DNA from: an uncultured virus (IMG/VR IMGVR_UViG_3300028586_000757)
Taxonomy: Duplodnaviria; Heunggongvirae; Uroviricota; Caudoviricetes
Length of the DNA: 41,144 bases
Reading direction: 5' to 3' (one strand)
IMG/VR virus record: IMGVR_UViG_3300028586_000757
Position numbers and translations under genes: made by a program. The notes beneath the pieces are model-generated. The model did no database searches. It had not been told where the DNA came from and was given only the letters and a program-made list of their open reading frames with translations. How positions within the stretch are numbered: the first letter of the stretch is position 1; each line of letters starts with the position of its first letter. Shown one piece after another: positions 1 through 41,144 of this stretch.

Positions 1-556
1 AGTACTTATGTGGTACGTCGAAACCCAGCTCCAGCAGAGTATCTTCGTCGACGGTTGCGTCAAGAAGACCGTACGACCAGTCTTCGAGGCAATAGTCTTC
101 GTCCAGACGATGGGCGGTGGGCTCCTTTTCATCGCCATAGTGAGCGACGACGACCAGTTCCTGGTACAGCGTTGTATCGACAATGGCACCAATCAACGCG
201 TTGATGAGTCCGTGGCTGAAGGTAACAACTACCAGAGCGGCTTCTTCCTTGCTGCGCACTTTAGCAAACTCGCGCATGACGTCAATGCATGCTTGGGCTT
301 CAGTGCGTAGGGTTTCCGGTGCAACGAGAAGTTTGGAGCCTGGCGTGGTCGCGAGGTGGTCCAAGCCAGTTTTGACCATGCTGTCGCGCACCAAGTCGCT
401 TAACATGCTGGTGGTTTCACGGCGATACTGGCCTGGCTCGTGTGTAGCGTCGGCTTGGCCGTAGCACTTACTCAAACCTGGGCCAACATGCAGCACCAGG
501 CGAGGGGCAGGGCGTTCGGCTTTGGTACTATTGTCGGTTGCGATGATGTCAGTCAT
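1..556 (-). CDS. Hypothetical protein, 3'-truncated by the window edge (MTDIIATDNSTKAERPAPRLVLHVGPG...)
   Basis: Read by hand: ATG at 556 preceded by AAAGGACATC; frame stays open to position 2. Absent from the ORF track because the stop lies outside the window. Confidence 0.75.
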   Translation of the reverse strand, partial: MTDIIATDNSTKAERPAPRLVLHVGPGLSKCYGQADATHEPGQYRRETTSMLSDLVRDSMVKTGLDHLATTPGSKLLVAPETLRTEAQACIDVMREFAKVRSKEEAALVVVTFSHGLINALIGAIVDTTLYQELVVVAHYGDEKEPTAHRLDEDYCLEDWSYGLLDATVDEDTLLELGFDVPHKY

Positions 557-685
557 GATGTCCTTTGAGGGCGCTGAAGTGAAATTGGGTCTATTGCTGT
601 CTAGCTATCAAGCTTAGTGACCCGGGCCTATGTCGGTTTGTAGGGTTCGCTACACGTAACAGGACAATTTCAAGGAAAATAAGAC

Positions 686-1300
686 ATGCAAACCACTGCT
701 ACCGGAAAACGCGTTTCCAAAGGCGCCCCAGTCGTCGTTGACGACACTGGCATGATGTACTACTTCGGTGGCGGCAGTAACGTCGACAAGAACGGGGAAT
801 ACCTGGACATTCCAGGGTTTCACCTGGGCCCGCGCACCAAGGAAAGCAATCCATACTCGTATGACCCGCTGCTGCAGTGGCGCAAATACGATAAGACGCC
901 AGCTACCGCGTCGGCGGTCTACTCAGACCGTATGGCCCAGTGGGACTACAGCAAGTACCGTTCGCTCATTGAAAAGCATTTCACGGGCATCGGCCACGAC
1001 CGAGGCGGCGACTACTTCCACAGCCGCAGCCCCAAGCGTATTGAAGCCTTCCTGCGCGACTACAACGACAACCAGGACCTGGAGCTCGTGCGCATCGAAG
1101 AGCACTGTAACTGGTCCAGCGGCTATCCGGTGTGGGCGTTCTTCTACGTCGACCCTAACTACGTGCCGCCAGCGCCACGTATGGAGCTGCCCAAAGCTCT
1201 GCCGCAGCTGGCTCGACTGGCCAAGGCTACTGGCGTGAACCGTCAGCGCGCGCAGTCCATGCGTGCGAAGGCACGAATGCGTAAGGCCATCCAGGCATAA
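686..1300 (+). CDS. Hypothetical protein (204 aa)
   Basis: AAGGA RBS, CTACAC at 650-655, terminator downstream. Confidence 0.8.
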   Translation: MQTTATGKRVSKGAPVVVDDTGMMYYFGGGSNVDKNGEYLDIPGFHLGPRTKESNPYSYDPLLQWRKYDKTPATASAVYSDRMAQWDYSKYRSLIEKHFTGIGHDRGGDYFHSRSPKRIEAFLRDYNDNQDLELVRIEEHCNWSSGYPVWAFFYVDPNYVPPAPRMELPKALPQLARLAKATGVNRQRAQSMRAKARMRKAIQA

Positions 1301-1317
1301 CTCTGCTGTCAATTCTG

Positions 1318-1348
1318 AACGGGCACCTTCTGGTGTCCGTTTCCTTTT
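1318..1348 (+). terminator. Intrinsic terminator
   Basis: AACGGGCACC-TTCT-GGTGTCCGTT then TCCTTTT. Confidence 0.7.
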
Positions 1349-1427
1349 AGTACTGAGTCAGTGACAGTCCTTTAAAAGAAAACAGCGCGAGCTCCTTGCG
1401 GGGCACGCGCTGCATGAATGATGGGTT

Positions 1428-2027
1428 TTACGCCTGGGCTTTAATCAGCCACAGCTGTTTGACGTCCTTGAGCTCGAGCACGTCGCGACCGGTAATGACC
1501 TCAAGACTATCATTTCGCACCCGTGCCAAGCAGGGAACGATGTTCAGACCTTGCCGGACCAAGTACTGCGGACGGTCCTCGTTTGCAGCTTGGGCGCGGC
1601 TATCTTCATCTTGAACAAAGCCGACGATGTGCGTCTTGGGGACTTCGACCACGACCAAGCGAGTGCCTAGCCATTTGGCACGGCAGTAGCTGTAAATGTC
1701 TTCAGCGTCCTGGTCGGAGATGCGTTCATCACGTAGGATGGCCAACGCTTGGCGCTTCTCCGCTGCCAGGATGTGCTGGAAGAGGGCGCCGGCAGCAATG
1801 CTACTCATGCCGTCTTGAAGGTCCTGCAACAGTTCTTCACCGCGCTCCACGGACACGGACGACTTGCTCGAGGGCTTGCGGCCAACAGATGCCTTGGCGT
1901 GTGCTGCGAGCGCAGCACGATACTGCCCCTCAAAGTCTTCGCCGTCTTTCTCGGCTGCTTTCGCCGCCGCTTCCATCTCTTGCGTTAGTTCGCGCGGAAC
2001 GATTTGCCAAATGGACTCGTGATTCAT
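1428..2027 (-). CDS. Hypothetical protein; C-terminal ~120 aa domain paralogous to 2045-3016
   Basis: ATG at 2027 (MNHESIW) after AAAGGA; shares ERGE..L.DL..G / AED.Y.YCR.KWLG.RL..VEVP / YLVRQG / QLW with its neighbour. Confidence 0.8.
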   Translation of the reverse strand: MNHESIWQIVPRELTQEMEAAAKAAEKDGEDFEGQYRAALAAHAKASVGRKPSSKSSVSVERGEELLQDLQDGMSSIAAGALFQHILAAEKRQALAILRDERISDQDAEDIYSYCRAKWLGTRLVVVEVPKTHIVGFVQDEDSRAQAANEDRPQYLVRQGLNIVPCLARVRNDSLEVITGRDVLELKDVKQLWLIKAQA

Positions 2028-2044
2028 AGGTTCCTTTTTTGTAC

Positions 2045-3016
2045 TTACTGCGGTACTTCGACGACCATCCACAGCTGCGGAACCGTCGACAGTTCAACAC
2101 GGTCTTTGCGCAGGTCCAGCCACAGCCTGCCTACGCGTTCTTCGGCATAGCCGCTTTCGACAGATTTTCCTTGGCGGACCAGGTATTTGGGGCCGTAGCC
2201 ATTGAATACCTCGGTGGAGGGCAGGTTCTTGCGAACTACTTCTTCCATCTGGTGTCGCGGCACTTCGACAAGCATCAGACGTTTGCCCAGCCACTTTTGT
2301 CGACAATACGCGTAGAGGTCTTCCGCGTTTTGGCCCGTCATGCGTTCTTCAGCGAGAACTTCGAGAGCTCTCACTTTGTCGCCTGCCAGGATGCGCAAAC
2401 GCAAATCTTCAGCGACCGGGCTGGCAATGCCTTCTTCCAGGTCAGCCATGAGCTGTTCTCCGCGCTCTTCCGATACGGCAGAACCTGTCTCAGCTACCGC
2501 AGGTGCGGCTAATGCGGCGGTCCCACGTTGGAATGCGTCCAGAACTCGTTTGTCAGTAAACCCGTGGCGGGACGCAAGACTCAGTAACAGGTAAGCGTTA
2601 TGGGCGCCGTCGCAGACAGCTTGCGCTTCCAAATCGTGCCCGATTGGCCTAAGGGAGTCGAAAGTGCGTTGTGCGGCCTCGAAGGCATGTTCAAACCGTC
2701 GGCGGCCGGCAGCTATGTCTGCACGAATCGCGTCCAGGATGGCGAGATTCCCTTTCTGAAACGCAGGGATGAAGCTGGGGTAGTTCCAGTAGGTTCCGCT
2801 CTCGTTTGCGTTACCCGCGACCATAGCGAGAGCATCGTGGGCTGTGAGGCCTGCGGCGCTTTCGAGCGCCAGTCCGCTGGTACGTACTTCTTCGGTGATT
2901 TGCAGCACCCGTGCAGCGATTTGCCCGTAGTTTTCTGGCAAAATGACGCCTTCTTGCAGCAGCGCCTGCGTAATCTTATGCGCCAGGTTGTCGTTCAATA
3001 GTGATGGGTTTGCCAT
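2045..3016 (-). CDS. Hypothetical protein (323 aa), paralogue of 1428-2027
   Basis: CAGGAG RBS; CTACAC on the minus strand at 3069-3074; shared C-terminal domain. Confidence 0.8.
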   Translation of the reverse strand: MANPSLLNDNLAHKITQALLQEGVILPENYGQIAARVLQITEEVRTSGLALESAAGLTAHDALAMVAGNANESGTYWNYPSFIPAFQKGNLAILDAIRADIAAGRRRFEHAFEAAQRTFDSLRPIGHDLEAQAVCDGAHNAYLLLSLASRHGFTDKRVLDAFQRGTAALAAPAVAETGSAVSEERGEQLMADLEEGIASPVAEDLRLRILAGDKVRALEVLAEERMTGQNAEDLYAYCRQKWLGKRLMLVEVPRHQMEEVVRKNLPSTEVFNGYGPKYLVRQGKSVESGYAEERVGRLWLDLRKDRVELSTVPQLWMVVEVPQ

Positions 3017-3100
3017 GTATTCTCCTGGGTTGACTGGAATGATGCCAGTTAAAAATGTGTCCTTTAGCGTGTAGCCATGCGCCGCGCTCCCCGCGCACCA

Positions 3101-3283
3101 CTAGCAGGGCGTGAACTCTTTGTGGTGTTTTCGCAGATGCCCATTCAGGGCGCCGCATTCGGAGCACTTTGCGCCCTCAGCAACTAGGTTGCGGTCGCAC
3201 TTCCAGCACCAGTAATGGCCCCGTTTGGGCAATCGCGACAGGTACCGGTTTCGCTTCCGTGTGGGTATTTCGATGTCACGCAA
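3101..3283 (-). CDS. Small zinc-ribbon protein
   Basis: CWKC...CSEC motif; AAGGAG RBS before a TTG start. Confidence 0.55.
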   Translation of the reverse strand: MRDIEIPTRKRNRYLSRLPKRGHYWCWKCDRNLVAEGAKCSECGALNGHLRKHHKEFTPC

Positions 3284-3347
3284 GAATCGACTCCTTCATG
3301 ATAGTTGGCTATACCGAATAGGTACACATTTTTAGAAAAGGCACCAA

Positions 3348-4022
3348 ATGACCACTGATAAATACGAACTTGTCGACACCGACGAACGCCCGTTCGGCCC
3401 GGACACCAAGCTGTTTCGCATCCGCGCACTGCGTGACGTCGGCACCGACGTCAAGGCCGGTGACATGGGCGGCCTCGTAGGCGGCCCTTCCAGTCTGTTT
3501 CACCCTGGTGACTGCTGGGTGTATCCGGACGCCATCGTTTGTAAGGGTGCGAAGGTCATGGACGATGCCACGGTGCGCGACCGTGTTCGAGTGCTGGGCA
3601 ACGCCATCCTCGAAGGGCGTAGTTCCATTCGAGGCGATGTCCAAATCTTCTCTGACATCAGCCTGAGTCGGGATGACACGCTTGAAGGTAACTGCCAGGT
3701 CGTCGCGCTGGAAGTGGTGGCTGCTGGCCACTATGCGCTGGGCGGCCATACTCGGTTTTGTTTCCAGTGCGCGCTGGGAGAATCGCAGATTCATTTCGAG
3801 CTGAGCGCTGCGAGCTGCGTTCCGAAGTTTGCCGCTCGATTGGCTACCCTTTCAGCCGGCCAAAAGCTTGCGTACATTCAGCAAAACGGGGAGATTCATC
3901 CTCTGAGCGTGGGCCAGAATGACCGCCTGCGGTTCAGTACGGTTCACACGACCCTCGACGACATCAAAACCGACAAACGGTGGGCCTCGCGCTATCCGCA
4001 AAACATCGTTCATCTGACCTGA
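3348..4022 (+). CDS. Left-handed beta-helix (hexapeptide repeat) protein of a phage/plasmid-associated type
   Basis: KYEL..LFRIRALRD..VKAGDMGGLV..GDCWVYPDAIV followed by hexapeptide repeats (VCKGAK VMDDAT VRDRVR VLGNAI). Confidence 0.75.
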   Translation: MTTDKYELVDTDERPFGPDTKLFRIRALRDVGTDVKAGDMGGLVGGPSSLFHPGDCWVYPDAIVCKGAKVMDDATVRDRVRVLGNAILEGRSSIRGDVQIFSDISLSRDDTLEGNCQVVALEVVAAGHYALGGHTRFCFQCALGESQIHFELSAASCVPKFAARLATLSAGQKLAYIQQNGEIHPLSVGQNDRLRFSTVHTTLDDIKTDKRWASRYPQNIVHLT

Positions 4023-4026
4023 TTAC

Positions 4027-4055
4027 AACCCGGCCACCTCGGCCGGGTTTTCTTT
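4027..4055 (+). terminator. Intrinsic terminator (repeat partner of 4958-4983)
   Basis: AACCCGGCC-ACCTC-GGCCGGGTT then TTCTTT. Confidence 0.8.
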
Positions 4056-4214
4056 CACCCAAAGAAGAACCGCGCCACGAAGACACGGTGTTTTGAACAA
4101 TGCAAGTCAGCTGGCGAGTCGGCACTTTGAAACCAATCATGCTTCCTAGCTGTGTACCATCACAAGGCTCAGGTTTGGCTATACCTGAAGACACATCTTT
4201 TTGAGGACAACTAC

Positions 4215-4949
4215 ATGACTGAACCCGACCTGACTAACGCTTTCCGCGCTCGCGCAATTCTCGAAGACACTATCCCCCAATATTCGCTGGGGGTGGAACG
4301 AAAAGAATTCATGAAAGACCTGAAGCACCAAGACCGGGACCTGTATTTCGCGGTTCTAGGCTTGATGTACGACGTGTGGCCTCACCAAGTCACCGGCGAG
4401 GACATCACCGAAGGCGCCGCGCCGCATGAAATCGGCAAGTTCTTCGTGGGGCACAACGCAGAGCATTTCACCGACGCGCCAGTCATTCCCTTGGCTACCA
4501 CGCTCGAGAAGTCGTTCGAGGTCGGCTGCCTAACGTTACGCCTGGAGGAACAATTTCAGCGTGAATGCGCCGTGGGTGAGCCGCTGCCACGGCTTTGCTT
4601 CCCTGAAGGTATTCAGGCGCTGGACCTGCAGCTTTGTCGCGTGGTCAGTCAAACGCGGCAGTTCGAGCGGATGACCCCCTCTGAGCTCGGCCTGAAAGCG
4701 ACGGAAGAGCTGGGGGAGTTTGGCACCGCTGTTCTGGTGGAGACAGGCGCCATTACGCACAAGTCGCTCAAGGAACCAGCGTTTGGCGAGGCTGCGGATG
4801 TGCTACTGTGCATGACGGCAGCGCTGGCCAAGCTATATCCCAACATGAGCCCCCGAGCAGTCTCTGATGAGCTGGCCCGGTGGGTACACATCAAGCAGGC
4901 CAAGTACGACGTGCTGCTGGAGTCCAAACAGCCTCCTGCAGCCGGCTAA
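4215..4949 (+). CDS. Protein with a C-terminal MazG-like (all-alpha NTP pyrophosphohydrolase) domain
   Basis: LKATEELGEF...GEAADVLLC matches the EExxE...ExxD pattern; ATG at 4215 after GAGGAC. Confidence 0.65.
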   Translation: MTEPDLTNAFRARAILEDTIPQYSLGVERKEFMKDLKHQDRDLYFAVLGLMYDVWPHQVTGEDITEGAAPHEIGKFFVGHNAEHFTDAPVIPLATTLEKSFEVGCLTLRLEEQFQRECAVGEPLPRLCFPEGIQALDLQLCRVVSQTRQFERMTPSELGLKATEELGEFGTAVLVETGAITHKSLKEPAFGEAADVLLCMTAALAKLYPNMSPRAVSDELARWVHIKQAKYDVLLESKQPPAAG

Positions 4950-4957
4950 CCTTCACG

Positions 4958-4983
4958 AACCCGGCTACGTGCCGGGTTTTCTT
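4958..4983 (+). terminator. Intrinsic terminator
   Basis: AACCCGGC-TACGT-GCCGGGTT then TTCTT. Confidence 0.8.
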
Positions 4984-5050
4984 ATGAGGAGAGGGCGGGC
5001 CTCCTTTCGCCATCCGTCCTATACGTAGCTTCTTAGTAACTGGAGCTATC

Positions 5051-5455
5051 GTGTATTCTGCTCTCAAAGTCATTCGCGGCGTCGGCGCCGCAGTTCTGGC
5101 CCTGTCTGTATTGGTCACTCCCGCCTTTGCCCGGGGTCACCACAGTCACTCGAGTCACTACAGCACGCATTCGAGTCACGTCCACCCCACCCATCGTGGG
5201 CAGCACGCCGTACGGCACCATCACCTGCCGATTCACTCGCCGGCTGCCAAGCATGCGCGACCGAACGAGGCGGCGCTTCTGGAGCATGGAAGCTACCGCA
5301 ACAGTGAGGGAGTCAACGTGCATTCGCCGGCGCACTCCGCCTCAGGAGCCGTTCCGGATGGCACCTCGGCACGGTGCGGCGACGGCACGTACTCGTTCAG
5401 CCTGCACCGCCGTGGAACTTGTTCGCATCACGGTGGCGTCTCGGTTTGGTTCTGA
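5051..5455 (+). CDS. Secreted His-rich DUF3761-family protein
   Basis: Signal peptide ending AFA, His-rich linker, C-terminal ARCGDGTYSFSLHRRGTCSHHGGV signature; GGAG RBS before GTG. Confidence 0.8.
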   Translation: MYSALKVIRGVGAAVLALSVLVTPAFARGHHSHSSHYSTHSSHVHPTHRGQHAVRHHHLPIHSPAAKHARPNEAALLEHGSYRNSEGVNVHSPAHSASGAVPDGTSARCGDGTYSFSLHRRGTCSHHGGVSVWF

Positions 5456-5504
5456 CACAGATAGATTTAACGGCCTACACAAAGCTTTACCGGACCAAGC
5501 CATC

Positions 5505-5693
5505 ATGACAATCATCAAGAACGACCCCTCCACGTATCGCCTACGAACGAAGCTTGCAGCTGCAAGGACATCGGCCCGCGAAACGGAGCCTGTGCTCTCG
5601 CGCGCCGAAGTCGAAGCGGCACTGCGCGAAGCAGACCCCCACGGCTATGTCCAGTGGCCACAGCCGGCAGAGAAGCACGTATCCAGAGCCTGA
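5505..5693 (+). CDS. Small hypothetical protein (62 aa, MTIIKNDPSTY...)
   Basis: CTACAC at 5475-5480, ATG at 5505, terminator at 5715-5739. Confidence 0.6.
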   Translation: MTIIKNDPSTYRLRTKLAAARTSARETEPVLSRAEVEAALREADPHGYVQWPQPAEKHVSRA

Positions 5694-5783
5694 CTCGACG
5701 CCGACGTAATACAGAAGCAGACCAGGTGGTCTGCTTTTGTATTGGGTTCTGGTACGGTTTGCGGCGCGGCGGGTATCTCACGC

Positions 5784-6335
5784 CTATCGGTAGAAGAGGT
5801 CGGTGCGCAGAACGTATTTTTCGCCTGAGTTCACAGGCCTGCCTTCATGCCAGAAGTCGTGCTGGAACAGCAATACGTCGCCGGCGCGCGGCGAAATCGT
5901 AATCCAGTTGTCCCGGTACGCGTAACTGGTCGGCATGAGAATGGTTTCCCCGCCGTCAGTGTCGTTCAGATAGAACAGAATCGTGACCAGGCTTTCCAGC
6001 TCTTTGTCGTGGAAGTGGCCATCGCGGTGCGGCTTGAAATACTGGCCCGGGCTATAGCGGTACATCCGGAAATGGCTGCCGGCCTGTGCGAAATTCTTGT
6101 CCTCGAGCACATACGGAAACCCGTCTACTGCGGCTACCTGCAGCGCGGCTTCGAGCTCACGCGCCAGCTGCGGGTTGTCCCACTCCAGCCGTTCGTTGTT
6201 GCGCACGTTCGTTAAGCGCTCCTGCTGGCCATAATTGTTGACGGTGGCCTGCTCGAAGCCCCTTGCGCGGGCTTGGTCGATGAGCTGCTGGCAGCGTTCT
6301 ACCGAGAGCACGCCCGGCAAATGTAGGTGGAACAT
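5784..6335 (-). CDS. 2OG-Fe(II) oxygenase (prolyl-4-hydroxylase-like)
   Basis: FKPHRDG (HxD), YLND..GGET, WHEG..V..GEKYVLR; AAGGAG RBS. Confidence 0.9.
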   Translation of the reverse strand: MFHLHLPGVLSVERCQQLIDQARARGFEQATVNNYGQQERLTNVRNNERLEWDNPQLARELEAALQVAAVDGFPYVLEDKNFAQAGSHFRMYRYSPGQYFKPHRDGHFHDKELESLVTILFYLNDTDGGETILMPTSYAYRDNWITISPRAGDVLLFQHDFWHEGRPVNSGEKYVLRTDLFYR

Positions 6336-6443
6336 ATCTACTCCTTTTCGGATGGCACTACCGGTGTATCGACTTCGTTTAGTGCATAAAATCTGGGCAG
6401 TTTGGTCGCTATACCGTGGATACCCACTTCTTAATTCGCGACC

Positions 6444-6791
6444 ATGGACGTTCTTTTCTACTACACCGGCAAGCTGGTCTGGCTTGGTCTGGCGCTGCTA
6501 GCCATTTGGCTCGCTATCGAAGTCATAGTAGGCTTTGCCAATGCGGTCAGCTGGGCTCGATGGACTTATTACAGGGCCAAGAAACACGGGCATCCGCTGC
6601 GCTGGCTCCGTTTTCCTGAAGCCTTTGTGCGTGAGTGGTTCGACCTTATCGGGTACCGCAACCGCGGGCGGGTCACCATGTCGAGCAGTGACGGCGGCCT
6701 TTGGCGCGGCATCGGCGACTGGACGGTGGGCATGGGTCCGGTTGAGGTGGCTCCGTTCGACCCGGAACCCTCGGAAGTTCCTCATCCCTGA
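6444..6791 (+). CDS. Small membrane protein
   Basis: N-terminal hydrophobic helix; CTATAC at 6409-6414. Confidence 0.7.
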   Translation: MDVLFYYTGKLVWLGLALLAIWLAIEVIVGFANAVSWARWTYYRAKKHGHPLRWLRFPEAFVREWFDLIGYRNRGRVTMSSSDGGLWRGIGDWTVGMGPVEVAPFDPEPSEVPHP

Positions 6792-6847
6792 CGAAATCCA
6801 TGCGCCCGCATAGATTTCTGCTTTGGGATTCGACCCACTTTCAACCC

Positions 6848-7096
6848 TCAATGCGTCGGCAAGAGCTCGGCGTAATGAGGGTGGCTCTCTGGCAATATCA
6901 GCGCATCAATTGACGACGTAACCGTAACTGCCCCGGTCTCGCGCGCCTCATGCCGCTCCACTTCCCAGTCTCCTAGGTAATTCTTGCCTGCAATGGTCCA
7001 GGTCTCACCGAAATAGGAGACCTGTCGACCGGTAATGTCGAGACCACCTCCCAGTAGGCCGTCTGCTTCGACATCCATTTTTCTTAATCCCTTCAT
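6848..7096 (-). CDS. Small hypothetical protein
   Basis: 82 aa ORF with GGAGG upstream, filling the gap between neighbours. Confidence 0.6.
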   Translation of the reverse strand: MKGLRKMDVEADGLLGGGLDITGRQVSYFGETWTIAGKNYLGDWEVERHEARETGAVTVTSSIDALILPESHPHYAELLPTH

Positions 7097-7148
7097 CCTG
7101 CCTCCCGAAGCTCTCTATTGAGGCGCGCCGTGGACTATCTTTCGGAGC

Positions 7149-7177
7149 TTGCCAATAATTCTGTAGTCAGCTACAAT
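7149..7177 (+). promoter_or_regulatory. Canonical sigma70 promoter with an overlapping palindrome; predicts a leaderless mRNA
   Basis: TTGCCA (7149-7154), 17 nt, TACAAT (7172-7177); ATG 6 nt later; TGTAG-TCAG-CTACA inverted repeat over the -10. Confidence 0.75.
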
Positions 7178-7183
7178 AATAGC

Positions 7184-8035
7184 ATGAATACATCTCGCCG
7201 TCCAGGTAGGCCCCGCACCAATGCCCCAGGCACCACTGCTAGTCAGCGAGTGCGCAAGTCTGTCAACCAGTTGAAAGCGGCAGGCGGAGACCGCAAAACG
7301 TTTCGCTTGCGTGCGCCTGCGCTCGAGGCGCTTACTGAACTTGTCGACAGTCGTCGATATCCTAACGAGACCGCGGCTGTCGAAGGCGCGCTCTTTCTTG
7401 CCCGGAGTTCTGCCATGACCATGCCCTCGCTCTACCCCGTTCACATCGACAATCCGGCCGTTCAGGCCGTGGTACAGACCGCAGTTAGTGCCGCGTGCGC
7501 CGAACTGGATAGTCTGTTCCCTGGCGCTAAACCAGAAGTAAATGGAGTCTCCTCCAATTTCGCAGGTCTGCTGGAAAACCACATCAAGGCGCTGCTCACA
7601 GGGAAGACAGGCTATACGCCGTCGCACCTGGTGGAGCTGCCGGTTCTGCTAGCCACCGACCACGTCTTTGGCAAGCCATTCAATCTGCCGGAGGAGCAGG
7701 GGGCCGGCTACATGGTGGTCGACGAAACCTCACGTAAAGTGCTGAGCGCGTACAGCGGCCGATTCAGCTTCGCCATGCAGGATGCGAGCCTCGCTTACAC
7801 CGAGGAATTCACGTTCACGCCGCCGGGCGCGCGAACGGATGGGCTTGCAGCGACGAAGCCGGGACAAGACGTCGACGTACTGTTTTCAACGCATGAGGTA
7901 GCGGTGAAAAAGACGTTGGCCGCGCTGGAAGAAGAGGGCGTCGCACTAAAGGACCGGAAGATTCGTATTGTGACCGGCCTCTGGGATGACGAGAAAGAGC
8001 AGTATGTTGAATACGCAGCGGGAGTGCCGGCCTAA
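7184..8035 (+). CDS. Hypothetical protein with an N-terminal putative DNA-binding region (GRPR plus RHH-like)
   Basis: MNTSRRPGRPR...RKTFRLRAPALEALTEL..; possible second in-frame start at 7415 with GGAG. Confidence 0.7.
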   Translation: MNTSRRPGRPRTNAPGTTASQRVRKSVNQLKAAGGDRKTFRLRAPALEALTELVDSRRYPNETAAVEGALFLARSSAMTMPSLYPVHIDNPAVQAVVQTAVSAACAELDSLFPGAKPEVNGVSSNFAGLLENHIKALLTGKTGYTPSHLVELPVLLATDHVFGKPFNLPEEQGAGYMVVDETSRKVLSAYSGRFSFAMQDASLAYTEEFTFTPPGARTDGLAATKPGQDVDVLFSTHEVAVKKTLAALEEEGVALKDRKIRIVTGLWDDEKEQYVEYAAGVPA

Positions 8036-8138
8036 ATGACCTAGCCGTGCGGGTTGTGACCTACGCTTGAGAGGGTCATTGAGACGTTGACCACAGGCGT
8101 TTTGCTACACGTATGACCTCTCTTACAAGGACATTCTC

Positions 8139-8438
8139 ATGACAACCCTGCCGAGCGCCGATACTGCTGGCGTGACAAAAGAAGCCATTGATGCCGACGT
8201 CAACCGTCTGGTGACAGACTGGGTATTTCCGAGTGGCATCTGCCATTCTCCGGACGCGTACACTATGGCCCAGTCAAGTGTTCTCGCGAGCATGCTACGG
8301 AACCGCATGACAGAGTTGGCCGCCGAGGGTATCAGTCCACTCGGCCAGTCATTCGCCCAACTGCTGCAGGGTGTCGTGCCTCACGAAATCCGGGTGTATT
8401 CGGACGACGAAGACGACGAGTTCGCCCAGAACCCCTAA
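8139..8438 (+). CDS. Hypothetical protein (99 aa)
   Basis: CTACAC at 8105, AAGGAC RBS, terminator at 8453-8481. Confidence 0.75.
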   Translation: MTTLPSADTAGVTKEAIDADVNRLVTDWVFPSGICHSPDAYTMAQSSVLASMLRNRMTELAAEGISPLGQSFAQLLQGVVPHEIRVYSDDEDDEFAQNP

Positions 8439-8613
8439 TCGACCTTCCTTCCAAAGCCCAACCGCTCGGTTGGGCTTTTTGTCTGACGATTGGGGTCGCA
8501 GCCTTCCGCGTCTCGGCCGTTTAAGCTGAAGCGCTATATGGCCCACTCCAACTATTTGCTTGCAATCGCCCAGGAACTGCCGTACCGGCCGCAGGCGGTG
8601 CAGAACCGAATCC

Positions 8614-9345
8614 ATGCTTCCTATCGTAATTTTCACTCTCGTCGGGCTGCTCCTTGGCGGCATCACGACAGGCCTCGTACAGCGTCTGGTGCACCAGATG
8701 ACGGAAGACGCCGACGAGTTCGCACGCGACCGTCTTGGTCAACCGAACGCGGTCAGCGCGGCCAAGAACGCCGCTTCACCCGCTACGGGCCCCGCCTGGC
8801 TTCGGCATGCGCCGCTGGTGATGGGCGGCGTCATCGGTGTGGCGTGCGCCATGTTCCCAGGCACGCTCTGGCAAGGGGTAGCGCTCTTTACTGCCGCCTT
8901 TGTTCTGCTCTGGCTGGTAGCTGTCGACTTCAAGACCATGTATCTCCCCGAGTCGCTCAACTACGCGCTTGCTGGCATCGGCGTCCTCGCCGGCGCATTA
9001 GGCTGGTTCGTGACGCCGGAAAACGCGTTGTGGGGCGTTCTGGCGGGCTATCTGTCGCTCTATGTACCCGCTGTCATCTTCCAAAAGGTGCGAGGAATTC
9101 AAGGCTTGGGTGAGGGCGACTGCCTGCTGCTTGCGGGCATGGGCGGCTATATCGGCCCCATGGCCATTGTGCCGCTGCTGCTCATCGCCAGCTTCGTCGC
9201 CATCATCGGGCACTTCGCCACGGGTAACAAACGAGAAAATCCGTTCCCGTTCGGCCCCGCCCTGGCCGTCGCCGGCGTGCTGACCTTCATCATCATTCGG
9301 GTTCCTGCCCTGCAGCCAGGCGTACTGCAAGCCTTCTTCCAGTAA
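8614..9345 (+). CDS. Prepilin peptidase, family A24 (lacks the Cys-rich N-terminal domain of PilD)
   Basis: Multi-pass membrane protein with catalytic VAVDFKTMYLP and GLGEGDCLLLA motifs and the PFPFGPALA motif. Confidence 0.9.
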   Translation: MLPIVIFTLVGLLLGGITTGLVQRLVHQMTEDADEFARDRLGQPNAVSAAKNAASPATGPAWLRHAPLVMGGVIGVACAMFPGTLWQGVALFTAAFVLLWLVAVDFKTMYLPESLNYALAGIGVLAGALGWFVTPENALWGVLAGYLSLYVPAVIFQKVRGIQGLGEGDCLLLAGMGGYIGPMAIVPLLLIASFVAIIGHFATGNKRENPFPFGPALAVAGVLTFIIIRVPALQPGVLQAFFQ

Positions 9346-9424
9346 TACCTGCAGTACCTGAGAGCGCGGCCGGGCGGCTGCGCTCGTGCCTATAAGGGTT
9401 AGACCCATTTTAATAGGACACGAC

Positions 9425-9739
9425 ATGCTCTCTGCTGAACAAATTCTCGACCTCGCTGAAGAAAACGGCTTTCGCGCCACCTCCTACTGGGAGGGCTCCT
9501 CGGAAGGACACCGTCTTCCCAAGCGTAAGGAGATTTCCCTGTGGCTCCGCGACATCCGTCCGGAAGCCTGGGAAACCTTGATGAGTAACCTCACCGAAGT
9601 ACCCGTCAGCCTGATGGGCACTCGCATCGTATCGGGCAGTGGCGCCCTCGACGGACGCCTGTTCCCCGAGTACCGCGCGCTGCTTAATGGCGTCAACGAA
9701 AAGCGCGCCGCCATCGGGCTGCCGCCGGTGCTCGACTAA
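9425..9739 (+). CDS. Hypothetical protein (104 aa), tandem paralogue 1
   Basis: TAGGAC RBS; ML.AE.I.DLAE.N...YWE.SS.GHRLPKR shared with 9855-10169. Confidence 0.8.
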   Translation: MLSAEQILDLAEENGFRATSYWEGSSEGHRLPKRKEISLWLRDIRPEAWETLMSNLTEVPVSLMGTRIVSGSGALDGRLFPEYRALLNGVNEKRAAIGLPPVLD

Positions 9740-9854
9740 GCATCAAATTCCAACTACGCCGGCCTCTTTCCTAGAGCGCCGGCGTGTTTGTTCTCGGGCG
9801 CCGTGAGCCGTGATTCCTATACCAAAAAGACATTCTTTGATAGGACACCATGAC

Positions 9855-10169
9855 ATGCTGACTGCAGAAAAAATCATCGACCTGGCCGAAGCCAACAATA
9901 TCGACGCCTCCTGCTACTGGGAAGATTCGTCGAAAGGACATCGTCTGCCCAAGCGAACTCACATCAACCTGTCGTTCAAGAGCGTATGCCCTGACGTCTG
10001 GTTTGCACTGATGACCAACAACACGGAAGTGCCTGTCCGCTGCTTCGGCACCAGGCCGGCGACTGACAATCCGTCCACGGACGGTCGGCTCCATGCAGAC
10101 TACGCGGCTATGCTGCCAGCCGTGAACGCACGTCGTGCGGAACTCGAGCTGGCGCCGATTCGCGGTTAA
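9855..10169 (+). CDS. Hypothetical protein (104 aa), tandem paralogue 2
   Basis: Colinear with 9425-9739; own CTATAC (9817) and TAGGAC. Confidence 0.8.
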   Translation: MLTAEKIIDLAEANNIDASCYWEDSSKGHRLPKRTHINLSFKSVCPDVWFALMTNNTEVPVRCFGTRPATDNPSTDGRLHADYAAMLPAVNARRAELELAPIRG

Positions 10170-10285
10170 CGCTTCACATTATTTACGCTGGTGCCTTTGC
10201 AGGTGCCAGCGTTCTTCTTTTAGAGCAGAGACTTCCACGTGCGACTCGCTATAGATGAGAGGACAATTTTCAACCAGAGAACACC

Positions 10286-10933
10286 ATGAACCATTCCGAC
10301 AGCAAGCAGTACTACCTGCAAGACAGCCGAGGCAATGTGGGAGATAACATCATGTTCTGGGCCCCGGCAGGCGCCGGCTACACCTCGAACATTGACAAGG
10401 CTGCGCTCTTCACGGAAGAAGCAGCGTTTTCCCAGCACCAGTCGCGCCACGAAGACATCCCTTGGCCGGCTGAGTATGTGCGTGCACGGGTTCGTCCCGT
10501 GGTGGACATGCAATACGTCATGCATGCCGAAGCTTTGGCAATGCATCCAGATGCTACCGAGTTTCACCTGCAGCGTCCCGGCACATGGGACGGCAACGAC
10601 CTCATCTTCGTGCCCCGTACAGGCGTACGCGGCACCTCCGATTTGCGTAAAGCCCGTGTGGTCACGCGCCAGGAGTTGGAAAACGACGAGGCCCTGCGTG
10701 CACAAGGCGTTGCCTGGCCACGGGACTACCTTGAAACCAAGACTCGTCTGGCCGCGCCGGCATCGAACTGCAACATCGCCGATGCCCTTGCGCAGACCAG
10801 CAAGACGCTTATCCCCGTGCGAAAGCCGAAACCTGAGCGATACCGCTGCCATGGATGCGGCGTGTTCCTGTCCATCGGCAACTACTACAGCTGTTCTGGC
10901 TGTCCGCGCTGCGGCGCGGATAATCGCCCGTAA
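10286..10933 (+). CDS. Hypothetical protein with an internal domain duplication and a C-terminal zinc ribbon
   Basis: YYLQDSRGNVGDNIMFW..GYTSNIDKA..IPWP vs FHLQRPGTWDGNDLIFV..GTSDLRKA..VAWP; CHGC...CPRC. Confidence 0.8.
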   Translation: MNHSDSKQYYLQDSRGNVGDNIMFWAPAGAGYTSNIDKAALFTEEAAFSQHQSRHEDIPWPAEYVRARVRPVVDMQYVMHAEALAMHPDATEFHLQRPGTWDGNDLIFVPRTGVRGTSDLRKARVVTRQELENDEALRAQGVAWPRDYLETKTRLAAPASNCNIADALAQTSKTLIPVRKPKPERYRCHGCGVFLSIGNYYSCSGCPRCGADNRP

Positions 10934-10959
10934 CGGCAACCTTCATTTAGGAGAACATC

Positions 10960-11505
10960 ATGAAAAAGCTAACCCCGGACGAACGCGCCGCGCGGGATGC
11001 CGTGCGCGAAGACGCCAAGAAGGCATCCAATCGTGCCCGATGGACGACCAAGATGGAGGAGGTGACGCCTTTGATGGCCGAAGCCGCTGCGAAAGTCAAA
11101 GCTGCTCTTGGCGACAAGGACCTGTCTTTGCGCGACCTCTGGCTTGTGCTGGGTGTATTCGAGACCGAAGAAAAGATTGCCCTGGCCGGCGGTCATGAGT
11201 CCTGCAAGACCAAGTGGTTCGACCGTATTGCGCCTCGTGCTAATCCGGACGTGTACCCCTACTATGGTGTGTCGAGCTATTCGGTCAAGACGGCCGCTAA
11301 AGCTTCTGCGTTCCTCAAGGGCTCCCGCAATGGCTACGTCTACCTGACGGACCTTGGCTATGCCGCTGCACGGTGGATGCGTGAAACGTTTTCGACGCTG
11401 AACCCCGCTTATGGCTCGCCGCCGCACAAAAAGCCCATGCCAATGGACACCCTCGGCGACATGCCATTCCCGCGTTGGCGAGAATGGAAGGACTGGGACG
11501 TTTAA
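10960..11505 (+). CDS. Hypothetical protein (possible winged-helix-like C-terminal part)
   Basis: AGGAG RBS; YVYLTDLGYAAA resembles a wHTH wing (weak). Confidence 0.75.
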   Translation: MKKLTPDERAARDAVREDAKKASNRARWTTKMEEVTPLMAEAAAKVKAALGDKDLSLRDLWLVLGVFETEEKIALAGGHESCKTKWFDRIAPRANPDVYPYYGVSSYSVKTAAKASAFLKGSRNGYVYLTDLGYAAARWMRETFSTLNPAYGSPPHKKPMPMDTLGDMPFPRWREWKDWDV

Positions 11506-11545
11506 GATACCTGCTTGGCACTGCCAGGCGTTGAAAGGAAAATAT

Positions 11546-11935
11546 ATGTTTGGATACTCTGAACCGGACTTCACGGTCGAGAAAACGTTCGAGATGACTG
11601 TCAACGGTGAACTGCAACGAATGCAAATTCGTGTCGAGGTGCCGGACCCCAAGGCTGATGCATTTCTGGCGTCGTTGCCGGAGTCGTTGCGTAAGAACAC
11701 GCGGCCGCGAGACCTGAACCGCTACATCGCCCTCGAAAGCTTTGATGCCAAGGGTGAGCTGGAGATGGACGTGCTCCTACTGTACGCGGCCGGCGACAAC
11801 GCCAAGCTCGAGGCCGACTGGGAGCGCCTGGTTACCGACCAGCATGTGAACATCAAGGACCTGACTGGCTGGAACCAGCGAGTGCATCACCACGCTACCG
11901 GGTACTACCGTGGCGGCGGTGTCGCCATGTATTGA
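11546..11935 (+). CDS. Hypothetical protein (129 aa)
   Basis: AAAGGA RBS before ATG at 11546; terminator follows. Confidence 0.75.
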   Translation: MFGYSEPDFTVEKTFEMTVNGELQRMQIRVEVPDPKADAFLASLPESLRKNTRPRDLNRYIALESFDAKGELEMDVLLLYAAGDNAKLEADWERLVTDQHVNIKDLTGWNQRVHHHATGYYRGGGVAMY

Positions 11936-11952
11936 CCAACACGCATTCAATC

Positions 11953-11979
11953 AGCGGGCTCTTCGGAGTCCGCTTTTTT
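11953..11979 (+). terminator. Intrinsic terminator with a cUUCGg loop (repeat partner of 12407-12431)
   Basis: AGCGGGCTC-TTCG-GAGTCCGCT then T-run. Confidence 0.85.
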
Positions 11980-12037
11980 GTGGCGCTACGATACTGCTTG
12001 CTACACGACACAGTTACTAATTTTCTCGTGAGGACAT

Positions 12038-12388
12038 ATGAACATCAAATCTGCTCCCCTGTATGCTGCTGTCGTAGGTGGTCTGGTCAAAGGCTTCCAT
12101 GTCGTGGCCATCGACGTCAAGTCGGAAATTGACCGCCTGTTCTACAAAAACGAAAGCCGGCGCGTGCACACCCAGTGCATCGAGCTGACCAAGCCGGAGG
12201 ACCGGATGGACGAGTTCCAGGAAGACCGCGGCGGCGACCATGTCGTGTTCGTTGGCGGCGTGAGCGGTGGCGAAATGTTCGGCCCATTTTCAAGCAGCTT
12301 GCGGGCCGCCGAGTTCGGTGCTCGGGTTTGCGATGCGATGGACGATGCACAAGTCCGGTCGACCGTATTAACGGTGGTCAAGGGCTAA
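12038..12388 (+). CDS. Hypothetical protein (116 aa)
   Basis: CTACAC at 12001, GAGGAC RBS. Confidence 0.75.
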   Translation: MNIKSAPLYAAVVGGLVKGFHVVAIDVKSEIDRLFYKNESRRVHTQCIELTKPEDRMDEFQEDRGGDHVVFVGGVSGGEMFGPFSSSLRAAEFGARVCDAMDDAQVRSTVLTVVKG

Positions 12389-12406
12389 GCCACACATGCT
12401 TTATTC

Positions 12407-12431
12407 AACGGACTCTTCGGAGTCCGTTTTT
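12407..12431 (+). terminator. Intrinsic terminator with a cUUCGg loop
   Basis: AACGGACTC-TTCG-GAGTCCGTT then TTT. Confidence 0.85.
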
Positions 12432-12454
12432 CATGCGCAAACGGTTCAGGATAC

Positions 12455-12645
12455 GACAAAGCCCCTGGCACTCGCGCACCAGGGGCACTCCGCAAGGGCT
12501 TCTCTTGGCTATTCCACTCCAGGTGGAACCACCTCGCGGTGGCGGCGCTCAGCGTCCTGCATTCCTTGCTAGCAGCTGAGCCTTTCCGGTGGCGCCGGGT
12601 CTTCGCCAGCTTTCGGCCCTAGGCCTAAGCGAGCGGTAGACGGAA
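12455..12645 (-). ncRNA. Candidate ~190 nt structured non-coding RNA
   Basis: At least 5 hairpins on the minus strand with G-U pairs and GCGA tetraloops, ending in GCCCCUGGUGC-GCGA-GUGCCAGGGGC-UUUGU; -10-like CATACT at 12651-12656; no credible CDS. Confidence 0.55.
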
Positions 12646-12719
12646 TGTCTAGTATGCTCGTTTTATTGGCGCTTAAACGCCGGGCTCTACACGAAATTTA
12701 ACCATCAAAACCCTCGACT

Positions 12720-13250
12720 ATGGGCGTAATCCTTTTTCGTATCGTGGCCGTCCTCATGATTTACATCTTTGGGAGCATGGCATACACCGGCCTGCAGGAG
12801 TATCAGGCAGCTAGCGACCCGCTCCCTGCGCTTGCAAAGACTGAACCTTCCATGTGGAAACTTTTGGAAGAAAAACAAGGAACTGACTACAAGCACTACG
12901 CCCTCTACAACGGTAAGCAAACCTTCAAAATTTGCGAGGACACTAGAGGCTACATCGAATGCTCTCGATTCATGAGCAAGCGCGTTCAGGGCGTCTGTCC
13001 CGCATCGGCGAGAGGTGCTGCACGAGACACGGCCCCATGTCACCAGTTCCTCGGACGGCGGCTGGAAGCAGAGCCACTTGTCGTGGCCTACAACGACAAT
13101 GACCTAGTCGCCGTCAGCCGTCCCAATGGAGAACCGGTGCTCACCCCCGCGGAATGGACTGAAGCTCGCAGGGATTCCTTGGAGCGCATAGCACTGTGGA
13201 AAATGGGTATTGGGGTACTTTTCGCGTTGTTGGCGCTCTGCGCATTCTGA
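12720..13250 (+). CDS. Membrane protein with N- and C-terminal TM helices around a Cys-containing periplasmic domain
   Basis: Two hydrophobic segments; CTACAC at 12687. Confidence 0.75.
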   Translation: MGVILFRIVAVLMIYIFGSMAYTGLQEYQAASDPLPALAKTEPSMWKLLEEKQGTDYKHYALYNGKQTFKICEDTRGYIECSRFMSKRVQGVCPASARGAARDTAPCHQFLGRRLEAEPLVVAYNDNDLVAVSRPNGEPVLTPAEWTEARRDSLERIALWKMGIGVLFALLALCAF

Positions 13251-13287
13251 AATACTTGGAGGCGCCAAGCGCTGCACATGGTGAAAG

Positions 13288-13310
13288 AAAAACCCCGCCA
13301 GCGGCGGGGT
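13288..13310 (-). terminator. Intrinsic terminator (repeat partner of 14671-14696)
   Basis: ACCCCGCC-GCT-GGCGGGGT then T-run on the minus strand. Confidence 0.8.
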
Positions 13311-13315
13311 CGGAA

Positions 13316-14443
13316 TTATTGCGATTTGTCTTTCTGACGCTTGACGATGCGAGCCAGCGTATCCTCTCCTATGCGGAAGGGTTGTGAGAACGGCTGCGCG
13401 TCGACTTCGCGGTAGGCAAGCACGGTCGTGTCTGATTCTTTACGATACAGCGTGCAGCTGTGAACGTTTCGGAACCAGTCGCCGACGGAAAGCTCGCCGA
13501 ACGTCGTCATTCCAAGCATGGGCTCGTCGGGTGAGATGGACCCATTTGCCAGGCCGCGGGCATGCAGCTCGTACCCCAAAACTTCCAGACTTCGCTCTAC
13601 AGCACGAACAGCCGCGTTCGCGTACTCGGGTTCATCTTCAGTGCCTTCGGACGGGATGACCGAGCAATCCGAAAGGGCGTTGAGCACATCGCCGCGTTCG
13701 ATGAGGTATTCGCAGTGACGACCTCCTTCACGAGTAGCAGCCCAGTGCAGCTGTGCGTGTTCCCAGGCGGCTTGGCACACTTCCATCATCTTGAAAGTTT
13801 GTGCCGGCGTGTCCAGTTCAACGTCGTTCACGCCGTCGATGGCGGGCGCCGCCACTGCTGTACTTGGCTGAACGATAGCCAGCAGTTCTTCGCCATAGTC
13901 CTGCGTCTTCAACCAATTCAGAAGGTCTGTCTGGTCGACGAAGCAGTACAGGTCGCCGTAGTCATGGCCCAGCTGGTCTTTTGCACCGACGTGGTTAAAG
14001 ACCGTCGTCAGCACTGCTGTATCGAACGGGCCGAACTCCTGGCCAGAACAGTACAGGGCGATTCCTTGCGCAAGCTCGTTTTTGCCACCGTAGACGGTAG
14101 AAAAGCCTTCTACGGGATTGCGTTTTTCCTGCCGAAGCAGACGGGCAATGCGGTCTTTACCCGCCCACTGCAACCAGGGCATTGCATCGAACTCGGCCGC
14201 GGCCTTGTCGTCGCCTGTAGTCAGGATTGCGCGGACCACAAGAGGACCAGGTGCGACCAGCCGACCGGGTACCTTTTCAGGTTTAGCTGCTGCCAGGCGT
14301 GCCGATAGCACATTCCATGTGGTTCCTTCGCTTGCCGCGAGAGCCTCGTAAGCTTGGGCGAGAGTCACTTCACGCTCGAAAACGTGAGAGAGGTGCGCAC
14401 GCAGGAGACGGCCTTTTTGCTTGAAAGTTTGCAGTTGGTTCAT
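13316..14443 (-). CDS. Protein with an N-terminal 'glyoxalase superfamily' (Glyoxalase_8-type) helical domain
   Basis: FKQKGRLLRAHL...VTLAQAYEALAASEGTTWNVLSA fits the K..A+.LR..L....AxE.+A...G...WN.L.A pattern; AAGGAC RBS before ATG at 14443. Confidence 0.75.
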   Translation of the reverse strand: MNQLQTFKQKGRLLRAHLSHVFEREVTLAQAYEALAASEGTTWNVLSARLAAAKPEKVPGRLVAPGPLVVRAILTTGDDKAAAEFDAMPWLQWAGKDRIARLLRQEKRNPVEGFSTVYGGKNELAQGIALYCSGQEFGPFDTAVLTTVFNHVGAKDQLGHDYGDLYCFVDQTDLLNWLKTQDYGEELLAIVQPSTAVAAPAIDGVNDVELDTPAQTFKMMEVCQAAWEHAQLHWAATREGGRHCEYLIERGDVLNALSDCSVIPSEGTEDEPEYANAAVRAVERSLEVLGYELHARGLANGSISPDEPMLGMTTFGELSVGDWFRNVHSCTLYRKESDTTVLAYREVDAQPFSQPFRIGEDTLARIVKRQKDKSQ

Positions 14444-14625
14444 GTTGATTGTCCTTGTATTGTCGGGCCTCGATAGAGACAAACTTGATTCTTGTCCGGA
14501 GGTTCTCCCATTCCCCACAATCGAGACCCGTAAGGGCACTCGAACATGGTTGTCATTTTTACTACGCAGAGGTTCACCATTTCGCTTTGCGAGCGACGGG
14601 AGACGGCAGGCGCCTGCAACGCCTA
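14440..14625 (-). promoter_or_regulatory. Structured 5' leader with a 46-codon uORF (14580-14440) whose TGA overlaps the downstream ATG
   Basis: Hand translation MVNLCVVKMTTMFECPYGSRLWGMGEPPDKNQVCLYRGPTIQGQST*; hairpins AGGCG/CGCCU and CCGU..UCGC-AAA-GCGA..AUGG enclosing the uORF AUG. Confidence 0.5.
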
Positions 14626-14670
14626 TGTGAAATGTAGCAAATGACGAACTCGCGGTGGTGTTGGCACAAT

Positions 14671-14696
14671 AAAAAACCCCGCCGGTGGCGGGGTTT
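14671..14696 (-). terminator. Intrinsic terminator
   Basis: AAACCCCGCC-ACC-GGCGGGGTTT then TTT on the minus strand. Confidence 0.8.
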
Positions 14697-14723
14697 CGCT
14701 TTAAGCGCAGTTAAAGCGAGGAA

Positions 14724-15038
14724 TCAGCAGTCTTCGTTGTCGCCACGTGTCCACAGGTGCTGGTACTGGGTGACGTACTCGAGACGTTGCGCTTCATTCA
14801 TCTGCCCGTAGAAGCGGATGATGCCGTTGATGCCCTCGGTGTTGTACGCTGACGGAGTGTGCAGTGCGTAGAAGTCCACGGCATGCTCATCGTCCAGGCC
14901 CAGAGTACACCTGGCGCCACGGCACGCGTCACGAACCTCCTGCGTAGCCTGACTCCAGCAGGTGGCGTCAACAGGATAGAGTTCCTCGAGCTGTTCACGC
15001 AGTGAAGCAGGGGAAGGTAGAGCTTGGGATAAAGTCAT
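14724..15038 (-). CDS. Hypothetical protein (104 aa)
   Basis: AAGGA RBS before ATG at 15038; downstream of the Nudix fusion gene. Confidence 0.7.
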   Translation of the reverse strand: MTLSQALPSPASLREQLEELYPVDATCWSQATQEVRDACRGARCTLGLDDEHAVDFYALHTPSAYNTEGINGIIRFYGQMNEAQRLEYVTQYQHLWTRGDNEDC

Positions 15039-15103
15039 CTGGATTTCCTTGGAAAGCCGCACCTGAGTTGAATCAGGTGCGGCGAATGCAGTTTCTGATG
15101 TGC

Positions 15104-16309
15104 TTAGGCGACTTTGAGCACGCGCAGTGCTTCCGATACCATGCCCAGCGTCGAGTAATCGACAGGCAGCGCATACAGCGCGTCCAGCGATGCGATTTCG
15201 ACATAGGTGCGCTCGCTCGTTTCGGCTAGGCCGAACGCTTCACCACTCGATGCAGTTGCCTGCAGCTGTGCGAATTCCTCGTCGTTCAACTGGACAGCAT
15301 AGACGTGCACACGATGCAGCGACAGTGTCGCCACAAGTTGGCGAACGCCGACGAACTGGAAGCGGTTGATGTCTGTGACATGCAGGCCAGCCTCCTCGCT
15401 CAGCTCCTCGCTGGCATTCAGCGCCGGGTCCATGCCAGGCTTGGGCGAACTTCCGCCAGGCAGCTCGAACACGAAGCCGACGTCGTTGGCCACCGTGCTG
15501 CGGAACTCACGTACCAGCGCGATACGCAGAACACCGTTGGCATCCTTATGGCACGCCACTACGGCACTTACGTCCGGACGGGCGAAGATGATTTCGTTGG
15601 ATTTATGGCGCTGCTCTGCCTCCACCCATACGTTCACCTTCATCTGATAGGTGAAGACGAAGCCGCCGCGCGCGATGTAGCATGAGACGACCTTGGCACC
15701 ATCGAGGCGGTTGCCGACTGCTTTCTGGCAGGCGAGCCAGTTCTGGAACGTAGGAGTGCGCCAGATGAACAGCGGAACCTGCGTTTCACCACCAATACGG
15801 CGAGCACCATCGCCCAAACGTTTGATGACATCCGCAAACAGCGCTTCCATCGTCTCGTGGACCGGCTGGCCAATCTCCTTGACGCGCTCATCCAGATAGC
15901 GGCACTTCGTTGCCGTGGCCGGGCGGCCGTAGGCAACTTTATTAGTATGCAGGTCTTCGCCCAGCTCGAAGTTGGTCGTGAACGCTGGCATGCCCAGGTC
16001 TTCTTTCGTGCGGTCGATGACACGTGGCACCCAAAATGCGTTGATGTCGGCACGTTCGCGGGCTTGGCACTCCCAGGCAATCTGGTCGTCGTAGCTCCAC
16101 CCGGCAGTGCCTTTGTCAGTGACGTTGTACAAGAATCGGTACGACGGCACAGGGATAAAGACGGTACCGTCGTAGTTTTGACGAGTCAGCTCGATGATGG
16201 CAGCATGGCGCCAGTCGTCTTCATCGAGGCTTCGAGGCGACGGACCAGCCAGAAATACCGACTTGGTAATGGTCGACGGCAGCGGTTGGTCAGAAAAAAC
16301 GAGTTCCAT
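15104..16309 (-). CDS. Nucleoside 2-deoxyribosyltransferase-like domain fused to a Nudix hydrolase
   Basis: N-terminal VFLAGP..WR..FIP..QIAWE..FWVPR..TTNFELG; C-terminal ELPGGS....DPALNASEELSEEAGL Nudix box; CAGGAG RBS. Confidence 0.85.
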   Translation of the reverse strand: MELVFSDQPLPSTITKSVFLAGPSPRSLDEDDWRHAAIIELTRQNYDGTVFIPVPSYRFLYNVTDKGTAGWSYDDQIAWECQARERADINAFWVPRVIDRTKEDLGMPAFTTNFELGEDLHTNKVAYGRPATATKCRYLDERVKEIGQPVHETMEALFADVIKRLGDGARRIGGETQVPLFIWRTPTFQNWLACQKAVGNRLDGAKVVSCYIARGGFVFTYQMKVNVWVEAEQRHKSNEIIFARPDVSAVVACHKDANGVLRIALVREFRSTVANDVGFVFELPGGSSPKPGMDPALNASEELSEEAGLHVTDINRFQFVGVRQLVATLSLHRVHVYAVQLNDEEFAQLQATASSGEAFGLAETSERTYVEIASLDALYALPVDYSTLGMVSEALRVLKVA

Positions 16310-16431
16310 GATACTTCTCCTGTGTTGTGAAAATTGACCTATTCCACCTATAGCCATCGCGGACCGCTTAAATCCCTGACAAGACGCGTTCTCTACACAG
16401 GGCTGGACAACTACTCAACACAGAGGGCACC

Positions 16432-17106
16432 ATGACTGACCAAAACAACGACGCAACGCCGCTGAGCGCTGCTGTGCACGCCATTTACAACCTGAAGCAG
16501 CACCGCGAAGACCCGCGCAACAACCCATTCCCTGGCGAAGCTATCGGCATTCTGGAGGTGTTCGTCAAGGAGGCCGGCGAGCGTATGGCAAATTCGGACA
16601 CCTCCGCTATTCCCCCGGACATCGCGGACCCAGCACCTTTCGACCAGTGGATGCACGAACAGCTGTTCGCCAACCCGCCGCGGGCTGTCTCACCTTTCGA
16701 CGCATGGAAGGCTGGTCGAACGCTCGAGCGTCAAAACACCGCCAACACAACGGACGGCCCGCTGAACCAACGTGCGCTGTTCGAGCTGTGGTGGCAAACG
16801 GGTGAAACAGTCAACGTCAGCGTCAGGGAAGCAAAGCTGCGGACCTGGTATGCGGCGCTGGATGCACAGCCTGATGGCGAGTTTGACCTGTCTCAGGAAC
16901 ATCGTTTTGTCGAATGGGAGGCCCAGGGGTGCCCTAGCACGCGCATGACGGCGGCCCGAAATAAGTTGAAAGCTCTGCTCGACAAGCCTGGCGTCACCAG
17001 CACTGAGCTGCACGACGCCTACGTCGAGGTCAGCCGTGCGATGCCCCAGGATAACCAAGACCAGTTCTTCGAGGTGTGGGAAGCGGCATTGGCCGCAAAC
17101 ACTTAA
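16432..17106 (+). CDS. Hypothetical protein with short F(D/E).W...W.A repeats
   Basis: CTACAC at 16393, GAGG RBS, terminator at 17132-17160. Confidence 0.75.
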   Translation: MTDQNNDATPLSAAVHAIYNLKQHREDPRNNPFPGEAIGILEVFVKEAGERMANSDTSAIPPDIADPAPFDQWMHEQLFANPPRAVSPFDAWKAGRTLERQNTANTTDGPLNQRALFELWWQTGETVNVSVREAKLRTWYAALDAQPDGEFDLSQEHRFVEWEAQGCPSTRMTAARNKLKALLDKPGVTSTELHDAYVEVSRAMPQDNQDQFFEVWEAALAANT

Positions 17107-17224
17107 ACCCGGTCGTTGACGCCTGCTTTGTGCCCCGGATTCTTCCCGGGGCATTTTCTTACGTATGGCGCAGGGCATCTCCTATACAAGGCAGCAAGGA
17201 ACCAATTCGTTGAAAGGACATTGA

Positions 17225-18283
17225 ATGAACAAGCGAAAAACAGCAGGCATCGCTCAGGTCTCGCTTCAGGACCCAGCGCGCCAAGGCTTTTACAAGGTAA
17301 CGCAGGCGGACGGCACCAAAACCGTAGCGGAGTGGCGTGAGCATGGAAAAAATACCGGCAAGCGCTGGCACGTGTACGTGAGCGATGCCCCGACTATCGA
17401 AAAGACTCCAGTGGTGCTCGATGTGGCCAAATCTCCTGTTGTGGCATACACGCCAGCGAGTAAGTCCGAGGTGGAAGCCCTACTCAAGCGCGAGCCAACT
17501 GTCGACGAACAAATCGAGTCGGTCTACCAAGGCATGCTCCGGCACGGCGACCTGGATGAGCGCTACGTGTGCGATATCCCGCCAAGCCGTCAAGTTCGCG
17601 TGGGCGACCCGATTATTTACGGTAACCTGGACGACTGCCGTGTCGTGGCAGTTAAAGACGAGGGTACCATCGTCGTCTTCTCTCACCACGTCACCGAGCG
17701 TAAACACGGCGTCGAGCGTGACCTTGGCACGGACTATCGTGCAGTCTACTGGAACGAAGTCCTGCCCGTTGTCCAGGGCGCGACGGCATTCGCTCGGCAG
17801 TCTCGCCTCTACGGCGCATACTCGAACTCAACCCTGAAGTCGGTCATCTCGCGAGCGTTGCGCAGCCTGGACGATTCGCCAGAATATCAGCGCGATTACG
17901 TATGGACGGCAAAAGAGAAGGAGATGTTCCTCGATTCGGTTTTCGCCGGCCGAGAGCTGGGTCGCTTCATCTTCATCAGGCGGGAGTATCCGCACATTGA
18001 CCAGGTGCTGGATGGTAAGCAGCGCATCAACTGCCTGCGAGAATTCGTCACCAGCCGCCTGGCTTATCAAGGCCTGTACTGGCATGAGCTCTCCCACAAG
18101 GACCGTCAACTGTTCGAGGGCCGCAGCATTCAGTATGCCGACCTGCCTGAAGAGCGCTTCACCCACGCAGACTTCATGGAAATCTTCCTGGAAGTGAATA
18201 TCGCAGGTGTGCCTCAATCAGAAGAGCACTTGGAGTACGTCAAGACCCTGCTCGCACAAGAACGCGCTAAAGAAAAGCGCTAA
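17225..18283 (+). CDS. DUF262 (ParB/Srx-like, GmrS-type) domain protein, paralogue 1
   Basis: PEYQRDYVW, FLDSV, LDGKQR, F.EVN.AG motifs at the C-terminus; no HNH/DUF1524 domain. Confidence 0.85.
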   Translation: MNKRKTAGIAQVSLQDPARQGFYKVTQADGTKTVAEWREHGKNTGKRWHVYVSDAPTIEKTPVVLDVAKSPVVAYTPASKSEVEALLKREPTVDEQIESVYQGMLRHGDLDERYVCDIPPSRQVRVGDPIIYGNLDDCRVVAVKDEGTIVVFSHHVTERKHGVERDLGTDYRAVYWNEVLPVVQGATAFARQSRLYGAYSNSTLKSVISRALRSLDDSPEYQRDYVWTAKEKEMFLDSVFAGRELGRFIFIRREYPHIDQVLDGKQRINCLREFVTSRLAYQGLYWHELSHKDRQLFEGRSIQYADLPEERFTHADFMEIFLEVNIAGVPQSEEHLEYVKTLLAQERAKEKR

Positions 18284-18301
18284 TTAACCCAACTTTTCGT
18301 T

Positions 18302-18330
18302 AACCCTGGCCTTCAAGCCAGGGTTTTTTG
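18302..18330 (+). terminator. Intrinsic terminator
   Basis: AACCCTGGC-CTTCAA-GCCAGGGTT then T-run. Confidence 0.8.
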
Positions 18331-18531
18331 TTGTATTTTTGCACTGGAGAACCATAAACAGAAAATTCTTTCGTGTATTTACATCGGCACGTGAGATATA
18401 TAATTTTCCGGGGGTTATGTTGTAAAGACTCATCATTGCAAGCATTTTATATGACTTTGTCGTGTCTTTTTAGCGTCAAAATCACAGTTTTCATACAAAA
18501 AATATCTTGAAAATATCTAAAAGCGTTCGGC

Positions 18532-18576
18532 CATTTCCATTGCCATATGGAAATGACATGATGCCTGTGCTAAAAT
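18532..18576 (+). promoter_or_regulatory. Putative operator palindrome and extended -10 promoter
   Basis: CATTTCCAT-N6-ATGGAAATG; TGcTAAAAT at 18568-18576 in an AT-rich intergenic region. Confidence 0.45.
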
Positions 18577-18796
18577 GTGTTCTCCAGTGACAGTGCTAGT
18601 TAAAGCGTGCTACGGGTGAGCATGTCAGTCTTTTAAAGACCGACAGGCACGCTCCCGCCAGGCTAAATACCTGCACTATCCTGTGAACATAATTTATTGA
18701 TTTGATATGCCCTTTAGACATTGTCGAGGAGTACCAAGTCAAGGTTGAGTACCACGAAGCTGAAGATTCGGATAAGTGGAATTCAATCGTTGTTTA

Positions 18797-18895
18797 ACTC
18801 GCAAGGGCAAACCTGTCGAAAGGCAGGGACGCAAAACCTCCGGTCTAACGGGAATGGCGAAAGCTGTTCTCCATGATAGCGGGGCTGCCGCAGGG
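18797..18895 (+). ncRNA. c-di-GMP-I (GEMM-I) riboswitch
   Basis: AGGGCAAACCTGTC-GAAA-GGCAGGGACGCAAAACCTCCGGTCTAA...ATGATAGCGGGGCTGCC: GAAA tetraloop, tetraloop receptor, and G20/A47/C92 equivalents as in the Vc2 aptamer. Confidence 0.95.
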
Positions 18896-18946
18896 GCAAT
18901 GGTGCCCCGGTGTCGGGACCTTGCATTCTTCTACCCGGAGATACAA

Positions 18947-20329
18947 GTGAACTTTCGATTCAACGCACTGGCCGCTGTCAGCATTTTCGCAACCCTGACC
19001 ATGGCTACCGGTGCCGCTCATGCAGCGCCGCACGAGCACCTGCAAGAAGTCGACCGCATGCTGGCCAAGGGCCGCGAGCACGTCAAACAAGAATTTGTCA
19101 TCGAGTTCAAAGACGGCGTGTCGCAAGCTGAAAAAGACGCAATTTTGCGCAACATGGGCGGCCGTCGGTCGGGCGTGCTGATGGCACGTCGTAACGCTCG
19201 CGGTAACGTGTCCGAGATGAACCTGGTTCGTGGCACCCGTGATATGCGTTCCATGATGACCGCGCTGAACGTCGACGACCGCGTCGCCTACGCGGAGCCG
19301 AACTGGGTCTACCACCCGCAGGCCGTTCCGTCGGACCCGTACGTCAAGCAGAACATGACCTGGAACATGTACGGTCCATCGACCTCGCCGTCGGCGCCGT
19401 ATGGTACCGGTGCCCTGGGCGCCTGGAATGCGAATCACACCTGCGGCAACACCCCGGTGTATGTCGGCGTGGTAGACGAAGGTATTCTTATTTCGCACCC
19501 GGACCTGAAGGCCAATATCTGGACGAACCCGTACGACCGTGCTAATGGCGCGGACGATGACGGTAACGGCTATGTCGACGATGTCAACGGCTACAACTTC
19601 TTCGACAACAACAACAATGTCAACGGTTCGGCTACCGAGCAGCACGGCACCCACGTTGCCGGCATCATCGGCGCCCAGGGCAACAACGCTGCAGGTATTG
19701 CGGGTATGTGCTGGAACATCAAAATCATTCCAGCCAAGTTCATGGACGCAAAAGGCGGTACTCTGGCCAACGCTATTCGCGCCATCGACTACCTGACGAA
19801 CCTGAAGCTCAAGAAAAACCTGCGTATTGTTGCAATCAACAACTCGTGGGGTGGCCCGGGCCAATCGCTGGCACTGCAGCAAGCCATCGAGCGTGCTAAC
19901 GACGCTGACATCCTGTTTGTGGCGGCCGCCGGCAACGGTGACGCCAATGGCATCGGCGTGAACAACGACGTTACTCCGACCTATCCCGCAAACTACAAGA
20001 CCGCAAACGTGATTTCGGTCGCGTCTATCGACCAGAACGGCATGCTGAGCAAATTCTCGAACTACGGCGCCACCTCTGTTCACCTGGCAGCTCCGGGCGG
20101 TAACATTCTGTCGACTATCCCGACCGCAAGCGGTGCCGGCTACGGCTACATGAGTGGCACCTCGATGGCCGCACCGCACGTGACTGCAGCAATCGCTCTG
20201 TACGCCGCGACTCACCCGCTGGCGAAGGCACCTGAAATCAAGGCTGCGATTTTGAACGGCGTACGTAAGACTGGCACCGTGTCGGGCACTACCATCACTG
20301 GCGGTATTCTGGACGTGTCGAAGTTCTAA
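18947..20329 (+). CDS. Secreted subtilisin-family (S8) serine protease with propeptide
   Basis: GTG at 18947 after GGAG; signal peptide ending AHA; VGVVDEG (Asp), HGTHVAG (His), AAAGN (oxyanion), GTSMAAPHV (Ser). Confidence 0.95.
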   Translation: MNFRFNALAAVSIFATLTMATGAAHAAPHEHLQEVDRMLAKGREHVKQEFVIEFKDGVSQAEKDAILRNMGGRRSGVLMARRNARGNVSEMNLVRGTRDMRSMMTALNVDDRVAYAEPNWVYHPQAVPSDPYVKQNMTWNMYGPSTSPSAPYGTGALGAWNANHTCGNTPVYVGVVDEGILISHPDLKANIWTNPYDRANGADDDGNGYVDDVNGYNFFDNNNNVNGSATEQHGTHVAGIIGAQGNNAAGIAGMCWNIKIIPAKFMDAKGGTLANAIRAIDYLTNLKLKKNLRIVAINNSWGGPGQSLALQQAIERANDADILFVAAAGNGDANGIGVNNDVTPTYPANYKTANVISVASIDQNGMLSKFSNYGATSVHLAAPGGNILSTIPTASGAGYGYMSGTSMAAPHVTAAIALYAATHPLAKAPEIKAAILNGVRKTGTVSGTTITGGILDVSKF

Positions 20330-20364
20330 ACGCGCTGCAGTTTCTGCTGAGAGCTAGAGTAGAG

Positions 20365-20395
20365 AAGCCCCCGCTTGCGGGGGCTTTTTCTTTTT
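20365..20395 (+). terminator. Intrinsic terminator (27 nt identical to 25580-25606)
   Basis: GCCCCCGC-TT-GCGGGGGC-TTTTTCTTT. Confidence 0.85.
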
Positions 20396-20570
20396 AGGGT
20401 AACGAGTCAGTATTTAAGCCAAGTTGTCTATACCTCGAGTGATTGCTTTACTTGCTAAATGTACTAATACGAACAATGTCCCATCCGGACGCAGCTGCTG
20501 CCGCGGCAAAAGGTGTCAAAAGCACACTACCCCGACGCTGCAGCTGGCAAAGTTACTGAACTGTGAGCCA

Positions 20571-23500
20571 ATGAATCGCTTGAAAAAACTCGTTAGCATC
20601 CTGCTCTGCTGGTCCATTGTGCTCCAGCCGGCACTCGCTGCCCAGCAGGAATACCGTATTCCGCTTCGCTCATCGAGCGCAGGCAATGGCAATCACGTTG
20701 ACCCGTCCGGAGGCTCTTCGTCGCCAATTGGGGATGGCGCAGGTGACGTCGATGTCGACACCGGTACCGAAGGGCCTGCTATTTCGTTTTCGCCAGACGC
20801 ACTCAAATTCGATGTTACGCGCGATACCGATTCTGTGCATTCGACGCTGCTAGTGAATAAGGGAGGCTCAAAAGCCAAGCTTTCGGGCTTTACATCCAAT
20901 CAAAATTTCAAGGTCAGCAGCTCTTGTCCAGCAAGTCTGCCGGCAGGGGACTCCTGCTCCGTGGTGGTTACTCGAGCGCCGTACGCAGAAAGCGGTGCTA
21001 AATACGACCTGAATGTGTTGGCCCCCGGCGCGGCCAAGCCCGCTGCACTACACCTGTCGACCTACACCCCAGGCGAGGGAGCTACTATCCTGGGCGTCGA
21101 CCGAGGCATCGTGGACCTTGGGGAAGTGGACCCAGGCGTCGCCACGTCCGGTAGCGCCATTCTCACCAACCTTGGTACATCGACAGTCAACTTGCGCGGC
21201 ATCGGGTCTTCCGGCCCATTCAACATTACGTCGAATTGCCCAGACAACCTGGCCCCGGGCGCAAGCTGCAATATCTCGGCGACCTTCGTGAGCTTTGTCG
21301 GTGGCGTTCAGACTTATGAGATGCGGCTCAAGGGCAGTGCGGTAGAAGATGGCTTGCCACTGACGTTCCGTGCAAAAGTATTTGCTAACCCGGTTATCTC
21401 GCCAGCGTTGGCCTTCAGCACTGACGTGCTGACTTTCGATAATGTGCCTGTTGGTCTGTCCGCACCAAAATCGGTAACGTTGAGCAATCCGGGCTCGGCG
21501 CCCGCCTATCTAAATCTTGCTAAGTTCGCATCTACCCCCGATTTCAGCATTCAGCACGATTGCCCGGATATCTTGGCTGCGAAAGCGTTCTGCACATTTA
21601 ACGTTTCCTACAAAGTTACGCAAAAAGGTGTCTCGGCGGCGTACACCCTGGCGGCAGAAGCGCAAAACGACATGTCGGCCATGGTCATGCTGCAGGGCCA
21701 CGGTGAGCGAGGCGAACCTGGCAATACGAGTTCCGCAATTAGTGCGACTCCGGCACTTTTACAGTTCGGAGATGTCCTTGTTGGTCAGACTGTGCAACTC
21801 ACCAGCAAAATTACCAACGACAGTACTTCTACTGTTACCGTTAACAACGCAGAAGTGACCGCTGAGCACGGTGGATTCACTCAATCCAACGACTGTTCGG
21901 CACCGTTGCTGCCTAATGCGTTCTGCACCGTCACGATTACCTTTAAGCCGACACTCACGAAAACAATAGGTGGAGGACTGTACCTAGGCAGCACGGGTGG
22001 CGCCGCGTCGATTGGTTTCACCGGCACAGGGCGCGCGGCTGTTATGGCGCTTTCGCGAGAAGCGCTTGATTACGGCCTCGTGACGGCTGCCGGACCGCTG
22101 CAAGCGCTCGGACTTAGTGTGGGCAATAAAGGCAATCTGGACTTGACGGGGTTCTCTGTTGTCAATACCGACCCTCGCCTAATGGTGGACGCCAGTCGCT
22201 GCAGTTCGACCCTCGTGCCGCTGGCTTCCTGCACGATGGCAGTTCAGTACTACCCGGCTAGCGACGGTCCGTTCAAAACGAGTTTCCAGCTGAAATCGAA
22301 CAATGGAGGTATCCGTACTGTCGAGGTAAGCGGGACTATCGTTCGCCTGGCGGTTTCTCCTACCAGCATCGACTATCAGGGGCAGCAAGCGAATTCGTAT
22401 TCCGACCGGGACATTACGGTCGTCAACGAAGGCCAGCGTGAGGTGGTGCTTGATGGCATTGGTCTCGTTACGGAAACCGGCGGATTCTCTCAGTCGAACA
22501 ACTGCGGCAATGTCCTCAAAGCCGGCGCTTCCTGCACGATTGTTTCCAGGTTTGGCCCTGGCGGCGAGAACAGCTACTCTGCGGCCATCGTATTGAGCGT
22601 CGCACAGAGCACGGCGGCAGTCATTTACCTCAAAGGTGAGGGGGCTCCTTCCAAATTGGCGCTCAGCTCGAATTACCTGCGGTTCTCAGAGACTAACGTA
22701 GGGAAAACCAGCCCTGCACTTAGTGTCATCGTGACGAATCCGACTGACACGCGTATCTCGTTTACCGGCATCAGTGTGGTAACCAACCCAAAAGAGTTTG
22801 GACAGTCCAACAACTGCGACGAAGGACTGGACGCAGGTGCAAGCTGCACGATTACCGCCCAGTGGACTCCGGTAACCCTCTCAGGACCGGACGGCATGAT
22901 TGGTATCGCGACCTCGAGTGGCGGCTATGCTGTCAACATGTCCGGGATGGTGACGGAGCCAGTGCCAGTCATTGAACCGCCCACTGGTGGGGAGCAACTT
23001 CCGCCTCCAGTGATTACCCCTGATAAGGTGACACACTTCAGTATCAAGTTCCTTGATACTGAAGTCGACGCCTACAGCGCTGTTCGCAGCATCAAATTCA
23101 GCAACAAAGGCACAGGTCCGCTGACTGTGCAAGGCGTTTCCATCGCAACGGGCGCAGGTGACTTCAACCAGTCCAATGACTGTGCAGAGCCCATTATGCC
23201 TGGCGGTTACTGCACCATTTCGATGGTATTCCGTCCGTCGCAAAGCGGTACTCGAACTGGCAGTGCTGTAATTGTCAGCGATTTTGGAACGTATTCTTTC
23301 GACCTGACCGGTAATGGCCTGGGTCCACTCGTTCAGCTTTATGCAGAATCTTCATCCGACTATGGCCAGGTGCTGGTGGGAAGCACGAATCTGCGTAAGT
23401 TCATCTTCCAAAACACAAGTGCTACTCCGGCAAACAAGGTTCAGGCAACCCTGACAGCTAACGCAGCTACGCTTGTGGAAAATACCTGTGGCACTGTAGC

Positions 23501-25556
23501 CGCCCCTGTGTCTGTCGCAGGTGGGGCCACTTGCTCCATGACGGTTAAGTATGCGCCGACGGCACGTGGTGCCTTGGAAGCCGAGCTGGCCGTTGCGTCG
23601 GAGGCGTCTAACGGTGTGCAAAAGCTTGTACTATCGGGCTACGCTTCCCAATCCGAAGGGCAGTTGACTGCAAACACTTCCACGGATTTCGGTGAAGTTG
23701 CAGTGGGAACCACGTCCACCTTGAAGTTCACCCTCACTAATACAGGCGACTTCAACATGATGGACATCCGCGCATCGGTAACGGGCACGGGCATGAGCAT
23801 CATCAGCAACGGTTGCGGCACCATCGACTCGCTGGGCACCATGGGGCCTGGAAAGATTTGTTCGGTAACCGTTCAATTCGCGCCGAAAGTGATAGGGGCA
23901 GCGCCGGGCAAGCTTTCCATTACCTCGAGCGCAGCTAACGGTGTCTCCGAGTTGCAATTGTCGGCTACGGGTGCTGCAGTTACCAGTAAATACGCACTTC
24001 TCTTTAACGGTGCGAACGGCTCTACAACTATCTCGGATACCGGAACGGGTTCGGCATGGTACTCGTACAATGGTGCATCCCAGACTACCCAGTTCTACCG
24101 CGAAGGCACGGCGTCGTTGAATCTCAATGGCGTCAATCAAGCCGTGTTTGGCCCATCCATCGACTTCACGGAGGATTTCGCAGCTAGCGCATGGGTCCGT
24201 CCCGCTGCGCTTAGTGGCGGCCTCATGACTATCGTCGGTAAATGGAACCAGGCAGGAGGCCTGGGCGGTTGGCTCTTGAATACGGATGGGTCGGGCGCGT
24301 TGCAATTCTATTGGGCACCGTTCTCCGTAATCGGGCCGATGCTGTCAGTACCGAACGTCATTAAAACGAACACGTGGACCCACGTGGCAATGACTCGCCA
24401 AGGCAGCAGCTTCAGCTTGTACGTGAATGGTACTAAAGTCGCTACGACTACGAATGCGGGCAATCTTTCGAGTCTAGATGTCCCCGTGTCTGTAGGCAGC
24501 TACTATACCGGCGCCGGTACACTAGGTGCGAACACCTTCTTCAATGGCAAAATTGATGAAGTACGTATCACGACGGGCAATGGTGCTGCAAACTTCACTG
24601 TGCCAGCACAGACTCTTTCGGCTACAGGCACCGATTTCGACATGGTTAGTACGGACAGCGTAACCGTCCGAAATGTCGTGGTGCGAAATGGCACAGTTGG
24701 GCCGGTAACGCTCGACACGGTGGCTGCTTCCGGCGATTACACCGTCACAGACGCATCGTCCTGCACGTCGAAAACCCTTGCAGCTGGGGCGACCTGTACC
24801 GTATCAGTCAAGCTTACCCCTACAGCGGAGGGTGCCCGTCCAGGCAACCTGACGCTCACGTTTGATGCGCACGGCTCCCAGGTCATCAATCTGACGGCTA
24901 CAGCACGCGTTATCGACGCGAACATCAACAACGTTGTGCTGCTGATGCATATGGACGGAAACTTGGCAGATGTTCGCGGGCACGTTGCAACGGGCACGGG
25001 CCTGACGTTTGCCGCATCCCCGCTCGGAGGCCAAGCGGCGGTGCATAAAGGCAATTCCTCGCATATTTCGATTCCGAACTCCTCGGAGTTCGACTTTGGT
25101 ATGGGTGACTTTACCATCGAAGTGTCGGCTGCGGTTACGTCAACGTATGGGGCCATCATCGGCCGTCACACTTGGCCAGGCAGCTTCAACGCCGGTTCCG
25201 ATTTTCTGCTCTATGGTCAGTCCAATGGCATGTTATGGTTTTTCGCGAACACTTCTACCGGAACGGTGCTGCTACAGGACATGATGCCGACGCCGACCGA
25301 TGGGAAGTTCCACCACTATGCAATTGTTCGTTCCGGCAGCAGCTTCACGGTGTATGTCGACGGAGTAGCAAAGGGGTCAGCATCAAACACCGGTGCGCTC
25401 AGCTTCACGCCAGGTCTGCCAATTATGACGAATGTCTGGCAGGGCGACGCTGGCAGTGGCTTCAACGGGCAGTTTGATGAACTGCGAATTACGAAGGGAA
25501 TCGCACGATATAAGCAGAATTTCGTGCCACCCACCAGGGCATATCCGGACCAGTAA
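20571..25556 (+). CDS. Giant secreted adhesin-like protein A: 10 Ig-like (choice-of-anchor D/ASH-type) modules, LamG, 1 module, LamG
   Basis: ATG at 20571 gives a Sec signal (MNRLKK..ALA); 11 repeats of N.G...F...C...L..G..C...V.F.P; LamG motifs WTHVA.TR....LYVNG..G.IDE.RI. Confidence 0.9.
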   Translation: MNRLKKLVSILLCWSIVLQPALAAQQEYRIPLRSSSAGNGNHVDPSGGSSSPIGDGAGDVDVDTGTEGPAISFSPDALKFDVTRDTDSVHSTLLVNKGGSKAKLSGFTSNQNFKVSSSCPASLPAGDSCSVVVTRAPYAESGAKYDLNVLAPGAAKPAALHLSTYTPGEGATILGVDRGIVDLGEVDPGVATSGSAILTNLGTSTVNLRGIGSSGPFNITSNCPDNLAPGASCNISATFVSFVGGVQTYEMRLKGSAVEDGLPLTFRAKVFANPVISPALAFSTDVLTFDNVPVGLSAPKSVTLSNPGSAPAYLNLAKFASTPDFSIQHDCPDILAAKAFCTFNVSYKVTQKGVSAAYTLAAEAQNDMSAMVMLQGHGERGEPGNTSSAISATPALLQFGDVLVGQTVQLTSKITNDSTSTVTVNNAEVTAEHGGFTQSNDCSAPLLPNAFCTVTITFKPTLTKTIGGGLYLGSTGGAASIGFTGTGRAAVMALSREALDYGLVTAAGPLQALGLSVGNKGNLDLTGFSVVNTDPRLMVDASRCSSTLVPLASCTMAVQYYPASDGPFKTSFQLKSNNGGIRTVEVSGTIVRLAVSPTSIDYQGQQANSYSDRDITVVNEGQREVVLDGIGLVTETGGFSQSNNCGNVLKAGASCTIVSRFGPGGENSYSAAIVLSVAQSTAAVIYLKGEGAPSKLALSSNYLRFSETNVGKTSPALSVIVTNPTDTRISFTGISVVTNPKEFGQSNNCDEGLDAGASCTITAQWTPVTLSGPDGMIGIATSSGGYAVNMSGMVTEPVPVIEPPTGGEQLPPPVITPDKVTHFSIKFLDTEVDAYSAVRSIKFSNKGTGPLTVQGVSIATGAGDFNQSNDCAEPIMPGGYCTISMVFRPSQSGTRTGSAVIVSDFGTYSFDLTGNGLGPLVQLYAESSSDYGQVLVGSTNLRKFIFQNTSATPANKVQATLTANAATLVENTCGTVAAPVSVAGGATCSMTVKYAPTARGALEAELAVASEASNGVQKLVLSGYASQSEGQLTANTSTDFGEVAVGTTSTLKFTLTNTGDFNMMDIRASVTGTGMSIISNGCGTIDSLGTMGPGKICSVTVQFAPKVIGAAPGKLSITSSAANGVSELQLSATGAAVTSKYALLFNGANGSTTISDTGTGSAWYSYNGASQTTQFYREGTASLNLNGVNQAVFGPSIDFTEDFAASAWVRPAALSGGLMTIVGKWNQAGGLGGWLLNTDGSGALQFYWAPFSVIGPMLSVPNVIKTNTWTHVAMTRQGSSFSLYVNGTKVATTTNAGNLSSLDVPVSVGSYYTGAGTLGANTFFNGKIDEVRITTGNGAANFTVPAQTLSATGTDFDMVSTDSVTVRNVVVRNGTVGPVTLDTVAASGDYTVTDASSCTSKTLAAGATCTVSVKLTPTAEGARPGNLTLTFDAHGSQVINLTATARVIDANINNVVLLMHMDGNLADVRGHVATGTGLTFAASPLGGQAAVHKGNSSHISIPNSSEFDFGMGDFTIEVSAAVTSTYGAIIGRHTWPGSFNAGSDFLLYGQSNGMLWFFANTSTGTVLLQDMMPTPTDGKFHHYAIVRSGSSFTVYVDGVAKGSASNTGALSFTPGLPIMTNVWQGDAGSGFNGQFDELRITKGIARYKQNFVPPTRAYPDQ

Positions 25557-25788
25557 TCACGGCCGGCTAGTGCCCGAGTGCCCCCGCTTGCGGGGGCTTT
25601 TTCTTTATAGGGTCACGATTTAGGTGGTTTAAGACAAGTTTCCTATAAATATTCTATAGGCGTTTTACTTGCTAAACGCACTAATACAAACAATGTCCCA
25701 TCCGGACCCGGGTGCCGCCGCGGAAAATGATGTCAAAAGCATACATTCTCCAACGCTATTGCTGGCAAAGTTACTGAACTGTGAACCA

Positions 25789-28700
25789 ATGAATCGCTTT
25801 AAAAAACTTATTAGTACCCTGCTTTGCTGGTCCATCGTGCTCCAGCCCGCAATCGCGGTTGAGCAGCAGTACCGCATCCCACTTCGGTCCTTGTCGACCG
25901 GCACGGGCAACCACGTCGACCCCTCTGGGGGCTCCTCTAGCCCTGTCGGGGATGGTGCAGGCGACGTAGATGTCGACGCGGGAGCCTCTCCGCCCGCAAT
26001 TTCTTTCAAACCAGAAAGCATTCGGTTTGATGTCACACGTGACACCGATTCCGTTCATTCAACGCTTTTAATGAATGACGGAGAGTCGCGGGCGAAACTA
26101 TCCAAATTCACCTCGAACCAAAACTTTAAAGTCAGCAGCTCCTGTCCCGCGATTCTGCCGGCAGGGGACGCCTGCACGGTGGTTGTCACCCGCGCGCCAT
26201 ATGCGGAGAGCGGCGCCAAGTTCGACATGAATGTGCTGGCTCCCGGCGCGGCCAAACCCGCTGTACTGCATCTGTCGACCTACACCCCAGGCGAGGGAGC
26301 TACTGTACTGGGAGTCGACCAAGACATCGTGGACCTTGGGGAAGTTGACCCCGGCGTTGCCACGTCCGGTAGCGCCGTTCTCACCAACCTTGGTACATCG
26401 ACAGTCAACTTGCGTGGCATCGGGTCTTCCGGCCCATTCAACATTACGTCGGATTGCCCTGACAACCTGGCCCCGGGCGCAAGCTGTAACATCGCCGCGA
26501 TGTTTGTCAGCTATGAAGGTGGCGTTCAGGCTTACCAGATGAGACTCAAAGGCGCCGCGGACGAGGAAGGTGTGCCGCTGACGTTCCGCGCAAAAGTCTT
26601 TGTCAACCCGGCTATCGCGCCGGCACTCGCCTTTGGCACTGAGGCGCTAGCGTTCGAGAAGGTGCCTGTTGGCCAGTCCTCCCCGAAGTCGACCACCCTG
26701 AGCAATGGTGGCACGGCACCGGCTTACCTGAACCTCGCTAAGTTTGCATCGACGCCCGACTTCGATATTCAGCACAATTGCCCAGACGTTCTTGCCGCAA
26801 AATCGTTCTGCACGTTCAATGTCTCGTTCAAAGTCGCACAGCCCGGCGCCTCCGCCTCATATATCTTGAAGGCTGAAGCACAGAATGACATGTCTGCCAT
26901 GCTCCTGCTCCAGGGCCGGGGTGAGCCGGGCATTCCAGGTGACATGAGCTCGGCACTCACGGCCGAGCCTTCTTTGCTGCAGTTCGGAGACGTACTTGTA
27001 GGACAGCGCGTTCAACTCACCAGCAAAGTCACCAATATCAGTACGGCACCTGTCACCGTTAATAGTGCTGAGATTACCGCTGACTACGGCGGATTCGTTC
27101 AATCCAACGATTGCTCCGCACCTTTGCAACCAGGTGCTTTCTGCCACGTGACGATTACCTTCAACCCAACGCTGACGAAAAGCATCGGCGGCGGGCTGCA
27201 ATTGGGTAGCACTGGGGGTGGAGTTGGAATCGGCTTCACTGGGACAGGGCGCGCCGCTGTGATGCAGCTTTCGCGCGACGGACTCGACTATGGCCTCGTG
27301 ACGGCCGCAGGCCCGCTGAGCGCGCTCGGCCTGAGCGTGACCAACACAGGCAACATGGCGTTGACAGGGTTCTCCGTCATCAATACCGACCCCCGGTTGA
27401 CTGTTGATGCGAGCCGCTGCGATTCGAGCATCACGCCGCTGGCCTCCTGCGAGCTGGCAGTCCAATATTCGCCGGCCAGTGATGGTCCGTTCAAGACCAG
27501 CTTCCAATTAAAGTCGGACAATGGTGGTATTCGCACTGTCGAAGTGAGCGGAACTATTGTCCGTCTAGTGGTTTCTCCTACCAGCATTGACTACCAGGAA
27601 CAGCAAGCCGGCTCCTATTCCGACAGGGATATTACTGTTGTCAACGAAGGTCAGCGTGACGTTGCACTTGACGGTATCAGCCTTGTTACCCTGACTGGCG
27701 GCTTCTCTCAGTCGAATAACTGCGGCAGTGTAATCAAAGCCGGCGCTTCGTGCACGATTGTTGCCAGGTTTGGCCCCGGCGGCGAAAGCAGCTACTCTGC
27801 AACCCTCGTATTGAGCGTTGCAAACAGCGCGGCAGGTGCTGTCTACCTGAAAGGCGAGGGTGCACCATCCAAGCTGGAGTTCAGTGCTGACTATCTGCGG
27901 TTCCCTGAGACCAACGTGGGCAAGACCAGTCCTGCGCTTAGCGTCATCGTGACGAATCCGACTGACGCGCGTATCTCGTTTACCGGTGTCAGTGTGGTGA
28001 CCAACCCCAAAGAGTTTGGCCAGTCCAACAACTGCGACCAGGGCCTGGACGCTGGTGCAAGCTGCACGATTACCGCTCAATGGACTCCCGCCAACACTAT
28101 GGGGGAGGACGGCATGATTGGTATCGCCAGCTCGAGCGGCACCTATGCTATCAAGATGTCTGGCATGGTGACTGAGCCGGTGCCCGTCATTGAGTCGCCC
28201 GCTGGCGGTGAGCAACTTCCGCCTCCAGTAATTACTCCGGATGCCGTGACGCACTTCAGCATCAAGTTCCTTGACACCGAAGTCGATGCCTACAGCGCCG
28301 TTCGCAATATCAAGTTCAGCAACAAAGGCACGGGCCCGCTGACGGTACAAGGCGTATCCATCGCAACTGGCGCTGGCGACTTCAACCAGTCCAACGACTG
28401 CGCAGAGCCCATCGTGCCTGGCGGCTATTGCACCATTTCGATGGTATTCCGTCCGTCGCAAAGCGGTACACGAACGGGTAGTGCTGTAATTGTCAGCGAC
28501 TTTGGAACGTATTCTTTCGACCTTTCGGGTAAGGGTCTGGGCCCGCTCGTCCAGCTTTATGCAGAATCCTCGTCCGACTACGGCCAGGTGCTGGTGGGAA
28601 GCACGAATCTGCGTAAGTTCATCTTCCAGAACACAAGCGCTACTCCGGCAAACAAGGTTCAGGCAACCCTGACGGCTAACGCAGCTACGCTTGTGGAAAA

Positions 28701-30780
28701 TACCTGTGGCACCGTAGCGGCCCCTGTTTCTATTGCCGGCGGCGCCACCTGCTATATGACGGTCAAGTATGCGCCGACCGTGCGTGGTGACCTGGAAGCT
28801 GAACTGGCCGTCGCATCGGAGGCGTCTAATGGCATACAAAAGCTTATGCTGTCTGGCTATGCCGCTCAATCGGAAGGGCAGCTGACTGCTAACACTTCCA
28901 CAGACTTCGGCGAAGTTGCTGTGGGGACCACGTCCACCTTGAAGTTCACCCTTACCAACACTGGTGACTTCAACATGACTGACATCAGTGCGTCGGTGAC
29001 CGGTACGGGGATGAGCATCGTCAGTAATGGTTGCGGTGCGGTCGGCACGCTGGGCACCATGGGTCCGGGAAAGATTTGTTCGGTAACCGTTCAATTCGCA
29101 CCGAAAGTGGTAGGCGCTGCGCCGGGCAAGCTAGCCATTAGTTCGAGCGCAGCTAACGGCGTTTCCGAGTTGCAATTGTCTGCTACCGGTGCTGCGGTTA
29201 CCAGCAAGTACGCACTTCTCTTCAACGGTGCGAACGGCTCTACGACTATCTCGGATACCGGAACGGGTTCGGCATGGTATTCATATAACGGTGCGGCTCA
29301 GACCACGCAGTTCTATCGCGAGGGTGCGGCATCGTTGAGCCTCAATGGTATCAACCAAGCTGTGTTTGGTCCGTCCATCGATTTCACGGAAGACTTTGCT
29401 GTCAGCACATGGGTTCGTCCGTCGGCATTCCGGGACAACACCGTGATTGTCGGTAAGTGGGACCAACGAAGCGGACCATACAGTGCCGCCTGGCTCCTGT
29501 CTATGGACGCCTCAGGTGGCTTGTACTTCTCGTGGGCTCCGTACTCGACGATGGGCGCGATGATTGGGGTCCCGAGTGCTATCAAGCTCAATACGTGGAC
29601 ACAGGTCGGGATTACCCGGCAAGGCTCCAACTTCAGCCTGTACGTGAATGGTACAAAAGTCGCGACGGCCAATAATACAGGCAACGTGTCGAGTATGAAC
29701 GTTCCTGTGGCTCTCGGCAGCTACTACAACTTCAGCGGAGTGCTGGGCGCGGGTAGCTTCTTCCAAGGCCAAATTGACGACGTGCGTATCACGACGGGCA
29801 ATGGTGCTGCAAACTTCACTGTGCCAGCGCAGACGCTCACCGTTACCGATACCGATTTCGGAACGGTCAGCATGGGCAACCCTACCGTCCGCAATGTCTC
29901 GGTGCGTAACAACACAAGCTGGCCAATTACGCTTGATACCGTGACGTCTGCGGGAGACTACGTGGTGACGGATGCGTCCTCCTGCACCTCGAAGACCATC
30001 GCACCGGGCGGCCTCTGCACGGTCTCGGTGACGGTCACCCCGACCGCAGTGGGAGTGCGTCCGGGTACACTGACACTGGGCTATGACGCCAACGGCTCTC
30101 AAGCTGTAAGCTTGACTGCGAGCTCGCGTATTACCGACCCAAATATCAACAATGTCGTTCTGTTGATGCACATGGACGGTAATATGCTGGACTCCAGCCC
30201 GACGCCTAAGGCTATCTCGGCGGCCGGGTCGGTCTCCACTGCTAGCGCAGGCTACTTCGGTTCTGGCGCGCTGTCTGTCGCGGACACGAACTCCGGACTA
30301 GTCGCAGGGGGCCAAGGTGAATACGCCTTTGCACCCGGCGTGGACTTCACTATCGAGGCCTTTATCAAGCCCACGGCGACCGCATCCTATAAGCAGATTG
30401 TAGGTCAGTGGGGTAGCTGTCAAAACAGCTATCAGCTGTCGCTCTACAGTGGCATGCTGGGCTGGGAGCGCCCGGGATATGGGACCTTTACATCCAGTGA
30501 CGGGTCCGCTAGTGTTGCGCTCAATACCTGGCACCACGTGGCTGTCTCGCGTACTGGTTCAACTATCTCGCTCTACCTGGACGGTAAGCGCGTAGCCTCG
30601 GCAGCAGACTCTATCAACTACACCACCGGCGGCTGCGGCATGGGCGTTGGTAAGGTCGCCGACCAGAATGGTTACAGCTTCGGCAGCGGCTTCATCGATG
30701 AGGTTCGCATTACCCGGCACGTGGCTCGCTACTCGGGCGCCACCTACACCGTTCCGGCGCAGGCGTTCCCGAACCAGTAA
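25789..30780 (+). CDS. Giant secreted adhesin-like protein B, same architecture as A
   Basis: ATG at 25789, signal peptide, stalk highly similar to A, divergent LamG domains. Confidence 0.9.
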   Translation: MNRFKKLISTLLCWSIVLQPAIAVEQQYRIPLRSLSTGTGNHVDPSGGSSSPVGDGAGDVDVDAGASPPAISFKPESIRFDVTRDTDSVHSTLLMNDGESRAKLSKFTSNQNFKVSSSCPAILPAGDACTVVVTRAPYAESGAKFDMNVLAPGAAKPAVLHLSTYTPGEGATVLGVDQDIVDLGEVDPGVATSGSAVLTNLGTSTVNLRGIGSSGPFNITSDCPDNLAPGASCNIAAMFVSYEGGVQAYQMRLKGAADEEGVPLTFRAKVFVNPAIAPALAFGTEALAFEKVPVGQSSPKSTTLSNGGTAPAYLNLAKFASTPDFDIQHNCPDVLAAKSFCTFNVSFKVAQPGASASYILKAEAQNDMSAMLLLQGRGEPGIPGDMSSALTAEPSLLQFGDVLVGQRVQLTSKVTNISTAPVTVNSAEITADYGGFVQSNDCSAPLQPGAFCHVTITFNPTLTKSIGGGLQLGSTGGGVGIGFTGTGRAAVMQLSRDGLDYGLVTAAGPLSALGLSVTNTGNMALTGFSVINTDPRLTVDASRCDSSITPLASCELAVQYSPASDGPFKTSFQLKSDNGGIRTVEVSGTIVRLVVSPTSIDYQEQQAGSYSDRDITVVNEGQRDVALDGISLVTLTGGFSQSNNCGSVIKAGASCTIVARFGPGGESSYSATLVLSVANSAAGAVYLKGEGAPSKLEFSADYLRFPETNVGKTSPALSVIVTNPTDARISFTGVSVVTNPKEFGQSNNCDQGLDAGASCTITAQWTPANTMGEDGMIGIASSSGTYAIKMSGMVTEPVPVIESPAGGEQLPPPVITPDAVTHFSIKFLDTEVDAYSAVRNIKFSNKGTGPLTVQGVSIATGAGDFNQSNDCAEPIVPGGYCTISMVFRPSQSGTRTGSAVIVSDFGTYSFDLSGKGLGPLVQLYAESSSDYGQVLVGSTNLRKFIFQNTSATPANKVQATLTANAATLVENTCGTVAAPVSIAGGATCYMTVKYAPTVRGDLEAELAVASEASNGIQKLMLSGYAAQSEGQLTANTSTDFGEVAVGTTSTLKFTLTNTGDFNMTDISASVTGTGMSIVSNGCGAVGTLGTMGPGKICSVTVQFAPKVVGAAPGKLAISSSAANGVSELQLSATGAAVTSKYALLFNGANGSTTISDTGTGSAWYSYNGAAQTTQFYREGAASLSLNGINQAVFGPSIDFTEDFAVSTWVRPSAFRDNTVIVGKWDQRSGPYSAAWLLSMDASGGLYFSWAPYSTMGAMIGVPSAIKLNTWTQVGITRQGSNFSLYVNGTKVATANNTGNVSSMNVPVALGSYYNFSGVLGAGSFFQGQIDDVRITTGNGAANFTVPAQTLTVTDTDFGTVSMGNPTVRNVSVRNNTSWPITLDTVTSAGDYVVTDASSCTSKTIAPGGLCTVSVTVTPTAVGVRPGTLTLGYDANGSQAVSLTASSRITDPNINNVVLLMHMDGNMLDSSPTPKAISAAGSVSTASAGYFGSGALSVADTNSGLVAGGQGEYAFAPGVDFTIEAFIKPTATASYKQIVGQWGSCQNSYQLSLYSGMLGWERPGYGTFTSSDGSASVALNTWHHVAVSRTGSTISLYLDGKRVASAADSINYTTGGCGMGVGKVADQNGYSFGSGFIDEVRITRHVARYSGATYTVPAQAFPNQ

Positions 30781-30800
30781 CAGCCCCAGCAGTATCCTGA

Positions 30801-30829
30801 AAAGCCTCGCAACGCGGGGCTTTTCTTTT
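30801..30829 (+). terminator. Intrinsic terminator
   Basis: AAAGCCTCGC-AAC-GCGGGGCTTT then TCTTTT. Confidence 0.8.
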
Positions 30830-30906
30830 GCCAGGCACAGGCAGAGAGCATTGGACCCAAAGCGCAAAGTCTATACGTGATAGGTTAACTAAAATTAGGA
30901 CACATC

Positions 30907-31941
30907 ATGTACGACATCAAAAAAGCTTTTCAGTTCGACATCAACGCTGAAATCGCTGCCATGGTCGAGTTTCTCTCGACACGCTGGAAATCGGTTGAAA
31001 ACGTTGAAGCACTGCTGCGTGTCATCGCACCGCTGGCAGAGAAGAACTCCCAAAGTGCTATCCAGGACAGCGAGCTCTCGATATTTCTGATGGACCAGGA
31101 GCGCGCGCGCGAAAAGGCCCTGAAAGCGGTCGACGAATCCGGCGGCATGCTGCGGTTCTACGACCAAGCATGCCAACTGCTAGAAGGACTTGAAAGACAA
31201 GTAGGCAAGGTCTACCGGCATGGTAACGATAGGCTCTACGAGACCTATGAGCCGGCCATGAAGTTTATCAAGAAAGCGCTTGCTACGCCCGAGATGGCCC
31301 CGCTGAAGAAAGCCCAGCCGCTCCAGATGACCCAGATGATGCGGCACTATCATGAAAATGACGACGCTTGGGACGCTGCCCTGGAAAATGAATTTGATGA
31401 CCGTCAGCTGTTCAAGGGCGCGAACACCGCCACGGGCGGGCAGGGTGGATTTGTCAGTGCCGTTAGCCTCATTATGGTGGTTCAGGTGAAGGATACCCAT
31501 AACACGGCGCCTATCGACCAGCTCATCCGCGGCGCATATGACCATCTCGTCAATGTCTACCGGGCGGTCAACGGCCATGCCGTGTTGGGCGAACTGAAAA
31601 AGTTCTTCTCTCAACTGGACCCGAAGCAGCCGGTGTTTGTCCTGAACTTCACACCGGCGCACCGGCTGACCAAAGTGTTGTACTCGCTGGCGCAGGAGAA
31701 TCAACGTGGCATGGCCGAGGAGAACCCCGAAGAGGCGTATCGGGAAGCCGTCGCTGAACACAAAACGGCGACGCCACTCAGTGAAGAGGAGCTCAAGGTT
31801 CGCCGTGCGGGTGCCGCTGGCCTCATCAGCCAAATGTTGAAAAACGCGCTCAAGCCTGAAACCCCAAAACAGGCAAAAGAGCGAGAAATTCGAGATGCAC
31901 GTGACCGCCAAGCGGTGGATAACATCCTGAAATCGCTGTAA
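30907..31941 (+). CDS. Hypothetical alpha-helical protein (344 aa)
   Basis: CTATAC at 30871, TAGGAC RBS, terminator at ~31963-31991. Confidence 0.8.
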   Translation: MYDIKKAFQFDINAEIAAMVEFLSTRWKSVENVEALLRVIAPLAEKNSQSAIQDSELSIFLMDQERAREKALKAVDESGGMLRFYDQACQLLEGLERQVGKVYRHGNDRLYETYEPAMKFIKKALATPEMAPLKKAQPLQMTQMMRHYHENDDAWDAALENEFDDRQLFKGANTATGGQGGFVSAVSLIMVVQVKDTHNTAPIDQLIRGAYDHLVNVYRAVNGHAVLGELKKFFSQLDPKQPVFVLNFTPAHRLTKVLYSLAQENQRGMAEENPEEAYREAVAEHKTATPLSEEELKVRRAGAAGLISQMLKNALKPETPKQAKEREIRDARDRQAVDNILKSL

Positions 31942-32212
31942 ACACAGCGTTGTATCATTCAGCAGCCCACCTTCGTGTGGGCTGTTTTATTTCGTCTGCT
32001 ATGCATAATCAAGCGCACTGGGCTGCTTTATTGCATTTGATGTTCCTAATAAGCACCAGTACGTGATAAATATTGCGACCTATACATTTTAAACATTTGC
32101 CCCTACCACTCTAGCTGACTTTATAGCTTCGAGTAAATACATTCAGTCCTGCTCGTGCCACCTCGCTCGCCGACGCTACTTGGGGCTTGAAAACTACGGA
32201 TAGTGCAACTCA

Positions 32213-35200
32213 ATGAAAAAACTAAAACAACTTATTGTCCAAGCGCTCATCACAACGTTGGTCTTGCAGCCAATTTTGGCATGTGCTACGGAGTATCGAA
32301 TTCCGCTCAAAGTGCGAGCGACATCTGATACGACTAACCCGAGCAACGGCCCGGGTACCGGCAATGGTGACGTTGAAGTCGGGGATGGCCCAAATGCTCC
32401 TGCTCTGGTATTTGCTCCCGCCAAACTAACGTTTGACGTGAGCCGAGCTTCTGACACGCTGCGAACGAGTCTGCTGACTAACGAAGGAGGCGGACCGGCA
32501 GTCCTAAAGGGCTTTGTGTCAAATTCTTCATTCTCCATTCACCACGACTGCCCCATCTCTCTCGCACCAGGTGATTCGTGCTTAGTGTCCGCCACTCCGG
32601 CAGAGGGCTCAACTGCCGGCGCCAGCTACAGCATGATGGTCATGGCCCAAGGCACTGCGAAATCCAGTGTCTTGCAGCTGTCGACAGTGAAAAAAGTCAT
32701 CGGGGAGGGTATGCCCTCGCTCGTCCTGAGTCAGGATATGGTGAACCTGGGAGAGGTCGCGCCCGGTGTCGCAACCGCCGGCAGCGTTGTACTCTCTAAC
32801 GAGGGAAAAGGTGCTGCGAACCTGAGGGGGATTGGGTCCAACAGTGAGTTTACAATTACGTCCAACTGCCCTAATGACCTTGCACCTGGGGCTAGCTGCA
32901 CGATAGCCGCAACGTTTGTCAGCACGATTAACAATACACGTAGCATTAGGTTGCTACTTCGCACTGCTACCGAAGATGACGGAGTTCCTCTGACTTTCTA
33001 TGCGAAGGTCATCGGTGGAATTACGCCAGCACCGGACTTGGCATTTAGCGCGGATGCACTCCCATTCGGTACGGTTGACGTCGGAGCTTCGGTAACAAAG
33101 CAGGCCATCCTGTTCAACCGGGGTACTGCTGCGGCTGAGCTAGCACCGTTTTCTTCCACAGAGGACTTTTCTGTGAGCAGCAACTGCCCAAGCAGCCTTG
33201 CTGCGGCCAGTCAATGTGACATTTCTGTAGCCTTTACAGGGCGCGTTTCAGGCACCCACCCGTCGCACGTTCTGGCAGGTGCTGTAAAAGGCGCTCCTGT
33301 CGAGAACGCTACCAAACTATACCTTGGCGGTGCTGTGAAGGGCTCACCAGTTGAGCAGCACGGCCCTCAACTGACATTTGTGCCAGATACTGCCGAGTTC
33401 GGTACGCTACCCGTTGGCCAGGCCACCTCAAAACAAGTGGTGCTCTCTAACACTGGGGATGAAGTGGCAATCATTCAGCACATTGACGGTGACTCCGCCG
33501 CCGGCGAATTTTCCCAGAAAAACGACTGCCCCAGTACGCTTGTACCGGGGGCATTCTGCACCTTGACCGTAACACACCTACCGGCTGCACAAGACCTGCG
33601 GATTGGCCGCATTACGGTCTATACCGGAAATGAACAAAAATCTATTCTAAGCGCATGGAGCTTTGGCGTCCAAGCGACTCTCGGCGTGTCGCCGGCAGCT
33701 GTTGAATACGCTGGCGTTGCACTGACAAACAAGTTGCCTGCTAAGCCCGTGGCGGTTGGTAATGGCGGAAATATCCCACTCACGGGAATTACTGTCACGA
33801 ATAAGGACCCCCGCTTGGTTATCGATATGGGAAGCTGCAAAGAATCCTTGGCGCCTAAACATAACTGTACTGTGCTGGTAAGTTACAGCCCCGCTAGTGA
33901 TGGCCCTTTCAGTACCAGCTTCCAAGTCCATTCCGCAAACGGGGGGTCGGTAACCGTTCCTGTTACAGGGACGGCTTTCCGACTGTCTACCAACCCCGCA
34001 ACACTGTCGTTCCCTACTACGATTGTTGGAACTGCTGCGGCTGACCAGTATGCAACCCTGACGAACGAAGGACAGATGGCCGTCAAATTGGACGGTATCC
34101 AGATGGGGTACGGGGTCGAAAGTTTTAATCAATCCAATAACTGCGGAACTGTCCTCGCAGCCGGAGCATCCTGCACTATCACTGCGCGCTTTATCCCTAA
34201 TGAGGCCAAGCCTCGCGGTGGAACCATCATCGTCTCCGTAGGCCAGTCCCTTGCCGCATATGTGGCACTGGATGGCGTGGGCACTCAGCCGAGGCTGACG
34301 TTGTCGAGCAGCTCGCTCGGATTCCCTTCCATCAATGCGGGGCGCACGTCAGAGCCGCTTAGCGTGATTGTATCCAACGACACTGCGTACCACGCAACTG
34401 TCACAGGCATTAGCGTGGTCGAAAACCCTGCGGAATTCGCGCAGTCGAACAACTGCGATACAGCACTGCCGCCTGGCTCCAGCTGCACTATCAACGTGCA
34501 GTGGTCGCCGAAGTCGAAGACCCTTAGCACGGGTTCGGTAGTTATCGAGAACTCAATGGGCACCGATGTCATCGCCTTGGGCGGGCTGCCGACGCAGCCT
34601 ATCGGGGGTATCGAGGCTCCAGGTGTCCCAGGGGGAGGCAGTGCGCCTGGAGGAGGTGGGGGTCCTGATGAGCCGTATGTCATTACGTTCCCAGATACCC
34701 AAGTAAGCGTATCCAGCGGAGTACGCAACATTACGTTCTCGAACTCTGGCAATGGGCCTCTGGCAGTCAAGGGTATCTCGGTCGTATCGGGAATGACCGA
34801 CTTTGCTCAGTCCAATAACTGCGGCACAGCCATCCCCGCAGGGTCCTCATGCGTCATTTCGATGAAATTCACGCCGGCGGCTGCCGGCAAACGTACTGGG
34901 GTCATCTTCATTTCCAGCGAGACGGGAGACTATCAGTTCAACCTCTCGGGCAACGGCATCGGCTCGGTTGTACAGCTTTACGCAGAGTCGTCGACAGACT
35001 TCGGTGAAGTTCTTGTGGGAAGCACCGCCCAGCGTACATTCACGTTCCGAAACAATGGTACGGTTCCCGCACAGAATGTGAAAGCATCGGTTGACGGTAC
35101 GGGTGTATCACTGGTCTCCAACACATGCGGTTCGGATGACGCTTTGAAAGTCATTCAACCGGATAACAGCTGCTCTATGGTGGTCGAGTTCGCACCGAAG

Positions 35201-37195
35201 GCTGCTGGAAACCTTGATGCACTACTTGCCGTCGACTCGAATGCCGCGAATGGAACTCAGCGACTGAGCCTGTCCGGTAAGGCCATTCACGCTGTTGGCC
35301 GACTCTCTGCTGACTCGGGCACTAGCTTCGGCATCGTCTCGACCGGCTCCACTAGTTCGCTCACGTTCACCTTCCTCAATAAAGGCGATGCTCCGGCCAC
35401 CGGGATGTACGCAAAGATTGATGGTACGGACATGCGCTTCAGCGCCAATAGCTGCGGTGCAGAAGATTCACGAGTCTCGCTAGGCGTGGACAAAGTATGC
35501 ACAATGACCGTGAACTTTGCTCCAACAGCACAGGGGCAAATGACAGGTACCCTCACCGTGTACTCGAGCGCGACCAATGGGCCTCAGTCGGTTGAACTGT
35601 CTGGTGGTGCAAAGTTCTCTACCAATGGCTATGCCCTGCAGTTCAACGGTTCTGACGGCGCCACGAATCTGGTCGATGTGGGAACTGGCTCGAAATGGAC
35701 GTCATTCAACGGCGCGTCCATTACCACCAGCATCTACAAGGAGGGCTCCGGCTCCCTCAACTTCAATGGTGTGAACCAAGCCGTGTCTGGCCCGACCATT
35801 GCCTACACGGGAGACTTTGTCTTCAGTACGTGGATTCGCCAGACTGCTCGCCCAGGAAACGCTGCAACTATTGTCGCGCAGTGGGACCAATCCTCCGGTC
35901 GCAGCACCGGAGGATGGGCGCTAAGCTCCGACGCAGCCGGCCGATTGTTAGTCAGTTGGGCCCCTGTTAACATGAACTCGGCATTTATGTCGTCAACGGC
36001 TGCTCTACCGCTAAACAAGTGGACGCATGTCGCGCTTGTTCACGCAGGCACTTCGTTCACGGTGTACATGGACGGCGCGGTAGTAGCTTCAGGCACTGGG
36101 CAGGGCCAGCTGGAAGCGCTGAATGTCCCAACGTCCCTGGGCAGTTACTTCAACTTTAGCCGTGTAATGGGCGCTGGTGAGTTCTTCAAAGGTCAGATGG
36201 ACGATGTTCGGATTGTCACGGGAAGTTCGACGTTTGACTTTAACAGCCTTCGTTCGACACTTTCGGCACCTAGCACCGACTTCGGCAGCGTAGGGGTCTC
36301 CGAGCGCGTCACAAAGCAAGTCGTTGTTACCAATAGTGGCGCAAGGCCGGCAACGGTTGCCACGGCAACAGCCTCGGGAGAATTCTCGGTCACCGATGTG
36401 GCGGCCTGCACGGCAAAAACCTTGGCTCCAGGTGCAAGCTGCAGCGTAACTGTCGCGTTCCAGCCAAGTGGTAACGGCGTGCGAACGGGGTCTATGACGA
36501 TTTCGTCTGACTCGGTCAACCCGGACCTGACCGTTTCGTTGACCGGCACGGGGACAGGGCTGACTGCGCTGAAACTCCTGGGCGAAGCCAGTGACATTGT
36601 TGACAGCGCGGGAGCCACTCTTACAAAGGGGGGCGCGATAGCCCTCACATCGAACAACCCTGTCGACGGAACCGGTTCGCTGCTATTCCCAGCCATCGGC
36701 GCGTATCTTGTAACTCCGGCGTCTACCAAGTACACCTTGGCCGCGAATGACTTTACGATTGAGGCGTGGGTTCGCCCGACCGCTAGCGGCAAGGCGGCTG
36801 TAATGTCCAACTTCCCAGATGGGACTTGGCTGCCTAATTCATGGGCAGTCACGACTTCGCATCCCAACGTGGGGAATAAGGCCGCGCTTTTCAGTAACAA
36901 CTACGACTACAACTACCCGGTTATCGCGTCTAAATCAGATATTCCACTCAATAAGTGGACCCATATTGCGATTACCCGGACTGGAGCAACCTTCCAACTG
37001 TATGTGAACGGAGCGCTGGAGTCGACTGCCACCTTTGCAGGAGCAGTTGACGCAGGTGCGACAATCGCACGGCAGCTTGGTATCGCTCGAATGGACGCAG
37101 GGTGGGGCTTCGTAGGACAAATGGACGACGTACGAGTGGTCAAAGGGCAGAACATATACTCGGGCACATTCACTCCGCCTGTTAACATGCAATGA
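32213..37195 (+). CDS. Giant secreted adhesin-like protein C, same 11-module + 2 LamG architecture, more divergent
   Basis: Signal peptide, EYRIPLK, 11 Cys-paired modules, two LamG domains. Confidence 0.9.
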   Translation: MKKLKQLIVQALITTLVLQPILACATEYRIPLKVRATSDTTNPSNGPGTGNGDVEVGDGPNAPALVFAPAKLTFDVSRASDTLRTSLLTNEGGGPAVLKGFVSNSSFSIHHDCPISLAPGDSCLVSATPAEGSTAGASYSMMVMAQGTAKSSVLQLSTVKKVIGEGMPSLVLSQDMVNLGEVAPGVATAGSVVLSNEGKGAANLRGIGSNSEFTITSNCPNDLAPGASCTIAATFVSTINNTRSIRLLLRTATEDDGVPLTFYAKVIGGITPAPDLAFSADALPFGTVDVGASVTKQAILFNRGTAAAELAPFSSTEDFSVSSNCPSSLAAASQCDISVAFTGRVSGTHPSHVLAGAVKGAPVENATKLYLGGAVKGSPVEQHGPQLTFVPDTAEFGTLPVGQATSKQVVLSNTGDEVAIIQHIDGDSAAGEFSQKNDCPSTLVPGAFCTLTVTHLPAAQDLRIGRITVYTGNEQKSILSAWSFGVQATLGVSPAAVEYAGVALTNKLPAKPVAVGNGGNIPLTGITVTNKDPRLVIDMGSCKESLAPKHNCTVLVSYSPASDGPFSTSFQVHSANGGSVTVPVTGTAFRLSTNPATLSFPTTIVGTAAADQYATLTNEGQMAVKLDGIQMGYGVESFNQSNNCGTVLAAGASCTITARFIPNEAKPRGGTIIVSVGQSLAAYVALDGVGTQPRLTLSSSSLGFPSINAGRTSEPLSVIVSNDTAYHATVTGISVVENPAEFAQSNNCDTALPPGSSCTINVQWSPKSKTLSTGSVVIENSMGTDVIALGGLPTQPIGGIEAPGVPGGGSAPGGGGGPDEPYVITFPDTQVSVSSGVRNITFSNSGNGPLAVKGISVVSGMTDFAQSNNCGTAIPAGSSCVISMKFTPAAAGKRTGVIFISSETGDYQFNLSGNGIGSVVQLYAESSTDFGEVLVGSTAQRTFTFRNNGTVPAQNVKASVDGTGVSLVSNTCGSDDALKVIQPDNSCSMVVEFAPKAAGNLDALLAVDSNAANGTQRLSLSGKAIHAVGRLSADSGTSFGIVSTGSTSSLTFTFLNKGDAPATGMYAKIDGTDMRFSANSCGAEDSRVSLGVDKVCTMTVNFAPTAQGQMTGTLTVYSSATNGPQSVELSGGAKFSTNGYALQFNGSDGATNLVDVGTGSKWTSFNGASITTSIYKEGSGSLNFNGVNQAVSGPTIAYTGDFVFSTWIRQTARPGNAATIVAQWDQSSGRSTGGWALSSDAAGRLLVSWAPVNMNSAFMSSTAALPLNKWTHVALVHAGTSFTVYMDGAVVASGTGQGQLEALNVPTSLGSYFNFSRVMGAGEFFKGQMDDVRIVTGSSTFDFNSLRSTLSAPSTDFGSVGVSERVTKQVVVTNSGARPATVATATASGEFSVTDVAACTAKTLAPGASCSVTVAFQPSGNGVRTGSMTISSDSVNPDLTVSLTGTGTGLTALKLLGEASDIVDSAGATLTKGGAIALTSNNPVDGTGSLLFPAIGAYLVTPASTKYTLAANDFTIEAWVRPTASGKAAVMSNFPDGTWLPNSWAVTTSHPNVGNKAALFSNNYDYNYPVIASKSDIPLNKWTHIAITRTGATFQLYVNGALESTATFAGAVDAGATIARQLGIARMDAGWGFVGQMDDVRVVKGQNIYSGTFTPPVNMQ

Positions 37196-37211
37196 CGTAA
37201 GGTCATTCGGG

Positions 37212-37237
37212 AGCCCGGTTTCGCACCGGGCTTTTTT
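37212..37237 (+). terminator. Intrinsic terminator
   Basis: AGCCCGGT-TTCGC-ACCGGGCT then T-run. Confidence 0.8.
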
Positions 37238-37300
37238 AACAAATACGGGGTGGTGTTTGTTCGCTATAGTTGGAGCAGACACTCACAAAAAGGACAATAT

Positions 37301-38338
37301 ATGGCCAAATCATCGGCACCCGCGGCGCAACCCGCACGTCAAGGCTTTTACCGTGTCACTCTGGAAGACGACTCGGAACTCATCGCAGAATGGCGTGAAA
37401 TTGTGAAGGCCGAAGGCAAGCGCTGGTGGCAATACGTCAGCGACAGCCCGACGGCAGCGAAGGTACCGGTTCCGCTCGAGGGCGTCGTCGACTTCGCTCC
37501 TGCAGACAAGAAAGCAGTTGAAAAGCTGCTCAAGCGCGAGCTGTCGGAAGAAGAAAAGCTCGAAGCGGCATACACGTCGTTCATGTCCACCGAATGCCTG
37601 AACCATCGCAACCACTGTCCAGTTCCGCCAGGCCGGCAAGTACAGGTCGGTGACGAGTTGGAAGTGGGCCTGCTACGCGACGTCAAGGCAGTCGAACTGC
37701 GTGACGAAGGGCAAGTTATCATCTACTCGTTCCGGGACGTGAATCACAACTACGGCAACCCTCAGGACCTGGGCATCAAATATCGCGCGGCGCACTGGAC
37801 TGAAGTTCTCATCCGGAAGCACATCCGTGACGACACGCTCACGCTGAACTCGCGCATGTTTAATGCTTACCGCAGTTCGACGCTGGACTCGGTTATCAAC
37901 CGCATGCTGCGCGGCGTGGACGACGCTCCCGACTATCAGCGCGGCTATGCGTGGTCCGCTAAGGACAAGGAGCTGTACCTGGACTCGGTTTTCGCCGGCC
38001 GGGAGCTGGGTCGGTTCATCTTTATCCGCCGCGGCTATCCGCACCGAGACCAAATTCTGGATGGCAAACAGCGCCTGACCTGCCTGTACGAGTTTGTAAC
38101 CAGCCAGCTGGCCTACAACGGTGTCTACTGGCATGAGTTGAGCCCACGTGACCGGGACCGCATCGAAAACCGAAGCATCCAGTTCGCAGAGCTGCATCAG
38201 GACGAATTCACCCGCGCGGACCTCCTCCAGATTTTCCTCGAGGTCAATGCCGCTGGCGTGCCACAGACCGAAGAGCATCTGGCACGCGTGCGTGCAATGC
38301 TTGAAGAAGAGCGTACCAAAAACGCGGCTTCAGCGTAA
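37301..38338 (+). CDS. DUF262 domain protein, paralogue 2
   Basis: ATG at 37301 after AAGGAC; PDYQRGYAW, LDGKQR; colinear with 17225-18283 over the full length. Confidence 0.85.
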   Translation: MAKSSAPAAQPARQGFYRVTLEDDSELIAEWREIVKAEGKRWWQYVSDSPTAAKVPVPLEGVVDFAPADKKAVEKLLKRELSEEEKLEAAYTSFMSTECLNHRNHCPVPPGRQVQVGDELEVGLLRDVKAVELRDEGQVIIYSFRDVNHNYGNPQDLGIKYRAAHWTEVLIRKHIRDDTLTLNSRMFNAYRSSTLDSVINRMLRGVDDAPDYQRGYAWSAKDKELYLDSVFAGRELGRFIFIRRGYPHRDQILDGKQRLTCLYEFVTSQLAYNGVYWHELSPRDRDRIENRSIQFAELHQDEFTRADLLQIFLEVNAAGVPQTEEHLARVRAMLEEERTKNAASA

Positions 38339-38487
38339 CGTCCTCGACGTAGCATATTCTCGCCCCCGACTCGTTCGGGGGCTTTTTTTTTGCGAAGACA
38401 TCTAAAAAGTAAGGGCGCATTACAGATTTTTTAATGCGTAGTAGCTATTCAGATGAGGAACCATTTTCTCAACCCTGAAAGGACTGT

Positions 38488-39264
38488 ATGGAATTTCTGC
38501 TGGACCCTAGCCTGTGGATGGCGTTCGCCATGCTGACTGCACTGGAAATCGTGCTCGGCGTCGACAACATCATCTTCCTGACCATTCTGGTCAACCGCCT
38601 GCCGGCCGAACGACGCGACCAAGGACGCAAGTTCGGTCTCGGCTTCGCCTTGGGCTCGCGCCTGGCGCTGCTGTGCTCGCTATCGTGGGTCATGGGTCTG
38701 ACGGCACCGCTGGTCACTCTGTTCGGCCACGGCATCAGTGGGCGCGACCTCATCCTTATCGGCGGGGGTCTGTTCCTGCTGTACAAGGCATCTCACGAGA
38801 TTTTCATTGAAGTCGAAGCACGCGAACAAGACGGTGTGGAAGGCATGGAAGCTAAAAATCCAGCCGCGGCTGGTGCCAAGCTGTTCTGGGGCACCGTCGT
38901 CCAGATTGGTATCATCGACATCGTCTTCTCGCTGGACTCGGTCATTACTGCCGTTGGCATGGTGAACAAGCTGCCGGTGATGGTTGCTGCAGTGGTGGCT
39001 TCGTGTGCCATCATGATGAAGGCGGCTAAGCCAATTGGTGAATTCGTCGAACGTCACCCTTCGGTGAAAGTCCTGGCACTGTCGTTCCTGACCATGGTCG
39101 GTATGGCTTTGATTGCCGAAGGCTTCCATGTCGAAGTACCGAAAGGCTACATCTACGCCTCGATGGTCTTCTCGCTGCTGGTGGAATTCTTGAACATCCG
39201 TGGCCGTGCCAAGCGCCTGGCGGCTAACGCTGTTAAGAACACCCAAGCCGACGCGACGGTGTAA
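38488..39264 (+). CDS. terC: TerC-family integral membrane protein
   Basis: LTALEIVLGVDNIIF, GRDLILIGGGLFLLYKA, DIVFSLDSVITAVG, PKGYIY signatures; no CBS domains. Confidence 0.92.
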   Translation: MEFLLDPSLWMAFAMLTALEIVLGVDNIIFLTILVNRLPAERRDQGRKFGLGFALGSRLALLCSLSWVMGLTAPLVTLFGHGISGRDLILIGGGLFLLYKASHEIFIEVEAREQDGVEGMEAKNPAAAGAKLFWGTVVQIGIIDIVFSLDSVITAVGMVNKLPVMVAAVVASCAIMMKAAKPIGEFVERHPSVKVLALSFLTMVGMALIAEGFHVEVPKGYIYASMVFSLLVEFLNIRGRAKRLAANAVKNTQADATV

Positions 39265-39416
39265 CAACAGGCACGAGCATCACATGATTTGCTAAACGGC
39301 TGCCTTCTGGCGGCCGTTTCTTTTTCGTGCCATACCAGCATGTGCGTATTTATAGTCCGGGTCTCTATACGGAACAACTATTATCAAGTCCGCATGATTC
39401 ACTTAACCGTCCCATA

Positions 39417-41144
39417 ATGCACAACTTCCCACCCTTAAAAAAGCTGTCTTCGCTGGTTCTTCTGGCGCTAGCTCTTCAACCGTTCGCGAGTAAAGCGGCG
39501 ACCTACGAATTCAAGCGCCCACAGGCGACATTGGTTGTGGTGGGGTCCACTGTTGTACCTTCGGGTGCGGGGGGCGCTACAAAAGCATCGTCAGCGCGAT
39601 GGAGCACTACGAGCCTGGTGTTCGGTGGCGTGGCTGTGGGGTCCAGCTTGACGAAAAACGTCACCCTCTACAATGACGGCGATGGCGCAGGTGACTTCTC
39701 AGCATTCGCTGGCCTGGCGCCCGGGCTAACCGCCGATGCCACTACATGCACGAGCGTCGCCCCGGGTACGGGCTGCTCGGTTCGGTTCACCTTTACCCCT
39801 GTGGGCTCGGTTGCCTTGTCGGCACCTAATGTCTACCCGGCTGCAGGTGCGCACTCCAATGTGCTCAACGTAACCGGCCAGGGGCTCTTGACTGCCGTGA
39901 GCCTGTCGACAGGCACGCTTGATTTTGGCAGCATCCCGCTCTCGACGACGTCCAGTGCAAAGTCCGTGATGCTCTCGAATTCGGGGAATACTGACGTCTC
40001 GATTGGTGCACTGAACTTCTCGGGCCAGTACGTGGCCTCTACTACGTGTGGTTCCACGCTGGCCGCGGGAACTTCCTGCTACGTAAACGTCTCCTTCAAG
40101 CCAACTAGTTCCGGCACTCAGCCCGGCTCGGTATCGCTGGGAACAGGCGCTGGGGCGCAAAACGTGACGCTGACAGGCGTCGGGCAGAGCGCTACGGGTG
40201 AGCTAACAGTGGCATCTGGGTACTCCTCAGACTTTGGCACTGTGTCGGCCGGCAGCTCCGCAACACGCTCATTTGTGTTCACGAATACCGGGGCAGACTC
40301 ATTAGCTGGCGTGTACGCCGGCGCTGCTGGCACAGGTTTCTCGGTTGCCTCCGTGGGGAACACCTGCGGTACGCAGGCTGCTCCTGTAACTCTCGTTGCG
40401 AAGGCGAGCTGTCAATTCAACGTCGTCTTTAATCCTGCCAATGCAGGACCTGTAGCGGGCGCGCAAGCAAGAGTGACTAGCACTGCAACCAACTCCCCGT
40501 CGGTGCTTTCGCTGACCGGGACGGGTCAAGCCTCTGGTACTACGTATACCGTGGGCTTCAACGGCACACAAGGCAGCACGACGTTCACAGATACGACGTC
40601 GTTCTCGAGCTGGGCTTCTGTGGGTGGTGCTGCTTTGACCACCTCTACATTCAGCGAAGGAACTTCGGCGGTCTCCTTGAACGGCAAGGGTCAAGCAGTG
40701 GTTGGCCCTGTCATCAACCTGGTCAACGATTTCACGGTTCAAGTGTCGGTTCGACCCACGGCATATCCAGGAGGCACCTCCGCTATTGTGGGTCAGTGGC
40801 AGCAAACGGTGGGGCAGGGCGGTTGGCTTGTCTTCATGAACAGCAACGGAACAATCTCGTTCGAGCTCGGGGCGATTTCGGATTACGCCGCGCAGATGAC
40901 GTCTACCACCGCGGCTCCATTGAACCAGTGGACGAAGGTGACGGTAACTCGGCAAGGCTCCACGTTCCGTATGTACCTCAACGGCGTATTGAACACCACC
41001 TATACGAACGCAACTGTTGGCCGCTCTATTGGAGTGAGCACTTCCATGGGTTCGTACTACTCGGGCAACCTGGGCGCTGGATATTGGTTCACAGGTCAAC
41101 TTGATGACCTCAAGATTCAGCTCGGCACGGCAGTGACACCCTGA
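39417..41144 (+). CDS. Short secreted adhesin-like paralogue D: 3 Ig-like modules + 1 LamG
   Basis: ATG at 39417, signal peptide (LALQPFASKA), three Cys-paired modules, LamG homologous to the first LamG of A-C; TGA at the window end. Confidence 0.88.
   Translation: MHNFPPLKKLSSLVLLALALQPFASKAATYEFKRPQATLVVVGSTVVPSGAGGATKASSARWSTTSLVFGGVAVGSSLTKNVTLYNDGDGAGDFSAFAGLAPGLTADATTCTSVAPGTGCSVRFTFTPVGSVALSAPNVYPAAGAHSNVLNVTGQGLLTAVSLSTGTLDFGSIPLSTTSSAKSVMLSNSGNTDVSIGALNFSGQYVASTTCGSTLAAGTSCYVNVSFKPTSSGTQPGSVSLGTGAGAQNVTLTGVGQSATGELTVASGYSSDFGTVSAGSSATRSFVFTNTGADSLAGVYAGAAGTGFSVASVGNTCGTQAAPVTLVAKASCQFNVVFNPANAGPVAGAQARVTSTATNSPSVLSLTGTGQASGTTYTVGFNGTQGSTTFTDTTSFSSWASVGGAALTTSTFSEGTSAVSLNGKGQAVVGPVINLVNDFTVQVSVRPTAYPGGTSAIVGQWQQTVGQGGWLVFMNSNGTISFELGAISDYAAQMTSTTAAPLNQWTKVTVTRQGSTFRMYLNGVLNTTYTNATVGRSIGVSTSMGSYYSGNLGAGYWFTGQLDDLKIQLGTAVTP

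Follow-up and report, generated by a model that had tools for sequence, protein, structure and literature searches.

A giant plasmid that enters a new host brings unknown genes by the hundred, and the expression of these genes and their cost to the host pose an open problem. In a 41-kb window (the whole stretch of DNA analysed, 41,144 nucleotides) of a giant plasmid-like element, about half of the genes carry the same short promoter-like word upstream, which raises the question of what the word is and what reads it. The sequence-only reading of this window had proposed dedicated transcription machinery, an element-encoded sigma factor or RNA polymerase of the kind found in phiKZ-like jumbo phages. 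Literature searches found no published description of the word; "promoter" and "sigma" have no occurrences in the text of one paper on related megaplasmids (PMC7313664), and a second megaplasmid paper, whose text was searched for the same two terms, holds no description of it.

Of 30 gene starts in the window, 13 have the hexamer CTAYAC beginning 30–44 nt upstream; this set omits three adhesin genes, whose ORF starts are uncertain. In 5,000 shuffles of the upstream 120 nt the count averaged 0.24 with a maximum of 4, none reaching 13. The looser CTAYAV occupies the same interval at 17 of 30 starts (5,000 shuffles, mean 0.67, maximum 5, none reaching 17), so that the positional enrichment over shuffled controls, the check set by the sequence-only reading, is present, and any other 15-nt distance window holds CTAYAC in 0–1 genes of the set. 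CTAYAC occurs 29 times on the plus strand and twice on the minus strand, and 15 of these 31 sites are intergenic in our own gene model, in which intergenic DNA makes up 10.6% of the window. A profile of the word scores at least 8 bits before 15 of 31 window genes; genes without the word have negative best scores, and the operon-internal genes at 2027, 10960, 11546 and 15038 lack it, as had been stated. All 17 starts for which CTAYA(C/G/A) had been named 30–44 nt upstream do have the hexamer, 16 on the plus strand and one (16309) on the minus strand, served by a palindromic CTATAG at 16348–16353.

Individually, and on the plus strand unless stated, CTACAC sites lie at 650–669 (with a GGACAATTT box, 36 nt before ATG 686), 5475–5494 (30 nt before ATG 5505), 8105–8124 (with a GACC box, 34 nt before ATG 8139), 12001–12020 (37 nt before ATG 12038), 12687–12706 (33 nt before ATG 12720) and 16393–16412 (with a GGACAAC box, 39 nt before ATG 16432), and on the minus strand at 3055–3074 (with a GGACACATTTTT box, 58 nt before the ORF start of gene 2045–3016, profile score 19.5). 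CTATAC sites lie at 3309–3328 (39 nt before ATG 3348), 4179–4198 (with a GACACATC box, 36 nt before ATG 4215), 5019–5038 (32 nt before GTG 5051 of a DUF3761 gene), 6409–6428 (35 nt before ATG 6444), 9817–9836 (with a GACATTCTTT box, 38 nt before ATG 9855), 17182–17201 (43 nt before ATG 17225 of a DUF262 gene) and 30871–30890 (36 nt before ATG 30907). Variants are CTATAA at 9390–9409 (with a GACCCATTTT box, 35 nt before ATG 9425), CTATAG at 10249–10268 (with a GGACAATTTT box, 37 nt before ATG 10286) and at 37264–37283 (with a GACACTC box, 37 nt before ATG 37301 of a second DUF262 gene), the minus-strand palindrome, whose site spans 16334–16353 (44 nt before ATG 16309, weak profile score of 4.8), and CTATTC with GAGGAAC at 38445–38464, 43 nt before ATG 38488 of a TerC gene, which the profile alone detected (12.5 bits).

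The adhesin genes follow a different spacing. Signal-peptide-like N-termini place their likely real starts at 20571, 25789, 32213 and 39417, and the word precedes these by 143 nt (CTATAC, 20428–20447, giant adhesin 1), by 146 and 135 nt (CTATAA at 25643 and CTATAG at 25654, within 25643–25673, giant adhesin 2), by 133 nt (CTATAC, 32080–32099, ATG 32213, giant adhesin 3) and by 52 nt (CTATAC, 39365–39384, a fourth adhesin gene); the distance of 133–146 nt claimed for three giant adhesins is right with these starts. The word is also usable to correct gene starts, as was done for the adhesin genes.

The element to which the window belongs may be at least 623 kb long, as a contig of 623,534 bases encodes a protein identical to one of the window. 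The window sequence is present in three DNA sequencing runs, the best of them labelled leaf litter metagenome, with no RNA run among those listed. No close DNA relatives of the window were found among plasmids and phages, and among genome, viral and metagenome contigs with relatives of the DUF262 protein a single one (L153) is a true relative locus; at 65–74% DNA identity, i.e. ~30% diverged, it keeps the word at four of four orthologous sites (12001, 12687, 16393 and 17182). The closest complete relative is the 801-kb, tRNA-carrying plasmid 2 of Variovorax sp. SRS16, and the sections of PMC7313664 consulted describe such tRNA-carrying megaplasmids (pWDL1-1, pSRS16-1 and relatives) in linuron-degrading Variovorax. 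These megaplasmids have no DNA-level likeness to the window and a G+C content of 62.5% against 57%, yet they share with it the DUF262, 10286 and 10960 protein families (36–44% identity), giant choice-of-anchor-D/Ig adhesins, an A24 peptidase and the promoter word. Upstream of the Variovorax orthologue of gene 10286 (44% protein identity) stands the same actcgCTATAG-N6-GGA. The annotation table of the complete relative lists F-type transfer genes, ParAB and RepB, and the element is therefore a plasmid. The word is known from two deep lineages only: it is not present in low-G+C loci and a 455-kb viral contig (L016, L020, L134), pQBR103 shares a protein family with the window but not the word, and ParA loci of Azohydromonas (L064–L068) are too short for a comparison of the word.

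In its full form the word reads T-n-S-CTAnAC-V, followed by 4–5 free bases and AGGAC. The second box of the sequence-only reading holds up, since GAC(A/C) begins 4–13 nt past the hexamer at 10 of 18 window sites (shuffle mean 1.62, maximum 7, 0 of 5,000 reaching 10), six of which 18 have GACM followed by TTT (shuffle mean 0.19), as do its two absences: the 17 aligned window sites are without any conserved upstream column that could be a −35, and T follows the hexamer at one of 18 sites. A profile from 75 Variovorax sites has T(−3), S(−1), non-T(+6) and A(+11)GG as in the window, and information content stays at or below 0.17 bits in every column from −45 to −4. With TAYACn taken as the −10 hexamer, T stands at −7 in one of 75 Variovorax sites and one of 18 window sites, G being preferred in the former (49 of 75), and in the 30–39 nt bin CTAYRCT occurs once against 49 times for CTAYAC(A/C/G). 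C stands before TAnAC in all aligned sites, CTA being invariant by construction; CTAnA is retained in 107 of 112 profile hits of at least 8 bits, and 19 of the 112 are CTAGAC, with G as the fourth base. The Variovorax hexamers lie mostly 32–38 nt from the start codon, a plateau 7 nt wide. A ribosome-site-like AGGA stands ahead of the start codons.

Within the Variovorax host the word appears private to the plasmid, in a comparison with the host chromosome of the kind proposed by the sequence-only reading. The profile reaches 8 bits before 112 of 557 genes (~20%) of the SRS16 plasmid and before one of 390 sampled chromosomal genes, and CTAYAC lies 30–39 nt upstream of two of these 390 (571 kb of ~7.3 Mb, with gene calls from a crude home-made caller, as for all Variovorax genes); perfect sigma-S boxes are infrequent on chromosomes in general, so that their absence from 390 chromosomal genes is weak evidence. 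Those gene calls superseded a lenient test (an ORF of at least 60 aa downstream), which was dropped because of its 45% background. Word matches on the 801-kb plasmid number 48 against 7 control matches. Across 401 Burkholderiales genomes the Variovorax host was the sole outlier, with 48 matches against 16 in the next highest, and four contigs that bear the plasmid's own matched words account for 36 of its 48 matches, an attribution made by the identical words and not by alignment.

The search for a dedicated polymerase or sigma factor, also suggested for this element, covered the complete 801-kb Variovorax relative, 41 kb being visible of the window's own element, and recognised none. Sigma70_r2 (PF04542) gave no candidates, with TIGR02937 the highest score was 13.9 bits, below the cut-off of 42.9, and Sigma70_r4 and r4_2 raised only helix-turn-helices of transposase, XRE-regulator and homing-endonuclease-like proteins above cut-off. 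The RNA polymerase beta domain (PF00562) had no match on the relative, with positive controls in 14 of 14 genomes; the DFDGD (D-x-DGD) catalytic motif is in none of its long frames, and no product in its whole annotation table is called sigma or RNA polymerase. A search for T7-type polymerase (PF00940) had no match on the relative, and its control search was silent everywhere too. The 13 Sigma70_r2 genes of the host genome all lie on contigs other than the plasmid's. Among 22 window proteins, PHROGs and NCBIfam scans found no transcription factor; the predicted fold of the 10960 protein has no Foldseek match at E ≤ 0.001, and VIA-align matches it to winged-helix domains with Z of 5.3–7.4, middling by the tool's own grading.

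Judged from sequence patterns, CTAnAC is probably a promoter core, confined to a family of giant plasmids and read by the host core RNA polymerase; this judgement covers these three points jointly, and the identity of the specificity factor lies outside it. CTAnAC would serve as −10-like core in a class of promoters restricted to giant, tRNA-carrying, conjugative plasmid-like elements, ordered as T-n-(G/C)-CTAnAC-(not T), 4–5 free bases and a purine start box (A)GGAC(A/C), without a −35. Transcription would most likely start at the A or G of AGG, 6–8 nt past the hexamer, and the conserved A-G-G at +11 to +13 of the 75-site profile is the expected start position. A leader of ~20–25 nt, A/C-rich and G-poor, would then end at the ribosome-binding site, the adhesin genes having the same word with leaders of 130–146 nt, and each promoter, placed right after the terminator of the preceding gene, would drive a single gene or a short operon. 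We infer the host core polymerase as the enzyme because the complete relative encodes no polymerase. The hexamer follows a sigma-S-type extended −10 from −14 to −8 and avoids T at −7, a base required by sigma-70 and sigma-S; since the word also appears unused on the host chromosome, an element-borne factor seems likelier than a host sigma factor, and we tentatively suggest an unrecognised element-borne protein as the specificity factor. It is conceivable, if somewhat doubtful, that a family of giant conjugative plasmids (600 kb to >1 Mb, equipped with tRNAs and tRNA ligases of their own) carries a factor of no known family that redirects the host core polymerase to CTAnAC-N5-AGGAC.

The alternative that survives best, and that we regard as rather unlikely, is that a host holoenzyme reads the word as a sigma-S-type (or weak sigma-70-type) −10-only promoter; promoters of this kind would perhaps be weak or tied to stationary phase, which would limit the cost of the giant plasmid. 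Its specificity factor, a host sigma factor, has a similarly low chance. As far as the consulted parts of PMC5650638 and PMC9793710 go, the sigma-S extended −10 is KCTAYRCTTAA in E. coli and CTATACT in Pseudomonas aeruginosa, and (G/C)CTAYAC fits KCTAYRC over seven consecutive positions, including C at −13 with a G/T-like base before it, Y at −10 (the same T/C freedom in the TAYAC core) and C at −8, sigma-S promoters likewise having no conserved −35. The Caulobacter sigma-73 box GCtANAWC, in the portions of PMC13004042 and PMC8144410 used here, has the same G-C-T-A-N-A order and shows that CTAnA-type −10 elements without the final T exist, although its promoters have a strong TTGaCg −35 where the window sites have none, and its last two positions are W-C against C-G. 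The presence of 13 Sigma70_r2 genes in the host genome, none on plasmid contigs, and the lack of a recognisable sigma gene in the complete relative also suit a host factor. Set against it are the near exclusion of T at −7, the single chromosomal gene in 390 that reaches the profile threshold, and housekeeping promoters in Burkholderiales that, in the part of PMC9045368 available, are TTGACA/TATAAT-like. Compared with the sigma-S box as those sources give it, the window word also has no TAA after the hexamer and an extra conserved AGGAC start box, and its fourth base may be G. We know of no sigma-S or sigma-70 consensus with such an AGGAC box, and count this against a host sigma factor.

It is quite unlikely that the word is not a promoter and acts instead as a message leader element (in translation, in processing or as the target of an RNA-binding protein) or as the operator of a plasmid-wide repressor overlapping other promoters. 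The tight start-codon distance in most genes and the resemblance of AGGAC(A) to the ribosome-site-like AGGACA near start codons would suit a leader element, as would the word's absence before the tRNA arrays and the tmRNA gene of the Variovorax plasmid (bar one CTATAG before tRNA-Thr), which leaves room for a role linked to protein-coding messages, and the plasmid family's own winged-helix-like protein would suit an operator. However, strong terminator stems end 27–37 nt ahead of the hexamers at 10249, 12001 and 17182 (stem ends at 10212, 11974 and 17154), leaving no space for another promoter, and the start-codon distance shifts to 133–146 nt at the adhesin genes. The word is also neither a palindrome nor a repeat, unlike most operators, and is the sole A/T-bearing conserved block in the G+C-rich Variovorax upstream regions. 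Consensus sigma-70 promoters are not enriched in the window (11 against 7.0 ± 2.5 expected).

Least probable, and in our view very unlikely, is that an element-encoded sigma-70-family factor or RNA polymerase reads the word in the manner of phiKZ: the privacy of the word to the element family and the 41 kb visible of an element of possibly at least 623 kb speak for it, but the 801-kb relative uses the same word without Sigma70_r2, beta domain, DFDGD in a long frame or any such named product. Of the proposal of dedicated machinery, the promoter-like and element-private nature of the word (112/557 versus 1/390) is supported, and no sigma or polymerase gene was recognised in the relative. Two further readings were rejected: CTAYAC as the −35 of leaderless messages (no −10-like block lies downstream of the Variovorax sites, the spacing plateau is 7 nt wide and AGGA stands before the start codons), and CsrA-type paired GGA sites, because the first box is frequently GAC lacking GGA.

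Under the preferred reading of a plasmid-private promoter core, a word common to elements ~40% alike in protein and missing from the host chromosome would mean that their expression is wired apart from that of the host. Either the specificity factor would be of a new kind, or promoters that break the −7 T rule would be recognised by host sigma factors. If a plasmid-borne factor does redirect the host polymerase, this would be the plasmid counterpart of phage late transcription, in which ordinary host holoenzymes would leave cargo genes in their hundreds untranscribed and the plasmid itself would control when they are turned on. The word is a marker with which to find and delimit such elements in metagenomes, and it is open to direct experiment in harmless, cultured Variovorax strains (WDL1 or SRS16).

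Two phage systems also bear comparison. In phiKZ-like jumbo phages short promoter words are read by phage-encoded multisubunit polymerases, and the likeness to the window would be a short private word that precedes many genes in a very large mobile genome with numerous genes of unknown function; in the complete Variovorax relative the comparison breaks down at the very feature that defines it, as no polymerase subunit was found there. T4-type late promoters (TATAAATA) are read by the minimal sigma factor gp55 with the host core polymerase. Their sequence differs from the window word, and the window element, unlike T4, is a conjugative plasmid; by analogy, however, both would have short −10-only promoters with no −35, shortly before many genes of a mobile genome, and both would pair the host core polymerase with a factor that escapes ordinary sigma profiles.

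The hexamer CTAYAC that recurs upstream of gene starts in the window is best read as part of a predicted promoter. All 17 sites listed by the sequence-only reading are present at the distances it claimed, 16 on the + strand, and the − strand start at 16309 is served by the palindrome CTATAG at 16348–16353. Of the 31 CTAYAC sites, 29 are on the + strand and two on the − strand; 15 are intergenic, in a window that is 10.6% intergenic by the gene calls made here, and a further two, at 20428 and 39365, lie inside over-long ORF calls, yet upstream of real starts. With three adhesin genes set aside (their ORF starts are uncertain), CTAYAC begins 30–44 nt upstream of 13 of 30 genes and CTAYAV of 17 of 30, a positional enrichment far beyond that in shuffled upstream regions (5000 shuffles, means 0.24 and 0.67, maxima 4 and 5), and each other 15-nt distance window holds CTAYAC for 0–1 genes. 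CTAYAV was counted 84 times in the whole window, against 60.4 ± 7.5 expected. The second box is also real: in 10 of 18 sites GAC(A/C) starts 4–13 nt past the hexamer (1.62 on average in shuffles, with none of 5000 reaching 10), and 6 of 18 have GACM followed by TTT (0.19 on average in shuffles). A T follows the hexamer in one of 18 window sites, and in the aligned window sites the upstream columns are unconserved save for T at −3 and G/C at −1, so the near absence of a terminal T and the lack of a conserved −35 were likewise borne out.

Signal-peptide-like N-termini suggest starts at 20571, 25789, 32213 and 39417 for the adhesin genes; the hexamer lies 143, 135 or 146, and 133 nt upstream of the first three, in keeping with the earlier description, and 52 nt upstream of the fourth. 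The leaders of the first two (20428–20570 and 25643–25788, + strand), ~140 nt each, are conserved paralogues over most of their length, and Rfam holds no family for either.

The window (41 kb, 57% G+C) encodes mostly genes without a known family; the exceptions are four giant Ig/laminin-G surface proteins, two DUF262/GmrSD_N proteins, an S8 protease, a 2OG oxygenase, an A24 prepilin peptidase and TerC. A c-di-GMP-I-GGC riboswitch aptamer (RF03167, 18797–18893, + strand, 64.5 bits against a gathering score of 59) lies near the 5′ end of, and within, the called ORF 18776–20329, ahead of the sequence for the S8 subtilase domain; the true start of the protease gene is probably downstream of 18776, and cyclic-dinucleotide control of the gene is probable. 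Searches of 72,556 plasmids and 50,697 phages found no close DNA relative of the window, and the public sequencing run best matching its DNA is labelled leaf litter metagenome. The window's element is probably very large, as a protein identical to the 10960–11505 product is encoded on a contig of 623,534 bases.

A metagenome relative, a 7.9-kb contig (L153), is syntenic with window positions 7967–17405 at 65–74% DNA identity. It keeps the hexamer at all four orthologous places, together with the terminators and ribosome sites, and the sequence between these elements has drifted. The complete relative is the 801-kb plasmid 2 of Variovorax sp. SRS16 (NZ_LR594667.1), which shares with the window, at 35–44% identity, the DUF262 protein, the 2OG oxygenase, a nucleoside-deoxyribosyltransferase-like domain and the products of 10286 and 10960, and at 29% the A24 peptidase. 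Its 10286 orthologue is preceded by actcgCTATAG-N6-GGAA, against actcgCTATAG-N6-GGAC in the window, and its DUF262 orthologue has CTATAG 37 nt upstream of the start. The plasmid encodes ParAB, RepB, RecA, F-type transfer functions and type IV pili, as well as giant ‘choice-of-anchor D’ proteins, tRNA ligases, a tmRNA and some 49 or 50 tRNAs, and the available text on this megaplasmid describes a possible new plasmid group (PMC7313664). The tRNA genes lie mostly in a single − strand array at 66–75 kb; the tmRNA (385090–385439, − strand, permuted according to ARAGORN, tag ANESNFRLAA) adjoins smpB (384533–385033), and no clear CTAnAC word was found upstream of the tRNA or tmRNA genes.

Across the Variovorax plasmid, CTAYAC-N5-8-GGAC gave 48 matches, 24 per strand, against 7 for the reversed control pattern, and none of the 48 falls within 295,205–350,060, the span with an IS-flanked catabolic insert. 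By the calls of a crude home-made gene caller, CTAYAC starts 30–39 nt upstream of 50 of 557 genes, with 2–13 in other 10-nt bins. Alignment of 75 sites gave T at −3 (44/75), G/C at −1 (69/75), CTAYAC, G at +6 (49/75) and A at +11 (53/75), then G, G and a G-poor, A/C-rich stretch; T stands at +6 in one of the 75, and all columns further upstream, from −45 to −4, hold ≤0.17 bits. The profile built from these sites matches 112 of the 557 genes at ≥8 bits, with cores CTACAC (41), CTATAC (36), CTAGAC (19), CTACAG (4), CTATAG (4), CTAAAC (3) and five single variants, which give the core as CTAnAC.

The word appears, by sequence comparison, to be private to the element. At the same threshold the profile matches 15 of 31 window genes, but in 571 kb of non-plasmid sequence from the host strain Variovorax sp. 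WDL1 it matches only 1 of 390. Across all 8.1 Mb of the WDL1 genome CTAYAC-N5-6-AGGAC has 48 matches against 3 for the control; 36 fall on four contigs (C13, C74, C151 and C296), which were assigned to the plasmid because the words matched there recur in its record, not by alignment, and 12 on the rest. Among 401 Burkholderiales genomes (four marked unpublished, which add only background counts on which no claim depends), WDL1 with its 48 is followed by a genome with 16, and most have 0–8, similar to their own controls. Burkholderiales housekeeping promoters are described, in passages of one paper, as TTGACA/TATAAT-like (PMC9045368).

The sequence-only reading had proposed an element-encoded sigma factor or RNA polymerase. 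We searched the Variovorax plasmid in six frames and found no Sigma70_r2 candidate (controls positive) and no RNA polymerase beta domain (controls positive in 14 of 14 genomes); Sigma70_r4, r4_2 and TIGR02937 gave only weak helix-turn-helix matches, namely IS21 transposases, an XRE-type regulator and a frame that by eye resembles a LAGLIDADG homing endonuclease. The T7-type polymerase family had no match, with its control equally silent, and no long open frame carries a D-x-DGD motif. The products in the PLSDB annotation of bases 1–801,406, a table of 817 features that omits pseudogenes and RNA genes, include none named as a sigma factor or RNA polymerase subunit; the annotated DNA-binding proteins are helix-turn-helix regulators, two WYL, two Crp/Fnr, RtcR, H-NS, HU and YbaB. 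In the Variovorax host genome, all 13 region-2 matches lie on other contigs. Given these results, the enzyme that reads the word would most likely be the host's.

Its specificity could come from an unrecognised element-borne factor, a reading we hold tentatively and at somewhat less than even confidence. That a host sigma factor reads the word is doubtful, though (G/C)CTAYAC coincides from −14 to −8 with the sigma-S consensus KCTAYRCTTAA. Both sigma-70 and sigma-S require the T at −7, which they bind in a pocket, and the word almost wholly avoids it: in the 30–39 nt bin of the Variovorax plasmid CTAYRCT occurs once against 49 times for CTAYAC followed by A, C or G. As six positions are strictly conserved and one base is avoided, this looks like direct read-out by something else, rather than a weakened host promoter.

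It is improbable that the word is not a promoter at all. Strong intrinsic terminators end 27–37 nt upstream of the hexamers at 10249, 12001 and 17182, and a gene behind a terminator needs its own promoter, for which there is no other room. The orientation of the word toward its gene is constant, and its distance from the start codon shifts to 133–146 nt at the adhesin genes, which makes a signal coupled to the ribosome site less likely. Genes that closely follow another gene lack the word. In the Variovorax plasmid sites, the conserved purines A-G-G at +11 to +13 from the hexamer's first base fall where a start 6–8 nt past a −10 element is expected, which favours the predicted promoter. The first 20 kb of the window show no enrichment of consensus sigma-70 promoters (11 against 7.0 ± 2.5 expected). 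The best of them (7149–7186, + strand, TTGCCA-17-TACAAT, 10/12) ends 6 nt upstream of an in-frame ATG at 7184, a gap that suggests a leaderless message; the 283-aa product, with an AT-hook-like RRPGRPRT close to its N-terminus, was matched by nothing in PHROGs, NCBIfam or Pfam (in the last case with the longer frame 7118–8035 as query). Very unlikely, finally, is a canonical sigma factor or polymerase encoded on the window's element outside these 41 kb.

For the element-borne factor, the 181-aa product of 10960–11505 (+ strand), putatively co-transcribed with 10286, is a lead only, tied to the word by co-occurrence in two lineages. It appears restricted to this element family: its PLSDB relatives are only the four Variovorax megaplasmids, and 3 of its 11 metagenomic relatives lie on contigs between 330 kb and 1.23 Mb long. 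A model from 12 sequences (pLDDT 85) predicts a long helix, then a domain whose best structural neighbours are winged-helix DNA-binding domains (Rio2 N-terminal domain, AF1382, and the HrcA, MarR and DtxR families) at Z 5.3–7.4, middling by the tool's own rating, and rmsd 2.5–4; Foldseek returned nothing at E ≤ 0.001.

The neighbouring 10286–10933 product (+ strand, 215 aa) ends in a zinc-ribbon-like CxxC...CxxC and belongs to phrog_2457 (E 1e-44), a family with members in phages of Pseudomonas, Burkholderia and Vibrio and in many Pseudomonas megaplasmids, and named ‘DNA binding protein’ in phage Dolphis. Another megaplasmid, pQBR103 (L169, NC_009444.1 329396–369965), carries the family at 36% identity and has no CTAYAC before its genes in this region; it does have an upstream repeat of its own, (G/C)TTCTG(G/C)CAC, which by a count by eye lies ~45–60 nt before ~17–20 of the 41 genes on the + strand and may be a second case of a promoter word private to a plasmid.

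Passages from the literature yielded no account of a word of this kind; ‘promoter’ and ‘sigma’ occur nowhere in the available text of the Variovorax megaplasmid paper (PMC7313664), and once each in that of the pMPPla107 paper, neither on the plasmid's promoters. The earlier comparison with phiKZ-like phages fails, at least for the complete Variovorax relative, where their defining polymerase gene was not found. In its predicted architecture the word would represent a class of −10-only promoters belonging to a mobile genome, and in function it would come closest to T4 late transcription; demonstrating a new family of element-borne factor would make the finding far more significant. In sequence the word is most like the sigma-S box, given in passages of two papers as KCTAYRCTTAA (PMC5650638) and, for P. 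aeruginosa, as CTATACT without a −35 (PMC9793710). The word differs from the sigma-70 and sigma-S families in lacking their defining −7 T, and resembles the Caulobacter element GCtANAWC as it appears in the available text.

Follow-up and report, generated by a model that had tools for sequence, protein, structure and literature searches.

A probable c-di-GMP riboswitch ahead of a secreted subtilase gene, beside giant Ig/LamG paralogues on a large phage-like element

The stretch of DNA analysed here (41,144 nt; the window) probably carries a canonical class I c-di-GMP riboswitch that acts on a single, stand-alone gene encoding a secreted pre-pro-subtilase, on a mostly orphan, phage-like element of at least 623 kb. 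This reading is built on sequence comparison and predicted folding, and it concerns the following features.

18302..18325, + strand: intrinsic terminator behind the DUF262/ParB-like gene that lies upstream (17225-18283); inverted repeat with a 9-bp stem and a T run
18532..18576, + strand: promoter-like site TGGAAA-17-TAAAAT with TG (18548-18576) plus an inverted repeat; consensus matches, putative function
18797..18893, + strand: c-di-GMP-I-clan riboswitch aptamer, canonical type (A at the '47' position), from the Rfam match and an alignment with three RF01051 aptamers
18894..18946, + strand: predicted expression platform with a hairpin, an anti-aptamer segment and a Shine-Dalgarno sequence, from folding and sequence
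18947..20329, + strand: secreted pre-pro-subtilase, 460 aa, with signal peptide, fervidolysin-like N-prodomain and S8 catalytic domain, from Pfam and an N-terminus read by eye
20362..20389, + strand: strong intrinsic terminator after the protease gene, a 12-bp stem then a T run
20571..25556, + strand: A1, a 1661-aa giant secreted protein; a signal peptide and the EYRIPL motif, 11 Ig repeats of the choice-of-anchor D type, two LamG domains
25789..30780, + strand: A2, paralogue of A1, 75% identical overall
30907..31941, + strand: orphan gene, 344 aa, without a signal peptide
32213..37195, + strand: A3, paralogue, 1660 aa, 41% identical to A1, same architecture
37250-38338: DUF262/ParB-like gene between A3 and A4
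38488-39264: TerC gene between A3 and A4
39417..41144 and beyond, + strand: A4, more distant paralogue (~33-34% identical), running past the window end

The aptamer and its leader

With cmscan at the gathering threshold, a single site in the window matched Rfam, namely 18797-18893 on the + strand, where RF03167 (c-di-GMP-I-GGC) scored 64.5 bits (cut-off 59; E 3.9e-13) over the full model length and another family of clan CL00126 likewise exceeded its own cut-off. The Infernal/Rfam scan proposed in the preliminary description thus confirmed its c-di-GMP-I aptamer about 50 nt before a secreted S8 protease: the aptamer lies on the coding strand in the 5' leader and ends 53 nt from the start codon GTG 18947. 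A permissive scan of the whole window (E up to 1) added three sub-threshold matches to unrelated families and no riboswitch.

The top Rfam model for the aptamer is the GGC variant RF03167 and not RF01051, which counts against a canonical assignment. An aptamer of the GGC class would sense a ligand other than c-di-GMP, and the best score in the clan speaks for this alternative; it is nevertheless very improbable, for several features of the aptamer are canonical. The variant is presumably characterised by a G that replaces A at the ligand-intercalating position after GACGC. At this column the window reads GGGACGCA (GGACGCA) against the RF03167 consensus GGACGCG, so that the G of the variant is missing, and the same A is found in all three canonical RF01051 aptamers (scoring 57-87 bits) with which the window aptamer can be aligned. 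The conserved blocks on either side, AGGGCAAACC and CUGCC, are canonical as well, and RF03167 is not the only clan family to pass its cut-off at this site. Since the distinguishing column holds A and not G, c-di-GMP is the expected ligand of the canonical-type aptamer.

The terminator at 18302-18325 opens a 470-nt leader region that is AT-richer than its surroundings (GC 0.475 in 18001-19000 vs ~0.57 elsewhere). Transcription would start in this region, possibly at the promoter-like site 18548-18576, whose -35 hexamer is overlapped by a perfect 9-bp inverted repeat (18532-18540 / 18547-18555) that may be an operator. Matches to the promoter consensus in the leader region are fewer than expected by chance (4 found vs 8.1 from shuffles).

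Downstream of the aptamer, folding places a hairpin at 18894-18909 and predicts that segment 18901-18924 can pair with the aptamer 3' half and with the 5' GCAAGG of the aptamer, as an anti-aptamer. The nascent aptamer would accordingly exist either bound to c-di-GMP or unfolded by this pairing. Without constraints, the minimum lies at -66.5 kcal/mol (z -2.4), compared with -45.7 kcal/mol when the aptamer pairs are enforced. The Shine-Dalgarno sequence GGAG (18937-18940) is predicted to be paired with or without the enforced aptamer (unpaired probability 0.03 vs 0.02), and thermodynamic folding therefore yields no mechanism for the output. No helix of the platform (18894-18946) is followed by a U tract, nor was any terminator-like site found between 18893 and 18947; given the absence of a U-tract terminator, the output would most likely be translation initiation at GGAG/GUG (18937-18949), or else effects of Rho or on mRNA stability.

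The subtilase, its relatives and the element

The protease frame spans ORF 18776-20329, with GTG 18947 as the likely start. Pfam recognizes Peptidase_S8 (PF00082, 4.2e-57) and the fervidolysin N-terminal prodomain (PF22148, 4e-07), and the N-terminus, read by eye, resembles a Sec signal peptide ending in AHA-AP. Furthermore, the protein contains VVDEG, HGTHVAG and GTSMAAPH, which we take to be the Asp, His and Ser catalytic motifs of family S8. By its catalytic domain, these motifs and its pre-pro form, the predicted protein is an S8 subtilase; it would be exported by Sec, matured by removal of the prodomain like other subtilases, and active outside the cytoplasm. The closest solved structure is that of deseasin MCP-01 (PDB 3VV3; E 3.3e-64 over residues 146-458). 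In two relatives, one from the same 90% cluster and one 88% identical, the gene calls extend into the leader, and the translated leader RCRDLAFFYPEIQ is identical to that of the window; their signal peptides differ from that of the window.

The combination of riboswitch and S8 gene is found at other loci too. A 1,542-nt contig from another study (X2) spans 18751-20293, differs from the window in 70 places (~95% identical) and keeps the aptamer; the only indels listed (18853, 18860, 18862 and 18866) all fall in the peripheral hairpin 18850-18872. Among 174 loci with S8 homologues, an RF01051 aptamer lies directly upstream on the same strand in two, L103 and L096 (47.2 and 42.4 bits), and in both it is followed by an intrinsic terminator, which the window aptamer lacks. 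A strict pattern for the aptamer core matched only three contigs in the IMG/VR collection.

Proteins of the window were found on contigs of 410,524 and 623,534 bp, hence the lower bound of 623 kb for the element. Only four of the 28 upstream ORFs have a Pfam match at E <= 0.001, and one of these four falls short of the cut-off set by Pfam. A 417-aa ORF (nucleoside-deoxyribosyltransferase-like/NUDIX) matches just five of 50,697 phage records, all of them genomes of 485-642 kb, and in one of these, LR745208.1, its homologue neighbours two DUF262 genes, an arrangement also seen in the window; no c-di-GMP-I match was found in LR745208.1. With its mostly orphan genes and the few it has in common with huge phages, the element is probably a huge phage. 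Alternatively, it may be a plasmid-like replicon or a piece of a chromosome: none of the phage hallmark genes (terminase, major capsid, portal; structural or replication) occurs in the 41,144-nt window, and relatives are located on contigs of 1.2-1.5 Mb, while to our knowledge no described phage genome is as large. The window has no DNA similarity to phage or plasmid records. A mobile, phage-like setting is plausible, in line with the probably mobile nature proposed in the preliminary description.

The giant paralogues and the possible link to the protease

The three complete paralogues A1, A2 and A3 each comprise about 1,660 aa; every one has 10-11 Ig repeats of the choice-of-anchor D type plus two LamG domains. 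Between A1 and A2, identity is 75-95% over residues 1-1200 and only 30-34% over residues 1501-1661, the last 160 residues with the terminal LamG, which agrees with the earlier view of variable-tip paralogues and identifies the C-terminal LamG as the variable part. A Sec-type signal peptide was seen by eye at the start of all four window paralogues and of all eight relatives examined, counting two family members whose N-terminally truncated gene calls keep only the end of the peptide. The N-terminal motif [EQ]Y[RQ]IPL is conserved in 11 of 12 family members, with a Gly/Ser/Asp-rich linker behind it in all paralogues. These proteins appear to form a recombining family with an exchangeable terminal LamG, as would be expected of surface-binding proteins. 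The preliminary array of four secreted Ig-repeat/LamG paralogues on the same strand holds for paralogy, strand and signal peptides but not for contiguity, as the orphan, DUF262/ParB-like and TerC genes are interspersed.

An exchangeable C-terminal LamG tip and mosaic paralogues are also reminiscent of phage receptor-binding proteins, and similar LamG domains are found in numerous proteins of phages and jumbo phages (71 phage records; 80 viral loci). The giant proteins might on this basis be virion fibres of a huge phage and the protease a virion or lysis-associated enzyme; this is very unlikely, because the Sec-type signal peptides in all paralogues and relatives are unexpected for virion proteins assembled in the cytoplasm, and the phage matches extend over the LamG part only, no more than 26% of A1.

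The terminator at 20362-20389 separates protease and adhesin-like genes, as originally noted. Its core is found again behind A1 (25580-25597); A2 was duplicated together with its 5' region and the terminator upstream of it, and a further terminator-like hairpin (31961-31986) follows the orphan gene. Judging from these three terminators and the duplicated A1/A2 5' regions, the giant genes would be transcribed independently, with 5' regions and terminators of their own, and they carry no known riboswitch (Rfam, whole window, E up to 1). Since no terminator-like site was found between A2 and the orphan gene, the latter is possibly co-transcribed with A2; its product has no family or Atlas match.

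Protease and adhesins may be functionally tied, and the evidence for such a tie is their neighbourhood. In such a system the riboswitch-controlled protease would trim, mature or shed the neighbouring adhesins, and c-di-GMP would set attachment post-translationally, by analogy with LapG/LapA or ZmpI/CD2831. The genes are adjacent on one strand; S8, adhesin and gp334-like genes occur together on the 78,635-bp contig of a near relative and again in run X2; the linker behind [EQ]Y[RQ]IPL is, by inference, a conceivable cleavage region; and C. difficile offers a working precedent, in which a class I riboswitch controls a protease encoded next to the adhesins that it releases (PMC6366702). However, the arrangement is kept only in relatives that are nearly identical (the 78.6-kb contig and the ~95%-identical X2 contig), which therefore do not represent independent conservation, and the synteny of riboswitch, S8 and adhesin called for earlier is traceable no further. 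A 1.23-Mb contig with a 71%-identical S8 gave no adhesin match among the 120 listed of 215. Among the 174 S8-homologue loci, a LamG protein is nearby on one contig only (L001, identical with L094), and none matches the Ig-repeat array strongly, L090 giving a weak match to the Ig region (E 8e-6). L103, the only one of the two other riboswitch-S8 loci with long flanks, has no ORF above 410 aa downstream of the S8 gene. Moreover, the adhesin leaders lack a known riboswitch, protease and adhesin genes are separate transcription units, and the nearest solved relative of the protease, deseasin MCP-01, is a broad collagenolytic exoprotease. Such a system is accordingly rather unlikely, and the suggestion that the protease matures or sheds the element's own surface fibres found no support beyond adjacency. 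Still less likely is the wider scenario in which a huge phage or phage-like replicon reads host c-di-GMP through a captured riboswitch, times export of the subtilase and has it remodel the variable-tip adhesins, so that infected cells would switch between sticking and dispersing.

Comparison with known systems

The window aptamer resembles RF01051 c-di-GMP-I (GEMM-I) riboswitches, of which Vc2 of Vibrio cholerae is the prototype, in its clan by covariance model, its conserved blocks, the A after GACGC and its position in the 5' leader of a gene whose product is secreted. It differs in scoring best with the sister model RF03167, in a long extension of the second hairpin, in lacking an intrinsic terminator and in its location on a giant phage-like element. 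The 417-aa gene homologue is common to the window, Bacillus phage G and uncultured phages of 485-642 kb, with LR745208.1 adding the DUF262 neighbours, although the window has neither DNA similarity to these phages nor a structural or replication hallmark gene. If the element (at least 623 kb) proves to be a huge phage, this would be a case of a virus that directly senses a lifestyle signal of its host and uses it to control a secreted enzyme. Riboswitches are reported to be rare in phages, and McCown et al. (2017; PMC5473149) gave only two known c-di-GMP-I examples, both in C. difficile prophages.

Deseasin MCP-01 is the best solved relative of the catalytic domain, yet no C-terminal extension is seen in the window protease; the literature searched contained no riboswitch control of MCP-01. 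The paralogues, with their [EQ]Y[RQ]IPL motif, Ig-repeat stalk and exchangeable LamG tip, appear to represent a well-defined, uncharacterised class of giant secreted proteins.

In the Pseudomonas Lap system, LapG is a cysteine protease, LapD a protein receptor (GGDEF-EAL) and LapA an RTX adhesin with type I export. Only the general logic is alike, namely a protease under c-di-GMP control that could release a giant adhesin; the window has an S8 serine protease, an RNA sensor and Sec signal peptides on the adhesin-like proteins, and no GGDEF, EAL or RTX family is among the Pfam matches of the 36 ORFs scanned. Of the RNA-based analogue of Lap control proposed earlier, the RNA sensor on the protease stands, but the idea is not new.

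A riboswitch-controlled protease beside adhesins is already known from Clostridioides difficile, where a class I riboswitch controls the protease ZmpI/PPEP-1 (CD2830), which releases adhesins encoded alongside (PMC6366702); ZmpI is a zinc metalloprotease, and the adhesins CD2831 and CD3246 are sortase-anchored, each behind a class II riboswitch. The window differs in that its protease is an S8 subtilase, that cleavage of its adhesins is hypothetical, and that the adhesin-like genes have no known riboswitch and their products no visible cell-wall sorting signal; the class II half of the circuit has no counterpart, as no other part of the window yielded c-di-GMP-II or any other riboswitch, even in the permissive scan (E up to 1). 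Common to both is that a secreted protease, encoded next to adhesin genes, has a class I c-di-GMP riboswitch in its mRNA, and a protease-adhesin link, at present hypothetical, would if true extend the ZmpI logic to Gram-negative-type systems and mobile elements.

The aptamer and the secreted subtilase gene

A scan of the whole window at Rfam gathering thresholds gave a single match, to RF03167 (c-di-GMP-I-GGC), which spans the full model at 18797-18893 (+) with a score of 64.5 bits (cut-off 59; E 3.9e-13); a second family of the same clan also scored above its own cut-off at this position. The preliminary description had placed a c-di-GMP-I aptamer about 50 nt before an S8 protease gene and had proposed an Rfam scan, and the clan match above the gathering score, ending 53 nt from the GTG at 18947, agrees with that placement. 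Relaxing the scan to E values of up to 1 added only three sub-threshold matches, all to unrelated families, and the window is therefore taken to hold one riboswitch.

The best model is that of the GGC variant; however, at the column where the RF03167 consensus reads GGACGCG the window has GGGACGCA, with A and not G at the distinguishing column, and the RNA is not classed with the GGC variant. Three aptamers from one betaproteobacterial genome scored 57.5-86.5 bits against the canonical RF01051, and in the alignment these three have the A found in the window as well as the same AGGGCAAACC block. We take 'GGC' to denote three ligand-contact nucleotides, with G in place of the intercalating A. 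According to one abstract, the conserved residues for ligand binding are G20 and C92 (PMC9049102). On these grounds the RNA is read as an ordinary c-di-GMP-I aptamer, predicted to control the gene of a secreted subtilase. The exact 33-nt aptamer pattern was absent from the viral contigs scanned, and a strict core pattern matched 3 IMG/VR contigs, each of about 40-45 kb.

The protease frame corresponds to ORF 18776-20329 and its likely start is the GTG at 18947, which follows a GGAG at 18937-18940 after a gap of 6 bases. The 460-aa product has a signal-peptide-like N-terminus, as read by eye, a fervidolysin-type prodomain (PF22148, 4e-07) and an S8 domain (PF00082, 4.2e-57) with the Asp, His and Ser motifs all present, in keeping with the secreted S8 protease described earlier. 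Its nearest solved relative is deseasin MCP-01, a collagenolytic exoprotease (3VV3, E 3.3e-64).

No terminator-like site was found between the aptamer and the start codon, the hairpin at 18894-18909 being followed by GGUGUCGGG with no U run. In the unconstrained fold (-66.5 kcal/mol, z -2.4), nucleotides 18901-18924 pair with the aptamer's 3' half and with its 5' GCAAGG; the fold with the aptamer enforced is 21 kcal/mol weaker, the ligand energy not yet being counted. As modelled, this alternative pairing against the aptamer follows the common two-state layout. The Shine-Dalgarno sequence is predicted to be equally accessible in both states (0.03 vs 0.02), so that the sign of control is not given by folding. 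A pairing found by hand between CUCCGG of the aptamer and CCGGAG of the Shine-Dalgarno region lies 4.6 kcal/mol above the minimum. The missing U tract suggests control at the level of translation, Rho or stability, and not of intrinsic termination. Further upstream, a perfect 9-bp inverted repeat at 18532-18555 (CATTTCCAT / ATGGAAATG, separated by 6 nt) overlaps the -35 of the sole promoter-like site upstream of the riboswitch. This repeat may be an operator, and the protease gene would in that case receive a second, transcriptional input.

The giant Ig/LamG paralogues and their relatives

The region 3' of the protease gene contains the following features:

20362-20389, strong terminator after the protease gene, 12-bp stem
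20571-25556, A1, giant Ig/LamG paralogue
25580-25597, terminator after A1, its core being that of the terminator at 20362-20389
25789-30780, A2
31961-31986, further terminator
32213-37195, A3
39417 to window end, A4

The three complete proteins, A1, A2 and A3, each comprise 10-11 choice-of-anchor D repeats and two LamG stretches. A terminator does separate the protease gene from the adhesin genes, as had been described; the four paralogous Ig-repeat/LamG proteins described are present as well, but A1-A4 are not contiguous and are interrupted by three other genes, namely an orphan 344-aa gene, a DUF262/ParB-like gene and a TerC gene. The orphan 344-aa protein gave no lead in Pfam, PHROG, NCBIfam or Atlas. 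P0247, a fifth paralogue, is encoded on the same contig but beyond the window.

A1 is 75% identical to A2 and 41% identical to A3, and the sequence upstream of A2, terminator included, duplicates that upstream of A1. The identity between A1 and A2, followed in windows of 100 residues, is not uniform along the chain.

Table. Identity between A1 and A2 in 100-residue windows
Residues 1-1200: 75-95%
Residues 1201-1400: 61-69%
Residues 1401-1500: 52%
Residues 1501-1661: 30-34%

The drop over the last stretch shows that the variable tip proposed earlier is real and that it corresponds to the terminal LamG domain. P0245, a protein of a relative, has an A2-like tip and is A1-like at residues 1201-1300, and the family is thus mosaic. 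No sequence relatives of A1 were found in the PDB, and a scan of viral contigs with the adhesin alignment gave matches confined to the LamG domain. Just after the signal peptide, [EQ]Y[RQ]IPL is found in 11 of the 12 proteins of the family (window 20640-20720 and the equivalents in A2, A3 and relatives), the form in A4 being divergent; the motif is followed by a Gly/Ser/Asp-rich linker, is kept even where overall identity is 32%, and could be a sorting or anchoring signal.

A sequencing run from another study (X2) holds a relative of about 95% identity. One of its contigs, of 1,542 nt, covers 18751-20293 with 70 differences, the only listed indels being at 18853, 18860, 18862 and 18866, all in the peripheral hairpin; A1 and A2 are partly covered by other contigs. 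One X2 contig joins 25555-25824 back to 20607-20795, combining an A2-type upstream region with A1-type coding sequence, which suggests recombination among the tandem adhesin genes and a copy number that differs between strains. The gene calls of two relatives extend into the leader and translate to an identical RCRDLAFFYPEIQ, their signal peptides being unlike that of the window.

A 78,635-bp contig carries an S8 gene of the same 90% cluster together with an adhesin at 80% and, at 96%, the 417-aa nucleoside-deoxyribosyltransferase-like/NUDIX gene. A 1.23-Mb contig encodes an S8 protein at 71% together with the 417-aa gene at 81%, and no adhesin match came from it among the 120 listed of 215. 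The arrangement of riboswitch, S8 gene and adhesin, whose synteny was proposed earlier as a check, is seen in close relatives only; the more distant contig adds no adhesin within those listed matches. The S8 protein was also scanned once against viral, once against genome and once against metagenome contigs; all homologues obtained were 31-50% identical, the scans being dominated by the generic motif GYMSGTSM and not reaching the known 88% and 71% relatives.

Nature of the element

Proteins encoded by the window are recorded on contigs of 410,524 and 623,534 bp. Upstream of the riboswitch, 4 of 28 ORFs have a Pfam match (E <= 0.001): a 2OG-Fe(II) oxygenase, a prepilin peptidase, a DUF262 domain and one match below Pfam's own cut-off. 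No tRNA genes were found in the window, and a megablast search of phage and plasmid records with 1-20400 came back without any match. The genes considered here are:

8560-9345, type IV prepilin-peptidase (Peptidase_A24) gene
9386-9739 and 9810-10169, adjacent small paralogous orphan genes (117 and 119 aa, similar by eye)
15104-16357, minus strand, 417-aa ORF
17225-18283 and 37301-38338, DUF262/GmrSD_N (ParB-like) paralogues, 54% identical over 335 residues
38488-39264, TerC/YkoY-family membrane protein gene

The 417-aa ORF matched only 5 phage records, all of them huge: LR745208.1 (485 kb; 43% identity over 95% of the protein), Bacillus phage G (two records; gp334) and uncultured phages of 595 and 642 kb. 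In LR745208.1 the homologue adjoins two DUF262 genes, there arranged in tandem; the 417-aa ORF of the window likewise has a DUF262 neighbour, and the best phage match of the DUF262 gene is a 309-kb jumbo phage. A 224-aa ORF matched 109 records of the phage collection, and a 407-aa ORF had no phage match. The element is on balance somewhat more probably a huge phage than another giant replicon or a chromosomal island; against a phage speak the absence of phage hallmark genes from the window and the occurrence of homologues of the 417-aa gene and of S8 on contigs of 1.2-1.5 Mb as well. Relatives of the 417-aa gene occur on metagenome contigs up to 1.5 Mb and also in bdelloid rotifer assemblies; a scan of viral contigs with the protein returned nothing. 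RF01051 gave no match in LR745208.1, in a search in which the controls were silent too.

The DUF262 pair brackets the block of riboswitch, S8 gene, A1, A2 and A3, and among the jumbo-phage homologues one bears a DefenseFinder annotation. The prepilin-peptidase gene stands by itself within a stretch of orphan genes, with no pilin or secretion gene recognised nearby, and may bear on the exit of the element's secreted proteins from the cell. The NCBIfam name of the TerC protein denotes a riboswitch-controlled family; upstream of its gene neither yybP-ykoY nor any other RNA family matched at E up to 1.

Comparison with other loci and known systems

A covariance model built from four aligned aptamers was run on 174 S8-homologue loci on 173 distinct contigs (5 viral, 80 genome, 80 metagenome and 9 from one order). 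Two more aptamers were found directly upstream of S8 on the same strand (L103 and L096), both assigned by Rfam to RF01051 (47.2 and 42.4 bits); the model being narrow, at least 2 of the 174 loci have the pairing, which is not special to the window locus. A third candidate, at L037, was a weak match (E 0.24) and is unconfirmed. Each of the two aptamers is followed by an intrinsic terminator. On these two unrelated metagenome contigs, aptamer and terminator (L103 9733-9880, L096 1302-1450) precede S8, and the terminators are near-identical (GAGGCCCCGG and a T run); the 5' arm of each apparently overlaps with the aptamer's 3' strand, so that both would be ON switches. In the order sample, of Burkholderiales type, S8 at E <= 1e-60 was present in 8 of 401 genomes and a riboswitch at 0 of 9 loci.

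Every ORF downstream of the S8 gene at L103 is of at most 410 aa. LamG proteins lie beside S8 on one contig only (L001, the same as L094), L090 matches the Ig-repeat region weakly (E 8e-6), and no strong match to the Ig-repeat array occurs among the 174 loci. The system of the preliminary description, which would tie the riboswitch and protease to the adhesin array, is a hypothesis based on adjacency.

In the literature searched, no paper naming both a c-di-GMP riboswitch and subtilisin was found, nor, in dedicated searches, any specific to phage c-di-GMP riboswitches or S8 control. One paper describes riboswitches as rare in phages and gives two c-di-GMP-I cases, both in C. difficile prophages (PMC5473149). 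The window locus matches none of the defining parts of the Lap system. In C. difficile, c-di-GMP represses zmpI, whose mRNA has a class I riboswitch, and induces the adhesin genes CD630_28310 and CD630_32460, which have class II riboswitches; ZmpI/PPEP-1 cuts both adhesins off the cell surface (PMC6366702). The layout of riboswitch, protease and neighbouring adhesin is common to that case and the window locus, which differs in protease family and anchoring chemistry and in having no second riboswitch. The proposed logic already has this published precedent (PMC6366702); more unusual are the setting of the locus, on a replicon that is giant and probably viral, and the neighbouring, uncharacterised family of giant proteins with variable tips.
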